Shown one piece after another: positions 1 to 64,000 of a DNA stretch of 64,000 bases. This DNA comes from an uncultured Candidatus Poseidoniales archaeon. Its GTDB lineage: Archaea; Thermoplasmatota; Poseidoniia; Poseidoniales; Thalassarchaeaceae. Numbering within the stretch: the stretch's first letter is position 1; the number at the start of each line of letters is the position of its first letter. A program made the position numbers and the translations under genes. The stretch spans positions 1,180-65,179 of the forward strand of contig CAZKVK010000001.1 of the NCBI GenBank assembly GCA_964556195.1, given 5' to 3'. The notes beneath the pieces were generated by a model that saw only the letters and a program-made list of their open reading frames with translations, made no database searches and was not told the origin of the DNA.

Positions 1-905
1 TCTCTCAATTCCTCATTTTGCGGTCTTGCAGCGATTAATGCGAAACCAGCTCCGGCCAAGGCGATACCATCAATTTCTATGTCCAAGTCAAGGAGTGACT
101 TAGCCGAAAATGCGATTACCGTGAGGCCTAGAATTCCTAGTGTTGTAAACATCAATTGCTTGTCATTGATTGCATCCCACTCATCTTCCTCCAATAGTAG
201 GTCAACATGTGGAGGTTTCTGCTCAGCCCAATCACGGTAATACCACCTAAAGTAACCCAATGTCGCAACCCATGCGAAGAATGTCAAAATCCCAAGTCGG
301 AATAAGAAGCCATTGAATGAGAAGGCTAGAAGGGCTTCGTCAGCTGCTGCCGCTGCAATCATCACGTTTGGAGGGTCTCCAACCATAGATGCCACACCAC
401 CAGTGTCAGAAAGGATAGCTTCTGCCAGCAATGGAGGAACTGGATTTATTTCCAATTTATTGCAAATTCTGAGTGTTACAGGAGCGATGATAATAATTGC
501 AGTTACATTGTCGATTACAAGAGAAATCAGAGTGGTAAATGTCCCTAGTAGGACAATCAGTCTCCATGGATCACCTTTGCTCATCTTTGAGGCCTTGATT
601 GCAACATACTCGAAAAATCCACATAACTCAAGAATGGATGCAAAAATCATCATCCCTAGTAGTAGGCCGATTACTTCCCACTCAATCCAACCTATCATCG
701 TATGTTCCAGCGTATAGGTTTTGATTGGATCCCCTCCAGCGGTTGTGTAGACTTCGTGAAGATGGAATACTCCAGAGTAATGACCATAGAGGAGCATTAG
801 TACAGAACCAAACCATGCGGCAATTGTCCTATGCACAACCTCTGAGAGAATTAGGGCAAAGGATAGTACGAAGATTGCCAATACAACTTGAGGTTCGGTC
901 ACCAT
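1..905 (-). CDS. ArsB/NhaD-superfamily ion permease (N-terminal ~300 aa; 3' part of gene lies before window start)
   Basis: Minus-strand translation from ATG at 905..903 gives MVTEPQVVLAIFVLSFALILSE... with many hydrophobic helices and motifs IDNVTAIIIIAPVTLRI and GGVASMVGDPPNVMIAAAA typical of ArsB/NhaD (citrate-transporter-like) permeases. Plus-strand ORFs 313..717 and 725..937 are shadows of this gene. Confidence 0.6.
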   Translation of the reverse strand, partial: MVTEPQVVLAIFVLSFALILSEVVHRTIAAWFGSVLMLLYGHYSGVFHLHEVYTTAGGDPIKTYTLEHTMIGWIEWEVIGLLLGMMIFASILELCGFFEYVAIKASKMSKGDPWRLIVLLGTFTTLISLVIDNVTAIIIIAPVTLRICNKLEINPVPPLLAEAILSDTGGVASMVGDPPNVMIAAAAADEALLAFSFNGFLFRLGILTFFAWVATLGYFRWYYRDWAEQKPPHVDLLLEEDEWDAINDKQLMFTTLGILGLTVIAFSAKSLLDLDIEIDGIALAGAGFALIAARPQNEELR

Positions 906-930
906 TACTCCGTCCGAACTTTGATGTGTC

Positions 931-937
931 TAAATAA
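931..937 (-). promoter_or_regulatory. candidate archaeal TATA box (TTATTTA on minus strand) ~24-30 nt upstream of permease start codon
   Basis: Minus-strand sequence TTATTTAGACACATCAAAGTTCGGACGGAGTAATG. Spacing fits a leaderless transcript. Confidence 0.35.
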
Positions 938-955
938 GTCACTATCACGAGAGTG

Positions 956-962
956 AAAAAAA
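956..962 (-). terminator. oligo-T (T7) archaeal-type terminator 16 nt after stop of the CRM-domain gene
   Basis: A7 run on plus strand = T7 on the coding (minus) strand directly downstream of the 978..1250 gene. Confidence 0.4.
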
Positions 963-977
963 CGCAATGAATGACCC

Positions 978-1250
978 TTAATTCCCAGACCAGAAAACCG
1001 CGACATTGCCTCTTTGAAAAACTATAGTTGATTGAGTGGATTCGGCCATTTCTGAGAACAACCCTAACCTCTCGTTCGAGCCCTCGACAACTCCCCGATT
1101 GGCCTTTACTTTGACCAGGTTTCTCTTGTTTAGTTGATCATTCAATTCTTCAACAATAGCCTCGGTTAAACCGTTCCTACCCACTCTCACAGATACCAAG
1201 AGATCTCTATCATTAGCCATGTGTTTTATGTGATTGGGGATCGAGGTCAT
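978..1250 (-). CDS. CRM-domain (YhbY-like) RNA-binding protein
   Basis: 90 aa; VRVGRNGLTEAIVEELNDQLNKRNLVKVK matches the conserved core of the CRS1/YhbY CRM domain (G.NGLT....EI..AL..HELVKVK). Confidence 0.6.
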   Translation of the reverse strand: MTSIPNHIKHMANDRDLLVSVRVGRNGLTEAIVEELNDQLNKRNLVKVKANRGVVEGSNERLGLFSEMAESTQSTIVFQRGNVAVFWSGN

Positions 1251-1252
1251 GA

Positions 1253-1567
1253 CTATTCCGCCTTGTTCAATTTACGACGATGAACTCGGTCACAATCTAG
1301 GCAGGTTAGCTTTTGAATTCCATTTTGAATTCTCACTCTGGCATTCTGCCCTGGCCTTAGACTAGTGTTGCAAGTTCTACAAATTAGATCACGTATTTTA
1401 GAGTCTGCTCTTACTCCATGTCTCTTTGAGGTCCTGAGCAAATCCCTAGCTGCCAAGTCGGCAATTTCCTTTTCCGAACCAAGGATTAGTTTTGAGAGAT
1501 GATTGATTGAATCTTCAGCCCTCTTTTCCCTTTTTTTAGAGTCGCGGCCTTTTCTGCGACCAGTCAT
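1253..1567 (-). CDS. rnp4: RNase P protein component 4 (Rpp21/Rpr2 family)
   Basis: 104 aa basic protein with a C-terminal zinc ribbon, CRTCNTSL...ARVRI...KLTCLDCDRVHR, and an N-terminal basic helical region as in archaeal Rpp21. 2-nt spacing to the upstream gene. Confidence 0.7.
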   Translation of the reverse strand: MTGRRKGRDSKKREKRAEDSINHLSKLILGSEKEIADLAARDLLRTSKRHGVRADSKIRDLICRTCNTSLRPGQNARVRIQNGIQKLTCLDCDRVHRRKLNKAE

Positions 1568-1576
1568 ATTTCCACC

Positions 1577-2203
1577 TCATAAAATCGTAGAAATCGCTGC
1601 TTCAACTGAAGCACCGACTTGTTCAATGGAAGCATTGCCGTCTATTCTGATAAGCAAACCTCTCTCTGAGTACCAATCTGCTAGTGGAGCAGTTTGGGAA
1701 TGATAAGCCTGTAATCTAGACCTAACAGTTTCTTCCGTGTCATCTGGCCTCTGGATTAACCGACCTTCTATTTCTGGTGGAGCCGGTTTGAATATTACAT
1801 GAAAAATTTCCCCTGTTTCTGGATCCATCCTTCTACCAACTATTCTGTCGACAATTGCATCGTCCGGAACTTCAATAGAAATCACTGAAGAAACTGCCGC
1901 TATCTTCTCGAGTGATTCTGCTTGTGGGATGGTCCGAGGGAAGCCGTCAAAAAGTACTCCTTGGCGAGCATCATCATTCTGCAATCGTTCTTGAATTAAG
2001 CCAATTATTATCTCGTCAGGCACTAATAATCCAGCGTCCATGTATTCCTTGGCCGCTATTCCCATTGGAGATCCTACCTTTACGGCTGCTCGTAGCATAT
2101 CACCAGTGGAGATTTGTGGTTTACCTGTGAGTTCCACTATCCTACCAGCTTGTGTGCCCTTTCCCGCACCTGGTGGTCCAAAGAGTACTATCGACCCTCT
2201 CAT
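1577..2203 (-). CDS. adk: adenylate kinase
   Basis: P-loop IVLFGPPGAGKGTQ, NMP-binding ISTGDMLR and LID region VGRRMDPETGEIFH. Start placed at MRGSIVLFGPP (2203); the longer ORF to 2308 adds a non-conserved 35-aa extension that overlaps the next gene. Confidence 0.85.
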   Translation of the reverse strand: MRGSIVLFGPPGAGKGTQAGRIVELTGKPQISTGDMLRAAVKVGSPMGIAAKEYMDAGLLVPDEIIIGLIQERLQNDDARQGVLFDGFPRTIPQAESLEKIAAVSSVISIEVPDDAIVDRIVGRRMDPETGEIFHVIFKPAPPEIEGRLIQRPDDTEETVRSRLQAYHSQTAPLADWYSERGLLIRIDGNASIEQVGASVEAAISTIL

Positions 2204-2250
2204 CGACTCATCCAGCCGCTTCGTAGTCTTAAGACAGCGCCTGAGACCAC

Positions 2251-5200
2251 TCAGGTATTCTGTTCGTACCAAAGGTGCCCATAGGCTACCCACTGATCCA
2301 TCGTCCATCCATCGGGCAATCCTCCCGGTGGTAGAGGCATTGCCCCCGGAGGCACAGGAACAGGGGGTGGCAGAGAGGGAGCGGATGAGGATATTACATC
2401 AGAGATTTCATCATCACTAACCGACTTACTCAACACCTCGCCAGCAGAGCCTGTTTCTAGAGCTATGGCCCTTCGCTCGGTTTGGGAACCAGAATGAAGC
2501 GCAGAACCCACTGGAATCAATTCCTCATCTGGACTCATGTTGCTTGCAGATTGTCTACGCATTCGAACTAATACAACTCCTAAACTAGCTAGAACTGCTA
2601 GGAAAACTATCGCTAGGGTCCACTTAGGCAATCCAAGCGAGACCATCAAGCAACCAATGCCATTACAGGAATCGTCTCTAGAACGAGAAACTTCTAGAAC
2701 AATTTCAGTATTTGTAATTGTAGATGCCCCTCCACTATCTGTAGAGTTAGCCCAAATTATAAAACTCGCTAAGCCGGGTGATGCTGAGTTTTTCGGAGAT
2801 GCTTTGGCGGTGATTTCTACGGAGTCTCCAACGGCAATCATATCGACTGTTATTGGAATAATTTCGATATTCCAATTTGTCAATTCACTCGCTTCAAAAC
2901 TAAACCCTGAGGGTTGGTTTCCTAGATTAGTTACAGAGATAATGAAAGTTTCATAAGAACCTGCTTTTATGTCATTAAGGGTCATCGCATCTGGAGACAT
3001 TTCGACAAATATCGAGGGGGTGATCTCGACCTTCAATTCGAAAGTATGCGTTACAGTTTCCATTCCTGGGGTGACTGCCTCAACAATAACTGGAACTGTC
3101 ACATCCATAATTCCAACAGGTAAATTGCCGGGCACATCCAAACCAACGGTCACGAGCGCTTCACGATTCATATCTAGAGTGGATGGAATCAGGGATTGGA
3201 AGCCACCGACCCAATCCATTGGAAGAGTTCCAATGCTCCAAGTTAGAGATAATGGAACATTTCCAGCATTTCTGACCCAAACATCCGTGGTGCCGGTTTG
3301 ACCTAATGATAGGAGAATCGTAGAGTCTTCGGATGCCTCAAGGTCTGCGATTTCCTGAACAATGAATCGGGTTGCGTTAACAACCATATCCCCGTCGACC
3401 AAAGTGGTTCGAAGTGTCAATGTATTCCTAGTATTCATCTCGGCATTCTCTGGCACCATCATTTGAACTGTAACTGTTGCAACATCCCCGGCTTCTATTG
3501 AGAATTGCAATTGTTCAGTCGTTTGCTGTTGGCCATAAACCAACTGTGCCGCCCAAGTGTTAAGAGAGGAACTGACCGTCATAGTGAAGTCCATTCGAAT
3601 ATTGCCATCATTGGAAACAATTACACTAGTTTCAGAGAGATTTCCATTTAGGACAGCTCTATCTTCTGCAAGCGCCAACGCGCCCAATATATTGCCTTCT
3701 TCGTCTTTCAAATCAACTTTGAAATCATAACTCTCGAAGACTGTGACCGTTGCGATATCTGTCGCTGAAACCGTGGAATCTTGTACAGATGTAGTTACAC
3801 AAGTAATGTCCTCTGTAACTCCAGCAGCTGGTTCCCCTCCATTTGCTGCTGGAATTCGAACATGTATAGGGAGTGGCAAGAATTGTAGTCGGCTAAGTGG
3901 ATCCAAAACTACCGATGAAGATCCACTGCTACCGATGTTCACTATCCATTGACTGGGGCTGTCACAACTGACTGAATATTGTGTATCTCCATTACCAGTA
4001 TTCCTTATTGATAGTGAATAAGTTGCAGTTTTTCCCGGTTTGGCCCCTAGGTCATTTCCGGTTCCTGCAAGAATTGTGAATAGACCTTCGACCCTTTCTA
4101 CCACAGAAGTAATTCTGATGGTGTGAGAAATGGTTGGAGCATCTTTATCGAACAAATTCAAATCATTAACGAAATTGCCCGGTAATGCATATCTAGCACC
4201 AGCGGAATTTTCTAAATCCGCATCTACATCTTCCAAGGTTAGTGTAACAATTCTCGAATCTCCACTCTCGCCCGATGCAGCAAGATCCCATGGACCTGTT
4301 TCGTTGAGTAATTTCCACCATTCATCAGTTGGAGATTGTAAAATTCCCTGTTCGTCAACCCTCTGAACAGGTGTAACAGATAGGCCAACCGAAATAGCAG
4401 AAGTGCCTTCATTTTGCAGCATAAATTCGTAAGTTAGCATACTACCTGTCCTTGGGTCTAATGTTTTGGTCAGGGCCTGTTCTAGTTCGGAAGGGGTAAT
4501 TGGAATTGAACCATCTTCCATAAGTGGAGTGATTCGAACTCCAATTTGAGAAATTTGGACAGTTAATTGATAGTGATTATTGTTGATTCCGTTGATTTCA
4601 TCATTCAACTCGACTACTGAATCTTCAGTGTCGAGTCTCAATTCCAGTAGATGCTCACCGGTTGTTTGGAAAACATGAGGGAAAGATAGCGACGTTGTAA
4701 CTCCGCCACCTAGTGAAGTCCGATCCGAAGTATAGAGAATTGTTCCTTCGGTGAGGTCCTCGATCTCAATTGTGTAGGCGCCGCTGGCTTGTGATGCTTG
4801 ATTTCGCCAAGCAGCTTCTACTAGCACCGTATCTCCCTGCAAAGGTGCTAAGATCGAAGTACTCAAAGAGCCTTCAAAGACTGTAAGGTCGGCTGTAGGT
4901 TGCTCTTGTAACAAGCCCGTAGCAACCAAAGCAAAACTTTGCGTCACTCCACCGGCATGACCAACGCCAATGGTCCACATACCACTATTTCCAGCTGGGA
5001 TTTTGATTCTCTCGATGTTATTCAATCGATCTGCAGACCCTCCTGTTGTTGAGTACCCATTGGAAAATACATTACCGTAGTATACAGTTCCATCCGGAGA
5101 GGTCGCTGTTAGATCTAAATCGTTGACTAATTTTGCAGCGCTTTGGTTTGCGATTGTAGATGCTTCTGAATCCACCCAGGCTAAAGTGACATCGAAATCG

Positions 5201-7041
5201 GTTGCCGAATCTACAGTAAAGGTGTAAACGAAACTATGTGCCGGATCCAGCTCTCGAGAGTCGTCAAATAGTAGGTCTAAATCAGTACCATCTTCATTGG
5301 GAGAAATTGAATTTGCAACATTAATCTGACCCCAGCCCTCAGAGGGGTTAGGGATGTTTGCAACCCCAATATCATCGGCTCCGTTGATCAATAATGCCTT
5401 GATTAAGTCCGAACGTGGCTCAGTAATTCCAACATCTGTTCTAAGATATTGGCGGACCATAGCAGCACCACCAGCGGCGACTGCAGTGGCCATCGAGGAG
5501 CCATTTAGGGCCATATACAGAGGAGTGGTTCCATCGGAATGGGTGCTAGAACTGCATGACTCTCCTTGCGCACTACTTGCCTCCTCAGCACGAGCTGAAC
5601 ACAACATAACACCTGGAGCAACCATATCTGGTTTGATTCGACCATCAAGTGTGGACCCCTTAGAAGAAAAATAGGGAACACTCCCCTCTGGGTCGGTGCC
5701 CATAGAACCGGTTGTTGATGCCCCGATAGTTAGGACATTCTTGGCTGAGCCGGGAGGGGTGACTGTATTACTACCATCTTCACCAAGGTCTCCTGAAGAA
5801 AATAGTACTAGGAAGCGAGGGTTATCGACAATGAATGCGTCGGCGGAACGGGAATCTGAACTGTATTCTCCAACTAAATTCTCGTTACCCCAAGAATTAG
5901 TTTGAATCCTAGCAGAATTCTGCCAAGCATGGGTGAACATATCGTATAGGGAACCCCATCTGGCAAGAATTCCAGAAGAGTCAACTTCTAGTTGGTAGAA
6001 ATGGAAAGTGGCAGCGGGAACCATTCCCAAGGCCGCAATGTCACCTGACCCGTCTCCAAGTAGAGTTGCAGTGACGTGGGTGCCATGACCTGAATTACTA
6101 TCAAGTGCCGAGTTATCTGGCCCAAACTGGTTGTAAATTCCTCTTACTCTACCGTCAAAATCGCCATGATCTGCATCTAATCCAGTATCTGAAATTGCGA
6201 TAACCTCGCCGCTTCCATTGAGAGTATTTGCAGAATTAACAAGAGCTTGGTTTATCCCTGCAACATCACTTGCAACCGAGTTATGAATTGACAATTTAGA
6301 GGCGAGGTGAATATGCAAAATTCTTCCATCCATCGCAAGAATTGGAATCCAAATTGCGTTAACCGATTTTGGCTGACAAAGATGAGAGTCGCAAATATCT
6401 CTTAAAGAAATACTTCCAGATATAGATTCAAGGTCCAATTGTAATTGCTTGAGTTCTTGGTTTGAAAGATCAGGAGCAGGTATTAGATCGATGTCCAAAG
6501 TTATTGCTTCCCTACCAGCAATGGCGGCAATCTCAGGGCTAACTCGCCATGCAATAGGTAATTCACCAGCCCACCGGACTCCCTCCATAGACCCTAATTC
6601 TAGAAGGGTGATTGCTGAATTGAATTGCATTGGGATTCTAATGATTAGAGTGTCGTCAGGAATAGAATCGATTACTACCAAACCTCTCTCCCGCAGGTTT
6701 TGTTGAAGTGTGGTCAAGTCGGCTAAAGTTGATTGCACAAGGGCGAGTCGAGTCCTATCCAATGCTTGAAAATCAACAATATTTTCCGGACCCAGCGGAA
6801 TCGGTTGAAGAATGGGGTCGAAGCTACCGTACGGAGAATGAATTAATCCTGATGTCGGCTTCAATTGGTGAGTGCTGGAAGAGACGCTTGAAAATGGTTG
6901 GAATTTTACATTTACTACTTCCTCTTCGCCATACTCAGAGTCAATTTCATTGTATGTATTAGTAGCTGAAGTAACGCCTGTCGACCAGCCGCTAAGTACG
7001 AGCATTAACAGGGTAATTAGAACCAGCCGGCGGTCATTCAC
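2251..7041 (-). CDS. Giant secreted S8 subtilisin-like serine protease (1596 aa) with signal peptide, C-terminal TM anchor and ~110-aa proline/tryptophan-rich cytoplasmic tail
   Basis: GTG start; N-terminal signal peptide MNDRRLVLITLLMLVLSGWSTGVTSA. Subtilase catalytic triad blocks AISDTGLDADHGDF, HGTHVTATLLG, GSSMATAVAAGGAAM. C-terminal hydrophobic helix LAIVFLAVLASLGVVLV followed by RMRRQ and the tail ...PPPVPVPPGAMPLPPGGLPDGWTMDQWVAYGHLWYEQNT. Confidence 0.85.
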   Translation of the reverse strand: MNDRRLVLITLLMLVLSGWSTGVTSATNTYNEIDSEYGEEEVVNVKFQPFSSVSSSTHQLKPTSGLIHSPYGSFDPILQPIPLGPENIVDFQALDRTRLALVQSTLADLTTLQQNLRERGLVVIDSIPDDTLIIRIPMQFNSAITLLELGSMEGVRWAGELPIAWRVSPEIAAIAGREAITLDIDLIPAPDLSNQELKQLQLDLESISGSISLRDICDSHLCQPKSVNAIWIPILAMDGRILHIHLASKLSIHNSVASDVAGINQALVNSANTLNGSGEVIAISDTGLDADHGDFDGRVRGIYNQFGPDNSALDSNSGHGTHVTATLLGDGSGDIAALGMVPAATFHFYQLEVDSSGILARWGSLYDMFTHAWQNSARIQTNSWGNENLVGEYSSDSRSADAFIVDNPRFLVLFSSGDLGEDGSNTVTPPGSAKNVLTIGASTTGSMGTDPEGSVPYFSSKGSTLDGRIKPDMVAPGVMLCSARAEEASSAQGESCSSSTHSDGTTPLYMALNGSSMATAVAAGGAAMVRQYLRTDVGITEPRSDLIKALLINGADDIGVANIPNPSEGWGQINVANSISPNEDGTDLDLLFDDSRELDPAHSFVYTFTVDSATDFDVTLAWVDSEASTIANQSAAKLVNDLDLTATSPDGTVYYGNVFSNGYSTTGGSADRLNNIERIKIPAGNSGMWTIGVGHAGGVTQSFALVATGLLQEQPTADLTVFEGSLSTSILAPLQGDTVLVEAAWRNQASQASGAYTIEIEDLTEGTILYTSDRTSLGGGVTTSLSFPHVFQTTGEHLLELRLDTEDSVVELNDEINGINNNHYQLTVQISQIGVRITPLMEDGSIPITPSELEQALTKTLDPRTGSMLTYEFMLQNEGTSAISVGLSVTPVQRVDEQGILQSPTDEWWKLLNETGPWDLAASGESGDSRIVTLTLEDVDADLENSAGARYALPGNFVNDLNLFDKDAPTISHTIRITSVVERVEGLFTILAGTGNDLGAKPGKTATYSLSIRNTGNGDTQYSVSCDSPSQWIVNIGSSGSSSVVLDPLSRLQFLPLPIHVRIPAANGGEPAAGVTEDITCVTTSVQDSTVSATDIATVTVFESYDFKVDLKDEEGNILGALALAEDRAVLNGNLSETSVIVSNDGNIRMDFTMTVSSSLNTWAAQLVYGQQQTTEQLQFSIEAGDVATVTVQMMVPENAEMNTRNTLTLRTTLVDGDMVVNATRFIVQEIADLEASEDSTILLSLGQTGTTDVWVRNAGNVPLSLTWSIGTLPMDWVGGFQSLIPSTLDMNREALVTVGLDVPGNLPVGIMDVTVPVIVEAVTPGMETVTHTFELKVEITPSIFVEMSPDAMTLNDIKAGSYETFIISVTNLGNQPSGFSFEASELTNWNIEIIPITVDMIAVGDSVEITAKASPKNSASPGLASFIIWANSTDSGGASTITNTEIVLEVSRSRDDSCNGIGCLMVSLGLPKWTLAIVFLAVLASLGVVLVRMRRQSASNMSPDEELIPVGSALHSGSQTERRAIALETGSAGEVLSKSVSDDEISDVISSSAPSLPPPVPVPPGAMPLPPGGLPDGWTMDQWVAYGHLWYEQNT

Positions 7042-7067
7042 GAGTTTGTCGGAGAATTGAGGGGCTT

Positions 7068-7099
7068 TTGACCGTTCATGTTGATTGACCTACGGTCAA
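7068..7099. promoter_or_regulatory. inverted repeat TTGACCGT-N16-ACGGTCAA in the gap/subtilase intergenic region
   Basis: Perfect 8-bp arms read directly, with extra TTGAC/GTCAA copies inside and after (TTGATTGACC, GTCAAGTCAAG). Sits 27-58 nt upstream of the subtilase GTG start. Confidence 0.35.
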
Positions 7100-7124
7100 G
7101 TCAAGAAAAATCATTGAATATCAA

Positions 7125-8165
7125 TCAAAGATTGTAATAGGCGTCGATTGCAGCATCGGTTTTTGCGACTGATTTTCTCCAATCTGATTCGACACCCATA
7201 AGTGCACGGATGCAATCAATATTTTCTGGAATTACATCACTTTCTTGGTGAATTGCTTGGAAATAGTAAAGGCGACTTCCTACTAATTTAACTCCATCTT
7301 CCCAAACGAAAATTTCATGTAAATCGCCCCATTTTCTTCCGATGTCTCGAGCCATCTCCATTACTTCAGCAGTGGTGGTGATTCTATTCTCTTCTCCATG
7401 CATTACAATTACTCTAGGTTGATCTTTCCACATTTCGATAATTGATTCAGTGGTTAGGCCATGTCCTTCGGGTAAATCCGCAATAATCGAATGGACATGC
7501 ATTATTGTAGTCGGAACAGCAACCGCTAGAGAATTGATTTCAATTTCTGGCTTTACGGTCATAACATCTGGGCCGTGGTGGCTTGGAACTTTTAGAACGG
7601 GTTTGATGGCGTTGATTGGACCTTTCTTTGAGTCACCAGGGTCAGCTGCGCGCCTAACCATTGTACATTCCACCTTTAGCGAGCCACAGTGTTCGTAAAT
7701 TGGAACCAAGGTTCTGGAAAGGCCGGTTGTATTGCAAGACACCACTCTGGTGCCGTCAGCATTCAGGTTTGCGGCGTGGTTTGCGCAGGAGGTGTATGAC
7801 AAACCAGTGAGGTCGTGCTTCTCTCCGCCTTGGAAAATATGTTTGATTCCAGCGGCTTTGTATTTTGCAAGATTACCTGCCCCCATCTTTCCAGGAGCGC
7901 AGTCGATTACTACATCTGCCGCCGATAAAAGGTCAGAAAGACCGCCTTTGCATTCGTAGTCTTGTTCTGCAAATGCAGCAATTCTCTCTACATCATCAAA
8001 TGTGCAGTATAGTGGAAAGCCCTTCTTGACAGCTAAATCACAGCCAAAGGATGGACCAGTCTTGGTTACACCAATTATTTCCATGTCATCCTGTGCATCT
8101 ACTGCATCAGCGACCCGCTTTCCAATTGTTCCAAATCCATTAATTGCGACCTTGATTAACCCCAT
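7125..8165 (-). CDS. gap: glyceraldehyde-3-phosphate dehydrogenase, archaeal type II
   Basis: MGLIKVAINGFGTIGKRVADAV Rossmann start, SCNTTGL active-site cysteine block, archaeal GAPDH length (~347 aa). Start chosen at MGLIKV rather than the upstream ATG at 8267. Confidence 0.85.
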   Translation of the reverse strand: MGLIKVAINGFGTIGKRVADAVDAQDDMEIIGVTKTGPSFGCDLAVKKGFPLYCTFDDVERIAAFAEQDYECKGGLSDLLSAADVVIDCAPGKMGAGNLAKYKAAGIKHIFQGGEKHDLTGLSYTSCANHAANLNADGTRVVSCNTTGLSRTLVPIYEHCGSLKVECTMVRRAADPGDSKKGPINAIKPVLKVPSHHGPDVMTVKPEIEINSLAVAVPTTIMHVHSIIADLPEGHGLTTESIIEMWKDQPRVIVMHGEENRITTTAEVMEMARDIGRKWGDLHEIFVWEDGVKLVGSRLYYFQAIHQESDVIPENIDCIRALMGVESDWRKSVAKTDAAIDAYYNL

Positions 8166-8257
8166 GGTGTAGCCCCATACGCCCTTTGGGCAAATCGATG
8201 CCGTAATCGAACCTCTATCAATAATGCTCTTGCAGGACGCCGCGGGAAATAAGCAGA

Positions 8258-8271
8258 AATATTGCAATATT
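8258..8271. promoter_or_regulatory. perfect 14-bp palindrome AATATTGCAATATT in divergent gap / GXGXG promoter region
   Basis: Self-complementary sequence read directly. Ends 23 nt upstream of the ATG at 8294. AT-rich halves could double as a TATA element. Confidence 0.35.
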
Positions 8272-8293
8272 CAGTATCTTCTCACCCGTCAGA

Positions 8294-9874
8294 ATGAAGA
8301 CTGTGTCCACTCCGTCGATGTCTGAGAATACCATGCGCGACATCACCGCAAAGAGTGTCAAACTAAACAGAGACCTCGACAAGATGCTTGAGCAGGCACT
8401 TGAGAGAGACTTGTTGGTACGCATTGGTTGGGGTAAGCAAGGAGACGAGAAACCAAAGAAGGGAGAGATTGGAGTAATCACCCATCTTCCAGAAAATTCC
8501 AGAGTATTGCTACTAGGTAATTTGGGAGAGTGTGCAGGTGCAATGAATGATGGTGGAACCTTCACCCTTCAAGGGGGCTGTGGTTCTATGTTAGGCGCCT
8601 TTCAGAAATCTGGTAGGATTACAATCGAGAAGGATGCAGGAGATCGCGCCGGTCAGAAAATGACAGGTGGGGAGATTATCGTCCAAGGCTCTGTAGGAAA
8701 TGAAACTGGGGCCGAGATGATTGGAGGATTACTGATAGTTAGAGGACATGCTGGACATGCAACTGGGGCCGCCATGCAAGGAGGTACATTGGTTGTTCTG
8801 GGGAACACTGGAAATGATCCCGGCAGGGGAATGGTAGGAGGCCGTGTAATCATTTCGGGCTCTTGCCCCCCGCCCGGTGAAGGTGCGACCATGAGGTCGA
8901 TTGAGTCTAATGAATTGGAAGAATTGGCCGAACATCTTGAACCACTGGGATTACACGTAGATTCTGATGCTTTGGTTATCATACCGAGTGAAGATGGACC
9001 CGCACAAACCGAATCTCCTGAAACCTCAATCACTGAGGGATTCGAAGGGATTACACTAGTGCCATCGGCAAGAGACAGACTCCCTACCCATTCACAAATT
9101 GATACCAGTTCACCAATAAACCCCGCAGGCCAAGATGAAAATACCCTCATGACCCCACTTCCTTGGATAATTCAAACAGAAAGAATGACTGGAAATACTG
9201 GAACCTATGGCACAAATCAACCGGGATTGGTAACTGCGGAACCTAGGGCCAATGATCTGATGTTAATCACAGAAGAAAATCTTCTAGAAGCTGCAGAGAT
9301 TATCCACAATTGTTCAGGAATGGTCCTAGATTTAAATCAAATTCCTGCAATCAATGATGCGGAAATTGAAGCTTTGTTAGTTTCACTCTACAGCAGGATG
9401 GCTGACGATTCACTTGTTTTCCTAAAAGATAGTATTTCGAGGGTCGAACACCTCTTCCGTTTAGTTGTAGACTTGGACTTAGACGGCGCACTAGTTGATG
9501 TTGCTTCAGCCGGAGGGTCTAGGGCCGCAGCCGCATTACCAAGAATCGGTCTTGTTGCACAGGCCATGAACCTACCAAGCCAAGGTAGGAGGATTTTACT
9601 TGAGTTACAAGAGGCACCTTCTGCAGAGGACCTCTTAATCGCCATTGGAGCAGGCTGTTCGGCGATTGTAGCACCAGCTGCAGATGAGAATGTTGAGGCA
9701 GCATTGGCCTGGATTGACGGAACATTAAGAGGTTGGATGTTAGAATTGGGAATTGACAATCTATCTGAATTAACTAGACGAAACCTGCGTGCTCTCGATC
9801 ACGATACTGCAGCAATCTCGGGTCTGCGATTAATCGGATACGATAGACCACTTCCAATGTGGTTGAGAAACTGA
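8294..9874 (+). CDS. GXGXG-motif protein (glutamate synthase alpha-subunit domain-3-like / FwdC-like), unusually long (526 aa)
   Basis: Repeated glycine-rich beta-helix motifs GNETGAEMIGGLLIVRGHAGHATGAAMQGGTLVVLGNTGNDPGRGMVGGRVIISG characteristic of the GXGXG domain. The C-terminal ~270 aa have no motif I can assign. Confidence 0.6.
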   Translation: MKTVSTPSMSENTMRDITAKSVKLNRDLDKMLEQALERDLLVRIGWGKQGDEKPKKGEIGVITHLPENSRVLLLGNLGECAGAMNDGGTFTLQGGCGSMLGAFQKSGRITIEKDAGDRAGQKMTGGEIIVQGSVGNETGAEMIGGLLIVRGHAGHATGAAMQGGTLVVLGNTGNDPGRGMVGGRVIISGSCPPPGEGATMRSIESNELEELAEHLEPLGLHVDSDALVIIPSEDGPAQTESPETSITEGFEGITLVPSARDRLPTHSQIDTSSPINPAGQDENTLMTPLPWIIQTERMTGNTGTYGTNQPGLVTAEPRANDLMLITEENLLEAAEIIHNCSGMVLDLNQIPAINDAEIEALLVSLYSRMADDSLVFLKDSISRVEHLFRLVVDLDLDGALVDVASAGGSRAAAALPRIGLVAQAMNLPSQGRRILLELQEAPSAEDLLIAIGAGCSAIVAPAADENVEAALAWIDGTLRGWMLELGIDNLSELTRRNLRALDHDTAAISGLRLIGYDRPLPMWLRN

Positions 9875-9883
9875 GGTGTTATT

Positions 9884-11638
9884 CTGCCAACCATCACCCT
9901 GAGTCACTCTTTACTCAACTCTATTCAAGAAGAAAATGGATCCAATTATGATGCAGAAGATTGGGTAGAAAGGTTATCTCAAATTGGATGTGTCGTAGAG
10001 GATAATGATGAAGAATCAATCGAAATAGAGGTTTTTCCAGATCGACCAGACCTTCTGAGTCATGAAACTATGGCTAGAGCAGCGAGAGCTTTCCTTGATG
10101 GAGATAGTCAACAACCATCCATCGTAACTTCAGATAGCGGTGTGATCCTGGATGTTGATTCTAGCCTAGGTTCGGTTAGGCCAATAATCATGGCTGCAAT
10201 TGTTAGAGGGGTAAACAACGGAGATACCGATGAAGAAAAAGACCTATTCATTCAATCCTTAATGGACCACCAAGAAAAATTACATCTAAGCCTAGGCCGA
10301 AGAAGGCGATTTTCATCCATCGGAGTCCATGACCTATCGACTTTGAGTCCGCCGTTCAGAGTGGTTACTGTTCCTGGAACACACTCGTTTACCCCCTTAG
10401 CAATGGATGAAAAAATGTCAATAGAGGACATACTTAGTAAACATCCAAAGGGAGTAGAATATGCTCATTTAATGGAGAATTTGGAAACTTACCCGGTGAT
10501 TTTAGACTCTAATGATGATATCCTATCTTTCCCACCAATCATTAACGGAGACAACACAACGGTAAGCGAATCGACTACAGATTTCTTCATCGACGTTACT
10601 GGCTGGGATGAAAGGGCAGTGGAAGCCTGCTTGCTGCTTGTTTGTCTTTCGTTAGCCGAGCGGGGAGGAACAATAGAACAAGTCCAGGTTAACGGTTGTG
10701 ATGGACAAGTACGATTGACCCCTAATATGGACGCGAAAGAACACAGAGTTTCTGACCGATTAATCAACCGAATTCTCGGACTAACTCTTGAGAGTGAAGA
10801 GATAGCCGCTGCTATCCAAAGAATGGGTGGAATTCTAGTGACTTCACGTGCCGTTACAGATGGAGTCAACAAAGCCGAGCGTTGGGCGGACCTAGAGGTA
10901 GGTGAACGTGAGCACGTAATTGCCATGCCACGCTGGCGATCTGACATAATGCATCCAGTTGACATCGTCGAGGATATCGCCATCGGTTATGGGTACGGGA
11001 ATATGCCCAATATTCTATCATCAGTTCACTTAGATGCGATTCCATTACCTTCTGCACACCTGCATAGAAGGGTGCGAGAAAGTTTACGCTCATTGAATCT
11101 GCAAGAAACTCAAAGCCTTACACTATCCAATGATCGTGTACAATTTGACAAAACACGATGGGTAAGGTTGGCCGAGACTACAGAATTGGCAAACCCCATA
11201 ACCATCGACCATACAATGATGCGTCAGAGAATACTTCCGAGCTTATTGCAACTTCTAGCGGCGAATAGGCACCACGAATTGCCACAACGGGTCTACGAAC
11301 TTGGCACGGTTGTTTTGAACTCTCACAATGGAACAAGAGCAGCTTGGGCTTGTGCCGAGGTGGGCGGTGGTTTCTCAGGAGCCAAGGGATTTGCACAAGC
11401 ATTGTTGAGAGATATTGGAGCAAATCTTGAGGATATCGTTTGGGAAGCAACCGCCTCAGACGATGGACCTTGGTTATCAGGCAGAGGCGCTAAGGTCTTG
11501 ATATCCGGAGAAGAAGTTGGACAAATTGGAGAAATTGACCCAGCGGTTGCCTCAGAATTTGGCCTTAGAGTGCCAATTCAAGCAGGAGATTTCGACGTCG
11601 ATGCGCTAGGCCGGCTAATTCCAGACCCAGTCCTCTGA
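9884..11638 (+). CDS. pheT: phenylalanine--tRNA ligase beta subunit (archaeal PheT)
   Basis: Conserved archaeal PheT N-terminus PTITLSHSLLNSIQEE...IEIEVFPDRPDLLSHETMARA is encoded upstream of the first in-frame ATG (10070). The frame is open back to the stop of the preceding gene (9872..9874) with no canonical in-frame start, so the 5' end is uncertain. Confidence 0.8.
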   Translation: MPTITLSHSLLNSIQEENGSNYDAEDWVERLSQIGCVVEDNDEESIEIEVFPDRPDLLSHETMARAARAFLDGDSQQPSIVTSDSGVILDVDSSLGSVRPIIMAAIVRGVNNGDTDEEKDLFIQSLMDHQEKLHLSLGRRRRFSSIGVHDLSTLSPPFRVVTVPGTHSFTPLAMDEKMSIEDILSKHPKGVEYAHLMENLETYPVILDSNDDILSFPPIINGDNTTVSESTTDFFIDVTGWDERAVEACLLLVCLSLAERGGTIEQVQVNGCDGQVRLTPNMDAKEHRVSDRLINRILGLTLESEEIAAAIQRMGGILVTSRAVTDGVNKAERWADLEVGEREHVIAMPRWRSDIMHPVDIVEDIAIGYGYGNMPNILSSVHLDAIPLPSAHLHRRVRESLRSLNLQETQSLTLSNDRVQFDKTRWVRLAETTELANPITIDHTMMRQRILPSLLQLLAANRHHELPQRVYELGTVVLNSHNGTRAAWACAEVGGGFSGAKGFAQALLRDIGANLEDIVWEATASDDGPWLSGRGAKVLISGEEVGQIGEIDPAVASEFGLRVPIQAGDFDVDALGRLIPDPVL

Positions 11639-11648
11639 GCCGTCAATT

Positions 11649-11834
11649 TCAATCATCTTCTAAAAGCGCCATCGCATCGAGGAAGGACTTGTCTTTCAGA
11701 TGGCTTTTATCTTCAATCAAATCTTTCTGTTTATTGTCAGACTTCCTCTCATACTCAATTACCTCAGCCTTCTTCGTGATCGGCTTTGGTTCGGCGGGGG
11801 CACTTTTCTTACCGAAAGGCCACTTAGGTGCCAT
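11649..11834 (-). CDS. candidate small lysine-rich protein (61 aa), hypothetical
   Basis: Only plausible ORF in a 290-bp gap, convergent with pheT. MAPKWPFGKKSAPAEPKPITKK... is basic/acidic low-complexity sequence, so the coding status is uncertain. Confidence 0.25.
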   Translation of the reverse strand: MAPKWPFGKKSAPAEPKPITKKAEVIEYERKSDNKQKDLIEDKSHLKDKSFLDAMALLEDD

Positions 11835-11928
11835 GGACGACGAACTGCACCCCAGACCATAGTTCCTTCGTTTATGCGATTCATCGAGAAAGGGCAGAAA
11901 TCAAAGCCGAGAACGATGAGCGTCTCCC

Positions 11929-14748
11929 ATGCGAGACAGGGCACTGGCCATGGCACTGATTATTGCATTACTGATTACATCTGCAGTGCCAAGCCAGTTA
12001 ATCGACGCTCCGAACCCTTCCGAATCTCCCTCAAATGATTCAGCTCTAGACCTATTATTCCTTGGAAATTCTTACACATCCAACAATCAATTAAATGTGA
12101 GAGTTAACAATTTGCTAGATGCTGCCGGATTTACGCCTGAAGTACAGGCTTTTACAAGCGGGGGGAAGACTCTTGCGTGGCATGGAGAACAAGCTGAAAC
12201 TGAGGGTTCTGAATGGTACGATGCCTTACGGACTCCTCACGATTATGTGCTATTACAGGACCAAAGCCAAGTTCCAGGATTCCCCACAAGTTCATCCTAT
12301 TGGCAAGACAGTATGCAAGGTGCTAGGATAGTAGATGATTTGGTCGATGACAATGGTGGAGATACCTTCTTCATTATGACTTGGGGTTACAGATTTGGTG
12401 ATGAGGGTAATAGTTGGAGATATCCTGACTATCAAACAATGCAACAGTATCTAGAAACTGGCTATCTAGCTTATGCAGAGAATCTATCATCAGATCAAAG
12501 ACCAGTCTTTATTGCTCCAGTTGGAATGGCATTTGAGAATATCTTTTTCTCTCTGTCTAATGCTACCGAAGATGGGACAATTTTCTCAGACTTATACGCA
12601 CCTGATGGCAAGCATCCTTCAATCCAAGGAACATATTTGGCTGCCTGTGTAATTCATGTTTCAGTGACCGGAGAATCTTCGGTGGGTTTGCCGAGCACAG
12701 GCGGAATTAATGGTTCAAGGACACTAGAGATCCAGCAATGGGCTGACCACACTGTGTTCAATACATCGGGATTAATCTACCCTTGGCAACTGGAAGATTT
12801 GGGAGTTGAATTTGGCGTGAATTCCGGTTCCATCTTCAACATAGACCCGAGTCTTACAATCGGGGTGGCGGCTAACTTTACCAATTTCGCCGAAGTAAAT
12901 ACCACTGCGCTGATTGAAATCTCCGGACCAGATGGCTGGGGTGTGTCTTGGGATTATCCTACAAGTCCAGAAGTTGGATACTCTTTCGATGCTCCAAGCG
13001 ATGTTGTACAATGGGTAGAATTTAGAGTGACTGCTCCAGAAGTTTCCGCAGGCTACCCTCTAGCAGATTCAATCCATGACTTCAGTGTGGCTTTGGTAGG
13101 GGACCATACTGGCAATCAGGATTGGTGGAATTTCTCATTGCGTTACGGTGAGTGGAAAGGGTTGCAGGTAATCGAAGGGGGAGGTGCTGCTTCAATTGAC
13201 CCAGGGGGGGTAGTAGATCTAGAATTCGTGTTACAGAACATTGGCAACTCGATTAACTCACTTGGAATAAATATCGCAGCAGTGTACGAAAATGGCTCCC
13301 CTGTTGAAACTCCTAGCCTATCTTTTGCCCATTATGGGTGGACCGCTATCGTTTACGACCGTGCAGGTTTAGAAGAGATGAATCCGGGAGAAGTCACTAC
13401 CGTTCGTATGCAAGTACAATCTCCAATATTAACCTCAGGGAAATTGGAAATGATGGTGCAATTTTGGGCGGATGGAGTAGAAGAGATTGAGAGACTAAAT
13501 CAGTCGATTATCATAGTTCCTCGATCGGGTGGAGATTTAGGCTTGACAAATGTCGACTGTATGTTCGATGTAAATCCTGGAGAAACTTGTTTCGTAGAAT
13601 TATTTATTGAAAACACTGGTGATGCAGCGTACATATTCAATCTCAGTGTAGCTGAAAAGCCTGATTGGCTAGTTGTGAATATTACAGAATATACTCGATA
13701 TTTAGGGCCCGGTCAAACCGTCCATGGAATCGATGTTTCAGCTTGGACAGCAATCGGCCTAGATGCGGGAATTACCGGAGAAGTGAGGGTAGAATTGGAA
13801 GTCGACGGTTGGGTTCCTGCTGAGGTGAGCTTTGATGTATCAATTGCCGCAGTTCATGCATGGGAGATTATTCGATCTGATGCTGAGGTGATGAATGGAA
13901 GATTGACTGGCTATTGGGAAGTAAAGAATACCGGGAATAGCCCAGACGGTCTGGTTGTAAGTGTAGAGTGTACCGATTTCACAGATTTTGGAGTGATTCC
14001 ACCAGATGGAGGAGAATCTACAAATGGTGAAGTTAGGTCATTTGAAATTCTCAATGTTCCAATAGGTAGTGCGCTCTTATTCGAAGTTTGGATGGACGTA
14101 CCTGAAGAGGTACCGGTTGCATCAAGTGCAATATTGACAGTCGAGATTCGTTCGTTCCGAGACCCATCAGTTCAACATACTGTGGAACATTCAACTCAAA
14201 TTGAAGGCGCACAGCCTAGTGAACCGACTGGACCGGATGAACCCAGTGCTTTCAGCAATTTTATGCAAAGATGGTTACAAACAATTCTAATCGTAATTGT
14301 GAGTATTGTAGGGGCCGTCGCAGTAGCCTTTGCGATACGGCACCGAATTGACGCAGACAGGGAATATTACAGAAGTAAGAATCCTGAGGTTGTTGTTGAG
14401 GAAGTCGGCGACTGGATGTCTAAATTTGAACAGAGTAATGAAGAAGAAGTTGAACTCATCCAGAGCCCAACGACGGACCTAGAATCATTTAAGCAGGAAT
14501 TCATGGATAAATCTGGAGACCACTCTAGAGAGGTTTCACCAGCACCCGAGGCAGAGATTATCGATGAGGCCGGTGATGTGCTGGACGAGGCTCAAGCAGA
14601 GGAGGCGATAATCGATGCAATCGAAATCGCAGACCAATTACAAGATAGCGACCTAATTCATCCAGATAACATAGTGCTGGACCTAGATGACTTCGATGAA
14701 AGACTGAGCTCAATCGGCAAAGATTTGCGTGATGATGAAGACCCGTGA
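11929..14748 (+). CDS. Large surface protein (939 aa): signal peptide, N-terminal SGNH/GDSL-like (DUF4886-type) hydrolase domain, Ig-like repeats, C-terminal TM anchor and ~140-aa acidic cytoplasmic tail
   Basis: Signal peptide MALIIALLITSAVPSQ. LLFLGNSYTSNN resembles the SGNH block I, and DGKHPS is a possible block V. C-terminal helix ILIVIVSIVGAVAVAFAI followed by RHR and a very acidic tail ending DDEDP. Confidence 0.7.
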   Translation: MRDRALAMALIIALLITSAVPSQLIDAPNPSESPSNDSALDLLFLGNSYTSNNQLNVRVNNLLDAAGFTPEVQAFTSGGKTLAWHGEQAETEGSEWYDALRTPHDYVLLQDQSQVPGFPTSSSYWQDSMQGARIVDDLVDDNGGDTFFIMTWGYRFGDEGNSWRYPDYQTMQQYLETGYLAYAENLSSDQRPVFIAPVGMAFENIFFSLSNATEDGTIFSDLYAPDGKHPSIQGTYLAACVIHVSVTGESSVGLPSTGGINGSRTLEIQQWADHTVFNTSGLIYPWQLEDLGVEFGVNSGSIFNIDPSLTIGVAANFTNFAEVNTTALIEISGPDGWGVSWDYPTSPEVGYSFDAPSDVVQWVEFRVTAPEVSAGYPLADSIHDFSVALVGDHTGNQDWWNFSLRYGEWKGLQVIEGGGAASIDPGGVVDLEFVLQNIGNSINSLGINIAAVYENGSPVETPSLSFAHYGWTAIVYDRAGLEEMNPGEVTTVRMQVQSPILTSGKLEMMVQFWADGVEEIERLNQSIIIVPRSGGDLGLTNVDCMFDVNPGETCFVELFIENTGDAAYIFNLSVAEKPDWLVVNITEYTRYLGPGQTVHGIDVSAWTAIGLDAGITGEVRVELEVDGWVPAEVSFDVSIAAVHAWEIIRSDAEVMNGRLTGYWEVKNTGNSPDGLVVSVECTDFTDFGVIPPDGGESTNGEVRSFEILNVPIGSALLFEVWMDVPEEVPVASSAILTVEIRSFRDPSVQHTVEHSTQIEGAQPSEPTGPDEPSAFSNFMQRWLQTILIVIVSIVGAVAVAFAIRHRIDADREYYRSKNPEVVVEEVGDWMSKFEQSNEEEVELIQSPTTDLESFKQEFMDKSGDHSREVSPAPEAEIIDEAGDVLDEAQAEEAIIDAIEIADQLQDSDLIHPDNIVLDLDDFDERLSSIGKDLRDDEDP

Positions 14749-14763
14749 TACACACGACAACTC

Positions 14764-15501
14764 GTGGATGGCAACTGGATCATTGGTGTAGACGAGGCAG
14801 GTAGAGGACCTGTCATCGGTCCATTGGTGGTTGCAGCATTGGCAATACCTCCTGAGGATATTAACATATTATCCAAACTAGAAGTTAAGGATTCAAAGGA
14901 AATTTCTCATAGTCAACGCCTTCTTATTTTTGACGAAATCAATCGGCATATAGAAGACGGAAGATGGAAATCAGGACTGATATTTTGTACGGCGAAGAGA
15001 ATCGATATCAATAGCATAACTTCAGATTTGAATAGCCTTGAAATCGAATTATTTTCAGAGGCTATTTCCGCAACAGGTTTGTCTTCTGATTCCGGTAAAA
15101 TTCGAGCCGATGCTTGTGATGTAAATGAGCAGCGATTCAGAAGTCGACTACAGATCTCATTGGGAGAGGACTGGAAACTCTGGAAAATTAAAGCAGAACA
15201 TGGTATGGATTCGAGAGATCTAGTTACTGGGGGCGCCTCAATTATTGCCAAAGTTTCAAGAGATTCAGCGATAGAAGAAATTTCTGCCCGAACAGGAATA
15301 GAAATTGGTTCTGGGTATCCATCGGACCAGACCACCCGAAAGGCTGTTGAGACTCTTATCTCAAATGGTAAACCGCATGACTCTCTTAGGTGGAGTTGGG
15401 CAACAGTATCGGACATTTGGCAGAAGTTTTACGGCACCCCCGTTCCAGTTCGGTCGAAGCATGGTGGTTCTGTGGTACAATCATCACTTGATGACTGGTA
15501 A
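14764..15501 (+). CDS. rnhB: ribonuclease HII
   Basis: IIGVDEAGRGPVIGPLVVAA catalytic motif of RNase HII at the N-terminus; 245 aa. Confidence 0.85.
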   Translation: MDGNWIIGVDEAGRGPVIGPLVVAALAIPPEDINILSKLEVKDSKEISHSQRLLIFDEINRHIEDGRWKSGLIFCTAKRIDINSITSDLNSLEIELFSEAISATGLSSDSGKIRADACDVNEQRFRSRLQISLGEDWKLWKIKAEHGMDSRDLVTGGASIIAKVSRDSAIEEISARTGIEIGSGYPSDQTTRKAVETLISNGKPHDSLRWSWATVSDIWQKFYGTPVPVRSKHGGSVVQSSLDDW

Positions 15502-15548
15502 GTGTGAGAAGCGTCAAATGCCTCACATCGGGCCGAAGGCCCGATAGC

Positions 15549-17264
15549 ATGGCAGATTCCAACTGGGATTCGGAGACCGTCGAGACGGTTCGAAAGTATG
15601 CCATGCAAAATACGGTAGAGTACGATGGGGCCGGTCAGGCTGGATCTGTATTAGGTCGCCTCTTAGGTGAAAGAGCGGATTTGAGACCTCGGGCAAAGGA
15701 GCTCAAATCCTTGGTCGAACAAGAGGTAGAAACCGCGAATCAAATGGCGAAATCGAACGGAATCGAAGCGGTAAGAGAAGCTTTAGCTGCAACAAACCCT
15801 GAGGCTTTGGAAAGACAAAAACAACAGAAGAGAGTTGGTCTCAAACCTCTCCCTAATGCCGTTGATGGAAAGGTTATTTTACGATTTGCACCAAATCCCA
15901 ATGGCCCTCTTACTATTGGACACTCAAGAGGAGTTGTAATTAATTCCGAATTCGCCAAGATGTATTCCGGTAAAGTTGTCTTGCGTTACGATGATACCGA
16001 TACCAGAGTAAAACCACCTCTACCCGAAGCATATAGTTGGATTGAACAAGAATACGAATGGCTTGCTGGACGGCCTGCTGACATAATTATCCGAGCTAGC
16101 GAAAGAATGCCGATATATCATGAACATGCTAAACAAATGCTTGAATCTGGATTTGGTTACATTTGTCGGTGTAGTGCTACAGAATTCAAGAACCTAAGGG
16201 ATAACTCCCAGGCCTGCCCTTGTAGAGATAGAGGTGTGATGGATAATCTCTCCGATTGGCAGTCGATGAACGATGGTAGTATAGAAGAAGGGGGGGCAGT
16301 TGTAAGGGTCAGAACTGACCTAGATTTGCCCAATCCTGCCCTTCGTGATTGGCCAGCTTTACGGATACAACATACTCCACACCCCATGGTTGGAGACGCA
16401 TACAAGGTCTGGCCCCTACTGGATTTCCAGAGTGCCATAGAAGATCACCTTCAGGGAGTAACTCATATTGTCCGAGGTAAGGATTTGATGGATTCAACAA
16501 GGAAACAGACTCTATTGTACAATCACTTCGGATGGCGATATCCAGAAACACTCTACTGGGGGCGAGTAAAGGTCCACGAGTTTGGAGGGTTCTCTACCTC
16601 GGCAATGAGAGCAGATATCGCCGATAGTAAATTTGACGGGTGGGACGACTCTCGTTTACCTACAATTTCCGCTTTGAAGCGACGTGGTTTCGAATCTCAA
16701 GCCATACGTGATTTTTGGTTAGATCTTGGATTAACACAGAAGGACATTTCCATCTCGATGCAAACCATAGAATCGTTCAACTCGTCTGTAATCGATTCGG
16801 TTTGTGAAAGGAGATCATTCGTTCGAAATCCGAGAAATTTATCCCTTGACAGAAATGGATTTACAATACCAGAAAATCTGCAAATAGCCCGGCATCCACA
16901 CGGTGCAATTGAGGGAGTTCGTGAATGGTCGGTTTCAAAGGAATTGGTTATTGAGGACGGAGACTATGATGAACAAATCCGTTTGAAGGACTTTGCAGAT
17001 GTCTCAATTAAACAAAATGATGCGATGGTGGAGTCTTTAGAGAGGAGTGATAAGCGAGCTATTGTTCATTGGTTACCAAAAAAACAGAGCCGGATAGCGA
17101 GCCTAACTTCACCCTCAGGTGAGGGATTTAGAATCGATGATGGGCTACTCGAGAATGTCGATTTAGTCGAAGGAGCAATAGTCCAATTAGAGAGAGTCGG
17201 ATTCGCTAGAATTGAGAAAATTCCAGAAAATGGTCCTGTGGAAATGCTCTTTTTACACGGTTAG
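15549..17264 (+). CDS. gltX: glutamyl-tRNA synthetase, archaeal type
   Basis: Class I HIGH motif region RFAPNPNGPLTIGHSRG and the archaeal GluRS N-terminus ETVRKYAMQNTVEYDG. Start set at MADSNW (15549), 48 nt after the rnhB stop. Confidence 0.85.
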   Translation: MADSNWDSETVETVRKYAMQNTVEYDGAGQAGSVLGRLLGERADLRPRAKELKSLVEQEVETANQMAKSNGIEAVREALAATNPEALERQKQQKRVGLKPLPNAVDGKVILRFAPNPNGPLTIGHSRGVVINSEFAKMYSGKVVLRYDDTDTRVKPPLPEAYSWIEQEYEWLAGRPADIIIRASERMPIYHEHAKQMLESGFGYICRCSATEFKNLRDNSQACPCRDRGVMDNLSDWQSMNDGSIEEGGAVVRVRTDLDLPNPALRDWPALRIQHTPHPMVGDAYKVWPLLDFQSAIEDHLQGVTHIVRGKDLMDSTRKQTLLYNHFGWRYPETLYWGRVKVHEFGGFSTSAMRADIADSKFDGWDDSRLPTISALKRRGFESQAIRDFWLDLGLTQKDISISMQTIESFNSSVIDSVCERRSFVRNPRNLSLDRNGFTIPENLQIARHPHGAIEGVREWSVSKELVIEDGDYDEQIRLKDFADVSIKQNDAMVESLERSDKRAIVHWLPKKQSRIASLTSPSGEGFRIDDGLLENVDLVEGAIVQLERVGFARIEKIPENGPVEMLFLHG

Positions 17265-17381
17265 GGTATAATTTGGCCCCTCGTGTACACGCGGCGCCTA
17301 TGGCGCCGATGTATGGAAATCAATTCCAAAGGAGTCTCATAAGGGTCGCATTCAAGGACATAAAGCGAGCCAACGGGTACT

Positions 17382-19385
17382 ATGGAGGGCCCTCAGAGGG
17401 GAGGAGTGGTGCTGGTTGTAGCACTACTAATGCTAATCAGTATACCATATTCACCAGTTGCGGCTGAGGAAGATGGATCCTGTTGCGTATCGCAGGATTT
17501 CGACCTATTTTTGCTTGGAAGCGCTGACGACGGATCGCTTTCTCCATTTGATTCTGACCTAGATGAGGAATTTGAGCAATTTGTAACTCCTTCCATTCAA
17601 GGATTGGTGGAAATTGGAACTTGGGAAATTACTTGGGGATTACAAGGAGATTACCCTGATTCGACTTGGGAATTCCGAATCCCATACGAGGTTGAATCTG
17701 CCGCTGGAATACAGATTAATGCGACAGTGGGGGTCAATATTGGTAGCACCTACTTTGAGGGAGATGCCGGTGCTGGATTATTCCTAACCAACGAGGGCGA
17801 AGTAGTGATCCCTGTGGAAGTTATAGCAGACGAAGTTCGCTCGGGTGACAGGATAAAATTGACTTTTTCAGTTCGAAGTTTATCCTTCTCCAGCCCTGGT
17901 GATGACGCCGGAATTCGCTTCGTTTGGGGTACGGATGAATTCGCTGGAAGAATATCAATGAAATTCCCCCTAGTCAGTATCGACATGAAAGAACCCAGTG
18001 TAAATGGTAGATTGGTATACTTCCCAATCCTGCTAAAGTCCGGATTTGGAGATAGGATGTGGTCAGCATCAAGCGGAGGTATGGCAGTAGCCAGCAATAC
18101 TATCCCAGATAGTCCAATAGCAACTCCAACGAATAATGGAGTAGAGGTTACATTTGCCTGGCAGATTCCTGAATCCTCAGAATCTGGAACATACGTGGTT
18201 GCATTCCATCTCACTCCACAAACTTCCCTTAGAATTGAGGCTAATCGAACCTATGATATTGGAGCAGGAGAAGATGGCTCAAACACAGGCGGATGGTATC
18301 CTGCGGTGGAACCTCTGAGGACTGGTGGGACCAATCTGCTTGTTGATGTTGAGGCTAAATTTGATGGAGATTCAGTCCAAAGAGAAGTGAAAATCGAATT
18401 TGACGGAGCTATGTCGCAATGGGTTCGTTGGGGCTTAGACAATATCGGAAACAACAGCCTATCTTCGAATAGTTGGTGGCGAAACCTACGTACTTACTCA
18501 GATAGTATTCCCAATTCAGAGTACAATAATGGACAGGTTGACGATTCAGAAATCGCAGCTCTAAACAGCCATCTCGTTGGCTCGGCTTCAGATATGAAGT
18601 CGTTCCTTGCCAATGGATTGTATTTGGATGCAGAGTCGATACTCGGAGTCAATCCCGTCAATCTTGGACCGACTGAGATTACAATCGATTTGGGTCACAC
18701 TCGAGCATTCAGTGCCGAGAGTGTGACTATTCGAATTGATACTTCTCACAAGGTAAATGCCGGTGAAAGGCAACAATTGATTGAGTCATTTATTCGACCG
18801 AGTGATGATGATTTGTACACCAAAGTTGAGTTGAAGGTAGAAATTCGCTCAACTGCTCTACAAGGACTTGGGGGGGTTGCGGCAGAAGATATTGAGGCAA
18901 AGCACCGAAGGTGGATTTTGTTAGAGATGGTTACCATCGATGAGGATGATCTAGACCCAGAGGCATCATTCCGAGTCGAGTTTGTACCAACCGGTGGTGC
19001 ACTCTACTCTCCATTAGTCTCAGCCATGGTCTCTGTCTTCATGTTAGTCTTGGCACTAGGATTGGGTATGGTAATGACAAGGAAGCGGGCAAGGGCACCT
19101 TCCATGCTTACAGTAGTTGTTCTTGGGGGGCTTTCCTTAGCATTGTATGTCTTAGGACTTGATATGCCGTTTGTCCTTGGTGTTGTAGCATCCAGCATGT
19201 TACTGGTTTTCCCTGTGGCACTAGTATCCCCTAGATCGAATTTTGCTGAGAGGGGCGATGTTGGTAAACGAGCCAGTGCCCACGTGAATTGTCCGAAGTG
19301 TGGGGAATCTAATGCCGTTGAATCAGAAGTTAGGCCACTTAGGTTGGAATGCATCGGCTGCGAATCTACCTTACGCCTAGAATAA
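17382..19385 (+). CDS. Secreted/membrane protein (667 aa) with signal peptide, C-terminal 3-helix membrane segment and terminal zinc ribbon
   Basis: Signal peptide GGVVLVVALLMLISIPYSPVAA. C-terminal hydrophobic helices (SAMVSVFMLVLALGLGMV, VVVLGGLSLALYVLGL, VVASSMLLVFPVALV) followed by CPKCGESNAVESEVRPLRLECIGCESTLRLE. Confidence 0.65.
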   Translation: MEGPQRGGVVLVVALLMLISIPYSPVAAEEDGSCCVSQDFDLFLLGSADDGSLSPFDSDLDEEFEQFVTPSIQGLVEIGTWEITWGLQGDYPDSTWEFRIPYEVESAAGIQINATVGVNIGSTYFEGDAGAGLFLTNEGEVVIPVEVIADEVRSGDRIKLTFSVRSLSFSSPGDDAGIRFVWGTDEFAGRISMKFPLVSIDMKEPSVNGRLVYFPILLKSGFGDRMWSASSGGMAVASNTIPDSPIATPTNNGVEVTFAWQIPESSESGTYVVAFHLTPQTSLRIEANRTYDIGAGEDGSNTGGWYPAVEPLRTGGTNLLVDVEAKFDGDSVQREVKIEFDGAMSQWVRWGLDNIGNNSLSSNSWWRNLRTYSDSIPNSEYNNGQVDDSEIAALNSHLVGSASDMKSFLANGLYLDAESILGVNPVNLGPTEITIDLGHTRAFSAESVTIRIDTSHKVNAGERQQLIESFIRPSDDDLYTKVELKVEIRSTALQGLGGVAAEDIEAKHRRWILLEMVTIDEDDLDPEASFRVEFVPTGGALYSPLVSAMVSVFMLVLALGLGMVMTRKRARAPSMLTVVVLGGLSLALYVLGLDMPFVLGVVASSMLLVFPVALVSPRSNFAERGDVGKRASAHVNCPKCGESNAVESEVRPLRLECIGCESTLRLE

Positions 19386-20255
19386 TTATTCGAACGATGG
19401 CGCCCTCCCCGTAGTCAATAATGAATCAACAAAGGAATGAGCTGCTAGGGTGGCCGAGCCTTTTTTCCACAATCTAGCGGCTCTCAGAATTTCCGAGGCA
19501 AGATCGCTATCCCAATTTGGGCCGATTACTCTATGCCAGCCCAATTCTTCCATCCTTGCAGTCGATGGAGTGGATTGAGAAAGGGCAGGCCGCATTAGAT
19601 GAGAAAGGGCTCTTGCTCTCCCTTCCATATCCAAATCTGGCCACCTAGAAGATACTGCCTCCAGGGCTAATTCCTCTATCCAAGGAGTGTTGGATAATTC
19701 GATTGAGGGGACTTCTGGAATTGTGGCGATTCTTGCGCTGCCTTCTTCGACCAACATATCCCGAAGTGTGGTGAAAACCGGATCGTAAGTTGTGTCTAGC
19801 GCTGAATGTAACCAATTCCCAGAAATCAACCACGGACGCAATCTCCGAACTCTTAGACCCTCAGGGGCTAATGAATGAGCGATAGCATGAGCCTGTGCAA
19901 CCGTTGTCAATGGTCCTCGTCTAATGTCACCCGATGAGGAAACCAATCCGTCTACCAGTGCTAATCCCAAACTTAGACGCGGGGGTTCTGGGATGTATTC
20001 AGGACCAGTGTCCTGCGCCGGGCCCAATATGTGAATCCAAGAGCCTTCGGATGGAGATTCCAACTTGAATCGGCGACGATAAGGTAAACCTAGGTCAAGA
20101 AAAGCGGCTTCAATAGGAGCAATGGAAAGGGCACCGATAAGAGAGGGTGCGGCAAGTAACATCACTGGACCCTGATGGGCTTGTAAACCAGATACTGCCC
20201 GGTTCAGGCTAGAGGCCACCGAGGTGAATGGTTCTGACTCAAGCAGTTGCCGCAT
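19386..20255 (-). CDS. hypothetical protein (289 aa), co-directional with and immediately downstream of rps15
   Basis: Long ORF with no strong motif that I recognise. Tight spacing to rps15 (78 bp) suggests co-transcription. Confidence 0.5.
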   Translation of the reverse strand: MRQLLESEPFTSVASSLNRAVSGLQAHQGPVMLLAAPSLIGALSIAPIEAAFLDLGLPYRRRFKLESPSEGSWIHILGPAQDTGPEYIPEPPRLSLGLALVDGLVSSSGDIRRGPLTTVAQAHAIAHSLAPEGLRVRRLRPWLISGNWLHSALDTTYDPVFTTLRDMLVEEGSARIATIPEVPSIELSNTPWIEELALEAVSSRWPDLDMEGRARALSHLMRPALSQSTPSTARMEELGWHRVIGPNWDSDLASEILRAARLWKKGSATLAAHSFVDSLLTTGRAPSFE

Positions 20256-20333
20256 CGTACCTGCTTGCTAGAGGTGGTTCAAATTCCCATCGCTTTGCGA
20301 ATATGCAATTGCTATGGTAGAGAGGAGGGAAAC

Positions 20334-20789
20334 TCATTCGACCATTAGGCGAAGTTGATCGCGCTTGTAGGTCCAATCAGAATCCAGTTTTCCTGTACCT
20401 CTGTAATACTTGGCCAAGCGACGAATCCTAGATTCGGTCAACTCTAGCTGACGGCGATTATGCAAGTCCTTGTGATTACTATTTAGATGGTCAATCATCC
20501 TCAATGCCTGACGCATTAGATTCATCATGTCCTCTGGATAACTCCCTCCGCTTCCATTTCGTTCTAGGGTTTGAGATATCCTCTCACCGGTAACCAACCT
20601 AACATCTGGCACCGCATGTTGGTCTCGAAGGATTGTACCAATCATTGCGTTTGAGTGACCCTCACCTGCCAACTTCAGAATAAGTTCCTCAACGGCCTTT
20701 TTATCGGATTCAGACCACTCAGGAGCATCGGCGACATTCGGCCTATCCGAGCCGCTTTTTCCCTTGCCTTTACTGTGCATTCTTGCCAC
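20334..20789 (-). CDS. rps15: 30S ribosomal protein S15 (uS15, archaeal/eukaryotic S13e type)
   Basis: MARMHSKGKGKSGSDRP N-terminus and the whole 151-aa sequence are characteristic of archaeal uS15. Confidence 0.9.
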   Translation of the reverse strand: MARMHSKGKGKSGSDRPNVADAPEWSESDKKAVEELILKLAGEGHSNAMIGTILRDQHAVPDVRLVTGERISQTLERNGSGGSYPEDMMNLMRQALRMIDHLNSNHKDLHNRRQLELTESRIRRLAKYYRGTGKLDSDWTYKRDQLRLMVE

Positions 20790-20864
20790 TTAGGTCACCT
20801 CAAGCGGCTCGCCGAACTGCTGCCCCTCTTTAATCGCTACGCATGTCACCCAAAGGGTGTTTAC

Positions 20865-22670
20865 TCACAGGCGATGTTTGGCCTTGGCCAATCTACCCGG
20901 TCCATCCGGCCATTCCCACTCCGGTGCCTCAGCCCTTGCACTACCCCTCAAAATCCCGTCTTGGAATACAAGAATTTCATCTCCAGAACGAATATTTGGG
21001 TCGGACTTTGCTACATTAGTGGAGAATAAATCTCCACGCCAATCAAAATTAGAAACTAATTCCACTCTTGGTAAAGCATTGCATGCATCTAATTTAGGCA
21101 AAGCCGCCTTTGAGAAAGAAAATCGACCTGAGCGAGGATTCCATAATGCAATTTGAATTCCATCCTTTTCGATACGGAAAATTGGCGGCCTTCCACTAAC
21201 CTTTGTTCCTTCTAACCAAGCGTCAGTGCCGTGTTGGAAACGAGAGGCGGACTTCAGTTTCTCTAACCTGTGGATACTTTCCTTCGGGTTCGATAATTCG
21301 AATTCTTTACTGGCATCTTCTATTGCTTGTTGTAATCTGTCAAGAGAAGTCTGCGATCCGGCAGATTCACCTTGGCGTGTATCGATAACATGAATTTCTG
21401 GAATTACTATTTCTATTCCTGAATGATTTATGACTAATTCAAATCCATTCCTATTCGCATATTCCCCAACCATTTCACGGATGACTCTCAATTCATCTAC
21501 ATCCCAATCACCCGTAACCGGAATGTCGTAATGAGCTGCTGGCCAAAAGTCCTCTAATTCCCTTGGAACCAGCCCCAATGGTGCAGTAACCATGACTTCG
21601 TTGACAGCTCTTGTTGGAATAGCTCGTTGGAATCTGCGATGTGATTGAGACAGGCGATATGGTTTCTGAGCCGAACAAGGTAGCAAGACAATTATCTTGG
21701 TTTGATGACTTGGGGGGGTGTGCAATTGCGAGACTCGACGTCTCCAATCTCTAATGAGTGGGTCGTCCCTGCTTGCATAGGAGTGGCATAGTAGTCTAGT
21801 TCCTTCTCGAACTACGCTTTCTAGTCCTGCAGAACCAGCATCTAAGCCTGCCTTCTCAGCCATCATTGAATCGTGTCTGCGAAGTCTCTCAACAGATCTA
21901 GGACTAGACAATGACTGTCGTTCTGCAAGCTGACGAATTGTACCATCTCTGATGGCAGAACGCGTTGCTGCGAGGGCTCTTTGCCAAGCCTCAACTTGAT
22001 TCTGGAAATCGGCTTTCTCTCCTGCTGTGAATTCGGGTTCACGAGGTCCGTCTTCAGTTAGTAAGACTCCACGTGCGACTGCTTCTCGAGACCTTGAGAA
22101 GTCGAATAGATCCACGCCCATCCATGATAGTAAAGCGCAATTGTCTGGACCTCCTATACCAGGTGTCCAAATCAGGGAGGTGGTAAATCGACGTCTGATA
22201 GCATCGAGTGCCTCAACCAATCTACCAGGACGCTCTGCAAGTTGAGGTGCATCGATAAGGGAGACTACGGATGGTTCCAGCGCATCGTCCAATAAATTCG
22301 CATCATGATGAAGAGATTGCCAAGAAACAGGCAATAATTGACCTCCAATTGGTTTCTGTCCACTATCGGATTCGACTAGGCTAGACGGCAGGATTAGCCC
22401 TTCTCCTGCTTGCCAAAGTTCAAGTTGCCCAAATGGGAAGCATAAATCCCCCAGTACTTGCATAGACATTGTGGCTGGAATTGTGCTGGATTCCCTGTCT
22501 ATTCGTAATGCTGCAAATGATAGAGGTATTTCGGGATCCTCCAGAGAAACCACCAATCCAGGAGTCCAAGAGGATGGAGACGCTCTGTCTCCTAGGGAGA
22601 AAATACGTGCAAATCGCTGTCTTGCAACTACACTACGCGCCAGCGGCCGCTCTTCAGCACCCTCGCTCAT
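20865..22670 (-). CDS. arcS: archaeosine-pathway enzyme of the ArcTGT/ArcS family (TGT-like domain + PC-x3-KPY-x2-S-x2-H motif + C-terminal PUA domain)
   Basis: TGT-like block WTPGIGGPDNCALLSWMGVDLFDFS. Motif LLPCSAQKPYRLSQSHRRF matches the ArcS signature PCxxxKPYxxSxxH. C-terminal PUA domain (IRSGDEILVFQDGILRGSARA). Start placed at MSEGAEE (22670); the ORF is open to 22910 but that extension would overlap the divergent neighbour. Confidence 0.7.
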   Translation of the reverse strand: MSEGAEERPLARSVVARQRFARIFSLGDRASPSSWTPGLVVSLEDPEIPLSFAALRIDRESSTIPATMSMQVLGDLCFPFGQLELWQAGEGLILPSSLVESDSGQKPIGGQLLPVSWQSLHHDANLLDDALEPSVVSLIDAPQLAERPGRLVEALDAIRRRFTTSLIWTPGIGGPDNCALLSWMGVDLFDFSRSREAVARGVLLTEDGPREPEFTAGEKADFQNQVEAWQRALAATRSAIRDGTIRQLAERQSLSSPRSVERLRRHDSMMAEKAGLDAGSAGLESVVREGTRLLCHSYASRDDPLIRDWRRRVSQLHTPPSHQTKIIVLLPCSAQKPYRLSQSHRRFQRAIPTRAVNEVMVTAPLGLVPRELEDFWPAAHYDIPVTGDWDVDELRVIREMVGEYANRNGFELVINHSGIEIVIPEIHVIDTRQGESAGSQTSLDRLQQAIEDASKEFELSNPKESIHRLEKLKSASRFQHGTDAWLEGTKVSGRPPIFRIEKDGIQIALWNPRSGRFSFSKAALPKLDACNALPRVELVSNFDWRGDLFSTNVAKSDPNIRSGDEILVFQDGILRGSARAEAPEWEWPDGPGRLAKAKHRL

Positions 22671-22731
22671 CGAGGCCGCTAACGATGCGGGTCGCTTGAA
22701 GCATTCTAAGGTGAAGTGGTGTCGGAGCGAT

Positions 22732-24852
22732 GTGCGAGAAGCCGGAGCAGGCCTATTGGCTGTGTTATTTGTGCTGGCTGCGCTCAGCGCTTCCGTCAGT
22801 GCAGACGATGATTCAGAGGTTGTGCTCTGGGAAGATTCGTTCAGTACCACTGGGCCTGTCTGGATCCAAGTTGAGTGCGTGAAAGTTGGCTGTCTAGGAA
22901 TGGAGCTCATTGTTTTTGCAGGTGGGGTTGAACAGAGTCACGAAGATCCTCATCTCGTGGAATGGTCGAGCTGGGCAGATGGTAACGTGTCCTGGAGACT
23001 AATTGTCGAATCCGGCACGGATTATTCGGATGTACGTATAGAAGTGATACTCAGCTGGATGGATGAATGGACAGAACACGAGGATTTGCCTAACATCGTA
23101 CCTCCCCCCGGAGGCCAAGGGAATTACCCTAAGATAGACACCGCTTCGCCGTGTCAAATGCACTTCTGCGGTGCGATAGATCTCATCTCCGAGGGAGTTC
23201 TGTACGTAGGAGCGTTGGAGAACGAGAGTGACAAGGACTCCGTTATGATTGCAGGAGATTCCGGAGACGTGATTCTGCTCAATGGCCTAAGGGGGTCTAA
23301 TGACATCGGTATCGAAATATGGTATAGAGGGACTGAGTCGAAGTCCCTCGTTGAAACTCTCGATAAGTCAGATATGGGGGGCTACTTTGAGTATCCCTCC
23401 GAGGGGGAACTGTGGATACGCCTTGTTCGCTCGACAGAGGAAGGATACTCGCCGTACGAGTTCGAGATTATTCGTTACGATGATGAAACCGAAGCCCCAG
23501 GTGGAGGGGAGTTGAGCAACCCGTGGATTCACGGCGAGGCCATGCCCTTCTACGGAGACTCGTCTCTACTCTACTACGGTCACATTGCCGGCTCAGACTC
23601 GCAGGGTGACTCCCTGCTCATAGCCTCCGGATCCAAAATGCGCCTCTTTCCACAATGTTCGTTCACAGATGATGTCGAGGTTGTAGTCACGCTACACCAA
23701 GTGGACGGTACGAGTATAGGAACCGAGAGCGGGTGTGGCGACGTGTTTGCGACTACAGAACACACGGTCTCAGTAGAATTTGGTCTGACGACTCAGGGTG
23801 TTACATCTGCTTGGGCCATCATGCTCAGTTCGTTGGGCCCTAGTGATGGAAATCATATAGGAGATGCCCCTGACTTTCTCTGGACTGAATCTGACGATCT
23901 AAGTCGATGGCCACTAATTGAATTCAACGTTAGCAACGGCGCAAGCATGCTAGAGGATGAATTTGTAGATGTTTTCGCTTTTGAGGTCACTTCGCCAAAT
24001 GGATCAAGATTACAAATTGATGGAGTTAATTCTCAACCAGTCGATTATCAAATTTTAGTCCTAAATCAGGAATCATGGGCTATCATGAATTCATCGGACG
24101 GAGGATTAATCGATGTGCCGCCCGGTATACACGCTATTCGTGTAGAAAAAATAGGTGAGGCGAGTTTGACCTATTATGAATTCAAACTGGAAAATGGTGG
24201 AGATGTTATCGAGATTGATCCAGATTTGTTCACCGATCAGTCAGACCTATTCATGGATTACTACATATTTGCTGGAGTTTTCCTTCTAGCCCCTGCCCTA
24301 TTAGTGATATTTTGGAATCGTAATCTTTGGAGAGATGGAGTTAACCAAATTGAAATTGAGAAGCATGAATTACGCAGATTAAGACGATTACGTGAACGCT
24401 TGACTGCGCTACTGGCGGAAGAGGAAATTAATGAACAAGTCATCGATTCTGCTCTTCATCAACTTGGAGATAGTCCTTGGCAGGCTGTAGTCGAAGATTG
24501 GGGGGAGCCTCTACTTAGACACAATACAGAACAAGTGGAAATTTGTGCTTGGAGAATTACTGAAGGACAAGCTACCATGTTACTTGGAATTCATATTGCG
24601 GACTCTCCTTGGGAGTTGGCGGCAATGCGAGTCTATGCTCCTGAAGGTACAAGCGTGAGTATTGCAGAAGTTTCTCCTAAACATCTCTTCAATGGAGATG
24701 AAATTTTCTTGGACTCTTTGTCTCCTCAGACTAGTACTTTCCTGAGATTGACCATTTCCGGAGAGCCCTCGAATATTGGATTCCATCTTTCAGGGTTGGT
24801 CGATGGGGAACCATTGGCTGCAGTTCCAAATCGAGCACTTGACTGGTCATGA
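22732..24852 (+). CDS. Surface protein (~706 aa) with signal peptide, C-terminal TM helix and ~190-aa cytoplasmic domain
   Basis: ORF open from 22471, but a signal peptide appears only at (V/M)REAGAGLLAVLFVLAALSASVSA, a GTG start at 22732. TM YYIFAGVFLLAPALLVIFW near the C-terminus, then a charged helical cytoplasmic region. Confidence 0.65.
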   Translation: MREAGAGLLAVLFVLAALSASVSADDDSEVVLWEDSFSTTGPVWIQVECVKVGCLGMELIVFAGGVEQSHEDPHLVEWSSWADGNVSWRLIVESGTDYSDVRIEVILSWMDEWTEHEDLPNIVPPPGGQGNYPKIDTASPCQMHFCGAIDLISEGVLYVGALENESDKDSVMIAGDSGDVILLNGLRGSNDIGIEIWYRGTESKSLVETLDKSDMGGYFEYPSEGELWIRLVRSTEEGYSPYEFEIIRYDDETEAPGGGELSNPWIHGEAMPFYGDSSLLYYGHIAGSDSQGDSLLIASGSKMRLFPQCSFTDDVEVVVTLHQVDGTSIGTESGCGDVFATTEHTVSVEFGLTTQGVTSAWAIMLSSLGPSDGNHIGDAPDFLWTESDDLSRWPLIEFNVSNGASMLEDEFVDVFAFEVTSPNGSRLQIDGVNSQPVDYQILVLNQESWAIMNSSDGGLIDVPPGIHAIRVEKIGEASLTYYEFKLENGGDVIEIDPDLFTDQSDLFMDYYIFAGVFLLAPALLVIFWNRNLWRDGVNQIEIEKHELRRLRRLRERLTALLAEEEINEQVIDSALHQLGDSPWQAVVEDWGEPLLRHNTEQVEICAWRITEGQATMLLGIHIADSPWELAAMRVYAPEGTSVSIAEVSPKHLFNGDEIFLDSLSPQTSTFLRLTISGEPSNIGFHLSGLVDGEPLAAVPNRALDWS

Positions 24853-25989
24853 GCGGCGTCTGTCACGCGCTTCGTCGATTATGTCATCGGTAACCGATGC
24901 GCCTGTACCCAAGTCATCTCTCAACTCTTGTAGTTGCTTTTTCGTGGAGCGGGATAATTTGTCAGGCATTGCGAGTTTAAGCAGAACCATGACTGCACCC
25001 CTGCCTCTTCCGCCTCTTGGATAAGGCAAGCCTCGATTTGGAACTGTGACCGTCTCGCCAGGCTTTGATCCGGCCTTGATACTGACTTTGAGAGGGGAAC
25101 CATCGATGTGTGGGATCTCAATATTTGTTCCTAACAAAAGGTCGACAAAACTTACTGGAAGAGCCATTAACAAATCGGAACCATCCCTTTCAAACCAATC
25201 ATGGTCATCTACCTCAATTTCGATGTACAGATTACCGGGTTTTCCATTTGGATTCCTAGGGGATTCTCCATGACCACTCAATCTCAATCTTGTTCCACTA
25301 TCTATACCTGCAGGAACTGTGAATTTGACTTTCTTGGGCTGCTCTGCTCTACCTTCACCCGAGCAACTTTTACACGGATTTTGAATAATCCGGCCATCTC
25401 CTCCGCAAGCTCTGCAATCTTGTGTAACTTGTTGTTGAAAAGGACCTATTCTTTCTACTCTAGTAAGCCGGCCTCTTCCATCACATGTTGGACATACCCT
25501 AACTCCTTCAGGATTCTGTGAACCACTACCATCACAGCTTATACAACTATTGAGTACATCGATTTCTAGTTCCTCATCAACACCAGTGAAGGCATCTTGG
25601 AAACTAATTACGTGGCGAATAAGAAGGTCAGTACCTCTAGATGACCGTTGTCGAGAAGCACCGCCGAATAAGGATGAGAAAATAGAATCAAAACCACCAC
25701 CAAATAGGTCGTCAATGCTGATATTGACTCCTTGAAATCCTCCAGCTCCCCAAGGAGAACCACCTGGACGATCGTGGCCGAACATGTCGTACTTTCTTCT
25801 CTCATCAGGGTTAGAGAGAATAGCGTAAGCCTCCTGAACTTCCTTGAATTGCGCTTCCGCGTCAGGGTCATCTGGGTTCTTATCCGGATGAAATTCTCTA
25901 GCCTTTGAACGGAAGGCTTTCTTTATATCCGAGGCAGATGCTTTGCGGCCTACTCCCAAAACCTCGTAGTAATCCCTCTTCTGACTCAA
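24847..25989 (-). CDS. dnaJ: chaperone DnaJ (Hsp40)
   Basis: J-domain DYYEVLGV...HPDKNP, G/F-rich linker, four CxxCxGxG zinc-finger repeats (CISCDGSG, CPTCDGRG, CRACGGDG, CKSCSGEG). 4-nt overlap with the convergent upstream gene. Confidence 0.9.
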   Translation of the reverse strand: MSQKRDYYEVLGVGRKASASDIKKAFRSKAREFHPDKNPDDPDAEAQFKEVQEAYAILSNPDERRKYDMFGHDRPGGSPWGAGGFQGVNISIDDLFGGGFDSIFSSLFGGASRQRSSRGTDLLIRHVISFQDAFTGVDEELEIDVLNSCISCDGSGSQNPEGVRVCPTCDGRGRLTRVERIGPFQQQVTQDCRACGGDGRIIQNPCKSCSGEGRAEQPKKVKFTVPAGIDSGTRLRLSGHGESPRNPNGKPGNLYIEIEVDDHDWFERDGSDLLMALPVSFVDLLLGTNIEIPHIDGSPLKVSIKAGSKPGETVTVPNRGLPYPRGGRGRGAVMVLLKLAMPDKLSRSTKKQLQELRDDLGTGASVTDDIIDEARDRRRS

Positions 25990-26043
25990 GTGACCACCAC
26001 ATCCAATTGCTCCCGCGCGCCTGTTTTCAACCCATTGGACTGC

Positions 26044-26976
26044 TTAGAGGAAAGCGCCGCAACTACTACAGTATGCGGTACCACTATTGTTTACGGACCC
26101 ACAATCTTGACAGGGAATTACAGATTTTGCGAGGGATGATGGTACTGATGGTTGCCACTGGTTGCCTTCCTTCGCGTCCCAGTTGGTTTGGGGGGCTGGG
26201 TTTTTCACTGTTCTCTTTGCCAGTTCTTTCTCGGCTTTTGCAGCCGCTTTAGCAGCAATCTTCTCTGCCTTTGCTACAGCCTTGGCTTCCTTCCGCGCCT
26301 CTTTCTTTGCTCTCTTTTCATCTTTCGCGGCTTGTTTTTCTCGACGAGCCAATTCCTTTGCAAGGCGTCGCTGAGCGGAGGCTTCTGCACTGGCGCCAAG
26401 GGCGCCGGTGGGTTTGGTGAAATCTTCTAATTCCGTTGAGTCTGACTCAGGATTATATGAGACCCCTTCTACCTGAACATCTACTTCCATTCGAGAATCT
26501 GCCGAATCTAGTTCAATTTCAGCCCCTTCCTTATTCAAATCCGATATTCTTCCACTCATTCTCTTTTGGAATCGTAAACCTGCTCTTCCTCTTGGTTCGC
26601 TACGGGCTTGAGCCTCTAATTTTTCCAATGCAGCATCTCCTCGACTCCACAACCCTTTGTCTTCAAGCCGGTACATACTCGATAGACCCTTGATAGCACT
26701 GGAGCGATGATATTCGTGATCCTCAACTACTCGATACCTCAAGTACATGATTATGCCCAAAACTATCGCTATTCCGTGAATAATTGCTTGTGCAAGGATG
26801 TCTTGTTTGAGTAAATCCTCAATGTTTGGAAGACCGAATCTAAGAGCAACCACACAGATCGTAGGTGCTAGAAGCAATCCCGCGCTAATCAGCGGAGAGC
26901 GCTGTACCATACTCGCGGCTCCCAAATCAATGGTTTGAATTATTCGTGAACATGGGAGCGTGATTATCCATAGCAA
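26044..26976 (-). CDS. Membrane protein (310 aa): 3 N-terminal TM helices, K/A/E-rich low-complexity helical region, C-terminal zinc ribbon
   Basis: TM helices at the N-terminus. RRLAKELARREKQAAKDEKRAKKEARKEAKAVAKAEKIAAKAAAKAEKELAKR repeat region. Terminal CQDCGSVNNSGTAYCSSCGAFL. Confidence 0.6.
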   Translation of the reverse strand: MLWIITLPCSRIIQTIDLGAASMVQRSPLISAGLLLAPTICVVALRFGLPNIEDLLKQDILAQAIIHGIAIVLGIIMYLRYRVVEDHEYHRSSAIKGLSSMYRLEDKGLWSRGDAALEKLEAQARSEPRGRAGLRFQKRMSGRISDLNKEGAEIELDSADSRMEVDVQVEGVSYNPESDSTELEDFTKPTGALGASAEASAQRRLAKELARREKQAAKDEKRAKKEARKEAKAVAKAEKIAAKAAAKAEKELAKRTVKNPAPQTNWDAKEGNQWQPSVPSSLAKSVIPCQDCGSVNNSGTAYCSSCGAFL

Positions 26977-26978
26977 TC

Positions 26979-27524
26979 ATGACCTACACACATCCTCGGG
27001 TTAACATGGAACCGGACATTACAGTCTCTACCGTAGTCAAAACTCACGAGGATATTTTCCTAGTTGAGGGGTCGGTCAAGTCATTATTTCCTGATTGGGA
27101 TTGTGAAATTACTGCGGGCAAGAAAAATTCTCCAATTAGCCGCGAAGCTAGCGAACTTTCTGGGAAATCTAAATCCCTATCCTTAGTAATCGAGAATTGC
27201 TCGAAAAATCGGATACTAGATACTGCATTTGATGCGATGACGATGAATCTACAAGATGATTATACTCACTTTCAATTATCTAGACAGGCTGCATTTGTAG
27301 GGAAAGTCGCCTTTGTCGTTGATGAAATTCCGCTTGGAGGAGTTATGGAGGTTTCTTTGCAGGGTGAAGGTCTAGGTTTGTGGATTGAGCAACTAACATG
27401 GCATGAGGGAAGACATAACGTTCCCAGAAGTCTAGGTGACGACCTGCGTATGGAGCAAGATGGCACTCCATCCGAGTGGTTTGACAATAAAGGAAGAAGA
27501 ACAATGAATTCACATCATGAATGA
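26979..27524 (+). CDS. hypothetical protein (181 aa)
   Basis: ORF starting 3 nt after the divergent neighbour's start codon. No motif recognised. Confidence 0.45.
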   Translation: MTYTHPRVNMEPDITVSTVVKTHEDIFLVEGSVKSLFPDWDCEITAGKKNSPISREASELSGKSKSLSLVIENCSKNRILDTAFDAMTMNLQDDYTHFQLSRQAAFVGKVAFVVDEIPLGGVMEVSLQGEGLGLWIEQLTWHEGRHNVPRSLGDDLRMEQDGTPSEWFDNKGRRTMNSHHE

Positions 27525-28495
27525 GGGATTCCTGATTTCATCCACTCTTCAATCAGAGGTTCGTCAGCGGGTAGCCACTTGACCGAATTTAGAGAGGATT
27601 GGTCTAACCAACTAATCAAATCGTGTTCCTTAGGGTCAACCGATTGCGGGTCAACAATACCACAATCCCAGATGTACAAGTTGACAAAGCGATCCTCGTA
27701 CTCATGTTTTACAAAAGCAACCCTTCGATTGGGATTTACTTTGACTCCCAATTCCTCGGAAATTTCTCTGCGTAAAGCCTCCTCCTCCGATTCACCGACA
27801 TCTATCTTTCCACCAGGGAATTCCCACCATCCAGACCAGACATCATCGGGAGGTCTTCTACAGGCCAGTATCCGCCCCTGAGAATCAAACAAAAGTGCAC
27901 CTACGACTTCTAACCTCGGTTTTGTTGCGAGTGTTTGGATAAGGCGCGTAACAACTTCTATTTGTCTTGTAAATGATACTTCAGTTTCAGGTGGTAAATG
28001 TACAAAAATTGCTGGAGTTTTTTCGGCCGCTGAATATATCGAATTTAATGTCCTATAGATTGTTTCATTACAGACAAATTCTCCTGCTGATTCACTCCAA
28101 ATAACATCATCTTCATTTTCAAATTCCTCGTCTAAAACATGCTTTGAAACTGTTGTTTCGTACCTTGATGGGCACCCCTCAACCACGACCTCATCAACCA
28201 ATCTTCCAGAGTTGTCTGCAATTCTGAAATTAGATTGGTTGTGAGCCCAACGTTCCAATGAAATTATCTTTCGTGATTCGGCTAAGCCCAATTGAATGAT
28301 AGCGTCAAATTTCTCTCCCTGATTAATTAATTCAGATACTCTTCGTGATCCCCCCTTATCACATGTCAATAATTCCGTTACTAATGAAATTCCAGTTATC
28401 CCATTAGATTCTACAGCCATCATTATTTTACTCGAAATATTCTCAATGTGCCCTCCGAATGCTGGAAAAGAAGTCAGTAGAACTCTCGGTTGCAC
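27515..28495 (-). CDS. Fusion protein: pyroglutamyl-peptidase I (C15, Pcp) domain + NUDIX hydrolase domain
   Basis: N-terminal LLTSFPAFGG, QLGLAESRKIISLERWAHN, catalytic Cys block SAGEFVCNETIY and His block IFVHLP match Pcp (Glu-Cys-His triad family C15). C-terminal Nudix box GWWEFPGGKIDVGESEEEALRREISEELGV. Confidence 0.75.
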   Translation of the reverse strand: MQPRVLLTSFPAFGGHIENISSKIMMAVESNGITGISLVTELLTCDKGGSRRVSELINQGEKFDAIIQLGLAESRKIISLERWAHNQSNFRIADNSGRLVDEVVVEGCPSRYETTVSKHVLDEEFENEDDVIWSESAGEFVCNETIYRTLNSIYSAAEKTPAIFVHLPPETEVSFTRQIEVVTRLIQTLATKPRLEVVGALLFDSQGRILACRRPPDDVWSGWWEFPGGKIDVGESEEEALRREISEELGVKVNPNRRVAFVKHEYEDRFVNLYIWDCGIVDPQSVDPKEHDLISWLDQSSLNSVKWLPADEPLIEEWMKSGIPHS

Positions 28496-28580
28496 GTGCC
28501 ACCGAAGGGCTCTCCGTAGTTGTGCCTTGCGTGGTCAGAGAATCGTCATATTCATTCACCACAGGCCCGACCAAGGGGTG

Positions 28581-28910
28581 ATGGGCGCGGATTACGTCGT
28601 TGAAGTCGTCGAGGATGATGAGGATGGCGTAGGCCCTCTCGGTGTCGTCAAAGTGATTTGGTACGAAATTAGTGGAGGTATCGGCCCATGGGGTGCATTG
28701 AGGCCATTAATCGCCATTGCTTTGGCCTTGGTACCCTTATTATTCATCGGACAACATTTCAATCGGCAACATCGTAAGGCTGCTAGCTGGTTCGCAGTTC
28801 AATTCCCTCTACTTCTGACTGTAATATTATGGCCTGTACTATACATTTGGTCCATAGGCGATGCATGGTGGGTTTCAAGCGGTATAGTGGCTCGAGCAGA
28901 GTCCAGTTAG
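28581..28910 (+). CDS. candidate small membrane protein (~109 aa, 3 predicted TM helices)
   Basis: Hydrophobic segments LRPLIAIALALVPLLFIG, WFAVQFPLLLTVILWPVLYIW. Overlaps the trhO start region, so uncertain. Confidence 0.3.
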   Translation: MGADYVVEVVEDDEDGVGPLGVVKVIWYEISGGIGPWGALRPLIAIALALVPLLFIGQHFNRQHRKAASWFAVQFPLLLTVILWPVLYIWSIGDAWWVSSGIVARAESS

Positions 28911-29740
28911 GTGAGCGCGTGACAGGTGAAGTCGTCAATATAGCCGGATATCGTTTTGTTGACCTTCCAGACCGTGATCAACTTCGGGCTCCCTTCAAAT
29001 CTACTTGTGACGAAGCAGGGTTGCTGGGTACAATTTTGCTAAGTCATGAGGGAATCAACTTCTTTCTCTCTGGAAATCAATCGGGTATAGACCACTTTAT
29101 GCGATTTCTCGAATCTGACGAGAGGTTCCTAGAGATTCCCCTCAAGGTATCCTATAGCAATATAATGTCATTTAGGAGAATGAATGTAAGATTAAAGAAT
29201 GAAATTATTTCTCTTGGTCTAGATTCAATTCGCCCTACAGAATCAACAGGGGAATCAATCACGCCTAAAGAATTCAAATCATGGTTAGACGAAGGAAGAG
29301 ACATTATCGTCCTAGATACAAGGAATGATTACGAGGTCCGATTGGGTACTTTCGAGGGTGCAATAGACCTCAACTTATCGACTTTCAGAGGGTTTCCTAG
29401 TGCAGTAGCAGATTCTGAAATTGACAAGAATCAGACAGTAGTTATGTTCTGTACGGGAGGTATCCGTTGTGAAAAGGCAAGCGCGGTGATGATGCAGGAA
29501 GGTTGGTCGGATGTCAGACAGTTAGAAGGTGGAATCCTTGGTTACTTCGAAGAGGTTGGCGCAGATCATTGGAACGGCGATTGTTTCGTTTTCGACAGAA
29601 GGGTTGCTCTCGACCCAGCATTGGAGGAAACAACAACTCAGATGTGCTGGGCTTGCCGAGAGCCATTGACGGAAGAAGAGATGGAAAGTGATCAATATGT
29701 CATTGCCAAATCTTGCCCTTATTGCGTCAAGAAAAATTAG
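28865..29740 (+). CDS. trhO: rhodanese-domain tRNA U34 hydroxylase TrhO (YceA/UPF0176 family)
   Basis: ILLSHEGINFFLSG, rhodanese active-site loop VVMFCTGGIRCEKAS, C-terminal Cys cluster CWACRE...CPYC. Start set at MVGFKRY. Confidence 0.8.
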   Translation: MVGFKRYSGSSRVQLGERVTGEVVNIAGYRFVDLPDRDQLRAPFKSTCDEAGLLGTILLSHEGINFFLSGNQSGIDHFMRFLESDERFLEIPLKVSYSNIMSFRRMNVRLKNEIISLGLDSIRPTESTGESITPKEFKSWLDEGRDIIVLDTRNDYEVRLGTFEGAIDLNLSTFRGFPSAVADSEIDKNQTVVMFCTGGIRCEKASAVMMQEGWSDVRQLEGGILGYFEEVGADHWNGDCFVFDRRVALDPALEETTTQMCWACREPLTEEEMESDQYVIAKSCPYCVKKN

Positions 29741-30222
29741 AACCCTTCTGGGATTTCCATTGGACTGAACAGATGTCCTGGGCTTGTTGCTTCAGCCATC
29801 TGAACTCGTAATCGCATTTCCCAATCCCGAAGTAAGGTTAGTGCTGATGAAAATGGAATCTCCGCACCATTGATGATTACCCTCATCATCGTATCTAGAA
29901 TGTCCATTCTATCTTCATCTAATGTTCCAAGTAGCTTATCCAAAGGAAACGAATCTATTGTTGGTGCACCAAACTCAGTATCAATTTCCCAAGGTTGAGA
30001 TATGTTCACAGGAATTGTTTCACCACTCTGGGATGCAGCCCGTTCGAGTGATTCTAGTAGCACTCTAATGTATTTTGATACCACCAAGGAAACTTCGATT
30101 ACTGGCAAGTTGTATTGCTTGACAAAATTCACCATGTTTTCTTGGAGAAATAGTAATCTTTCCTCGACCGGGGTATCAACCCTTGGCATCTTGGCATTCT
30201 CGTCCACAGTCAATCCACGCAA
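29737..30222 (-). CDS. hypothetical protein (161 aa)
   Basis: ORF with a 4-nt convergent overlap with the trhO stop. No recognisable motif. Confidence 0.45.
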   Translation of the reverse strand: MRGLTVDENAKMPRVDTPVEERLLFLQENMVNFVKQYNLPVIEVSLVVSKYIRVLLESLERAASQSGETIPVNISQPWEIDTEFGAPTIDSFPLDKLLGTLDEDRMDILDTMMRVIINGAEIPFSSALTLLRDWEMRLRVQMAEATSPGHLFSPMEIPEGF

Positions 30223-30255
30223 ACCTTACTGATGAAGAAACCGAATAGGTTGCCC

Positions 30256-33200
30256 TCAATTTGTTGTTCGGTCATCATATCGAATCGGAGAACCTGAATT
30301 ACCGCGAACTCCGTCCAACATATCATCCTCGATTTCGAAGTAATCGTTGGCCCAATCGCCATCTGTATCCCAATTTGTTGGGTCTGTTCCGTCGGCAATT
30401 TGGTCTCCATCTATATCAATTATCCACCAACCCCAAACAAATTCGCCCAAACCGGTGTTTGGATAGTGGTATCGGTCTCCAGCAAAGCGTTGGTAATTGT
30501 CTGTCCAAGCACCGTTGACCAGAATCTCGTCATCTGACTCATCTAGGTATTGATAATCCACATCATTATCATTTACGATGTAGGCGTAGAGTAAATCCTC
30601 ATTATTGACTTTGTACATTCTCATGTAATTACTCTGTAACGCAGCAACGCCCCCACATGTTCCAAGCAGTGATTCTCTTAGTTGCCACCACTCCTGGACG
30701 ATATTACCGGAACAATCGTAGAGGTTGGCCTGTCGAACCAATGTTGGCGAGGAAAGGGTTGCATTTACAACTCCGTAATATTCTTGGAAATTATTGTAGG
30801 GAACATAGACACAGTTTCCTCCTGTGCAATCCCAACCCCCATCATTGTCTGCATCTTGACCGGCGTCGCTAGGATCTGTGGCGTCGTGGGTGAACCAGGT
30901 ATACTCGAGATCCGGTCTAGCGATGGAGCCTCCATTGACTGTAACCGGTTTCAAAACATTCGGGGTTACTTGATACCAGACTACGGAGATTTCTAGATAA
31001 GATGACCAATTATCGTTGGTCTCATTCCAGCCTCTATAATACTCGTAAAAGTCAGGCATCATATCTCCGTCGGTATCATTGTCAAGAGGATTAGTTCCAT
31101 ATTTGAACACCTCACGACCATCTGAAAGATTGAGATTCTGCAGATAATCAACTACTATACCACCGCTGAATACAGGCTCCATTACCATTGAATCGTCATC
31201 ACTATCCAAATCTAATGGATGAGTTCCGTTATTGTATTCCATTAGGTTAGTGAAGTACAACTCAGAGTTTGAAGGGAGAATTTGCTGATTGGCGCGAGCT
31301 GGTGTGAATTCTCTATTTTCCCAAACACCTTGTTCAGCCGGTGTGTCAAAAATTGTTTTGTCATACCAACCATCGGCATCTGGGTCATAATCAATATCCA
31401 ATGGGTTTAGCGGGTTTAGTGACCAGCGATAGTCGTTAACTGGTAGCCATTCTCCGTAGATTGAGTAGCAGAATTCCCAACCATCGGGCAGGCCATCGCT
31501 ATCGGAGTCTGGATGTGTTGGATCGGAAACACCGGCTAGACTGAAATTGAAATTATCTGGATCTATGGCATTAATCAGCCCGACTCTATCACTTGATTCG
31601 ATATCCTTGGTCGAAAATAGAATCCACAATTGATCTGCTGCTGCCTGCTCAGACATGCCTCTTTCTTGCATGTATGCAGTGATGGTATCCTGACCGTAAG
31701 ATACCAAACCTGTTCCATTTGGAATTGTATCAATAGCCGAGCGCTTACCATATACACGAGCATCATACTCAGCCAAGTTATCGAATGATTCAGAATCCGA
31801 AATATACCCATCTCCATTACAATCGAATGAATCATCATCACTATCAACATGAATATCGGTATCTGTGAGTGGATTCATTGTCCAAATGTTATCTTCCAAA
31901 TCCCATTCCGTAAACCAATACTCGTATCCATCACTCATACCGTCTCGATCGGTATCATCAGAATTTGGATCGGTTATCCCTAGTAAAGCAAGAAGAAGGG
32001 GTTTGGCCGGTTCCCCATTTTGCCAATCATCGAATTGCTCTAGTGCAATCTCAGCTCTACCTTCCTTATTGAAGAGAATACGATAGACACGATTTACAGC
32101 TTCATCGGGGTCTAGAGATTCCGCCTCTTCCCATAATCTAGGTGCGTCGGGAGGTGATAGGCCACCATTCTGTGGATTTTTGTTAGTAAGGTTCAGTTCT
32201 ACTAAGTCTGTGATTCCATCGCGGTCTGAATCGTAGTTGCCATCACCAGCAACCAGTGGATTTAGTGTCCAGGTCTCATCGGTTGCATTCCATCTAGTGA
32301 ACATTAATTCAATTCCATCGAGCAACCCATCTCCATCTGTATCGGGTTCATTGGGGTCGGCAGTATACCCTCTGAGTTGTATGTCTTCTTCACTGAGGAA
32401 TGTTCCAAAGGATAGCGTCGATTCTGCCGACAACCAAGGAGTAGCGAGCAATTCACCCCCGACATGTAGCAAGTAGAATTGAGGAACTGTTGTAAGGTCG
32501 TCTATTTCACTTAAATTGCCATCAATAACGTTGTACTCTTCCCAATTATTCATGCCGTCTCCATCGGGATCTCCAACCTGGTCTCCTTCATTCACAGGAT
32601 TTAATGTCCAAGACTCATCGTACAAACTCCAACGTGCGTGGTAGAATTCCCATCCATCTGGAATACCATCTCTATCCGAATCAGAATCAAGAGGATTAGC
32701 GGCACCGACGTCCTCACTGGTTGTGCTATTAACTAGGCTACGATACGCTGTGCTAGTTTGGGCTCCGAACGAATCCCCAGCAAAGCCTAACCAGGATTCG
32801 TGAGTAAGTAAAGTTGTGAAATTTTCAGGGAAATTGAGACCGGAATCGGTTCTATCTGAATAGATGATTTGGTCCTTAAGGTGGTATTCAAGCCAATTCA
32901 CAAGACTCTCATTTAGATCTAAGATTCCATCATGGTTGACATCAAAACCGTCTCCATCTGGGTTGTTTAGAGCATCTGAACCATTTAGTGGATTAATTCC
33001 ACGATTATTTCTACCCCATGTACATTGATAACGAGCCTCCCAACCATCTGGTAAGGAATCACCATCCGAATCAGGATTATTTGGATCAGTCTTCGTCCAA
33101 CTCTGAGCCGCGCTAGCGTTTTCTCCGTGAGTCGGTAAACCCTCTAATGACACAATTTCCACATAGAGACCCCAGTTGTATTCACAGAGATTATCCAAGC

Positions 33201-36009
33201 CATCTCCGTCGGCATCCATGGTTGCATCGGAGGGATCTCTCGGATCTAGTGTCCAAAGGTTACCACCAGTGTATACATCCCCAATCCAGCGGCGATGTTC
33301 AATTTCCCAGCCATCTGGCATTCCATCTCCGTCGCTGTCTAAACTGGTTGGGTCTGTAGGGCCGTCAGTGCCCCCTCCAGCGCCAGAGTTTAACCAGCCT
33401 GAGAGGTGGACCTCTAGAGCATCCTCTCCAACTTCATCATCACAAATATATTCCTCGTTTAGGTAATGGCATGAGAAATCTGTAGAGTCTGCAAACCAAC
33501 CCCAATATTCCTCTCCATCGGTTAAACCATCACCATCAGTGTCGATGTTTCTTGGATCTGTGCCATTGAAGCCTCCTTCACTTATGTTGATGAATCTATA
33601 CTCGTCGAGGTTGGACCATTCACGGTTGAAACTGATTCCATCAATATCGAAAAACACTCCATCCGCATCTGCATCCCTAAATCGATCATATGGGTCTGTG
33701 GGGTCAAGCCCATAGGCAAACTCCCACCCATCGGGCATTCCATCTAAGTCAGAATCGATAGATTGAGGATTTATTGGCATGATGTTCATGTATTCACCAG
33801 GAGAAACTCCTGCAAACAAATACTGGTTACCATCGTGAATGAAGGTAGTTAGCGAAATGACAAGCCCCGGCAACCTTGTTTGGTTTTCAAAAATCCCTAG
33901 GACGCCTTGAGAACCCCCCTCGAGAGCCCATGTTCCGTCCCTTGAACCTAACAATATCTGTCCATCTATTGCGTGAATAGAATGGATGTCGTTGGCACCT
34001 TCTTCCCAGCGTTCTAGATTGAACATTCGATCGGTGTTGAAGGCCTGTTTCGGAAGCCCGACAAACAGATCTAAATCAATCAAGTGGATTCCACCCGGTG
34101 TTCCAAGCCAAACTCCAGTAACTTCCTCTAATGAGCCGTCTGTAGCTACTGGCCCTGCTAGTTCCATGACATTAACCACTGCCGACTTTGATTGATTCAG
34201 TAGGTCAGCAAATTGAACATATTCTTCTGCGTCTTCTGTTGTGTAAATCCAGAAAGGTTGACCTATCGAAGGAGTGCCATCAGTGGTATCCCAGCGAATC
34301 ATACCACTATCTGTTCCAACAATCATCATTGGGCCTCTACCGGCCATAGGAACGTGGATTACTTCTGTGAATGAGGCATCGGCCTCGTCTAACATTTCTG
34401 TAAGTTCTTCTATTGCAGTGGCTTCGGTAAAGTCTGGATTGCCAATTCCAGAGGATGGTTCCGAAATTGTTATTCTCCACGCCTTTGAGCCGTGTCCAAG
34501 TATAATCAAATCCAAATCCCCGCTACCAGTTTGTAGAGGTTCAATGACTTGAATAGGCCCTAAGTTGGATTCCGTCAATGTTTCCATCTGTGGTAAGCCA
34601 TTTTCAAGAATTAGCGAATGAATCCCATGGTTGGTTCCTAAGATTAGGTAATCTACAGAGGATGGATTCCAACGCATCATGGTAAACATTTCCATACCAC
34701 TCGGTAAATCAAAAGTCGTAGATATGCCACCAAATGGATCGATTGCCGTTATTCCATAAGCAGAACCAACCAATAGGCGATCTCGTGGATTATCAGATAG
34801 AACGGTGTGTACTCTTCCATCCACCAACATAGGGTTAGTTCCTTGGTCGAATAGCATAATTTCATCAGATTGACCAGTTAAGATGGTGCCTCTTAATCCA
34901 GAACGGACCCAGTGACCGCTATCCATGTGAATCAAATATTCCTCATAATTGCTGAAAGCCTCCCCCCAGCGAGCGGTTGCAATTGATGAATCAGGAATGA
35001 TAAAACCGTCTCGATCTAAATCCCAACCATCTGAATCTGAGTCCAACGTTGCATCGCTTGCATTTCTTGGATCAAGACCATGGTATGCCTCCCAACCGTC
35101 AGGGATTCCATCTCCGGGCACTGCCAGACTGGTTGGAATTAATTCACTCCAAGTATAATGATCGGAGTCCATGCGACGAGGGTCACTACCCAACCATCCA
35201 TCGTCGCCAGTCGGCCTCTGAATCTCATCTTGACAGGCGTCAGGATGTAGATTGGGCATTTTTCCAGCACACCACAAACCATCCCTCTCAGTGAGCCAAT
35301 CTGTTGGTGTGCCGAACCAATATTCTTCGGAATTAGTGTATCTTTCATCGAGATCTATTTCACCGTCTCGATTTACATCAAAACCATCCCCACAACCCCA
35401 TTCACTAGCCTGTTCGGTGCATAAATCCGCATCTTCAAGTGCATCCGAATCGTCCAATGGATCAAAGTAAAGACAATGCCATTCACTAGTGGCTTGATTT
35501 TGATAACCTGCTCCTCCTTCTGTACACATGTAGATTTCATATCCGTCTGGAAGACCATCGCCGTCGGTATCTGATTCTCTAGGGTCAAGATATTCCCTAA
35601 ATCCGGATTCGGTTTCATCCGGAGATTTACCAGTCAATGAGAGACGCTCTGTAAAGCAGGTTTCTAATGTCCATGGCCAACAATATTCCATCAGAGCGCT
35701 CGCTCCATCTCTATCAAAGTCGGTAACGTTATCCGAACCATTCATTGGATCTAATCCCTCAACTACAACAACTCCAAACGGAGTGTCGATATGTCTTGCT
35801 TCGCCAAAAATCACTTCGTGGATATCGGGGATTAAATCTTCATCCTGATCTACAGCCATCGGCCCAGAACCCGGTAAATCTGGCGGGTCCACGGATGACA
35901 CTGGTGCCTGTGGTCGAGTTTGAGAAACGAATAACAGACTACTCAAAATCAACAATGTGACGAAGAACGCAGTTTGCTTGCGTCGCATGGTATGACCTCT
36001 GGTGGACAT
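30256..36009 (-). CDS. Giant secreted protein (1917 aa) with >14 thrombospondin type-3-like calcium-binding repeats and a central beta-propeller-like region; no membrane anchor
   Basis: Signal peptide MRRKQTAFFVTLLILSSLLFVSQT. Recurrent (N/D)P.D.D(S/T)DGDG(L/M)PDGWE units, e.g. DSDGDGLPDGYE, DTDGDGLTDGEE, DSDGDGMPDGWE, DADGDGLDNLCE, DSDGDSLPDGWE, DTDGDGLLDGIE, DSDSDGLPDGWE. Confidence 0.85.
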   Translation of the reverse strand: MSTRGHTMRRKQTAFFVTLLILSSLLFVSQTRPQAPVSSVDPPDLPGSGPMAVDQDEDLIPDIHEVIFGEARHIDTPFGVVVVEGLDPMNGSDNVTDFDRDGASALMEYCWPWTLETCFTERLSLTGKSPDETESGFREYLDPRESDTDGDGLPDGYEIYMCTEGGAGYQNQATSEWHCLYFDPLDDSDALEDADLCTEQASEWGCGDGFDVNRDGEIDLDERYTNSEEYWFGTPTDWLTERDGLWCAGKMPNLHPDACQDEIQRPTGDDGWLGSDPRRMDSDHYTWSELIPTSLAVPGDGIPDGWEAYHGLDPRNASDATLDSDSDGWDLDRDGFIIPDSSIATARWGEAFSNYEEYLIHMDSGHWVRSGLRGTILTGQSDEIMLFDQGTNPMLVDGRVHTVLSDNPRDRLLVGSAYGITAIDPFGGISTTFDLPSGMEMFTMMRWNPSSVDYLILGTNHGIHSLILENGLPQMETLTESNLGPIQVIEPLQTGSGDLDLIILGHGSKAWRITISEPSSGIGNPDFTEATAIEELTEMLDEADASFTEVIHVPMAGRGPMMIVGTDSGMIRWDTTDGTPSIGQPFWIYTTEDAEEYVQFADLLNQSKSAVVNVMELAGPVATDGSLEEVTGVWLGTPGGIHLIDLDLFVGLPKQAFNTDRMFNLERWEEGANDIHSIHAIDGQILLGSRDGTWALEGGSQGVLGIFENQTRLPGLVISLTTFIHDGNQYLFAGVSPGEYMNIMPINPQSIDSDLDGMPDGWEFAYGLDPTDPYDRFRDADADGVFFDIDGISFNREWSNLDEYRFINISEGGFNGTDPRNIDTDGDGLTDGEEYWGWFADSTDFSCHYLNEEYICDDEVGEDALEVHLSGWLNSGAGGGTDGPTDPTSLDSDGDGMPDGWEIEHRRWIGDVYTGGNLWTLDPRDPSDATMDADGDGLDNLCEYNWGLYVEIVSLEGLPTHGENASAAQSWTKTDPNNPDSDGDSLPDGWEARYQCTWGRNNRGINPLNGSDALNNPDGDGFDVNHDGILDLNESLVNWLEYHLKDQIIYSDRTDSGLNFPENFTTLLTHESWLGFAGDSFGAQTSTAYRSLVNSTTSEDVGAANPLDSDSDRDGIPDGWEFYHARWSLYDESWTLNPVNEGDQVGDPDGDGMNNWEEYNVIDGNLSEIDDLTTVPQFYLLHVGGELLATPWLSAESTLSFGTFLSEEDIQLRGYTADPNEPDTDGDGLLDGIELMFTRWNATDETWTLNPLVAGDGNYDSDRDGITDLVELNLTNKNPQNGGLSPPDAPRLWEEAESLDPDEAVNRVYRILFNKEGRAEIALEQFDDWQNGEPAKPLLLALLGITDPNSDDTDRDGMSDGYEYWFTEWDLEDNIWTMNPLTDTDIHVDSDDDSFDCNGDGYISDSESFDNLAEYDARVYGKRSAIDTIPNGTGLVSYGQDTITAYMQERGMSEQAAADQLWILFSTKDIESSDRVGLINAIDPDNFNFSLAGVSDPTHPDSDSDGLPDGWEFCYSIYGEWLPVNDYRWSLNPLNPLDIDYDPDADGWYDKTIFDTPAEQGVWENREFTPARANQQILPSNSELYFTNLMEYNNGTHPLDLDSDDDSMVMEPVFSGGIVVDYLQNLNLSDGREVFKYGTNPLDNDTDGDMMPDFYEYYRGWNETNDNWSSYLEISVVWYQVTPNVLKPVTVNGGSIARPDLEYTWFTHDATDPSDAGQDADNDGGWDCTGGNCVYVPYNNFQEYYGVVNATLSSPTLVRQANLYDCSGNIVQEWWQLRESLLGTCGGVAALQSNYMRMYKVNNEDLLYAYIVNDNDVDYQYLDESDDEILVNGAWTDNYQRFAGDRYHYPNTGLGEFVWGWWIIDIDGDQIADGTDPTNWDTDGDWANDYFEIEDDMLDGVRGNSGSPIRYDDRTTN

Positions 36010-36188
36010 TCATCAGCGCTCTTGTTTGACTTATGACGGTGATGGAGCGTCGTTCGGACACTAACCCTGTACAATTGCCCGACGGCTCCGCCGTCGCGTA
36101 CGTGAGAGAGGTGTGAATTGTGGACGATTGGGGCTATCATTTGGGGTTGCATTGAAGACCTTACGGCCGCGCCCTGCAAACTGGTTTT

Positions 36189-36989
36189 ATGAGCTTGGAG
36201 ATAACACACCTAGGGAGTGGTAGTCGTGGAAATGCCACACTGATCTCGACAGGTGATACAAGAGTCATTGTGGATTGTGGATTTTCTCTAAAACAGATGG
36301 AAGAACGATTGGCTTTGGCGGGCGTCAAAGCATCTTCAATAGATGCAATTATCGTAAGTCATCATCACTCGGACCATTCCAAATCTGCTGCGCGGGCCTC
36401 CAAAAAATGGGATGCGAGATTATACTCAAATCTTGAGACGACCATGCGGTTGGGATTAGAACCTATTTCAGAAGTTAGAACCTTTGAAGGACTGGAAAGA
36501 TTGCATATCTCCGACGACTTAAGCCTCCTACCTGTGCCTGTACCTCATGATGATGCAGATAATGTTGCAATTATTGCAAGTAATGGAGACGGAAGGCGAG
36601 CCGCTATTGTCACTGATTTAGGAGAGCCGACTATTGAATTAATGAAACATTTAGCAGGATGTGAACACATCTCTATCGAGGCTAATTATGACCTGAATAG
36701 ATTAATTTCGGGCCCATATCCTCCCTCTTTAAAGAAGCGAATATCAGGGCGAGGGGGGCACCTTTCAAATCAACAAACCGCTGATATATTGGCTGAAATT
36801 TTACACCCTAAATTGACTAGCATAGTACTCTGCCACCTTTCTGAGAAAAATAACGCGCCACACCTAGCAGAATCCGAAGTTTTGCACCAAATTGGAGAGA
36901 AATTCAATGGCGTTCTTTCAATTTCTAAACAAGAAGGACCAGAGTTTTCTAATTGGCTTGGAAAGGGTGAATTAGAACAAATTAATTGA
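36189..36989 (+). CDS. MBL-fold metallo-hydrolase (YycJ/WalJ-like)
   Basis: LGSGSRGNATLI, metal-binding SHHHSDH, downstream GHLSNQQTADIL typical of the YycJ-like MBL subfamily. Confidence 0.8.
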   Translation: MSLEITHLGSGSRGNATLISTGDTRVIVDCGFSLKQMEERLALAGVKASSIDAIIVSHHHSDHSKSAARASKKWDARLYSNLETTMRLGLEPISEVRTFEGLERLHISDDLSLLPVPVPHDDADNVAIIASNGDGRRAAIVTDLGEPTIELMKHLAGCEHISIEANYDLNRLISGPYPPSLKKRISGRGGHLSNQQTADILAEILHPKLTSIVLCHLSEKNNAPHLAESEVLHQIGEKFNGVLSISKQEGPEFSNWLGKGELEQIN

Positions 36990-37007
36990 AGTATTTGACA
37001 TTGCAAA

Positions 37008-39560
37008 TCAATGACCCATAATTGCTCGATGTACTGCAGTTTGGACATCTCGCATTCGGTCAACAGCGCCTAATTCACGAAATACTGTGAGGGAACGTTG
37101 AAGATAATTCATTCGTGCAGAACGATCACTTTCTACCTCACCTAACCTAGCCAGTAATTCACCTTGTAACAATCTGAAATCATTAGCTTCAGCAACCGCA
37201 AGACCATCCAAGTAACGCTCTGCGGCTTCGGATTTTCGACCTGCATCGCTGAGCACTTGGCCAAGTAACATTTCAACCTCGACTGCACTGTGTGGGTCTG
37301 TTGCTTCAGAGAGGATTTCCAATGCGGCCGAATAGTGAAGTAAAGCTAAATCATTATCCTTCATTCGAGCATAATATCTACCCAATACAGCCCTGCTTCG
37401 AGCATGAAGTGCATCCATTCCATTGTCCTTTGTTCCGTCGTGTGCGGCCATTGCATGATCTCTAGCTCGATCTAATTCACCCATCTCTAGGAAGGCTGAT
37501 GCAAGCCGTACTCTGGCATCCATCAAACTTGGATGTGTTTCTGCGTCAAGCAATTCTTCCACATTTCCATAGACTTCCAAAGCGTGTCTAGTATCTCTAC
37601 GTCGACGGAAAATATATCCCATGTTGATGTAGGATCTTGAGGCACCAACAGCATCTCTTTTTGCAATTTGAATTTCTAATGCTTGACGGTGTAATTCGAG
37701 GGCGTCATCCATCGCCCCTCGTTTAATCGCGATATCAGCACGAGCAGAAAGTAATCTGGCAAGTGTCTCTGCTTCCTTGTGCTTTTTTGCGGTTGGAATT
37801 GCCGCCGCGTATTCTTCTTCAGCCTCATCCCATCGACCCTGTATTGAGAGAATATCACCTCTAAGTTCACGAATTAGACCCCATTGAATAGCATTGAATC
37901 CATCCGATTCCAGACCTCGCAGAATACCTAGCAGTTCGATATGTCCAGACTTAACCAACTCTCTACCATCCTTTTGTAAGACATCGGCAAGAGTATCCAT
38001 ATCTCCCGAGGCATTTAGATGATGGATAAACTCAATCTTCTCTACTGCAGTTTCAGTCCTTGTTCGATACCATTCTACAGCGTTGCTATGCAATTGTGCC
38101 TTCAATGATTCATCCATAGAGCGGACAAGGAATTCACGCACTAAATCGTGAACATCATAGTAATCTGAGTCAATCCTTCTGGCTAGTCCTTTCTCCACCA
38201 AGTCGTCCAGTAAATCCAAATCAGCATCTAAGGTACTCAGTGACTGCAATGGCATCGGTTCTCGAAATACCGCGATAGCACCGAGGAGTCGTTTTTGTGG
38301 ACCTGATAATTTGCTAAAAATTTCCTTCTCAACAAAAGCCTCTAGGGTTGAGTGGAAGGTTTCTCCAACACTACCTCTGTTAATCAATTCGAGGACCAAT
38401 GGATGGCCTCTCGATAAAGTATAGATGTGAAGGAATTGTTGAAGATCGATGTCCGGCATAGCTGTCAGAATTTGTCTGCTAGAATCTTGGTCTAGCCCCT
38501 CAAGTGGTAGAAAATGTGCTACCAAGTTGCCACTCGAATCATTTTCAGGAACTACCATTCTAAATGAACGAGAGAACATTACCAGACCCAATTCATCGGC
38601 TTCGGGCACACGTAGAGTTAGACCTCGAAGAATCGCCACGAAGTTCTCATCCGCTACCTTGTGTAAGTCATCTATCACGATGAGGGCGGGAGCATTTTTC
38701 AGAGCCTCGACGATAATGTTGACTGCCATGGTAACTTGTGGGACTGGTGTTGAGGATACATAATCGCTAAGATCGTTGTTTCCTATCATTGCGAGCCATT
38801 CCGAACAGGCCTCTAGAAACGCTCTGGAACCTTCCCAATCCTGACATCTATGATAAAGTAGATTTCTTCGGTGGGTAAAACGCTCTAGCAATTTGGCCGC
38901 TAGTGCTGTTTTTCCAATCCCGGCGATACCAGGAACAAGCAGTGTTGTAGATTCTGATTCCAAAATATTGGCCATTCTGGCGATTTCATCGCTCCGCCCA
39001 TAGAATCGCCGCAATCTTGGTAGGTCATTCAGGGAATTCACTAGTTGTTTCTCAATATGTTTTGATAGATCCCTTTCTATCAAATCCGGTGATAGTGTAG
39101 ACAGGTCTAGTGTACCGGAATCATCTAGATATCTCAGAATATCGACGTGTCTTAGTGGGAGTTCGGTACTCTCTAAGGCGGTTTGAAGGTCTAGATTTTC
39201 AGCTCTCCCATCTGGATGAATTAATCGAACGGGTTGTTCACTGGCCTTATCCCAGATGCTATCTGCTAGGCTTACCCCTTCGGAAGTTAGAAAGTAGGCT
39301 TTCCTTTTCCGCGATACTCCTGTGACGTGAGCCTGTCTTTCAATTAGATGGCCCGATTCCTTCATTCCAGAAATTGCTCGAGGTACGTTTGATCGCGCAA
39401 TGGAGACTGCATTCGCAATACCCATTTGAGAAATCGCAAATGGCACCTCGACTTTGTCAGCGTAATCCACATAATCTCTGAGATGAAGTAAAATTCGTTC
39501 CTGAACGCCAGGACGTGTCGTAGCCATGGACGCCATTGTACTAGGTGCGATTCCACTCAC
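37008..39560 (-). CDS. STAND-class signal-transduction NTPase: N-terminal winged-helix DNA-binding domain + NB-ARC-like P-loop ATPase + C-terminal TPR array (850 aa)
   Basis: wHTH GIANAVSIARSNVPRAISGMKESGHLI. Walker A LLVPGIAGIGKTALAAKLL, Walker B ALIVIDDLH, STAND GxP-like RGHPLVLEL. C-terminal ~350 aa of TPR-like repeats. Confidence 0.8.
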   Translation of the reverse strand: MSGIAPSTMASMATTRPGVQERILLHLRDYVDYADKVEVPFAISQMGIANAVSIARSNVPRAISGMKESGHLIERQAHVTGVSRKRKAYFLTSEGVSLADSIWDKASEQPVRLIHPDGRAENLDLQTALESTELPLRHVDILRYLDDSGTLDLSTLSPDLIERDLSKHIEKQLVNSLNDLPRLRRFYGRSDEIARMANILESESTTLLVPGIAGIGKTALAAKLLERFTHRRNLLYHRCQDWEGSRAFLEACSEWLAMIGNNDLSDYVSSTPVPQVTMAVNIIVEALKNAPALIVIDDLHKVADENFVAILRGLTLRVPEADELGLVMFSRSFRMVVPENDSSGNLVAHFLPLEGLDQDSSRQILTAMPDIDLQQFLHIYTLSRGHPLVLELINRGSVGETFHSTLEAFVEKEIFSKLSGPQKRLLGAIAVFREPMPLQSLSTLDADLDLLDDLVEKGLARRIDSDYYDVHDLVREFLVRSMDESLKAQLHSNAVEWYRTRTETAVEKIEFIHHLNASGDMDTLADVLQKDGRELVKSGHIELLGILRGLESDGFNAIQWGLIRELRGDILSIQGRWDEAEEEYAAAIPTAKKHKEAETLARLLSARADIAIKRGAMDDALELHRQALEIQIAKRDAVGASRSYINMGYIFRRRRDTRHALEVYGNVEELLDAETHPSLMDARVRLASAFLEMGELDRARDHAMAAHDGTKDNGMDALHARSRAVLGRYYARMKDNDLALLHYSAALEILSEATDPHSAVEVEMLLGQVLSDAGRKSEAAERYLDGLAVAEANDFRLLQGELLARLGEVESDRSARMNYLQRSLTVFRELGAVDRMRDVQTAVHRAIMGH

Positions 39561-39594
39561 TCAAGAAATTAACCGAACGGCGGACTATATTGCT

Positions 39595-42500
39595 TCATTC
39601 ACTAGTATGCTCAGGATCGGGAACCCAATCTTCTTTTTCCGGATCCCAAAGCCAACCGGGGTGCTCATCACTTCTTACTAATTCTCCCGTTGATTCCACT
39701 GTTGCTGATTCATCGGCTTCGTCATCTTCATCTTCTTCGAATGAGATTACTCCACTAAAGAAAAGTGTGGCGCACAGTAATGCGATTATAACCGCAACAA
39801 TCGCAACAATCATCACAGGACTGATTCCACCATCGCTAGATGGAGGTGAAATCTCATCTCCCTGAATTGATTCGGAGCCGCTAATGGAAAATACTGGAGA
39901 AACTGGCTTACTTACCATGGCTCCAGGAATGCCAAGTTCCCATGTAGAATCCTCAAGTACTACTGTAGAATTGACCTGAATCCCACCCAATGTAACCCTA
40001 ACGGTCTTTCCGGGTAAGCCAGAACCACTGAAGGTGATTAACTCATCATCACTGGCAGTGGTTTGATCAGGTGGACCAACATAGAATTCGATTGGAACAA
40101 CATTGAAAGAAACGGGTGTTGAAATCTCCTTTGAACCAAAGGGGTCGGTGGCAAGGAAAATCACATTACTTAGTGACCAAGTATCCATGTCTTCGTTGTA
40201 GAATCCCATCGACTTCGGGTCGTAGAATGCGACACCATCAATACCTATGTTAATTACTAATCCAAACTCATCATCTGATGATCTGGCAGGATCATCGTAA
40301 ACAGACAGAATAAGGGAATTTACCCCATCTACGTCATCGAAGAATTCTAGTAAATCAATTTCGATAGTTGTGCAAGGGTTCTGTGAAGTTGTATCGAATT
40401 CGCAGTATAGAGTAATCTCACTTTGCCAATTCGTTCCATCAAAGGTTGGTCTACTATTGTCTGCATCGGGTGGATTATCTGCAACGACCTGAACTTCCAT
40501 CCAATCGCTGTACTCATAACCATCATAGGACCTTGCTTTGATGAGATATTGCATATTATGAGTCAACAATCTAGAGTCCCATTCCATCTCCCAATAACCA
40601 TTAGACTCGATTTCTGTGACGGCTCCTGAAAAGACATTGATATATCCATTTGAGACGTCAATAACCTCAACATCAACACGAGTTATTTCTCCATCATTAT
40701 CTCGAGCTACCCCGCTAATTATTGATTTCTCATCAACTGCATATATCTGACCGCTTTGAGGAGAAGTTAGACTGACAAATGGGCGAGAGTTTTGGTTGTC
40801 GATTTGCAAGTCTATCACCACTACTTCGCACTCATCAATATATCCCTTGCAGAAGTCGGAATCTGAGGCCCATATTGTGAATGTGTAGGTGGCTAATTCA
40901 CGTGGAAGCCCGCTGAAATCCCACGTCCAAGACCATTCCGTGCCACCTTCTGTAGAAGTTATGACATTGTAGTTTGGGCCTTCTATTTTGAAATAGATTT
41001 GGTCAATATCGGTTCCACAGTCGAAAGGACATCCGTAGGGGTCATGTGCACTTCCTTCGAATGTTACAGTACCATCAGAGTGAGTTGATTGTGTACTCGG
41101 AGAAGTAACAGAGATTGTTGGAGCCTCGGTATTGACCTTAATTGATCTAGTTAGGATTGGGGAATACTCGAGACCATCAAAGGCCCTGAATTCGAAAGTA
41201 TAGTCTCCTTCCTGCCGTCCTGACATATCATATTCGTAATACCAACTACTGAATGGGTGATTATTTCGAGACACATATCCTGGTTCTGCTCCACTTGAGT
41301 CTATGGCGTATCCAGTAGCACTCCAATCACTGGTAAATGGGTCTTTGATTTCTACAGCATGGACAAATCCTTTCTGATCCCATTGGGCTAACTCGTCTGT
41401 TTCGTAAATTCCGGCCCATGTACCATCATAAGCGGAACCGGTTAGATTGACCACTCTTCTGAAAGAATCCCCGTCATTTTGAATTACAGATACACTAGGT
41501 GGATCATTATCTAAGAAAAGAGTGTCTTGGTATGTCGTATCTGAAAGAGTGAACTCTCCGCTATCAATACCATATCCAAAGCGATATGCAGTGTATCTGT
41601 AGAGAGATAATTCTCTAGTTCCGGCAGAATAATCGCAGTCAGGGTCATCTGTATCGAGTAGTAAGTCTCCGTCATTATCCTCTCCATCGGAACAGGAATC
41701 TTCGTATTCATCATCAGCGAAACCATCAGGATTATCGCCTCCGGCTAAGCCTCTGAAATCAAGGTGGAAATTAGAGGCAAGAGAGAACCACGGTGTGTAT
41801 CCATCCGAGTCTGTCTCAAGGCTATAGAGGTCATTTCCAAGTGCATCTTCAATCAACACATTTGCATTTTCAACTCGTTGTCCATTGACGAGAGTTTGGA
41901 ATCTTACCAGTTCAGCCCTTTGTACCTGAACTGCATATTTGGTAGGTTGGGTTTCGATTTTTACCTTGGATAAATCCAAGTTTGAAAGATTAGAGAAGGT
42001 GAAAATAGTGGAGTTATTGTCCATATTTAGTGCTAGAGGGAAATTGTATGGAGTGAAGTCATCACAGGTAGCACAAGCCCTTACCTCGTGTGGTATGACT
42101 CCATTTTGCCAGCCATTCTGAACCCAGGCTTCTTGATCTGCCCATCTAAGCAAAACAGGATGTTCATCCGGTGGAGGGCTTGGGATATATTCCGATTGAA
42201 CGGTTACTGAAGACTTGGAGACGTTGTAAGTCACACTTACTCCATTCCATTCGTTATTGCTGAAGAATGCCAATGTTCCATATTGCTGTGAATCTGCAAA
42301 TCCACTATCATAATGTTGCAATATTGCACCGGTTCCTTGAACATTGAAGACATTTCTTCTAACATCTAGTAGAGCTCCTGTGGCCCTAATTCCATCCGCA
42401 TTTCCGCCTGCATTAATTTCGTTGTCTACAATTGTAGCTCCTGACCTGTGAGCCATGATGGCAGGGCAAGTGAAAGAACCACCCCACCACTTTTGGGAGG

Positions 42501-43830
42501 AGCATTCTCCACCTCCTGTTGATATCGAATTGTTAGCTAAGTAGAGTCGTGCGGGTGTAGGTGATGGGGCTTGAGTTCCATATTCGCCGGCAAGAATTGG
42601 TTCTCTAGCGGTTTCTGAAATCGTATTGTTTTCAGCGATTACATCAAAGCTTCCCAATAGCCAAAGACCGTTCCAACCACCAATTGGTCCAATCTCATTA
42701 TTGTGTATTTCAGCCTTGGAAGAATACACTGCAATTCCAGATCCTTCCGCTGCTCCTGCTAAGTTATTGTTGTGAATTCGAACATTCGCGCCAGAGTATG
42801 CGGTGATTGGAGTTCGTTCAGCTGTTGTGATGATATTATCTGCTATTTCTACATCGTACTCAGTATTGCCAATTGCCTTCAAGCTGTTGACATCGATACC
42901 ATTGCAGGTGACTGAAATAGTGGAATTAGTCACCTTACCAGCCGAGTTCCTGATACTTATTCCAAAATCCCCCCCAGTAACTTGGGAGTTTTGGACTCGA
43001 ATAAAGGTCTGAGATGCCCAAATAGCAGACCTACCTCCATCTCTATTTCCACAGCCCTTGTTGGTTGATTGGAAGCTTGCATCTTGGAAAATCATAGGAG
43101 AAATTGGAGTTCCGCCGCCATAAATTTGCACCGCTTGGCCAGTGACCCCACTCTCATCATCATTACCAGCAACATACTCTCCACCGATGAAAGTGGGTTG
43201 TGCCAAATTCGCTGCTAATACACTAGTTGTGTTGATATCTTCAAATCTCATATCTCGAAGAGTAGGGCTTGCTCCGTCTAGGATTAGTGCACCATATCGA
43301 TATTCGTACTCCAGCTGAATATAGAAGGGAATGCCCCATGCTCCATCAAAATGCATACTTCTCATGCCCGATTGTGACAAGTCCATTGTGTCGCGAAGAA
43401 TTATTCCTTCTCCACATGATGGATCTTCAATCCATATTTGTGAACTTCCAGACCCCAATCCATAGCATTCTCCAGTCGCATTTGGTACCGCAGGGTCTGA
43501 CCATGTAAGGGTAATCGGGTTTCCTGAAGCGGCATTGCCATTAGAACCACAGGAAGCGACTCCAGCACAGAGGTTGCCTCTAACATCGAGCATTGTACCA
43601 TTTGGAAATGAAATGTCAGTTCCGGGGTTGATAATTAGTTTAGCACCAGCGGCGATGGTAACGTCTCCAGTAAGTTGGTGTGTTCCACTCCATGTCTCAA
43701 TCCCAGTAATCGTTCCACTGGTAGTTTCATTATTCGCAGAGACTGGTATAGCGGGACCCACTAAAGCCAACATAGTGCTAGTCATCATTAGGAATACTAG
43801 GAACTGGCTTCTTGCTCGGGCACTCATCAT
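39595..43830 (-). CDS. Giant surface protein (1411 aa): signal peptide, right-handed parallel beta-helix region, Ig-like/fibronectin-like domains, C-terminal TM anchor with acidic Trp-containing tail
   Basis: Signal peptide FLVFLMMTSTMLALVGPAIPVSA. Repetitive N.(I/V)..N beta-helix rungs (NNTISETAREPI, NNSISTGGGE, NNEINAGGNADGI). Cys-bracketed acidic insert CSDGEDNDGDLLLDTDDPDC. C-terminal helix VMIVAIVAVIIALLCATLFF then EEDEDDEADES...HPGWLWDPEKEDWVPDPEHTSE. Confidence 0.85.
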   Translation of the reverse strand: MMSARARSQFLVFLMMTSTMLALVGPAIPVSANNETTSGTITGIETWSGTHQLTGDVTIAAGAKLIINPGTDISFPNGTMLDVRGNLCAGVASCGSNGNAASGNPITLTWSDPAVPNATGECYGLGSGSSQIWIEDPSCGEGIILRDTMDLSQSGMRSMHFDGAWGIPFYIQLEYEYRYGALILDGASPTLRDMRFEDINTTSVLAANLAQPTFIGGEYVAGNDDESGVTGQAVQIYGGGTPISPMIFQDASFQSTNKGCGNRDGGRSAIWASQTFIRVQNSQVTGGDFGISIRNSAGKVTNSTISVTCNGIDVNSLKAIGNTEYDVEIADNIITTAERTPITAYSGANVRIHNNNLAGAAEGSGIAVYSSKAEIHNNEIGPIGGWNGLWLLGSFDVIAENNTISETAREPILAGEYGTQAPSPTPARLYLANNSISTGGGECSSQKWWGGSFTCPAIMAHRSGATIVDNEINAGGNADGIRATGALLDVRRNVFNVQGTGAILQHYDSGFADSQQYGTLAFFSNNEWNGVSVTYNVSKSSVTVQSEYIPSPPPDEHPVLLRWADQEAWVQNGWQNGVIPHEVRACATCDDFTPYNFPLALNMDNNSTIFTFSNLSNLDLSKVKIETQPTKYAVQVQRAELVRFQTLVNGQRVENANVLIEDALGNDLYSLETDSDGYTPWFSLASNFHLDFRGLAGGDNPDGFADDEYEDSCSDGEDNDGDLLLDTDDPDCDYSAGTRELSLYRYTAYRFGYGIDSGEFTLSDTTYQDTLFLDNDPPSVSVIQNDGDSFRRVVNLTGSAYDGTWAGIYETDELAQWDQKGFVHAVEIKDPFTSDWSATGYAIDSSGAEPGYVSRNNHPFSSWYYEYDMSGRQEGDYTFEFRAFDGLEYSPILTRSIKVNTEAPTISVTSPSTQSTHSDGTVTFEGSAHDPYGCPFDCGTDIDQIYFKIEGPNYNVITSTEGGTEWSWTWDFSGLPRELATYTFTIWASDSDFCKGYIDECEVVVIDLQIDNQNSRPFVSLTSPQSGQIYAVDEKSIISGVARDNDGEITRVDVEVIDVSNGYINVFSGAVTEIESNGYWEMEWDSRLLTHNMQYLIKARSYDGYEYSDWMEVQVVADNPPDADNSRPTFDGTNWQSEITLYCEFDTTSQNPCTTIEIDLLEFFDDVDGVNSLILSVYDDPARSSDDEFGLVINIGIDGVAFYDPKSMGFYNEDMDTWSLSNVIFLATDPFGSKEISTPVSFNVVPIEFYVGPPDQTTASDDELITFSGSGLPGKTVRVTLGGIQVNSTVVLEDSTWELGIPGAMVSKPVSPVFSISGSESIQGDEISPPSSDGGISPVMIVAIVAVIIALLCATLFFSGVISFEEDEDDEADESATVESTGELVRSDEHPGWLWDPEKEDWVPDPEHTSE

Positions 43831-43924
43831 ATGTCTGGGGCATCTCGAACTGATTTAATCATAGGGCTTACAGGATTCTAACTAGCCGTAGGCTAGATTC
43901 AACAATTGTGGACATGATTTGATG

Positions 43925-45163
43925 TTAATTGTTCAAATTAAATTCAACTAAAATTTCTTCTAACCAAGCAACTGCATTCAATTCGCCGTAGCCTGATTTG
44001 TTCGAATGAATTGCATCAATTTGTTGCCCCTTTAGTGATGAATTTGCAAGAGCGCTCTTCACCTTAGTCATCTCCTCATCGTCGAATTTTCCATCTTCAC
44101 CTTGCATTTCATTTCCGTGAATTTGTAGAATTAATGCTAGAGCTCCGACTACAATAACCGTGGAGTCAGAGGTTCCGGTTGAATAGGCGTAAGGTGGTGT
44201 GATGTCCGTTGAGGCAGTTGAGAACATTCTAACACCAGGTGCTATAACTTCCGGCTTTTGATGAGGGAAAATCCTTTCTTCATTGTAATACGGGTCTAGC
44301 GCCGATCCTACAGAACTATTTGCCCAAATACGACCGTCGCTTGTTGAGGCTCCAACGGCGATTACCCTCGGAATATTTGCTGGAATTGATACGTCATTTA
44401 TGTTCGTCTTTTGCCCATTATTTCCGGCTGCTGCGACTACAAATATTCCTGCATCAAGCGCCTCATTTACGGCCTCGACGGTTTCGGATTGGAGGTTACT
44501 CATTCCACTTCCAGGTTCACCTCCCAAACTTAGACTAATGATATCAACGTCCTGAGAGATTCTACACCAACGGATTGCCAAAGCGACTCTATCTGACTGT
44601 CCTGCTTCTCCTTCTGGACCAAGAGCTAACGCTACCGAGAGCGAAACACTTGGAGCCGCTCCAACATAGGTGCCATTTGCAAATAATAAACCAGCCATCA
44701 ACGTTCCATGAAAATCTTCTCCAATATCTCGGATATTGTCGTTATCTCCAGCATAAAAATCTCGGAAACCAACTAAATTACCATTATCAAAATCTGGATG
44801 AGAGATATCAATTCCAGTGTCAACTATGCAAACATGCACTCCGTCGCCATAGTATCCCTGAGTTTGTAACTCCCTGATTCCTGAAGACTCATAGGCCCAT
44901 TCGGAATCGGGTAGATAGGATATCAATAATGGTTGAATAGATGACCAAGTCATCAACAATAGCACTGTACCGACTGCAAAACTGGCAGCACCCCATGGCC
45001 ATAGAAACTCCTTCATTGGCCCTAATGGCCAACGAAGCTCTCGCGCTTCTTGATCTGTCAAGCCATAATCAGAACCGGAATACCCAGGTGCTTCTGGGTC
45101 GACAGCGGTTAGCAACCGACTATCTTCGGGTTCAGGCATTAGCTCAAGATCTTCAAGAGTCAT
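43925..45163 (-). CDS. Membrane-anchored S8 subtilisin-like serine protease (type II topology: N-terminal cytoplasmic segment + TM + extracellular protease)
   Basis: Catalytic blocks HVCIVDTGID, EDFHGTLMAGLL, YSTGTSDSTVIVVGALAL. N-terminal helix AASFAVGTVLLLMTWSSI preceded by an acidic 55-aa segment. Confidence 0.8.
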   Translation of the reverse strand: MTLEDLELMPEPEDSRLLTAVDPEAPGYSGSDYGLTDQEARELRWPLGPMKEFLWPWGAASFAVGTVLLLMTWSSIQPLLISYLPDSEWAYESSGIRELQTQGYYGDGVHVCIVDTGIDISHPDFDNGNLVGFRDFYAGDNDNIRDIGEDFHGTLMAGLLFANGTYVGAAPSVSLSVALALGPEGEAGQSDRVALAIRWCRISQDVDIISLSLGGEPGSGMSNLQSETVEAVNEALDAGIFVVAAAGNNGQKTNINDVSIPANIPRVIAVGASTSDGRIWANSSVGSALDPYYNEERIFPHQKPEVIAPGVRMFSTASTDITPPYAYSTGTSDSTVIVVGALALILQIHGNEMQGEDGKFDDEEMTKVKSALANSSLKGQQIDAIHSNKSGYGELNAVAWLEEILVEFNLNN

Positions 45164-45246
45164 TCACCAATCACTAACTCATTCTGTTCAGTTTTCACCT
45201 ATGAGGTCTTGTCTTGAACAAGGCTGTAAAAGGAGTCTTGGTTACG

Positions 45247-48200
45247 TCAGAATGGCGCACCGGGCCTTCTAGATCCGGATCTTGTAAAGTACCATAACAC
45301 GAACACTAGAATAATTGCTAGAATTATACCAATTACAGTGGTTGGTGTAGAATCATCTACTGCTGGAGACTTGAGTGTGTATCTCTTGCTTAGTGTTTCA
45401 GGCTCTTCACCGAATTCTTGGTCTTCACTTGCAATTTCAAAGTCAAACCATTTCTGTGAAGACGACTCAAAGTCTGTCAAATCTATGTCAAGAAGGTAGG
45501 TTACAGAATCGCCGGATAACACATCTTGAGTGACACTGGAATTTACATCGGTTCCACGTACTGTTCCCACCAATTTGACCTTCTCAGCATCGACTAATCC
45601 AGTATTTTCAACAACTACAGTAAATGTGTGAATTGTTCCAAACAGCGGATCGCCATTTGAGTACACATTGGTAATCTCAATTATTGGTAGGGAAGTTTTC
45701 ACTCTAATTGCTATTGGAGGGTAGGTACCATTGTTCTTGTCAGTAACCGAGATAGTGATAGTGAAATCCTCATTTCCTGTTGCATTCTCAGGTGCGATTA
45801 CCTTGATTGTGTGGGTTGTATCAACGAATGCGCCCAAAGTGTGCGATGTGGCTCCTGTTCGTTCCCAGTCAGGAGGGAGTTGAGTATCATCAAATTCAAA
45901 TTCAAATCTCTCATCACCATTTCCACTATTTGAGAATAATAACTGAATAGGCAACTCTTCACCTGGCCTAACTCCGTAAACATCCAACAAAGGCTCTCTT
46001 AGTTCGAAATTGTGGAACTGTGGAATTCTAACAATTACCTCCTGTTCAAACTGATAGCCGTCTGCAGAAGTGAACCGGATATCTACTGTGTGACCATTAG
46101 TAAGAGATTGAGATATCGATTGATTGGCTGGAGTAACTCGGAGTAACAGGTTATCGTAGGTTGTGCTGTTGTTGCTGTCCAAACCAAATTCAAAGGTGAA
46201 AGGGTTAGTCCAATTTTCAATTGACGGATCCCATGCTTCAACCATCCAATATTGACCATCAGTACCTGCAACATTTCCTGATACGGTGTAACTTGAAACC
46301 GTCTCATGACCTAGATAATCAAGAGACATAGTGAATTCGATTGATTCGTATTCCCCCTCATCACCAAGTGTGGTTTGGACATCGAAATATTCACCTTCTT
46401 CGATTAGTACTCCGCCAGTGACGCCTACTATCGTTGCGTTGATTGTGTGGTTGGAAGTTCGGTCAAACAATAAGTCCTGAGTTACCGAGGCGGTTAGATC
46501 GGTTCCAGAACCTGGAACACTAATTGACTTAGTAGCTGTATATTCCATTACACGGCCCATCTGGTCGACGGAGAAGCCGGCTTCGACTTCGATCATGCCA
46601 CTTGGCATTAGAATTGAAATGTCGCCATCTTGGGTCAATATAGCATCCCATCGGACACCTGCTCCGGAGGACAGGGTGAATTCCACTTCGTCGATGATTT
46701 CCGAGCCCTCTAGGTCGATCTCAGAAGCATGATGCTGCGTTCCATTAAAGTCAAGCCATTGAGTTGAAAGATGTAGCCATCCACCATATACTAGATTGAT
46801 GTCTACATTTCCACCATCGCTAATGTCTGCCTCAATGCTTGCCATTCCAACAAGATTTGATTCTTCCAATGTCGCTCGTATAATCCAACGACCTGGTTCG
46901 ACAGAAGCGTTCCATTGACCGTTCCATACTCCATCTTCGTAGACCTTGTCAGGCACTACGTGCTCGCGTACCATACCATGTGTAGGAATCAAAATTAAAT
47001 CCACTTCTTCGCCGATACTGGCTAAATCAGAGTAGCTCACATTTCCAAAGATATTCACATATCCGGCTGTCAATTCTATTTCTACAGAGTTCGGATTGTA
47101 CATTGCTATGTTTTCATCTTCTTGCTCAAATCCTTCCCTAAAGGTCGAAACTTGCCAAGTTGTATCTGAAGGTACGAATACACTCCAATCACCAACAGAG
47201 TTAGTTACCTGAGTAATGTTATCTTGACCTTCACTGGTCAAGAAAATTTCCACATCTGGCACACCCTCTCCAACATCTGCGTCATCGTCATCATCTTGGT
47301 CCCAGAATATCGTTCCAGATAACTCATAGTGGGTTGATGAGATAATATCGATTAATTCATTCTCACCCGCAACGAGGCCCCCATCAACCAATTCAACCGA
47401 CTCAATGATGTATCGAGTCCTATCATCCGTCTGGTTAAGTTCAACATTCCATGAACCCGAAGTTATGGTTCCAGAGGTTTGGCCGGAACCATCGGTCATG
47501 TCAAGATATACCATCCCTAATCCATCATTAGAAGTTAATATCAATTCCATATCTTGCAGATAAACTCCATCTTCATCAGAAATTCTAACCGAGAATGATG
47601 CGAGTTCACTAGTTGAGATTGTATGTGCATCGTTAGCGTTTTGTTCGGAGACTGAGATCGTGGTTCGGACACCTTCGAAAACTCCGGTATCTGTTTGTAC
47701 AGAATCAATTACAACAATCCATTCTCCATCCGGTAAGTGGTCGATTAGTGTTCCATTCATGTCGGTCTTACGAGTGATTATTTCGCCACTATTTTCTGTA
47801 TCAATAAATCTAATCAACTGATCAACAAGTGGTCCGCCGCTTTCGTTAGTAAATGTCAGATCAACCTTCCATTCTGGGTCGAAGCCAATGCTTCTACTAA
47901 CTACTTCACCGCCGAAGCCAACCTCAAAGTAGGAGTCTCCAGTCATTATTCTAGTTCCGAAAAGGTCTCCTGCACGAGCGTCTGAAATTTCTACGTCAAT
48001 ACGATATGAGCCTGCCTCAACTGGCACCCTTGCGAAGCCATCTGAGATCCACTCGTCAGCATCTGCTTGTACATCTGTTGTCAATCCAGCAGTATTCTCC
48101 AAAGGAACAATAGAGAACCTATATTCTACGGACGTTCCATTAGTGACATCGTTATTTCCGTTATTATCGAGGAAGAAATCTATCTCGACAAATGAAGGGT

Positions 48201-51200
48201 CTGGGTAAAGGTACACCTCTACTGTGTCATTCTCACCATCTACCAGAAGAGTAGCTTCACTTGCATTCAGCCAATCTAAATCAGTAGTAAATGTCCAGTT
48301 ACCATGAGGTAGTATCGTGTTAAAAGAGCCTATTTGAGTGGCTTCTATATGCCAAACAGCATCCATGTCTTCATTCATTGCGAATACGGTAACTGGTTCC
48401 CAACCCTTTAGATTGGAAGTGTAGTAATTACCTAATCTATTGAGGTTTAGATTACCATTAACATCGTGTCCTGGACGGGCGATCATTGTGACATTGTCCA
48501 TTCCCTCCTCAACTGTGAATCGGGTGCCGTTGACAACATTGAGAACGTTACCAAAGACTGCAGCGTCAACAACGGAGCCGATTGGTAAAACGACATTGAA
48601 TACACCATTTGCGTCGGTTGTTTCGGTTGTTGTGAAATTCTCCCAGTGGAAAATTACCTGAGTAAAGTCGACAACCTCTGCCTGAATTGTTGAATCAGAT
48701 ACTTCCGAATTAGTTTCGTAAAAGACGGTTCCAACTACATTCATTGATTCTCTAAAGATGAAGGAGGTGGAAATGTCAGATTGAACATCAATTTGCTCCC
48801 ATAGTTGTTCGGAATCACTCAAGGTATGGCTTAGTATCCACTCACCTTGTGATAATTCAACTAAGTATTCACCCGTGTCATTATCGAATACAGCAAGTGC
48901 TGGGGCTGCCGAATTGTCAGCCCTAACCAAAGTCAAGTTTAGATTCTCCACGGGGGTTTGGGTTCCATTGGCAATTTGAGTTAATGAGAATCTCAAATCG
49001 TATACGGTAGGTATAGGATTAGGGAAGTCTACTTCCGAGTCCATATCTGCTTCAAATTCATGAGTTAGTTCTACCTCATTGAACCCGTCTTCATCCATGT
49101 CTAACTCAAAGATGTACTCTCCTGGAACAATCGGCCCGAACGTAAAGGAGCCGTTCTCATCGGCTGTTAATTGGCAAGGAGCATACATTACTTCACTGCA
49201 TTCCCCTAGAATGGTATCGTTTTCAGAATCAACTTGAATCATTGTCACGGAGCCTGACAAAGGATTGCCATCTACATCGCTTAATGTTCCAGAAATTAAT
49301 CCGCCTGCTACATCGATCGGATGGAGCGAAGGAACACCTTGGAACGGCACATTGAATCCATCACTAATTGCAATTCTAGTACCATCATTGAATATAACTG
49401 CTACATTGTAATTCCCAGGTATTGCATCGACTAGGTGGAAGGTTCCAGCTTGAACCATAGGGCCACTAAATTCACCCTCACCGGTGAATGTACCGGTTCC
49501 ATTTAGAGTACCGTAGGAATCTAGATTTTCATTACTGGCATCTACTGTGAAAACACCTGCTCCTGTTAGAGATGAACCATTATGTTCTTGCGAGAATGAA
49601 GATGTTCCATTGGATGTAAATCTACCAGTTGCATTAATTGCGCCCTCAATCAGGAAGTCACCATTTGCAAGGAAACAAACCGAGAAGTTCTCCGGCATTG
49701 TGCCATTTTCATTACAATCACCGTCGACAGTGTCGTCTCCATCAATCACTCCTGAAAGAGTTCCTCGACCTGAAAATTCACCTGATCCCGCTAGGCTATG
49801 GCCGTTCAGAATCATCTGAGTGTGTGTACCGACGAAATCGGTTACTATCATCAGGCCATTGCTGATGACCTCTCCTTCACCAGTAAAGGTCACTTGACCG
49901 ATTCCTTGGAAAGATAGGTCTGGGCCGTTGACACTTCCAGTAGATGTCTCTAGCATAATCGGTTGCATCTGAATTTCATCCCAAACAGGAGTCAATTCGA
50001 CAACAGCATCGGTAATTGCTTGACCGTCAAATGAATCTGCACCATTCCAAATTAATCGGCCGGTGGAGAATGATGGTTCTACGATAATATCCGCATTAAT
50101 CTCAATCTGACCATTGGAATGTCCTGCTTCACCGGAGACGTTTACGATGGTCTCGGATAGCCATTGGGACCCAGACACATTACCCAGTATACCCGTGATT
50201 AAGTTGACATTTCTTACTCCAGTAGTTGATTCGGTGGCTACGTCTTGTAACATACCGCCAGAACCACTGGCTAACTCATCACGAGCAGCTCTGATATCGG
50301 GTTCACCAAAGAAGGCTGAAACTCTAATCTTACCTGCTGGAACGGTGAATGAATAATCTCCGTTTTCATCGGCGTCTACCGTCCCTATTGGAACCCAGTA
50401 AGTTCTAGGATCTTGATCGGTGACGGTTCCGTTCTCATCGGCAACCTCTTCACCACTGAAAGCATCTCTTTCAATCAATATTCTAGCATTTGGAACAGGT
50501 CCTATTCCATCCAATTCAACAGTACCTTCTAGGGTTGCTCCGCTGTAATATTTGACGACCTTGACATTGGAATTTGCTCGACCAATTGCAGCATAGCCCC
50601 CATCGAAAATATCTGGTACACTGTTATTATCCTCATCAGGCGAATCGGAACCGTCATTGTACCAATTAGCTATGACGAAGTGATTCATCATCGCACCAGG
50701 AAGAGGGAAAGCATTCTCTAGTGGGGAACCTGGAGTTCCACTGATGGCCCATGTTGGTCCAGGTTGAGATGGATTAACCATTAGGCCCAAACTTGATGTT
50801 CCGTATCCAACGTAAATTCTAGCAACCATAGTTTCAAAGAAAGATTCTGTTTGTTGATATTGGATATCTACAAGTTGAATCATATCTGAAGAGTCTTCCA
50901 TCGCTCCAGATTGCTGCTTTACAACGTCAGACATATACTCCTGCTCATAGCGCTCAGCACTCATGAAGACAGTAGGGCGGTCCCCGCGCTGAGTTTCGTA
51001 AACCGATTCAATGTAATGATTCGGGTCCAGTCCAGAAAGGGTAGTTGGAGCGTAGAAAATTCCAGTGGTTTGACCTCGATGATAGCTTTGGTCAGCGTAA
51101 TATGCACCACCGAGAGGATACAACCTATCGTCTATTGCGAAGTAGCGAATCTCGTTGTTTCGTTCGATAGTTTCTCCCAAACTACCTCCGTAATCCTGAA

Positions 51201-54200
51201 CCTCATAAACAATCAGTGTAGAGATATCATGGTACAGTTCCACCAGTTCATCAAGAGTGAGTGCTGTAGTTAGGAAAGCACGGGCTAGACCCAACTTAGC
51301 GTTTGCTCGATGTAGGTTTGTAGAAACGTCATCATAACTTTCGATTAAGTCGGCAGTGTACCTATAACCGCCAATCTCGTAGTGGGTTGTAACCTCCTCA
51401 TAGGGTTGGCTAGAACCGCGGGCTTGGTTGAACATGGTCTTGGCCTCAGTCTCGTTAGTTGTTGCATTACCAACCTGCTTACCGTCTTTGAACACAAACC
51501 ACATTGGTTCTGTAGGAAGTCCATTTTCATCAAGGACAGTACCATGCATCAAATCTGTAGTAATTTTGAGGTTTCCACTAGTAAAGGAGGAATCTTGTGT
51601 CTCCTGTACATTTTGATAGATTAGAACCAAAGAACGATCGATTACGAATTGCTTTTGGCCAGGACCGAGTGATAGAATATCGTGGAATTCTTCAACTTGT
51701 TCAGGTGACAGGTGGGGTTCGATAACTTGAGAGAATTCGCTGCCAAATTCCCCATTTCCTGAGTACTGTCTGTCTCCCTGCGCTAGAGTAGCGATAAACA
51801 TCGCAAGTGTGTCTTCTTGGCCAGAAGAGAGTAACATAGCACCACTATGTGGAATTCCAGACTGGAAGTTATCAGCAACAGTGGGATGTTCTCCGGAATC
51901 CAATGCCTGGAAACCATAATCCCACCAAGATACGAATGCAGGTCTTTCACCAAATTTCTCGTCAGAATCTTGTTCTGAGAGCCATTCGTAGGCCATATTC
52001 CAACCTCCTCCATTAAATCCAGGACCGAAGGTTCCCATGTACCAGCAACCATTTCCACAGTTCGCGGTTGGGTTGTAGGAACTGCTATCCAGTAGCGATA
52101 GCCCTCCTACATCGTACCTCATTACATCTGGGGTAATATCGTAGATTACCTGATCAACATCTCCGGAGGCTGTTTCTCCCCTAGGGATACCTGAGTCGAC
52201 ACCATAGGTTGCGTGTTGAGTTGCTACGAGCATGAAAACTAACACTAGGGCTGGAATCATCGGTTTCTTTACACTAGCAGTTCTGACTGAGCGGAAGCGA
52301 GCACGTGGAGTACCAATTCCTGCACGACGCCATTCTTTGATGAACCCTGAGAAATCAGCCATCTTCCAAAGTGCGGCAATACCTATTGCACCAACAACAG
52401 CCATTGCTGGAGTTGCGTTGAAAATGAATCTTCCAGCGGTCCAAGCCATGTATGCGGCAATGAGAACCCATAGTCCAACTAATGACTGGCCTTGCTTTTC
52501 TTCTCGAGCACCTCGCCATAGAAGAATGAATGCATAACCTAGGGCAATCAAAGTAACAATCGGACCATAGGAAGCGAATAGAACACCTCTACTTGGTGCC
52601 TGGGCTTCTCCGATAGTTCCGAAAATCTTGTTCTTTGAGAAGTAAAAACCGCCAGTGAATAGGATATCCCAACCATCGTAATATTCAGCTGTTTGTAGAA
52701 TCCATAATGCCGATAGAATGCCGCCAAATAGTACGACACCGCTGCCCAATACCAAGAGCCAAGGTTTGTCTCGGAAGCTGGATGCTACCCAACCTAAGGC
52801 GATTGTGAATCCAACGATATAGAACATAGGCTGGAATCCACTTGGGGCCCACAATAGGTTGAGGCCTGGCCAAATGTAGAATGGTAATGGAATTAGGAAA
52901 GTTGTGAACATCATCTGTAAAGCCGCCGATGTCAGTGGAAGACTGTCACGTCGACGGAACATGTTGAGGACAATTTGGAAAGCAAATGCAAGGAATAGAA
53001 TTCCTGGTCCGTATACGAATCCCTTCCAACCTAGCGCCACTGTTGAGAAACTAATTCCAGCTAGTGTTGCGTAGGACATCATTATTGGATTACGATTCCA
53101 CATCTCTCGAATTCCGGCAATCAAATACAATGGATTCGCACTTGGATTGCGGAATACGCGTTCACTACTAATCTCGCCTAGTGCTCTAACCCAGAAGTAG
53201 AACGCTAGAGTTAGGAAAAGTAGGGCGAAAGAGTCGTGGTCGGCTAGACCAAATGTTGAGTGGCTAATGTGGCCAGGCATTAGTGCCATCAACCAAGCAG
53301 CGAAAATACCTGCCTGAGCGCTGTGAAGTCGATTTGCAATTCCTGCAACTGGTAGAACAATCAAAGCTCCAAAGACTGCAGGCAAACCTGCAACCGACCA
53401 CCAAACGACTTCTTCGGCCGGAATACCAGTTAGCCACTCAAGTGCAAGGCCCCCAAGGGCTAAACACCACGAGAACAGTGGGGGTCGAGGATTGATTCCA
53501 CCACTAGGGTACGAACGGTCAGCATCGAAAATGAAGTGCGCGTGCTCTGCTACGATGTAGTCTACAACCCTCTTCATGTACCAAGGGTCAGAACCTCCAG
53601 TCATATCCCAAAGTCCGGTTATATTCGCATTCATTGCTGGAAGTACATTCCAACCGGTCCTGATTAACAGACCAACAATAACTGCGGAGCCGACTAGGAT
53701 GGAATAGGAATTGTCCCTCCACCACAAGCGGAACTCACTTGGTTCACGGCGTGGAGCAATATCTCCGAACCTTCCACTAGATGCAAACATAATCGCTAGT
53801 ACATTCAACCAGAATGTGATGAAGAACCATGAGAATGCACCACCGAAATCATTGCCGGCAAGGAATTCTAATTGTTCTGGGAGATTGACTCCAATCTCAA
53901 CCAAGTGAGAAAGTGTGTAGATTAACCAATTTACTGCGACTACTGATCCAAGAACATGCCATCTTTCTGCACGACAGAAGGCTACAAACATCACTACCAT
54001 CGAGGTTACCAGAGCCCAAACTCCACCAAGGTAATGATGCTCCTCAAAAGTGGCGGCATCAGAAATACTTGCTAAGGAGTAGAGTGGAATCAAGTTCACA
54101 ATCAATAAGAATGATCCCGTGATGAGCAAATCGCGATGTTGTGAGAAATCAATCTTTGTTGGTAGCCTTTCAAACAGAGGCCCATTACCGCCATCGTAGA

Positions 54201-54780
54201 GAATTCCTCTGAACGCAATGGCGAGCAGAGTTCCTAGCATCATCGATGCAGTGTAGAAGGAAAAGAAATTAGCAGCTATACCAGCTCTTTGGACATCAAT
54301 GAGTAGATTCTGTAAGCTATCTCCCTCTGAGAGAGTCAATTCAGGCATTGAGGCCGCATAGGCTACAGAAACATGGAATCCTGCAACCATAGTGAATAGA
54401 ATCGTAGCTTCCTCGTTTCTATTGGATTTTACAAGAATTAATGTAGAAATCGCCATGAACGCAAAAGTTGTTGCAAGTATGGCGTCAATAAATCCAAGGA
54501 ATTCAAGAGCTATTGGAACGACTGCGAACAAGAGTGCGAATACCGGAGTTCGCTTTACGGGTGAATCATCAGGAACGGCAGATACCCAAATCCTTCCCAA
54601 AACAGCCGCGAGAGCGGCTGCTACGGGAAGGATAACCAACTTTCCTGTGTCAATCATCGCATCATCAGCGAGGGATGTAGCGGCGAAAAGTAACAGGATT
54701 AATCCTGCTAGTACCGCTGGTGCCGAAACCAGTCCATTGTACTGGCCGACGCCCCTCGTATTCCCGTTTTCGTAAGACAT
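45247..54780 (-). CDS. aglB: Giant (3177 aa) AglB/STT3-family N-oligosaccharyltransferase fused to an extra N-terminal polytopic membrane module and a ~2200-aa C-terminal array of Ig-like/CarboxypepD_reg-like/CARDB-like domains with its own C-terminal TM anchor
   Basis: EL1 motif GGSDPWYMKR (aa ~396-404, nt ~53578..53592). OST signature WWDYGFQ (nt 51913..51927, read directly), followed by DNFQSG. About 13 TM helices between the two motifs, plus roughly 8 more helices in the first 380 aa. C-terminal G.V.D..G.PL.G..V-type blocks (ISGTLSDVDGNPLSGSVTMIQV). Final helix VIGIILAIILVFVLWYF then TRSGSRRPGAPF. Confidence 0.85.
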   Translation of the reverse strand: MSYENGNTRGVGQYNGLVSAPAVLAGLILLLFAATSLADDAMIDTGKLVILPVAAALAAVLGRIWVSAVPDDSPVKRTPVFALLFAVVPIALEFLGFIDAILATTFAFMAISTLILVKSNRNEEATILFTMVAGFHVSVAYAASMPELTLSEGDSLQNLLIDVQRAGIAANFFSFYTASMMLGTLLAIAFRGILYDGGNGPLFERLPTKIDFSQHRDLLITGSFLLIVNLIPLYSLASISDAATFEEHHYLGGVWALVTSMVVMFVAFCRAERWHVLGSVVAVNWLIYTLSHLVEIGVNLPEQLEFLAGNDFGGAFSWFFITFWLNVLAIMFASSGRFGDIAPRREPSEFRLWWRDNSYSILVGSAVIVGLLIRTGWNVLPAMNANITGLWDMTGGSDPWYMKRVVDYIVAEHAHFIFDADRSYPSGGINPRPPLFSWCLALGGLALEWLTGIPAEEVVWWSVAGLPAVFGALIVLPVAGIANRLHSAQAGIFAAWLMALMPGHISHSTFGLADHDSFALLFLTLAFYFWVRALGEISSERVFRNPSANPLYLIAGIREMWNRNPIMMSYATLAGISFSTVALGWKGFVYGPGILFLAFAFQIVLNMFRRRDSLPLTSAALQMMFTTFLIPLPFYIWPGLNLLWAPSGFQPMFYIVGFTIALGWVASSFRDKPWLLVLGSGVVLFGGILSALWILQTAEYYDGWDILFTGGFYFSKNKIFGTIGEAQAPSRGVLFASYGPIVTLIALGYAFILLWRGAREEKQGQSLVGLWVLIAAYMAWTAGRFIFNATPAMAVVGAIGIAALWKMADFSGFIKEWRRAGIGTPRARFRSVRTASVKKPMIPALVLVFMLVATQHATYGVDSGIPRGETASGDVDQVIYDITPDVMRYDVGGLSLLDSSSYNPTANCGNGCWYMGTFGPGFNGGGWNMAYEWLSEQDSDEKFGERPAFVSWWDYGFQALDSGEHPTVADNFQSGIPHSGAMLLSSGQEDTLAMFIATLAQGDRQYSGNGEFGSEFSQVIEPHLSPEQVEEFHDILSLGPGQKQFVIDRSLVLIYQNVQETQDSSFTSGNLKITTDLMHGTVLDENGLPTEPMWFVFKDGKQVGNATTNETEAKTMFNQARGSSQPYEEVTTHYEIGGYRYTADLIESYDDVSTNLHRANAKLGLARAFLTTALTLDELVELYHDISTLIVYEVQDYGGSLGETIERNNEIRYFAIDDRLYPLGGAYYADQSYHRGQTTGIFYAPTTLSGLDPNHYIESVYETQRGDRPTVFMSAERYEQEYMSDVVKQQSGAMEDSSDMIQLVDIQYQQTESFFETMVARIYVGYGTSSLGLMVNPSQPGPTWAISGTPGSPLENAFPLPGAMMNHFVIANWYNDGSDSPDEDNNSVPDIFDGGYAAIGRANSNVKVVKYYSGATLEGTVELDGIGPVPNARILIERDAFSGEEVADENGTVTDQDPRTYWVPIGTVDADENGDYSFTVPAGKIRVSAFFGEPDIRAARDELASGSGGMLQDVATESTTGVRNVNLITGILGNVSGSQWLSETIVNVSGEAGHSNGQIEINADIIVEPSFSTGRLIWNGADSFDGQAITDAVVELTPVWDEIQMQPIMLETSTGSVNGPDLSFQGIGQVTFTGEGEVISNGLMIVTDFVGTHTQMILNGHSLAGSGEFSGRGTLSGVIDGDDTVDGDCNENGTMPENFSVCFLANGDFLIEGAINATGRFTSNGTSSFSQEHNGSSLTGAGVFTVDASNENLDSYGTLNGTGTFTGEGEFSGPMVQAGTFHLVDAIPGNYNVAVIFNDGTRIAISDGFNVPFQGVPSLHPIDVAGGLISGTLSDVDGNPLSGSVTMIQVDSENDTILGECSEVMYAPCQLTADENGSFTFGPIVPGEYIFELDMDEDGFNEVELTHEFEADMDSEVDFPNPIPTVYDLRFSLTQIANGTQTPVENLNLTLVRADNSAAPALAVFDNDTGEYLVELSQGEWILSHTLSDSEQLWEQIDVQSDISTSFIFRESMNVVGTVFYETNSEVSDSTIQAEVVDFTQVIFHWENFTTTETTDANGVFNVVLPIGSVVDAAVFGNVLNVVNGTRFTVEEGMDNVTMIARPGHDVNGNLNLNRLGNYYTSNLKGWEPVTVFAMNEDMDAVWHIEATQIGSFNTILPHGNWTFTTDLDWLNASEATLLVDGENDTVEVYLYPDPSFVEIDFFLDNNGNNDVTNGTSVEYRFSIVPLENTAGLTTDVQADADEWISDGFARVPVEAGSYRIDVEISDARAGDLFGTRIMTGDSYFEVGFGGEVVSRSIGFDPEWKVDLTFTNESGGPLVDQLIRFIDTENSGEIITRKTDMNGTLIDHLPDGEWIVVIDSVQTDTGVFEGVRTTISVSEQNANDAHTISTSELASFSVRISDEDGVYLQDMELILTSNDGLGMVYLDMTDGSGQTSGTITSGSWNVELNQTDDRTRYIIESVELVDGGLVAGENELIDIISSTHYELSGTIFWDQDDDDDADVGEGVPDVEIFLTSEGQDNITQVTNSVGDWSVFVPSDTTWQVSTFREGFEQEDENIAMYNPNSVEIELTAGYVNIFGNVSYSDLASIGEEVDLILIPTHGMVREHVVPDKVYEDGVWNGQWNASVEPGRWIIRATLEESNLVGMASIEADISDGGNVDINLVYGGWLHLSTQWLDFNGTQHHASEIDLEGSEIIDEVEFTLSSGAGVRWDAILTQDGDISILMPSGMIEVEAGFSVDQMGRVMEYTATKSISVPGSGTDLTASVTQDLLFDRTSNHTINATIVGVTGGVLIEEGEYFDVQTTLGDEGEYESIEFTMSLDYLGHETVSSYTVSGNVAGTDGQYWMVEAWDPSIENWTNPFTFEFGLDSNNSTTYDNLLLRVTPANQSISQSLTNGHTVDIRFTSADGYQFEQEVIVRIPQFHNFELREPLLDVYGVRPGEELPIQLLFSNSGNGDERFEFEFDDTQLPPDWERTGATSHTLGAFVDTTHTIKVIAPENATGNEDFTITISVTDKNNGTYPPIAIRVKTSLPIIEITNVYSNGDPLFGTIHTFTVVVENTGLVDAEKVKLVGTVRGTDVNSSVTQDVLSGDSVTYLLDIDLTDFESSSQKWFDFEIASEDQEFGEEPETLSKRYTLKSPAVDDSTPTTVIGIILAIILVFVLWYFTRSGSRRPGAPF

Positions 54781-54901
54781 TATTTCATCACCGTCTATTT
54801 GCAGCCTGAAGGCTCAGCGTCGCGGCGACCTAAACTTCTGTTATAACCATTCTCGGCATTTCCGCTACGTAGTAGCGAGCCAATCTTTCAACAAAACCCG
54901 C

Positions 54902-56170
54902 TCAAAGTGCCCGATATGCGATGTCTCTTCGATAATGTGAACCTTCTAGAGAGATTTCGTCAATAATGGCGTAAGCAGCGTCGACGGCGTTCGGAAGATC
55001 GGTTGCAACGGCGGTTGCAGATAGGACCCTCCCCCCACTTGAGAGAAGTTTTCCACCCTCATCACGAACCGTACCTGCTTGATGAACAAATGCGGTGATT
55101 TCTCCTTCTTCGATTCTAGAATCTTCGCCATTAATTTCCCTACCTGTTTTTGAGGAGCCAGGGTAACCTTCCGAAGCCAAAACCACAGTGACTGCGGACT
55201 TTCTTGAGAATATTGGCTCAAAACCGTCAATCCTGCCCTTGGCGGCTGCGAGAAGCATTTCTCCGAGGTCACTTTCTATCAACGGAATTGTGACTTGAGT
55301 TTCCGGATCGCCAAATCTAACATTATACTCAACAACGCTGGGAGCGCCTTCATCATCAATCATCAGCCCGACATATAGGACTCCACGATATGGAATTGGT
55401 TGATTCCGCAGATAGTGATGCATTGGACTGACAATTTCCTCAATTGCCCTTTGCCTTACTGATTCAGTGACTACAGGAGCAGGAGCATATGCACCCATAC
55501 CGCCAGTATTTGGTCCTGTATCGCCTTCTCCGACCCTTTTGTGATCTTGACTTGCTGGCAAGCAAATAAATCCCGATTCGTCCATAATCACCAGCATGGA
55601 AGCTTCCTCACCAGAGAGGAATTCTTCCAACAGAACAAAGCCATCTGTGAAAATAGAGTCTCTGATGAACCTGCTCGCCTCATCTACATCCTCAGTCACC
55701 ACTACACCCTTACCGGCGGCAAGAACATCTCGCTTGATTACCCACGGAGGGGAATAGCGAGAAAGAGCTGCGTCGATATCAGAATCTGACTTCAAAATCT
55801 GCACCCCGCCTGTTGGTATTCCTAATTCTGCCATTACTTGCTTTGCATGTAGTTTCGAACCTTCTAACTCAGCACCTTCTGAATGAGGTCCGAAACTAGG
55901 TATGCCCTTAGCCCTCAAGGAATCTGAAAGACCCGCCACCAAGGGGGCTTCTGGACCTACTACGACTAGGTCTGCAGATAACTCACTTGCAAGTTCAACA
56001 ACCGCATCAACATCGGTGGCTGAAATGTTGTGATTGGTTCCTAGCATTGAGGTTCCTGCATTACCAGGGCATGTGTGAATTGAATCAACGGAGGCGCTTT
56101 CCGATAGACCAATTGCAAGAGCGTGCTCCCTACCACCCCCTCCGACGATGAGCACCTTCATTCCGGCCAT
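54902..56170 (-). CDS. purD: phosphoribosylamine--glycine ligase
   Basis: MKVLIVGGGGREHALA N-terminus, ATP-grasp blocks, C-terminal GGRVL; start set at MAGMKVL. Confidence 0.85.
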   Translation of the reverse strand: MAGMKVLIVGGGGREHALAIGLSESASVDSIHTCPGNAGTSMLGTNHNISATDVDAVVELASELSADLVVVGPEAPLVAGLSDSLRAKGIPSFGPHSEGAELEGSKLHAKQVMAELGIPTGGVQILKSDSDIDAALSRYSPPWVIKRDVLAAGKGVVVTEDVDEASRFIRDSIFTDGFVLLEEFLSGEEASMLVIMDESGFICLPASQDHKRVGEGDTGPNTGGMGAYAPAPVVTESVRQRAIEEIVSPMHHYLRNQPIPYRGVLYVGLMIDDEGAPSVVEYNVRFGDPETQVTIPLIESDLGEMLLAAAKGRIDGFEPIFSRKSAVTVVLASEGYPGSSKTGREINGEDSRIEEGEITAFVHQAGTVRDEGGKLLSSGGRVLSATAVATDLPNAVDAAYAIIDEISLEGSHYRRDIAYRAL

Positions 56171-56248
56171 GTTGCATACGAATCGGTTAGGAAAATAATG
56201 CATTCCTATGGTCAATCTCTTGTACGAAAGAGAAAAACTACTCTTTCA

Positions 56249-56947
56249 TCAATATGGTACAGACTTCAATCCAAGTCGATAGCCTAGGATATTGAATGAG
56301 CGATGGATTATTGGAGTCAAAATAATTATTGCAATTATCGACGTTGCTAGATTCGAATGCATCATTACTTGGTCTCTGAAAAATATAGCCGCAGAGAGGA
56401 AGATGAAAATAGCAAATGGAAGGGTGTCTAGCAAAGGCGCCTTCGAACTAACTTCACCTTCCCTTTTCAGTCCTTGTCGGCGTTTTACAAATGAACCCGC
56501 CATATCGCCCAACATACAGGCGAATCCTAAGGTGAATCCTAGAACGAATGCAGCACCCCATTCGTTACCAATCCAAAACCAATCAGTTGAATCAGTAATC
56601 AATAATGGGTCGATGAATGGGAGGTCTTCTGGAGCGGTATTTCCTTCCCAAATGTAGTGTGAAATAATAACCAATATTCCAGAAAATATCCCTCCTCCAA
56701 AGAGACCCTCCCAAGACTTCCCGTCACCTAGAATCCTATTACCATCAGAATGTACCTTGCCGCCATCAATCTTGTGATTTTCATAGCCGAATTTATCAGG
56801 CATCCACTTCCCAAAAAGCATTGCTCCAGTATTGGCAAGATACGCAGGACCATAGAGAATTAGGACCGTTATGACATTCAATGCAAAATCACCTATGGTA
56901 GCATCAGGGAATGCAAGCGCCGCCACACTGGACATTGGTTCGGCCAT
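56249..56947 (-). CDS. carS: CDP-archaeol synthase (DUF46/CarS family)
   Basis: Polytopic 232-aa membrane protein with GDMAGSFVKRRQGLKREG...APLLDTLPF, resembling the CarS/CdsA cytidylyltransferase signature (GD..GSF.KRR.G..RG...P.LDQLDF). Confidence 0.7.
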   Translation of the reverse strand: MAEPMSSVAALAFPDATIGDFALNVITVLILYGPAYLANTGAMLFGKWMPDKFGYENHKIDGGKVHSDGNRILGDGKSWEGLFGGGIFSGILVIISHYIWEGNTAPEDLPFIDPLLITDSTDWFWIGNEWGAAFVLGFTLGFACMLGDMAGSFVKRRQGLKREGEVSSKAPLLDTLPFAIFIFLSAAIFFRDQVMMHSNLATSIIAIIILTPIIHRSFNILGYRLGLKSVPY

Positions 56948-57020
56948 GCGCTCATGCGAGAAGAACTCTCGGTTTCTTACTCATGCCGCCGATTCCTTCA
57001 TTGAGGTCCTGTTGTTCGGA

Positions 57021-58721
57021 ATGATAATGAGAGAAATAAAGACTGTTCTGTTGGGTATTTTATTGCTAACTTCTCTAGTATCTGCGGCTTCTCTGACTGC
57101 CAATGCACAGTCATCAGAAATTGTGATTGATTCGGCTGTTGAATGGGTAGAAGATCGTTCATTAGATGGTGATCTGAGAATTGTTCCAGGAGGTTATTTG
57201 ATTATTGATGGAATAACTCTAGACATTGCAGATGATGTAACAATTATGGTAGAGGACGGTGGTACTCTGGATGTTACTGGAAATAGTCAAATGATTGCAG
57301 ATAACCCCCCAACCGGATTAGCGGGATACGGATATTGGGATGAAGAAAATCGCTCTGCTGTTTTGATTCCGGGTTCAGACTATGATGGACCATTTGAGGC
57401 GACATTTTACTCAGGTGAGATGTCTTCATTTTATGGTGGGCAAGCGATGATTGAAGGACAAGAACCAATCGACCTAAACGGTAGTGAATTTACTCTTTCT
57501 TTTGATGAAGATACCGATGATGTGTGGGTTGGATTAATTGGCTATGGCCACCAATCAGTCCACTTAGCAACAGTTACTATGACTCCCGATCTTGGATCTT
57601 CGATAACCTATGATGCTATTGATTTACAACACAGAAATATGATGGCTCTAAATACAGATCAGAGTACTTGCAATTTTGTTATAGACGGGTATGCTTTGTT
57701 TTACGAATCATCCCTATTAGGGTGTGAAATAATCGTCAACGGAGGGCTGCACATATACTCATCAAATATTGACCGTGTTGGGCCTATCATTTCAAACGAG
57801 AATTCTGAGTTGGTACTGGAAGGGTGGACCACATTTTCGATGAGTAAAGCAGACCACGATGTACGTGCTCATGCTAATACGATTTTAGATTGGGGGCAGT
57901 ATGTGACAGGAAGTGGAGGTCATACTGATCGATGGGAGAGGGTTCTTGACTCTCAAGAAATCCACTTTGATGCAGCAGGGATTTTGTTCAGAATACTCAA
58001 CTTTGGACAATACGAAATTACTTCCTCGACTTACTTCAGTGATGAAAATGGAGTAGGGATGATTGACTCCGGTGATTCTAGAACCGTCGAAATTGGCTGG
58101 GCTGATGGAAGTGTTTGGACTGAATCGGCGAGTATCGAAATCATCGAGTATCGGACTGGATGGAATATGGATGCATCAATGGATGATTACGGCGGTGGGA
58201 TTATTCCCTTGACGTGGGAACAAGTAATCGTTGTAGATGATAATACTCCTTTCATCGAATTTATCTCAGTTGATTTCCAAAATCCAACCGAGAGTGTTTC
58301 TAGGGGAAGTGGAGGCGTTGGTTTATTCGCTACAATTGCCAATCGTGGAACTGCACCGGCCATAGTTTACTTCACCTGTGATGTAACTGAAACTGGAAGC
58401 GCAGCACAGATGACAAGTTACCCTGGTGGATTAATTGAGGCTGGTGAGGAAGTCACTATTCAATTCTCATGGATGAATAGTGAAACTGAGTTGGCAAGCC
58501 TAACCTGTGAGATACTCACACCAACCCAATTGGTGGAGGATGATGCATTTGGTGGAGGTACTGCCACAACTGAACAAATTACATGGATTGACGCAGCAGA
58601 TGATGAAGGAGGTTCAATTCTACCTGTTGTGGTGGCTTTTGTAATCGCAGTTTTAGCTATGGCTGCATTCTTCTTCAAGATGACTAAATCCTCTAAAGAT
58701 GATGAAGAAGAACTGTACTAG
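57021..58721 (+). CDS. Surface protein (~566 aa) with signal peptide, C-terminal TM anchor and short acidic tail
   Basis: Start set at MIMREIKTVLLGILLLTSLVSAASLTANA, a signal peptide; the upstream ATG at 56871 would overlap carS. C-terminal helix ILPVVVAFVIAVLAMAAFFF + KMTKSSKDDEEELY. Confidence 0.65.
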   Translation: MIMREIKTVLLGILLLTSLVSAASLTANAQSSEIVIDSAVEWVEDRSLDGDLRIVPGGYLIIDGITLDIADDVTIMVEDGGTLDVTGNSQMIADNPPTGLAGYGYWDEENRSAVLIPGSDYDGPFEATFYSGEMSSFYGGQAMIEGQEPIDLNGSEFTLSFDEDTDDVWVGLIGYGHQSVHLATVTMTPDLGSSITYDAIDLQHRNMMALNTDQSTCNFVIDGYALFYESSLLGCEIIVNGGLHIYSSNIDRVGPIISNENSELVLEGWTTFSMSKADHDVRAHANTILDWGQYVTGSGGHTDRWERVLDSQEIHFDAAGILFRILNFGQYEITSSTYFSDENGVGMIDSGDSRTVEIGWADGSVWTESASIEIIEYRTGWNMDASMDDYGGGIIPLTWEQVIVVDDNTPFIEFISVDFQNPTESVSRGSGGVGLFATIANRGTAPAIVYFTCDVTETGSAAQMTSYPGGLIEAGEEVTIQFSWMNSETELASLTCEILTPTQLVEDDAFGGGTATTEQITWIDAADDEGGSILPVVVAFVIAVLAMAAFFFKMTKSSKDDEEELY

Positions 58722-59902
58722 CAGCTTGTGACCTGAGTCCAAGCCTCATCATCAGCACTTTCCTCACTTAATTCATAGTAGGTCGTCGACACATGCGCTG
58801 TCCTGTCCCCCCAAGGTGGACTTTGAGTCACTGTGACAGTGAACTCGTAGCAACCGTAATCGGATTCCTGCCAATCATCTCTAGGGATGTAATACATATT
58901 GATTGCAATGTCTTCAACTGACCCATCGAGTACCAATTCTGAACCAAAATCACCAACTGTTGAAGATCCAGAACCATATTCACCAGACATGGAGTCCCAT
59001 GTTGCCTCGCCATTAACAACAGATACAGAAGGATAGGAAATAGCAGTAGTGCCGTCTTTGGATAAAACTGCATCTAATTCAAAATCTGCATGAGAAAGAG
59101 GTGCCGGTGGATTTCCAACGGATGTTTCTAGACCAATCCAAGCCTTCAGACCAACTCCGACAACACAGTTGTCGTGGCCACCAGCACAATCATTGCCTTG
59201 CCCCATGGCTGGAATAGCTTGATTTTTTGTTGCTGTTATCGTTCTCTCAAGATGTGCTGAATTCAATATGAAAGAAGACGAAGAGTCTCCTGTGTCTACA
59301 GATACAACGTACCTAGATCCATCTGCTGCGTTGCCGGAATAAAACTCGGAAATTGGAAGAATCAATCTGCCATATTTTCCATTTCCATCGTTGAGATTAA
59401 TCGACAGAGGCATGACTGATTCCCATACTTTCTCGCCGGCATAAGTTATCGAAACATCAGCATCTCCTGAAGACCCTCCAAAGAGCCCTCCTGACTCCCT
59501 AATTGTTAGAGTGATAGATTGCGCATCTGATGATAAATCGCTATCTGTAATTGTAATTGAACTCGAAGACAGACTACTAGAGATGAATGGAGATGCTAGA
59601 AGAAGCAAAAGAGTTACAGAAATCACTTCGGTGTACTTTCTATTCAAACCATCCCACATAAGGAACCAGCCAGTTCCACCTAATAGAATTGGGATAATTA
59701 TTGCAAACGCGAAATCACTCTGTATTGATGGAAGAGAATATACCCACATCGAAATTACAGATACAATTGCAGTTCCGATTCCGATAAAGAGGGAATTAGG
59801 AATTAGACTCTTATTTTCTGATTCGGTGACCGCTACAGCGACTACCTCATCTGCTGGTTGTTGAACGTCTATAGCCTTCTGAAGCAATCCACCATCACTC
59901 AT
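58718..59902 (-). CDS. membrane protein (394 aa) with 2-3 N-terminal TM helices and a Ser-rich extracellular domain
   Basis: Hydrophobic helices LFIGIGTAIVSVISMWVY, AFAIIIPILLGGTGWFLMW, VISVTLLLLLASPFI. 4-nt convergent overlap with the upstream gene. Confidence 0.55.
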   Translation of the reverse strand: MSDGGLLQKAIDVQQPADEVVAVAVTESENKSLIPNSLFIGIGTAIVSVISMWVYSLPSIQSDFAFAIIIPILLGGTGWFLMWDGLNRKYTEVISVTLLLLLASPFISSSLSSSSITITDSDLSSDAQSITLTIRESGGLFGGSSGDADVSITYAGEKVWESVMPLSINLNDGNGKYGRLILPISEFYSGNAADGSRYVVSVDTGDSSSSFILNSAHLERTITATKNQAIPAMGQGNDCAGGHDNCVVGVGLKAWIGLETSVGNPPAPLSHADFELDAVLSKDGTTAISYPSVSVVNGEATWDSMSGEYGSGSSTVGDFGSELVLDGSVEDIAINMYYIPRDDWQESDYGCYEFTVTVTQSPPWGDRTAHVSTTYYELSEESADDEAWTQVTSC

Positions 59903-59990
59903 GCCACTAACCTCTCAGGTCAGCAAGGCGTCACCTGCGTCGGTTATCAACCCAATGCCACCGAAGGTGGCAAAGATATACTATAGAAGA

Positions 59991-60932
59991 TTAAAACAAA
60001 CGGGCGTCTAGTGGTTCTAACTCGTCTGATTCTTCATCATCGATTAGTCTTGGAGTTCGGCCAGCAAAGGCCGCGGCTGCTAGAGCGGTGATCATCATGG
60101 TTCCAATCAATTCAAAGCCTGGGAGGTAAACTCCTCTGATGTAAATGGTCATTGTTTGAATTTGGTAATTCGGGATGCCCTCAGTTCTTACGGAATATTC
60201 CGACGTAGCCTTGAATTGTAAAGAGAAATACGTATCCGTCCAACCTTGGTTCTTCGGAGTTCTCATCTGAACTCTAATCTTCTCAGGAGGTGCCATAGAT
60301 TCAATCTCTACACTTACCAACGGAATACTCAGTTGGAATCCATCATCGTTCAATTGATCATAATTTTCGATTTCAATATTGAATCGATCAAGAGCATTTC
60401 CATCATTGTATACGTCGAATACCAAGTTGTAATCAACCTTCGGACGCAATTGCAAGAAGGCTACTTCTGAGGCCACTCGGAGTCGGCTGAACTGCCTGAT
60501 GATAGCCATGACGTTTGCAGCTGACGGTTCGCTGGTAACCGGAACTCCATTTGCCATCGTAACCTCAGCGCTGATGGTTACCTGATGTTGCCCTTCTGGT
60601 GCCCGAAGTTCGGCTCGGACTAGAACCTGGAATGATACTTCCGAGCCTCCACCTATTGACATGGTGGCTGGACCGGAGAACGCGAGCACTCCGGCTTGAA
60701 TCTGAATTCGTACCTTTTCTTGGTGGATGGTTGGATTCTCGATTCTGCAGTTGATTATACTAGATCTGGTAGCACCCGGATAGACATCAATAGGTTGAGG
60801 CTGGTCACAGGTCAAGGTAATGTCTGGAACCGCTCCTTGGGCTTGAACAGGTGCTGCTGCAGCCCATGTGCTGAGGAAGTAGACCACCAGAATCATCAGG
60901 GCAGGACGAACCTTACTTGCAGTGCTCATCAT
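59991..60932 (-). CDS. surface protein (313 aa) with signal peptide and C-terminal TM anchor plus acidic tail
   Basis: Signal peptide ALMILVVYFLSTWAAAAPVQAQGA; C-terminal GTMMITALAAAAFAG followed by RTPRLIDDEESDELEPLDARLF. Confidence 0.6.
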   Translation of the reverse strand: MMSTASKVRPALMILVVYFLSTWAAAAPVQAQGAVPDITLTCDQPQPIDVYPGATRSSIINCRIENPTIHQEKVRIQIQAGVLAFSGPATMSIGGGSEVSFQVLVRAELRAPEGQHQVTISAEVTMANGVPVTSEPSAANVMAIIRQFSRLRVASEVAFLQLRPKVDYNLVFDVYNDGNALDRFNIEIENYDQLNDDGFQLSIPLVSVEIESMAPPEKIRVQMRTPKNQGWTDTYFSLQFKATSEYSVRTEGIPNYQIQTMTIYIRGVYLPGFELIGTMMITALAAAAFAGRTPRLIDDEESDELEPLDARLF

Positions 60933-60952
60933 CTTTCGCCCGACTCAGGCCG

Positions 60953-60958
60953 TATTTA
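60953..60958 (-). promoter_or_regulatory. candidate TATA box (TAAATA on minus strand) ~21-26 nt upstream of the 59991..60932 gene start
   Basis: Minus-strand CCTAAATACGGCCTGAGTCGGGCGAAAGATGATG. Confidence 0.3.
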
Positions 60959-61078
60959 GGGGTTAGCACCGTCGGCTTCGATGTATTGCATTTTCCTACC
61001 ACTAATCCTAGATGGAAATCAAATTAATTTACGACTTCTTATTAATCGAACAGAATAAACCAACTTCCTAGGAAAATT

Positions 61079-61155
61079 TGGTGGACCCGACCGGATTTGA
61101 ACCGATGGCCACTCGGTTATGAGCCGAGCGCTCTAACCAACTGAGCTACGGGTCC
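61079..61155 (-). tRNA. tRNA with CAT anticodon (elongator Met, or Ile2 if C34 is modified), genomically encoded 3' CCA
   Basis: Minus-strand GGACCCGTAGCTCAGTTGGTTAGAGCGCTCGGCTCATAACCGAGTGGCCATCGGTTCAAATCCGGTCGGGTCCACCA folds as a cloverleaf. 7-bp acceptor stem GGACCCG/CGGGTCC, D-arm GCTC/GAGC, anticodon stem CTCGG/CCGAG with loop CTCATAA, T-loop TTCAAAT. G1:C72 argues against an initiator. Confidence 0.85.
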
Positions 61156-61309
61156 TACTCCACCCTCGACAACAACTGCGAGATGAACCTTATTCTCCCG
61201 ATACAAGTGAATTTTAGTCCAGAAAGGTATCAATTAGAATGGATTTTAGTGCTAAATTCTCTGTTCCCGTACACTGAATATTCAAGCATTAGACACACAT
61301 CCGGAACTC

Positions 61310-62863
61310 ATGGCGAAGCTTTGGGTTATGTTCTTCACTTCTCTGTTGCTTGTATCAACAATGAACTTCTACGCGGTTATTCGTGAACCCGACATGATTG
61401 ACATAGACGACATTCATGAATACCCTAGGGAGACTGTAAAGGTCAAAGGAGTGCTGACCAGTTTCGTAGTTGACCCCTATGGTGAACAAGCTGATAGGAT
61501 AGATTTGCAAGTACGAGAAGTCGATGGCCACTCCGTAGTTGAAGTGCGGTGGTACGTGGACCGAGATAATGAGATCCCTCCGATTGGAACGATAATCACA
61601 GTCGAAGGAGAGGTTACTGAATGGAATGGTAGAATTTGGTTGTCTTCTAACGGCTACGGTGCAATAGAATGCGCTGACTCGGATTGCGATTCTGTAGAAT
61701 ACACTGCTATGCAATTAGTCGAAGTTGCAATGAATCCTCAATCCTTCGCTAATATGTCAGTAAGAGTAGATGGCTATCTGTCTGAATCCCTTGAGCCTGA
61801 TGTCACATATCATTCATTGAGCTTGATGGATAACCCATCTTACGGAAATGCCGACCATCTATTGTATATGCAAGTCGAAGGTCGAGTAATCAATTGGATA
61901 GAAGCTGGAAGTCATGTAGAAATTTCTGGTTGGCTCCAATATGACCAGCGGTCACTACGCTGGAGGTTACTTGTACAAGCAACCGCTATCGAAGTTCTAA
62001 ACGAAGGGTCGGTTGTTGACCTATCTTGGGAATTAGAACCATACACTTTGACATACGAAGTTGGCAAGAATGTGTCCATAGATGGAACCGCAACCCAATC
62101 TTCAGGTAGTTGGTGGTTAATTGGAGATTCACCTACTGATCGCCTCTGTTTATTGCCTTCACAAGAAGATGTAGATGCTGGAATAGAGGAAGTTCAACAA
62201 AAATGGACTGGACGCTTGGTATGGTCAACGGATGAAGCGACCATCTGTCTTAGGGGTGATGGTTACGCGGAGGACAATTCTGCTGGCGAGTTTGGAGACG
62301 ATGTTACTCCATTACTCAATGTTGCAGAAAATCCCTTCAACTATCTAAATCAAAATCATACTTTCGAAGGATGGATTACTGACCCAATATCTCCGGATTA
62401 CGACAAGGGCTATGTTGGAGATGGACCTGATTACTATTCTAGGCAGACTAAACTCAGAATACACTTAATCGGTGAACACGCTGAATATATTGAGGGCGGT
62501 CAATCAATACGCTTCAATGCTACAATAATTTGGTCGGAAAGTGAAGGACGAGTAATACTTGAGGCCCGTTCTTGGACTCTCGGTCAAGCTCCAGCCCCAA
62601 CTACACTAAACTGGGGAGATGGTTACAACTCTTGGAAATGGGATATTGGCAAACTTGTCGTAATCAACGGAGAGGTGATTATGGACGAGGATGGAAACCA
62701 ATGGATTCAGAGATCTGGATCCGACGAAAGGGTCTGTTTGCTTGGGGATGGTAGTGAGGCAAGCCAACAAGAGGGGAAAGGACCTCTTGATTGGACTGGT
62801 AGATTATCCACCGCCGAAGATTTTGTTGGAAACACAATGCAATTCTGTATAGACATCAGATGA
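61310..62863 (+). CDS. secreted hypothetical protein (517 aa) with N-terminal signal/anchor helix
   Basis: LWVMFFTSLLLVSTMNFYAV hydrophobic N-terminus. Internally repetitive beta-rich sequence with several V.V.G.L/W.G motifs. Confidence 0.6.
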   Translation: MAKLWVMFFTSLLLVSTMNFYAVIREPDMIDIDDIHEYPRETVKVKGVLTSFVVDPYGEQADRIDLQVREVDGHSVVEVRWYVDRDNEIPPIGTIITVEGEVTEWNGRIWLSSNGYGAIECADSDCDSVEYTAMQLVEVAMNPQSFANMSVRVDGYLSESLEPDVTYHSLSLMDNPSYGNADHLLYMQVEGRVINWIEAGSHVEISGWLQYDQRSLRWRLLVQATAIEVLNEGSVVDLSWELEPYTLTYEVGKNVSIDGTATQSSGSWWLIGDSPTDRLCLLPSQEDVDAGIEEVQQKWTGRLVWSTDEATICLRGDGYAEDNSAGEFGDDVTPLLNVAENPFNYLNQNHTFEGWITDPISPDYDKGYVGDGPDYYSRQTKLRIHLIGEHAEYIEGGQSIRFNATIIWSESEGRVILEARSWTLGQAPAPTTLNWGDGYNSWKWDIGKLVVINGEVIMDEDGNQWIQRSGSDERVCLLGDGSEASQQEGKGPLDWTGRLSTAEDFVGNTMQFCIDIR

Positions 62864-62872
62864 GGTGTTGAA

Positions 62873-64000
62873 ATGGATCCATGGTTAATCGATTTTGGTT
62901 GGTTAATCGGATCATTCGTTTTTGGGATTTTTCTCGGTTGTTTAACCGGATTGATTCCGGGTTTCCATGTCAATAACGTCGCTTTGATTGCCTTGTCCCT
63001 TTCCCCTGTAGCAGTAGGGATAGGAATTCCATTAGATGCTGTTGCTGGAATTATCGTTGCTTGTGGAACAGTACACACATTCCTGAACTACATTCCAAGT
63101 GCATTAGTGGGGGCTCCCGATGACAACATGGCGCTCGCATTGCTTCCCGGCCACAGGATGCTGATTTCGGGTCAAGCCGCCCAAGGTGTTGCATATTCCG
63201 CGCGCGGATCACAGATGGGTATGCTGATGTCCATACCTCTATTGATAGTCGCGCGCTTACTTTTCGGAGAAGATCCGGGATTGGGTTTGTACGAAGCCAG
63301 TCGTGAACAACTACCATGGCTTCTACTATTCATTTCCATGTTCCTAATCCTAACCGAAACCACTCGATTACCCTGGCCAGTATGGTCTCAAAAAATAACC
63401 CAGAAACTGAAATGGCCATTGAAGAAACCATTCGAATTGACCATACCCATGGGCAGACTGAGTATTCGAAGACGGTATGACGCAATCGATTTCCGCCTCG
63501 GAGAGAGTTCGAGAGTTGCTGGAATCCTTGTAGCAACTGCCTATTTCTTACTGACCGGATTTTATGGCTGGGCAGTATTCGAATTACCAGCTCGATCACC
63601 GGTTGGGATTCCTTCCGCCTCCTTACTGTTCCCAAGTTTGGCAGGATTATTCGGAATCGCAAACCTAATCGACATCTATGTCACAACCAGTGAAATTCCT
63701 CCACAGGAACAAAATTGGGAAATGCCCGACCCTAAACCGCTAGCTGTTCCAACATTCCTTTCAGCAGTGGTTTCGTCAGTAATGGCAATTCTTCCTGGTA
63801 TGACTGCTGCACAAGCAACGGTTGTGGTGATGAGCGCTCGAAACTTTTGGGGGAAATTGACCGACCCAAATTACATCCCAGCAGACTTTGAGCATGGAAC
63901 TCAACCTGGATTTGAACAAATGCCTCAAATGATGGTTTTTGAGGGTATGGAAGAACTCTCCGATGACGACCGTTTGTTATTCCAAGAGGCTATGTCCGAA
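62873..64000 (+). CDS. TctA-family (DUF112) polytopic membrane transporter subunit, 3'-truncated by window end
   Basis: GSFVFGIFLGCLTGLIPGFHVNNVALIALSL and second-half ILPGMTAAQATVVVMS match the duplicated G...G.LPG.G signature of TctA. The frame is open to the window end. Confidence 0.6.
   Translation, partial: MDPWLIDFGWLIGSFVFGIFLGCLTGLIPGFHVNNVALIALSLSPVAVGIGIPLDAVAGIIVACGTVHTFLNYIPSALVGAPDDNMALALLPGHRMLISGQAAQGVAYSARGSQMGMLMSIPLLIVARLLFGEDPGLGLYEASREQLPWLLLFISMFLILTETTRLPWPVWSQKITQKLKWPLKKPFELTIPMGRLSIRRRYDAIDFRLGESSRVAGILVATAYFLLTGFYGWAVFELPARSPVGIPSASLLFPSLAGLFGIANLIDIYVTTSEIPPQEQNWEMPDPKPLAVPTFLSAVVSSVMAILPGMTAAQATVVVMSARNFWGKLTDPNYIPADFEHGTQPGFEQMPQMMVFEGMEELSDDDRLLFQEAMSE

Follow-up and report, generated by a model that had tools for sequence, protein, structure and literature searches.

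Archaea are known to hold surface proteins at the cell by means of an N-terminal signal peptide, an ectodomain and a C-terminal transmembrane (TM) segment; this established anchoring class of Sec/Tat substrates includes SlaB of Sulfolobus, oligopeptide-binding proteins and an alpha-amylase of S. solfataricus, and HVO_0844 of H. volcanii (PMC3387779, PMC12462473). Archaeosortase A (ArtA) substrates such as the S-layer glycoprotein of Haloferax volcanii represent a further system, and Haloferax ArtA is able to process a tripartite signal that lies away from the extreme C-terminus; genomes encoding ArtA sometimes have only one predicted substrate (PMC6098224).

Here we describe a stretch of archaeal DNA of 64,000 nucleotides (the window), for which the original prediction had proposed an island of at least eight giant surface proteins built alike (signal peptide, large ectodomain, single C-terminal helix and strongly charged tail) and served by a dedicated, novel anchoring logic. 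Those that conform resemble the C-terminal-TM Sec substrates in their predicted signal peptidase I-type signal peptide, large ectodomain, single C-terminal helix and predicted short cytoplasmic end, but their tails are longer (14–178 aa), often strongly acidic, and endowed with end motifs that are conserved among orthologues and of which none has a described function in archaea. One of them, the choice-of-anchor T protein, shares a PGF motif, an Ala-rich helix and a basic residue with PGF-CTERM/archaeosortase A substrates and with Loki-CTERM and Heimdall-CTERM proteins; unlike PGF-CTERM substrates it matches no sorting-signal HMM and continues after the signal. The subtilase, an external S8 domain held by a C-terminal TM helix, is reminiscent of the mycosins of type VII secretion, and the best NCBIfam resemblance of both subtilases in the window includes the mycosin model TIGR03921, far under its cutoff. 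With 38.9 bits (cutoff 278.75) the 1596-aa protein is nevertheless not a mycosin, and it differs in its far greater size, its CARDB/Ig repeats and its long, conserved tail, predicted to be cytoplasmic.

Table 1. Features discussed in the text (positions in the window; signal peptides as predicted; KD, hydropathy of the helix)
Position	Strand	Product	C-terminal TM segment	Tail
2251..7041	-	1596-aa membrane-anchored subtilase; signal peptide, Peptidase_S8 at aa 276-571, CARDB/Ig-like repeats	aa 1474-1492; nt 2566-2622; KD 2.63	104 aa; nt 2254-2565; net charge -7
11929..14748	+	939-aa type I surface protein; N-terminal domain weakly DUF4886/SGNH-like	aa 785-803; nt 14281-14337; KD 2.92	136 aa; nt 14338-14745; net charge -31
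17382..19385	+	667-aa protein; signal peptide, ectodomain, three close C-terminal TM segments, predicted cytoplasmic zinc ribbon	aa 546-564, 575-593, 597-615
22732..24852	+	706-aa type I protein	aa 510-528; nt 24259-24315; KD 2.15	178 aa
30256..36009	-	1917-aa secreted protein; signal peptide, Asp-rich TSP3-type repeats	none
39595..43830	-	1411-aa adhesin-like type I protein; Pfam Beta_helix and Big_7	aa 1339-1358; nt 39757-39816; KD 3.14	53 aa; nt 39598-39756; net charge -18
45247..54780	-	3177-aa giant AglB/STT3 oligosaccharyltransferase, polytopic	nt 45286-45336	12 aa; basic
57021..58721	+	566-aa type I protein	aa 533-552; nt 58617-58676; KD 2.91	14 aa; nt 58677-58718; KMTKSSKDDEEELY
58718..59902	-	394-aa protein; three N-terminal TM segments; gene lies next to that of the choice-of-anchor T protein, downstream
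59991..60932	-	313-aa choice-of-anchor T protein; signal peptide, two Ig-like domains, YLPGFE, helix, R flank, acidic tail	aa 275-291; nt 60060-60110; KD 1.87 (weakly hydrophobic)	22 aa; nt 59994-60059; net charge -5; ends PLDARLF

Genomic setting and architecture of the surface proteins

The window belongs to the core genome of an uncultured Marine Group IIb (MGIIb) archaeon (Ca. Thalassarchaeaceae, Poseidoniales), and the homologues of the choice-of-anchor T protein retrieved by homology search at 84–91% identity are named Ca. Thalassarchaeaceae or Poseidoniales. The window is dense in genes of the cell-surface proteome, encoding a tethered subtilase, a hydrolase-like protein, a beta-helix adhesin, small Ig-like proteins and the N-glycosylating enzyme AglB, and the Pfam and NCBIfam matches from profile searches are of the sort usual for exo-enzymes and adhesins. 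These genes are interspersed with the housekeeping genes adk, GAPDH, pheT, RNase HII, gltX, rpS15, dnaJ, purD and carS, and the gene order is kept at the related loci of our comparison set (GAPDH-anchored loci from at least 80 MGIIb genomes); the surface genes therefore do not constitute an island. Neither do the eight listed genes fill more than half of the window, as had been stated, since their 28,149 nt correspond to 44%. The reading frames and coordinates of the original prediction are exact, as are the tails that it quoted (DDEEELY, DDEESDELEPLDARLF, ...DDEDP and EEDEDDEADES).

Signal-peptide-like N-termini are present in seven of the eight proteins according to a heuristic that combines a basic n-region, an h-region of 12–17 residues and small residues at -1/-3; the polytopic AglB is the exception. 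Hydropathy detects a single further hydrophobic helix near the C-terminus of the subtilase, the adhesin-like protein and the 939-, 566- and 706-aa proteins, and weakly in the choice-of-anchor T protein. When the last 250 residues were shuffled at constant composition (2000 trials per protein), the observed hydropathy was matched no more than three times for the subtilase (3), the adhesin-like protein (0), the 566-aa protein (1), the 939-aa protein and AglB, 103 times for the 706-aa protein, where the helix is marginal, and 666 times for the choice-of-anchor T protein. For the latter the assignment of the helix accordingly draws on conservation, homology and an AlphaFold2 model (two beta-sandwiches and a helix at 274–290, mean pLDDT 68). 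The 1917-aa secreted protein offers a contrast within the window, possessing a predicted signal peptide and no C-terminal TM segment.

A basic flank follows the helix in seven of the eight proteins, with RMRR in the subtilase, RHR in the 939-aa protein, and NRNLWR, KMTK, RTPR and TRSGSRR among the flanks. The exception is the adhesin-like protein (SGVISFEEDEDDE) and is conserved in its orthologues; because no basic residue follows this helix, its orientation is read from the signal peptide and the ectodomain only. Taken together with the zinc ribbon of the 667-aa protein, the basic flanks suggest that the tails are located in the cytoplasm.

Five of the eight proteins conform to the arrangement of signal peptide, ectodomain, one C-terminal helix and tail. 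The 706-aa protein does so as a sixth but without a charged tail, its cytoplasmic region being probably a folded domain without marked charge; profile searches assign it to no Pfam or NCBIfam family. Two proteins are of a different build. AglB cannot be described as a signal peptide plus ectodomain, as its first ~850 residues hold ~20 hydrophobic segments (upstream of aa 853) and the STT3/AglB core, which matches Pfam STT3 (PF02516; 60.9 bits, cutoff 24.5, E=2.1e-16) and, under the cutoff of 450, the subfamily model TIGR04154 (163.7 bits). The catalytic motif WWDYG lies at aa 952, and the polytopic portion is followed by an external extension of ~2150 aa, the terminal TM segment and the tail TR(S/G)GSRRPGAPF-COOH, which is kept at 60% identity. 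The 667-aa protein is no bitopic protein either, given its three C-terminal helices (hydropathy) and a zinc ribbon whose motif CPxCG-x16-CxxCxSTLR(L/I)E is kept in orthologues.

We consider it probable (about 0.7) that five or six of the eight are bitopic type I proteins that use generic archaeal C-terminal-TM anchoring, with no new sorting system. A dedicated anchoring logic is not borne out: the architecture belongs to a known class, the tails have no motif in common, two of the proteins differ and one carries a PGF-type signal. A Sec-type signal peptide would direct export and be cut by signal peptidase I, the ectodomain would be translocated and probably N-glycosylated, and the single C-terminal helix, evident as a hydrophobic segment, would serve as the stop-transfer anchor. 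The K/R residues seen right after the helix would in most cases fix the N-out/C-in orientation, leaving the short tail in the cytoplasm. The tails themselves would be particular to each family, for the most part disordered and acidic, and would display short conserved motifs at the free C-terminus or close to it; these motifs, conserved as they are, may be docking sites for cytoplasmic proteins, the partners differing by family. Less easily accommodated by ordinary anchoring are the helix of the choice-of-anchor T protein, which is not significant on hydropathy alone, the helix of the adhesin-like protein without a basic residue after it, and the similar end motifs in unrelated families (an acidic run with a hydrophobic/aromatic C-terminus; DDFxxRL), which hint at more shared logic.

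The PGF motif of the choice-of-anchor T protein

The proteins had been described as devoid of PGF-CTERM, LPXTG and lipobox signals. In large part this holds, as LPXTG is absent from the last 260 aa of all listed proteins (regular expression), the lipobox [LVI][ASTVI][GAS]C is absent at the signal-peptide ends of their inspected N-termini, and no tail scores against the NCBIfam/Pfam C-terminal sorting models even at E<=10. A sequence search for PGF/PEF motifs was likewise negative for seven of the listed proteins, but not for the choice-of-anchor T protein. The latter matches NCBIfam NF041740 over profile positions 2–259 of 259 (266.4 bits, cutoff 70, E=2e-79), and its YLPGFE motif, directly before the helix, is invariant in the full-length homologues among the matches listed. 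Conservation amounts to 0.99 for IRGVYLPGFE, 0.38 for the spacer and 0.97 for both R311 and F313. In an alignment with distant relatives that end in PGF, a TM segment and a basic cluster, P271-G272-F273 are among only nine invariant columns. As this invariant PGF aligns with that of the relatives, the claim that no PGF-type signal is present fails for this protein; its signal is, on the evidence of the alignment, tripartite-like and homologous to the archaeosortase-type signals of the distant relatives. The ancestral anchor of the family would have been an archaeosortase-type PGF tripartite signal, of which the window protein would have retained the PGF motif while gaining a conserved acidic extension.

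It is conceivable that the protein is still an archaeosortase-like substrate that is cut at or near the PGF and attached to a lipid, whereby helix and acidic tail are released. The position of the PGF immediately before a short Ala-rich helix and an R argues for this, as do its alignment with members that end in a TM segment and basic cluster, the sub-threshold PGF-CTERM, Loki-CTERM and Heimdall-CTERM matches of members with terminal signals (P0253, E=0.019; P0268, 19.7 bits, cutoff 19.9), and the precedents of non-terminal processing by Haloferax ArtA and of ArtA-encoding genomes with a single predicted substrate (PMC6098224). The PGF-CTERM models TIGR04126/PF18204 give no match at E<=10, whether the query is the entire protein, its last 67 aa or the 49 aa left when the tail is deleted; this negative is weak, because distant relatives with terminal PGF signals also remain sub-threshold. 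At the C-terminus, the basic cluster is not terminal and is reduced to one or two R (a single R or RxxR), followed by a conserved acidic extension of ~20 aa ending LDxRLF. Its final residues are conserved like the fold, and a tail destined to be discarded is therefore hard to explain. In addition, no other PGF + TM protein is found among the 1910 ORFs of all sampled loci, profile searches detect no archaeosortase gene within the window, and our literature search returned no paper that ties archaeosortase to MGII. On balance we regard lipid anchoring as rather doubtful and retain C-terminal-TM anchoring for this protein as well. The neighbouring gene 58718..59902 adjoins the choice-of-anchor T gene in loci L001–L006 and L100–L103 (choice-of-anchor T 64–100% identical), and its product, for which there is no Pfam or NCBIfam match, is a possible functional partner.

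Composition, conservation and end motifs of the tails

The prediction of strongly acidic or basic tails is partly upheld: four of the eight are strongly acidic (D+E 32–38%, compared to 14.5% in the proteins of the window) and one is short and basic, but three are unremarkable. Among orthologues the tails are conserved at about the level of the ectodomains. Their acidic character persists as the sequence drifts, with a net negative charge in 52/53 and 46/46 unique tails of two families, which end in F (50/53) and in Y/F (35/46), respectively. Some blocks in the longer tails match catalytic domains in their degree of conservation. In the subtilase (Pfam S8 at 1.3e-39, and CARDB) the blocks EELIPxGSAL and ERRAAALDT..VSxxEI, a Pro-rich stretch and GLPxGWTM(D/E)QWxxYG are kept among 59 unique tails of orthologues with identities as low as ~40%; conservation is 0.74 in the terminal block and 0.77 in the catalytic domain. 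The tail of the 939-aa protein (D+E 32%) has the motifs DWMxKF, ESP..F..KS, HPxN and LDLDDF(D/E)ERL in common with ~50 orthologues. In the tail of the adhesin-like protein the acidic spacer varies, but the element (E/D)HPGWLWDxxKxEWVPDP stays invariant across 10 orthologues with identities as low as 65%.

C-terminal alignment yields no motif shared by all tails, each family having its own. Several unrelated families do follow one format, in which a basic flank and an acidic run lead up to a C-terminus that is hydrophobic or aromatic (…EEELY, …LDxRLF, …FDLDL). In the 566-aa family, among the matches listed (up to 120, down to ~50% identity), the basic flank is followed by 5–8 acidic residues and (L/M/I/Q)(Y/F)-COOH, giving ends such as ..EEELY, ..EDMLF and ..DDIQF; these are the 46 net negative tails mentioned above. 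Choice-of-anchor T proteins end in ..LDxRLF in the window and in ..DEFDFL, ..FFDDL or ..DLDDL in distant members, and among representatives of this family the last residue is hydrophobic in 16/19 long acidic tails versus 8/41 short basic tails. The 939-aa family terminates in ..RDDEDP in the clade of the window and in (E/D)(F/L)DL(D/E)(L/I)-COOH in remoter orthologues (..FDLDL, ..FDLEI). Both the 939-aa family and the unrelated CARDB/FG-GAP giants of loci L102 and L103 (EVDEFEDRLRRLLDR, LDDFERRLKRIRRDE) contain DDF(D/E)xRL, and in P0132 another TM + tail carries the GWTMDQWVAYGHLWYEQNT end.

Candidate roles of the tails

In eukaryotes, type I proteins are sorted by motifs in their cytoplasmic tails, including acidic cluster/dileucine signals, EEY/F-COOH and the MIM1 helix of ESCRT-III, the consensus of which, (D/E)xxLxxRLxxL(K/R), has an MIT-domain partner. 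Such motifs are short and linear, lie in acidic cytoplasmic tails, in some cases require a free C-terminus and can be carried by unrelated ectodomains; the likeness of the tails of the window to them is an analogy of pattern only. The DDFxxRLxx-hydrophobic tails of the 939-aa family and of the L102/L103 giants match the MIM1 pattern in part, and a literature search found no work on MIM1-type tails of such archaeal proteins. We know of no homologues of the adaptors, CAP-Gly or MIT readers in Poseidoniales.

The acidic tails might be functionless, the by-product of an acid-shifted proteome and of disordered sequence after the stop-transfer helix. The acidity of the proteome (D+E 14.5%, K+R 7.1% on average in the window proteins, and an ectodomain net charge per residue of ~ -0.04 to -0.12) does explain the tails in part, and the spacers drift fast, with a column identity of 0.38. 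A D+E content two to three times the background, terminal residues that are nearly invariant over long divergence and the conserved blocks of the longer tails are contrary to this expectation, and on account of the conservation data we deem an absence of function very improbable. The acidic tails are apparently not junk, so that a weaker form of the original prediction finds support, and their conservation and end motifs are compatible with recognition by cytoplasmic partners, as a candidate role. In a stronger version, one or a few cytoplasmic adaptors of the Poseidoniales would recognise short linear motifs at the cytoplasmic C-termini of type I surface proteins, and thereby sort, cluster, localise or turn over these proteins; candidate motifs are the acidic run with a hydrophobic/aromatic C-terminus, DDFxxRLxx-hydrophobic, and the Pro-rich stretch with GWTMEQWxxYG. 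In its favour, the 566-aa, choice-of-anchor T and 939-aa families share the tail format despite unrelated ectodomains, the hydrophobic end goes with the long acidic choice-of-anchor T tails, DDF(D/E)xRL recurs on unrelated proteins and the end found in P0132 on another TM + tail, and composition is kept while sequence drifts. Yet the tails of the subtilase, the beta-helix protein, AglB and the 706-aa protein do not fit, few independent families underlie the motifs, whose definition is post hoc, and exceptions occur within those families, including the ..DDEDP end of the window clade and some 566-aa relatives that end in ..DEEDNK or ..SQDEN. Moreover, a Pfam search of the tails found nothing, the analysis brought up no candidate reader protein, and acidic disordered tails are to be expected of an acidic proteome. 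We therefore judge such a recognition system unlikely, and type I proteins with generic C-terminal-TM anchoring and family-specific tails remain our preferred reading.

A still more far-reaching proposal, which we advance as speculative and quite unlikely, is that MGII archaea possess a repertoire of portable tail motifs, a DDFxxRL helix among them, read by dedicated adaptors or scaffolds that position, cluster or recycle surface enzymes, the choice-of-anchor T tail having been grafted onto, or having replaced, the PGF signal. If true, this would give a euryarchaeon, which has no endomembranes, a tail-signal logic like that of eukaryotes.

Protein architecture and genomic setting

The architecture of the surface proteins encoded in the window is mostly ordinary; modestly novel are the conserved motifs at the ends of their tails (the residues C-terminal of the last membrane helix) and one PGF signal with a conserved extension. 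The coordinates, frames and tail strings of the original prediction are all exact. Signal-like N-terminal regions, C-terminal hydrophobic helices, basic flanks and domain content were observed directly, and on hydropathy and N-terminal inspection the proposed plan of signal peptide, ectodomain, one C-terminal transmembrane (TM) helix and charged tail suits five proteins well: the subtilase, the 939-aa protein, the beta-helix/Big_7 protein, the 566-aa protein and the choice-of-anchor T protein. It extends to 22732..24852 apart from the charge, and does not describe AglB/STT3 or 17382..19385. The C-terminal helices are far above chance in five proteins (at most 3/2000 composition-preserving shuffles) and marginal in 22732..24852 (103/2000); that of the choice-of-anchor T protein is not significant on hydropathy alone (666/2000) and is supported by conservation, homology and a predicted AlphaFold2 helix at residues 274-290. 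Lysine or arginine directly follows the helix in 7/8 proteins, the exception being the beta-helix protein, whose helix runs straight into EEDEDDE, likewise in its orthologues. Strongly acidic or basic tails had been proposed throughout; four of the eight are strongly acidic (32-38% D+E) and AglB has a short basic one, but 22732..24852 is not specially charged. Part of the acidity is background, because the proteins of the window average 14.5% D+E against 7.1% K+R.

Positions and features of the genes discussed
Feature	Position	Strand	Description
Subtilase	2251..7041	(-)	Subtilase with CARDB repeats
939-aa protein	11929..14748	(+)	
Zinc-ribbon membrane protein	17382..19385	(+)	C-terminus of three helices and a zinc ribbon
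Long ORF	20865..22910	(-)	
Surface protein	22732..24852	(+)	Fits architecture; cytoplasmic region 178 aa, charge unremarkable
Membrane protein	26044-26976	(-)	Zinc ribbon (cytoplasmic) at its end
Fusion ORF	27515-28495	(-)	Pyroglutamyl peptidase (Peptidase_C15, aa 4-169) fused to NUDIX hydrolase domain (aa 196-313)
Secreted protein	30256-36009	(-)	1917 aa; Asp-rich TSP3 (thrombospondin type 3) repeats, 19% D+E
HTH-AAA-TPR protein	37008-39560	(-)	HTH, AAA (STAND-like) and TPR
Beta-helix/Big_7 protein	39595..43830	(-)	Tail at 39598-39756
AglB/STT3	45247..54780	(-)	3177-aa oligosaccharyltransferase, without signal-peptide architecture
566-aa protein	57021..58721	(+)	
Partner gene	58718-59902	(-)	394 aa (394-430 aa across the loci compared)
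Choice-of-anchor T protein	59991..60932	(-)	
CARDB/FG-GAP giants, more distant Poseidoniales	L102 18679-20934; L103 17095-20937		1875-1898 aa; TM helix and acidic tail ending EVDEFEDRLRRLLDR or LDDFERRLKRIRRDE
Pro-rich, zinc-ribbon membrane protein	L104 6729-7751		Near distant choice-of-anchor T homologue

The first ~850 residues of the giant AglB include ~20 hydrophobic segments, and WWDYG lies at aa 952. A ~2150-aa external extension, the last TM helix and a 12-aa basic tail complete the protein. About nine extra hydrophobic segments lie N-terminal of the STT3 core, and the extension contains CarboxypepD_reg/DUF4198-like and choice-of-anchor-T-like Ig domains. Zinc ribbons (cytoplasmic) close two membrane proteins of the window, with the patterns CPxCG-x16-CxxC...STLRLE and CQDCG..CSSCG, and a protein at the related locus L104 is of similar design. 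If 22732..24852 begins at the proposed GTG, it shares ~180 nt (22732-22910) with the 5' end of the long ORF on the opposite strand; the true start of one of the two probably lies further downstream.

The region had been described as an island of surface genes occupying more than half of the window. The eight genes sum to 28,149 nt, or 44%, and GC content is flat (43-51%). Because the surface genes are interleaved with housekeeping genes (adenylate kinase, GAPDH, a GXGXG-domain protein, PheRS beta, RNase HII, GluRS, rpS15, DnaJ, a NUDIX fusion, a rhodanese protein, an MBL hydrolase, purD and CarS) and the same gene order is kept in 80 Marine Group IIb genome loci (GAPDH-anchored scan), the window is core genome and not an island. 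Homologues of the choice-of-anchor T protein with 84-91% identity are annotated as Ca. Thalassarchaeaceae or Poseidoniales, and the protein is also found on marine metagenome contigs.

Conservation of the tails

Orthologues were drawn from 80 genome loci, 13 metagenome loci, six further contigs and two protein searches. The 104-aa tail of the subtilase is kept down to ~40% ectodomain identity as a series of blocks (EELIPxGSAL, ERRAAALDT…VSxxEI, a Pro-rich stretch and GLPxGWTM(D/E)QWxxYG), and its terminal block reaches a mean column identity of 0.74, compared with 0.77 in the S8 catalytic domain and 0.60 elsewhere in the ectodomain; the most distant orthologues no longer have the W-rich block and finish in runs of proline. 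A homology search with this tail for other ectodomains returned only 12 short fragments. The terminal module appears portable between proteins, since one of these, P0132 (from a 605-bp metagenome contig), has another TM helix and juxtamembrane tail, yet the subtilase's terminal 29 residues (PPLPATGLPEGWTMDQWVAYGHLWYEQNT).

The 136-aa tail of the 939-aa protein retains DWMxKF, ESP..F..KS, HPxN and LDLDDF(D/E)ERL, and its C-terminus reads ..RDDEDP in the window's clade as opposed to (E/D)(F/L)DL(D/E)(L/I)-COOH in most of the more distant orthologues. DDF(D/E)xRL also closes the tails of the unrelated CARDB/FG-GAP giants, whose end pattern resembles the ESCRT-III MIM1 helix. Homology of the 939-aa protein with these giants was considered as an explanation of the DDFxxRL tails and rejected, the best BLASTP match (E 0.002) covering Ig-like repeats only.

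In the beta-helix protein the acidic spacer varies, whereas the motif that follows it, HPGWLWDxxKxEWVPDP, is invariant and has no match in Pfam. Its tail (SGVISFEEDEDDE) is without K/R after the TM helix, and this 'negative-inside' flank is kept in orthologues. The HTH-AAA-TPR protein, encoded 35 nt downstream, is much better conserved than this adhesin (94-96% vs 89-92%); acidic C-terminal peptides can be ligands of TPR domains. The AglB tail TR(S/G)GSRRPGAPF-COOH is the same at 60% identity, and ..SRRPGAPF-COOH is invariant among orthologues of 3179-3189 aa (60-89% identity).

All 46 unique tails of the 566-aa family are net negative and 35/46 end in Y or F (…EEELY, …EDMLF, …DDIQF, …SKDEY). 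A CD36-like neighbour ending ..SSKDEY was tried as a further aromatic end motif and set aside, its tail not being conserved in orthologues. For the choice-of-anchor T protein 52/53 unique tails are net negative and 50/53 end in F, with a column identity of 0.38 in the spacer and of 0.89, 0.86, 0.97 and 0.97 at L308, D309, R311 and F313. Among its distant relatives are long poly-acidic tails ending …DEFDFL, …FFDDL or …DLDDL, and the last residue is hydrophobic in 16/19 long poly-acidic tails versus 8/41 short basic ones.

The PGF of the choice-of-anchor T protein

None of the eight proteins has an LPXTG motif or a lipobox, and the C-terminal sorting models of NCBIfam and Pfam match neither the whole proteins nor the isolated tails, where PGF-, PEF-, VPXXXP-type and other C-terminal sorting domains gave noise only even at E ≤ 10. 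To this extent the predicted lack of known signals stands; as regards PGF it needs correction for the choice-of-anchor T protein, a full-length member of NCBIfam NF041740 (266 bits vs cutoff 70), in which YLPGF(E/G) directly before the helix is invariant in all full-length homologues among the matches listed. Searched exhaustively with HMMER, 1.84 billion representatives yielded 91 full-length relatives, which fall by C-terminus into those with a PGF-like motif, helix and short basic end (20/91), PGF and a longer tail (7/91), a plain helix and basic end (21/91), a helix and long poly-acidic tail (19/91), other long tails (17/91) and no helix (7/91). P271-G272-F273 is among only nine invariant alignment columns, and it aligns with the PGF of members that terminate directly after the basic cluster. 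Because such PGF-bearing relatives carry sub-threshold matches to PGF-CTERM (P0253, E=0.019), Loki-CTERM (P0268, 19.7 bits vs cutoff 19.9) and Heimdall-CTERM, we take the motif to be an archaeosortase-type signal in relic or variant form, to which ~20 residues have been added.

PGF plus helix occurs only here among the 1910 ORFs of all sampled DNA. Archaeosortase-type processing is possible by analogy, because ArtA can process a non-terminal tripartite signal and a genome encoding ArtA may hold no more than one predicted substrate (PMC6098224). In the literature we found nothing relevant tying archaeosortase or ESCRT to MGII/Poseidoniales. A fold search of the protein's model against the PDB gave generic tandem Ig-like matches only (TM-scores ≤0.39). 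In the window and at the related loci L001-L006 and L100-L103 the gene's next downstream neighbour is always its partner gene, on the same strand, whose product has three N-terminal TM segments and no family match; the two form a conserved pair and possibly a two-component surface structure.

Anchoring and the reading of the tails

The shared build is that of the standard archaeal class of Sec substrates anchored by a C-terminal transmembrane segment (PMC3387779, PMC12462473), and because of this the dedicated, unusual sorting architecture of the original prediction is, as worded, unsupported. The proteins would be exported by Sec, cleaved by SPase I, adopt an N-out/C-in topology and be glycosylated by the AglB encoded here, and their tails would lie in the cytoplasm, where they may have a binding role. 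Our results suggest that Marine Group II archaea mostly fix their large exo-enzymes and adhesins to the cell with a simple C-terminal membrane helix and not by archaeosortase lipid anchoring. The 1917-aa secreted protein, which has a signal peptide and lacks a C-terminal anchor, is probably the product of one of the 'thrombospondin' adhesion genes reported by Rinke et al. to be widespread in Poseidoniales (PMC6461757).

As aligned, the predicted cytoplasmic tails show purifying selection, and several unrelated families converge on one format, in which a basic flank leads into an acidic run and the free C-terminus is constrained to be hydrophobic or aromatic. Their motifs are most economically read as putative docking sites, specific to each family, that sit on disordered acidic linkers. 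A tail-reading system shared between families is unlikely in our judgement; the case for it comes from a handful of independent families and from patterns defined after the fact. By eye and regex no motif was common to all eight tails, Pfam recognised none of the conserved tail elements, and isolated tails with W-rich motifs gave noise only against WW/DUF2510-like domains (NCBIfam and Pfam, E ≤ 10). The eukaryotic signals that these ends resemble (acidic-dileucine, EEY/F and MIM1) are analogies only.

Marine Group II archaea, which are not known to have been cultured, rank with the most abundant archaea of surface oceans. The mode of anchoring bears on their degradation of protein and their attachment to particles. 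Beyond corrected annotations (a giant AglB, a membrane-tethered subtilase and a choice-of-anchor T protein that retains a PGF relic), the analysis yields a small set of conserved motifs in the predicted cytoplasmic tails, which, if they are read by cytoplasmic partners, would constitute a new layer of archaeal surface-protein organisation.

Follow-up and report, generated by a model that had tools for sequence, protein, structure and literature searches.

A single ATG-initiated open reading frame of 3177 aa, called at 45247..54780 on the minus strand of the window (the whole 64-kb stretch of DNA analysed here), is probably the AglB gene (N-oligosaccharyltransferase) of an archaeon from Marine Group IIb (Thalassarchaeaceae, genus O1), in a form that, judging from its sequence, may be built into the cell-surface coat. 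The protein is laid out in four parts, aa 1-345, aa 346-1400, aa 1401-3140 and aa 3141-3177, whose features are collected in Table 1. Hydropathy analysis, together with an AF2 model for the N-terminal module, predicted 24 transmembrane (TM) helices per chain, 10 in the N-terminal module, 13 in the STT3 core and 1 at the C-terminus. In the predicted topology the N-terminus is cytoplasmic, the catalytic domain and the ectodomain are outside, and the last helix returns a basic tail to the cytoplasm. An earlier, sequence-only reading of the locus had proposed an oligosaccharyltransferase (OST) fused to a polytopic membrane module and a giant ectodomain anchored at both ends, and this proposal held in sequence, profile and fold comparisons. 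While the OST family itself is known, the occurrence of STT3/AglB in one chain with a putative 10-TM module and an anchored ectodomain appears to be new: we did not find this architecture described in the searched literature, and its entries in databases go no further than "hypothetical protein", "STT3 domain-containing protein" or "glycotransferase".

Table 1. Positions in the window of the parts and motifs of the giant AglB and of the adjacent protease.
Feature	Residues (aa)	Nucleotides	Strand	Basis or remark
N-terminal 10-TM module	1-345	53746..54780	(-)	Family hydropathy and AF2 model
STT3/AglB TM core, 13 TM	346-860	52201..53745	(-)	EL1, EL2 and EL5 catalytic loops; Pfam, NCBIfam, PDB profile and Foldseek
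First DXD/EL1 motif GGSDPWYMKR (D398)	395-404	53569..53598	(-)	Aligned to AfAglB GGNDPWYYYR (D47)
Second DXD motif D514-H-D516, EL2	514-516	53233..53241	(-)	Aligned to AfAglB D161-H-H163
TIXE motif T722-I-G-E725, EL5	722-725	52606..52617	(-)	Falls in the loop linking hydrophobic segments 675-699 and 734-756
Periplasmic AglB-type catalytic domain	861-1400	50581..52200	(-)	WWDYG alignment, conservation profile, weak Pfam AglB_core-like match
WWDYG motif	952-956	51913..51927	(-)	Identical in 52/52 orthologues
Giant acidic ectodomain, ~1740 aa	1401-3140	45361..50580	(-)	Pfam matches; CarboxypepD_reg/prealbumin-type and CARDB/DUF11-type beta-sandwiches
C-terminal TM anchor, cytoplasmic tail RSGSRRPGAPF and stop	3148-3166 (helix)	45247..45360	(-)	Hydropathy 2.63
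S8 subtilase, membrane-anchored		43925..45163	(-)	Peptidase_S8 E 1.9e-37; adjoins aglB downstream; possible partner

The assignment of the core as an STT3/AglB oligosaccharyltransferase, with A. fulgidus AglB as its closest solved relative, was supported by profile and fold searches. Pfam STT3 (PF02516) matched aa 384-608 (E 2e-16) with 60.9 bits, well over its cutoff of 24.5. The best family-level match was NCBIfam TIGR04154 archaeo_STT3, an 831-position model of the archaeosortase A system-associated AglB of Euryarchaeota, which aligned with aa 362-987 (E 7e-48) over model positions 3-572 and left the C-terminal third of the model unmatched. Its score of 163.7 bits lay far under the 450-bit subfamily cutoff, which indicates a divergent AglB, apparently a relative of this subfamily and not a member. 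Searched against the PDB, a profile of the family matched A. fulgidus AglB-L (AfAglB-L; PDB 3WAJ, 5GMY, 7E9S; 868-875 aa) best, with E 3.8e-16 for 3waj, and also matched STT3A/B and yeast Stt3. In a Foldseek comparison with the PDB the top 18 matches were all AglB, STT3 or PglB (probability 1.0, E 1e-9 to 9e-6, with AfAglB-L at 1e-9), at TM-scores of only 0.4-0.5, followed by the other GT-C enzymes DPY19, ALG9 and ArnT. The AF2 model of aa 345-1420, made from a 31-sequence family alignment, reached a pLDDT of 58.6, which is sufficient for the fold and not for active-site geometry. Thirteen hydrophobic segments fell within aa 359-858, in line with the approximately 13 TM helices of AglB/Stt3/PglB type that had been counted from the letters.

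The EL1 motif DPW(Y/F)..R of the earlier reading is present as GGSDPWYMKR, identical in all 52 complete orthologues, and WWDYG lies at exactly the nucleotides given for it. The D-H-D motif of EL2 is likewise kept in 52/52, and TIGE or TIAE is found in 51 of the 52, the last having masked N bases at the site. The EL5 motif is TIXE in archaea and bacteria or SVSE in eukaryotes, and the roles of D161 and H163 in AfAglB, which are metal ligands, have been described (PMC8342417). In the first DXD motif, D47 of AfAglB is the catalytic Asp. AfAglB-L and the giant AglB have in common a 13-TM GT-C core in which GG(S/N)DPWY, D-H-(D/H), TI(G/A)E and WWDYG align, as does a (D/N)(N/P)FQ(S/A)G stretch after WWDYG, but AfAglB-L is without the N-terminal 10-TM module, the 1740-aa ectodomain and the C-terminal TM anchor. 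The giant AglB is 3.6 times the length of AfAglB-L, matching the earlier estimate of 3-4 times any known AglB.

The periplasmic domain (~540 aa) carries an insertion of ~200 aa at aa ~1000-1200. In the family profile the region around its WWDYG can be aligned with AfAglB and with STT3A/B, whereas the DK-variant motif of AfAglB-L (E613...K618) has no recognisable counterpart. An invariant stretch, RYFA(I/V)D.RLYPLGG at aa 1212-1225, fits neither DXXKXXX(M/I) nor MXXIXXX(I/V/W), and the model there (aa 1210-1250) has a pLDDT below 50; the DK, DK-variant and MI motifs, which lie on the kinked helix (Ser/Thr pocket), need a 3D structure for their assignment (PMC3703281). The Ser/Thr-pocket DK/MI motif aside, the STT3 core appears to retain the sequence motifs used to bind the metal and the sequon and to catalyse transfer. 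We consider it very unlikely that the STT3 domain is inactive, with no function beyond holding a surface protein in the membrane as an oversized anchor. The score under the curated NCBIfam subfamily cutoff, the lack of an identified DK/MI motif and the low-confidence model of the catalytic domain would suit such a pseudo-enzyme, but D398, DHD, TI(G/A)E and WWDYG do not vary within the order, and no other part of the protein is as constrained as the core (dN/dS 0.03, 60-90% identity).

Since giant open reading frames in metagenome assemblies are sometimes chimeric, we considered the alternative, raised together with the fusion itself, that a normal aglB had been joined to a separate surface-protein gene by a chimeric contig, a missed stop or a frameshift. 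A survey of related genomes showed the same fusion across the whole Poseidoniales order (Marine Group II), as full-length collinear orthologues of 3141-3338 aa with 44-100% identity. Protein clusters with this collinear chain of 3.1-3.3 kaa number more than 120, the species-level genomes that carry it several hundred, and the clusters stem from independent assemblies (ENA, JGI, NCBI, Tara, Logan). Among 466 related stretches from species-representative genomes, the best 80 were all from Poseidoniales, with sources that include single-cell genomes (SAGs) and MAGs named LRMED whose contigs measure 0.7-1.6 Mb. In 52 of the 80 loci retrieved, the frame ran on unbroken for over 3100 codons; the remainder were truncated at contig ends, save two with an internal disruption (L005 and L056), which are the loci that would speak for an artefact. 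Against it, the family alignment is almost free of indels, and dN/dS was 0.03 in the STT3 core and 0.05-0.11 in every other segment (0.06-0.11 in the ectodomain), demonstrating purifying selection throughout that spans the domain junctions. The 3177-aa gene is a real, single conserved unit, and the probability that it is an assembly artefact is close to nil. No lineage with the fusion split into two genes was found among the protein clusters and representatives searched, suggesting some importance for the covalent joining of the parts, or failing that for their co-translation. S-layer proteins are expected to evolve fast, and the near-constant length and low dN/dS of the giant AglB differ from that expectation, a point against the surface-coat reading.

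The additional polytopic domain that had been noted ahead of the OST core exists, although its size was corrected from ~380 to ~345 aa, with 10 TM helices. Its AF2 model was confident (pLDDT 86.5, pTM 0.85, 10 helices). A sequence search of 1.84e9 representatives returned only 36 matches, every one from the same family and hence no homologue outside it, and no fold relative was found among solved PDB structures. Sequence and PDB fold searches also gave no homology between the module and the subunits of OST. A duplication of the STT3 TM domain was ruled out on comparison, and we looked for an internal repeat within the module and found none. As modelled, the module is a family-specific membrane domain.

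At the other end of the chain, the ~2200 aa of beta-sandwich domains that the earlier reading placed after the core proved to be an array of ~1740 aa, which begins only after ~540 aa of AglB-type periplasmic domain. All domain matches in the ectodomain are to beta-sandwich families typical of surface proteins. The CarboxypepD_reg-like blocks were borne out: the window protein scored E 1.4e-7, and 18/18 family members gave a match, while the CARDB-like blocks found weak support (E 0.4 in the window protein; 2 of 18 members pass 0.01). Internal repeats of ~90-110 aa are weak, and a Gly-rich region of G-x-G-x-F-x-G repeats lies at aa ~1600-1780. Human NOMO is a distant array of CarboxypepD_reg type, with a likeness that is at the level of the domain family and not significant; NOMO2, the only PDB profile match of the ectodomain (E 0.055), was taken as domain-family noise. 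The composition is strongly acidic and Lys-poor (D+E 289 vs K+R 63), and the window protein carries 37 N-X-S/T sequons in this region where 18 are expected. This enrichment of about twofold was seen in 26/26 members tested (median 37 vs 18, z 4.7), with nine sequons conserved in at least 21 of the 26.

The second, C-terminal TM helix and short basic tail were confirmed as previously read. Tail residues R3171, A3175, P3176 and F3177 are invariant, and Pro-Phe is the terminus of each of the 52 complete orthologues, as it is of all fragments long enough to include the true end of the gene. We rejected RRPxAPF as a shared sorting signal, as the tail occurs on no other open reading frame in the window or in 1.83 Mb of related loci. 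The C-terminus reads ...DDSTPTTVIGIILAIILVFVLWYFTRSGSRRPGAPF, with no PGF before the TM helix, and no PGF-CTERM-type signal was found on the giant AglB or its neighbours. The NCBIfam choice-of-anchor T model matched the C-terminal region with E 6.6e-5, far under the family cutoff, and derivation of this region from the neighbouring choice-of-anchor T protein was discarded (BLASTP E 0.071, with only a CARDB-like N-x-G-N motif). Archaeal surface glycoproteins anchored at the C-terminus share with the ectodomain an acidic, sequon-rich beta-sandwich chain, one TM helix and a short tail; they start with a signal peptide, however, whereas the giant AglB starts with a 23-TM enzyme.

The gene lies in a conserved block of carS, purD, aglB and a membrane-anchored S8 protease, followed by giant surface proteins. 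In the earlier description of the neighbours, carS and one subtilase are indeed close by: carS, purD and one S8 subtilase adjoin aglB, but 38 kb separate the gene from the second subtilase (2251..7041). The neighbouring surface proteins of 1411 and 1596 aa have the same C-terminal TM-anchor design. Upstream of the ATG, a TTATAA box at a distance of ~65 nt and a GGTGA at ~8 nt were spotted by eye; the promoter and terminator scan of the locus was of bacterial type and is uninformative for an archaeon. In published metatranscriptomes, aglB of a genus-O1 MAG was enriched where O1 was active (log2FC 2.05, adjusted p 0.062; PMC9723583).

This neighbourhood bears on two other readings. In the first, the chain would be a precursor polyprotein, cut near a variable, gap-prone acidic linker (aa ~1375-1400) between the conserved periplasmic domain and the first beta-sandwich, perhaps by the adjacent S8 subtilase, to give an AglB of ordinary size and a separate, C-terminally anchored surface glycoprotein. 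The subtilase, with a predicted signal-anchor TM helix at aa 53-81 and an external catalytic domain, is directly downstream of aglB in all 59 loci with enough flank, and the anchor design shared by the window's other surface proteins also fits. No conserved cleavage motif was seen, though, and the absence of a split gene in any lineage searched speaks against cleavage, which we regard as unlikely. In the second, a canonical AglB serving general N-glycosylation would be encoded elsewhere and the giant enzyme would be a specialised paralogue dedicated to the neighbouring giant proteins or to itself. The location of the gene inside a conserved surface-protein cluster is in favour. Against this, and not decisively, Poseidoniales genomes are small, and the giant gene is present in several hundred species-level genomes beside the housekeeping genes carS and purD. 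Several archaea do have two or three AglB paralogues (PMC3703281), while one aglB only is named in the supplementary material to the work on O1 MAG transcripts (PMC9723583), which again counts against a paralogue without deciding the matter; a dedicated paralogue seems to us improbable as well.

Under the favoured reading, an AglB integrated into the surface coat, the core would work as known for AglB, PglB and Stt3. It would bind a dolichol-phosphate-linked glycan in the membrane, coordinate a divalent cation through D398, D514/D516 and E725, use TIGE and WWD to keep the N-X-S/T sequon in place, and move the glycan en bloc to the Asn of exported proteins on the membrane's outer face. From the anatomy of the chain, the ectodomain, tethered at both ends, would form a large glycosylated arch or loop beside the active site and may be a structural part of the surface coat that sets the enzyme among its substrates. 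These would include the co-clustered giant proteins with C-terminal anchors, and the ectodomain itself is probably glycosylated by the enzyme. The enzyme may be a built-in part of the surface lattice, which fits the sequon enrichment, the acidity and the neighbouring anchored surface proteins. In the membrane, the 10-TM module would be the core's integral partner, specific to the lineage, and might serve as a scaffold, as a docking site or in lipid-carrier handling.

The eukaryotic OST, in which Stt3 is joined by Ost1/ribophorin I, Wbp1/OST48, Swp1/ribophorin II, Ost3/6 and others, has a homologous catalytic subunit. Around its core stand ~11 further TM helices, together with beta-sandwich domains that are lumenal or external. 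In eukaryotes these extras are separate subunits, whereas in the giant AglB they are in the same chain, and the resemblance is an analogy only. A bolder possibility, to which we give a rather small chance, is a single-chain machine for glycosylation and envelope building, in which the N-terminal module would be responsible for a step in the handling of the lipid carrier, for instance the flipping of the dolichol-linked glycan or the recycling of dolichol phosphate, and the ectodomain would be a principal structural element of the envelope. To our knowledge, the protein responsible for either step has not been firmly identified in Archaea. If true, a single polypeptide would physically couple glycan supply and transfer with envelope assembly, and prokaryotes would have arrived by convergence at a counterpart to the eukaryotic OST with its many subunits.

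In the surface ocean, Poseidoniales rank with the most abundant archaea; we know of none in culture, and our literature search returned nothing on their cell envelope. If the giant AglB is the OST of Poseidoniales, as seems likely, the whole order would rely for N-glycosylation on an enzyme that exceeds any characterised AglB, Stt3 or PglB 3-4 times in size, with 11 additional TM helices and a self-contained surface domain heavily marked with sequons. The protein is a candidate for a major envelope component and a likely surface structure of MGII cells exposed to viruses or grazers. Its 10-TM domain, confidently modelled, lacking a solved relative in the PDB and always travelling with the OST, offers a handle for study. 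The family as a whole may serve as a natural experiment, to be set beside the eukaryotic OST, in what an STT3 core gains from accessory modules in the membrane and the lumen.

The giant aglB, in which an STT3/AglB oligosaccharyltransferase (OST) core is fused to additional modules, is a single gene. Its G+C content resembles that of the remaining window (0.43–0.47), and the 121-nt spacer from purD contains a TTATAA box, with GGTGA shortly 5′ of the ATG, and start signals of its own are therefore probable. Searching 5.8e9 protein clusters returned more than 120 matching clusters, drawn from ENA, JGI, NCBI, Tara and Logan assemblies; all those not cut by a contig end were 3141–3338 aa long and covered the full query at 44–100% identity, and an alignment of 26 members was collinear with hardly any gaps. 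Scanning one genome per species gave 466 related stretches, the best 80 of which were all from Poseidoniales (Marine Group II) and carried the same collinear protein. Among these 80 were three single-cell genomes (AG-404-A19, AG-313-L18 and AG-319-P11) and the MAGs LRMED-021 and LRMED-022, presumably long-read assemblies judging by their names, with contigs of 0.7 and 1.6 Mb. The closest relatives (85–89%) include MAGs labelled MGIIb-O1 and Thalassarchaeum; the most divergent representatives (24–30% identity in the N-module, aa 1–345) are Poseidoniales too, at 3155–3276 aa, and short matches were annotated as partial.

The frame was open for more than 3100 codons in 52 of the best 80 loci, and 26 of the other 28 ended at contig ends. 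The remaining two, L005 (DAMG01000079.1) and L056 (PBOL01000028.1), are species-representative MAGs whose copy of the giant gene is internally disrupted, through either a frameshift or an error of assembly. Against orthologues at 85–88%, dN/dS was 0.03 for the core (aa 346–860), 0.05 for the periplasmic domain (aa 861–1400) and 0.06–0.11 for the ectodomain (aa 1401–3140), N-module and C-terminus, values that are rough because dS is near saturation. The sequence-only reading had entertained a gene-fusion artefact, that is, an ORF that is not one real gene; given the collinear protein in independent assemblies and single-cell genomes, the open frames and the low dN/dS in every part, we consider the chance of this negligible.

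The STT3 homology proposed from two motifs, both present where they had been read, was borne out by profile searches and structure comparison. Pfam STT3 matched aa 384–608 above threshold (E 2e-16), and NCBIfam archaeo_STT3 (TIGR04154) aligned over aa 362–987, model positions 3–572 (E 7e-48), at 164 bits against a subfamily cutoff of 450, which by sequence places the giant AglB outside that subfamily. The core family profile matched best the Archaeoglobus fulgidus AglB-L (AfAglB, PDB 3WAJ; E 3.8e-16), followed by eukaryotic STT3A/B and yeast Stt3. In the alignment to AfAglB, GGSDPWYMKR falls on GGNDPWYYYR (D47), GLADHD on GFNDHH (D161, H163) and WWDYG on WWDYG. Even with a poor AF2 model of aa 345–1420 (pLDDT 58.6, pTM 0.47), the best 18 Foldseek matches in the PDB were all OSTs: AfAglB led (E 1e-9), STT3 of human and yeast came next, ahead of PglB, and other GT-C enzymes followed. 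The catalytic site of AfAglB is completed by the Glu of the EL5 motif TIXE (PMC8342417), which here reads TIGE (aa 722–725). GGSDPWYMKR, D-H-D and WWDYG are invariant in the 52 complete orthologues, and TI(G/A)E is found in 51, the remaining one having masked bases at the site. Assigning the DK/MI Ser/Thr-pocket motif requires a structure (PMC3703281), and where the motif would be expected the AF2 model is too unreliable for this. With all other testable defining features present, the giant AglB belongs to the STT3/AglB/PglB family, and we regard its identity as an OST as highly probable.

The core accounts for the 13 STT3 helices, and the extra polytopic domain noticed ahead of it proved to be the N-module, with ten TM helices by family hydropathy and in a confident AF2 model (pLDDT 86.5, pTM 0.85). 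With an even number of helices before the core, the K/R-rich loop at aa 339–358 falls in the cytoplasm together with the N-terminus, and EL1 falls outside. The N-module had no Pfam match and no internal repeat, and every one of its 36 matches among 1.84e9 representative proteins was this same protein, complete or in fragments, with none outside the family. Comparison ruled out a copy of the STT3 TM domain. Best conserved in its last third (aa 250–345), the N-module is co-inherited with the OST core and constrained. At the other end, aa 3141–3177 form the expected strong TM helix and basic tail, RSGSRRPGAPF. All 52 complete orthologues finish in Pro-Phe, as does every fragment reaching the gene's own end; 49 of the 52 end in xAPF, typically RRPxAPF, and the other three in RRPF or xQPF. 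Across 1.83 Mb of related loci, an RRPxAPF-type tail was found on no other ORF.

The periplasmic domain contains WWDYG and a DNFQSG stretch resembling NPFQAG of AfAglB, together with highly conserved blocks including RYFA(I/V)D.RLYPLGG and LPGAMMNHFV, an insertion of some 200 residues with lower conservation (aa about 1000–1200) and, at its C-terminal edge, a variable acidic linker (aa about 1375–1400). In the ectodomain, the CarboxypepD_reg-like blocks of the sequence-only reading were recovered in 18 of 18 members tested (best E 6.6e-19), with scattered SdrD_B, Big_1, SpaA, DUF11, CARDB and NPCBM_assoc matches and weak internal repeats with a period of about 90–110 aa. It is strongly acidic (D+E 289 versus K+R 63; Lys 0.9%), and its N-X-S/T sequons are about twice the shuffled expectation in 26 of 26 members (median 37 versus 18, z 4.7), nine being conserved in at least 21; the preceding 1400 residues contain only 5–12. 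Gly-rich G-x-G-x-F-x-G repeats (for example GIGQVTFTGEGEV, GSGEFSGRGTLSG and GTGTFTGEGEFSG) matched no family and possibly form a beta-solenoid. Of two invariant Cys pairs, C1689/C1702 lies inside this region and C1861/C1869 about 80 residues downstream. The ectodomain profile weakly matched human NOMO2 (PDB 9c7v_B, E 0.055), and one family member matched Pfam NOMO1-like_9th; NOMO is likewise an array of CarboxypepD_reg-type beta-sandwiches with one terminal TM helix, and the similarity is probably at the domain-family level only. Residues 2908–3021 gave a sub-threshold match to the choice-of-anchor T model NF041740 (E 6.6e-5), and direct BLASTP against the window's own choice-of-anchor T protein was not significant.

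Coordinates of the giant aglB, its motifs and other genes in the window
Feature	Position	Strand	Description
Giant aglB	45247..54780	-	ATG ORF without interruption, 3177 codons
GGSDPWYMKR	53569..53598	-	aa 395–404
WWDYG	51913..51927	-	aa 952–956
Ectodomain	45361..50580	-	aa 1401–3140
Gly-rich repeats	about 49440..49980	-	aa about 1600–1780
Gene end with Pro-Phe	45247..45279	-	
carS to 1917-aa protein	30256..56947		block of about 27 kb
S8 subtilase	43925..45163	-	adjoins giant gene; no signal peptide; 50-aa N-terminal cytoplasmic stretch; signal-anchor TM helix aa 53–81
Anchored secreted protein	39595..43830	-	shared anchoring design
Anchored secreted protein	2251..7041	-	shared anchoring design
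Anchored secreted protein	11929..14748	+	shared anchoring design
Anchored secreted protein	56871..58721	+	shared anchoring design; 616-aa ORF
Choice-of-anchor T family protein	59991..60932	-	shared anchoring design; NF041740 E 2e-79; signal peptide and C-terminal TM helix
carS	56249..56947	-	
tRNA-Met (CAT)	61079..61155	-	sole RNA gene in window (ARAGORN, Rfam)

The giant gene sits in a block ordered carS, purD, aglB, S8 subtilase, a 1411-aa beta-helix/Big_7 protein, a STAND/TPR NTPase, an MBL hydrolase and a 1917-aa secreted protein. This order is kept in essentially every related Poseidoniales locus with enough flank among the best 80, even at 38–40% AglB identity, and the best-conserved member is the cytoplasmic STAND/TPR protein (96% in close relatives). 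Several large secreted proteins of the window share a design of a signal peptide, one TM helix about 15–155 residues before the C-terminus and a cytoplasmic tail; the two longest carry a Trp-rich, acidic version of this tail (for example ...HPGWLWDPEKEDWVPDPEHTSE), and none of the window's anchored secreted proteins has a PGF-CTERM. The mechanically called reading frames of carS and the divergent 616-aa ORF share 77 nt head to head, and their true starts are probably further in. In metatranscriptomes, an aglB of a genus-O1 MAG, a candidate counterpart of the giant gene, was among the genes enriched when O1 was active (log2FC 2.05, adjusted p 0.062; PMC9723583).

Since it has a signal-anchor helix, the S8 subtilase should present its protease domain outward while tethered to the membrane, and it is a possible processing partner of the giant AglB. 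The chain might be processed, perhaps by this protease, into an ordinary AglB and a separate anchored surface protein, which we think improbable; we give similarly low odds to the genome having another AglB, of canonical form, beyond the 10 kb covered to each side of the gene. That the STT3 part is a dead enzyme retained as a mere anchor is very unlikely, as constraint is strongest in the catalytic core.

The catalytic scheme established for AfAglB, PglB and Stt3 should apply to the core as well, the motifs being the part of it checked here. A dolichol-phosphate-linked glycan would enter the core from the membrane, a metal site would be organised by D398, D514/D516 and E725, the acceptor sequon would pair with TIGE while its +2 Ser/Thr rested against WWD, and the glycan would be transferred to Asn at the outer face of the membrane. 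From the anatomy, the ectodomain would be tethered twice, with TM23 of the enzyme at one end and the C-terminal helix at the other, and this would force it into a large loop or arch next to the active site. That it is itself a surface-coat glycoprotein is suggested by how acidic it is, by its many sequons, by its beta-sandwich domains and by its neighbours; its own enzyme, or a neighbouring copy, probably glycosylates it. Since its length hardly varies and its dN/dS is low, a defined structural role fits better than that of a variable adhesin or decoy. The complete proposal, a Poseidoniales N-OST built into the cell-surface coat, we moderately favour.

Characterised AglBs are about 590 to 1100 residues long, and solved OST catalytic subunits have 696–935 residues versus 3177 here. 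In the eukaryotic OST holo-complex, extra TM helices and lumenal beta-sandwich domains likewise surround Stt3, a likeness that is architectural only. Database relatives are named 'hypothetical protein', 'STT3 domain-containing protein' or 'glycotransferase', and we found no paper mentioning this AglB architecture in the literature searched. The protein would come as a surprise to specialists in archaeal glycosylation and cell envelopes, in an order, Poseidoniales, that is globally abundant and uncultured.
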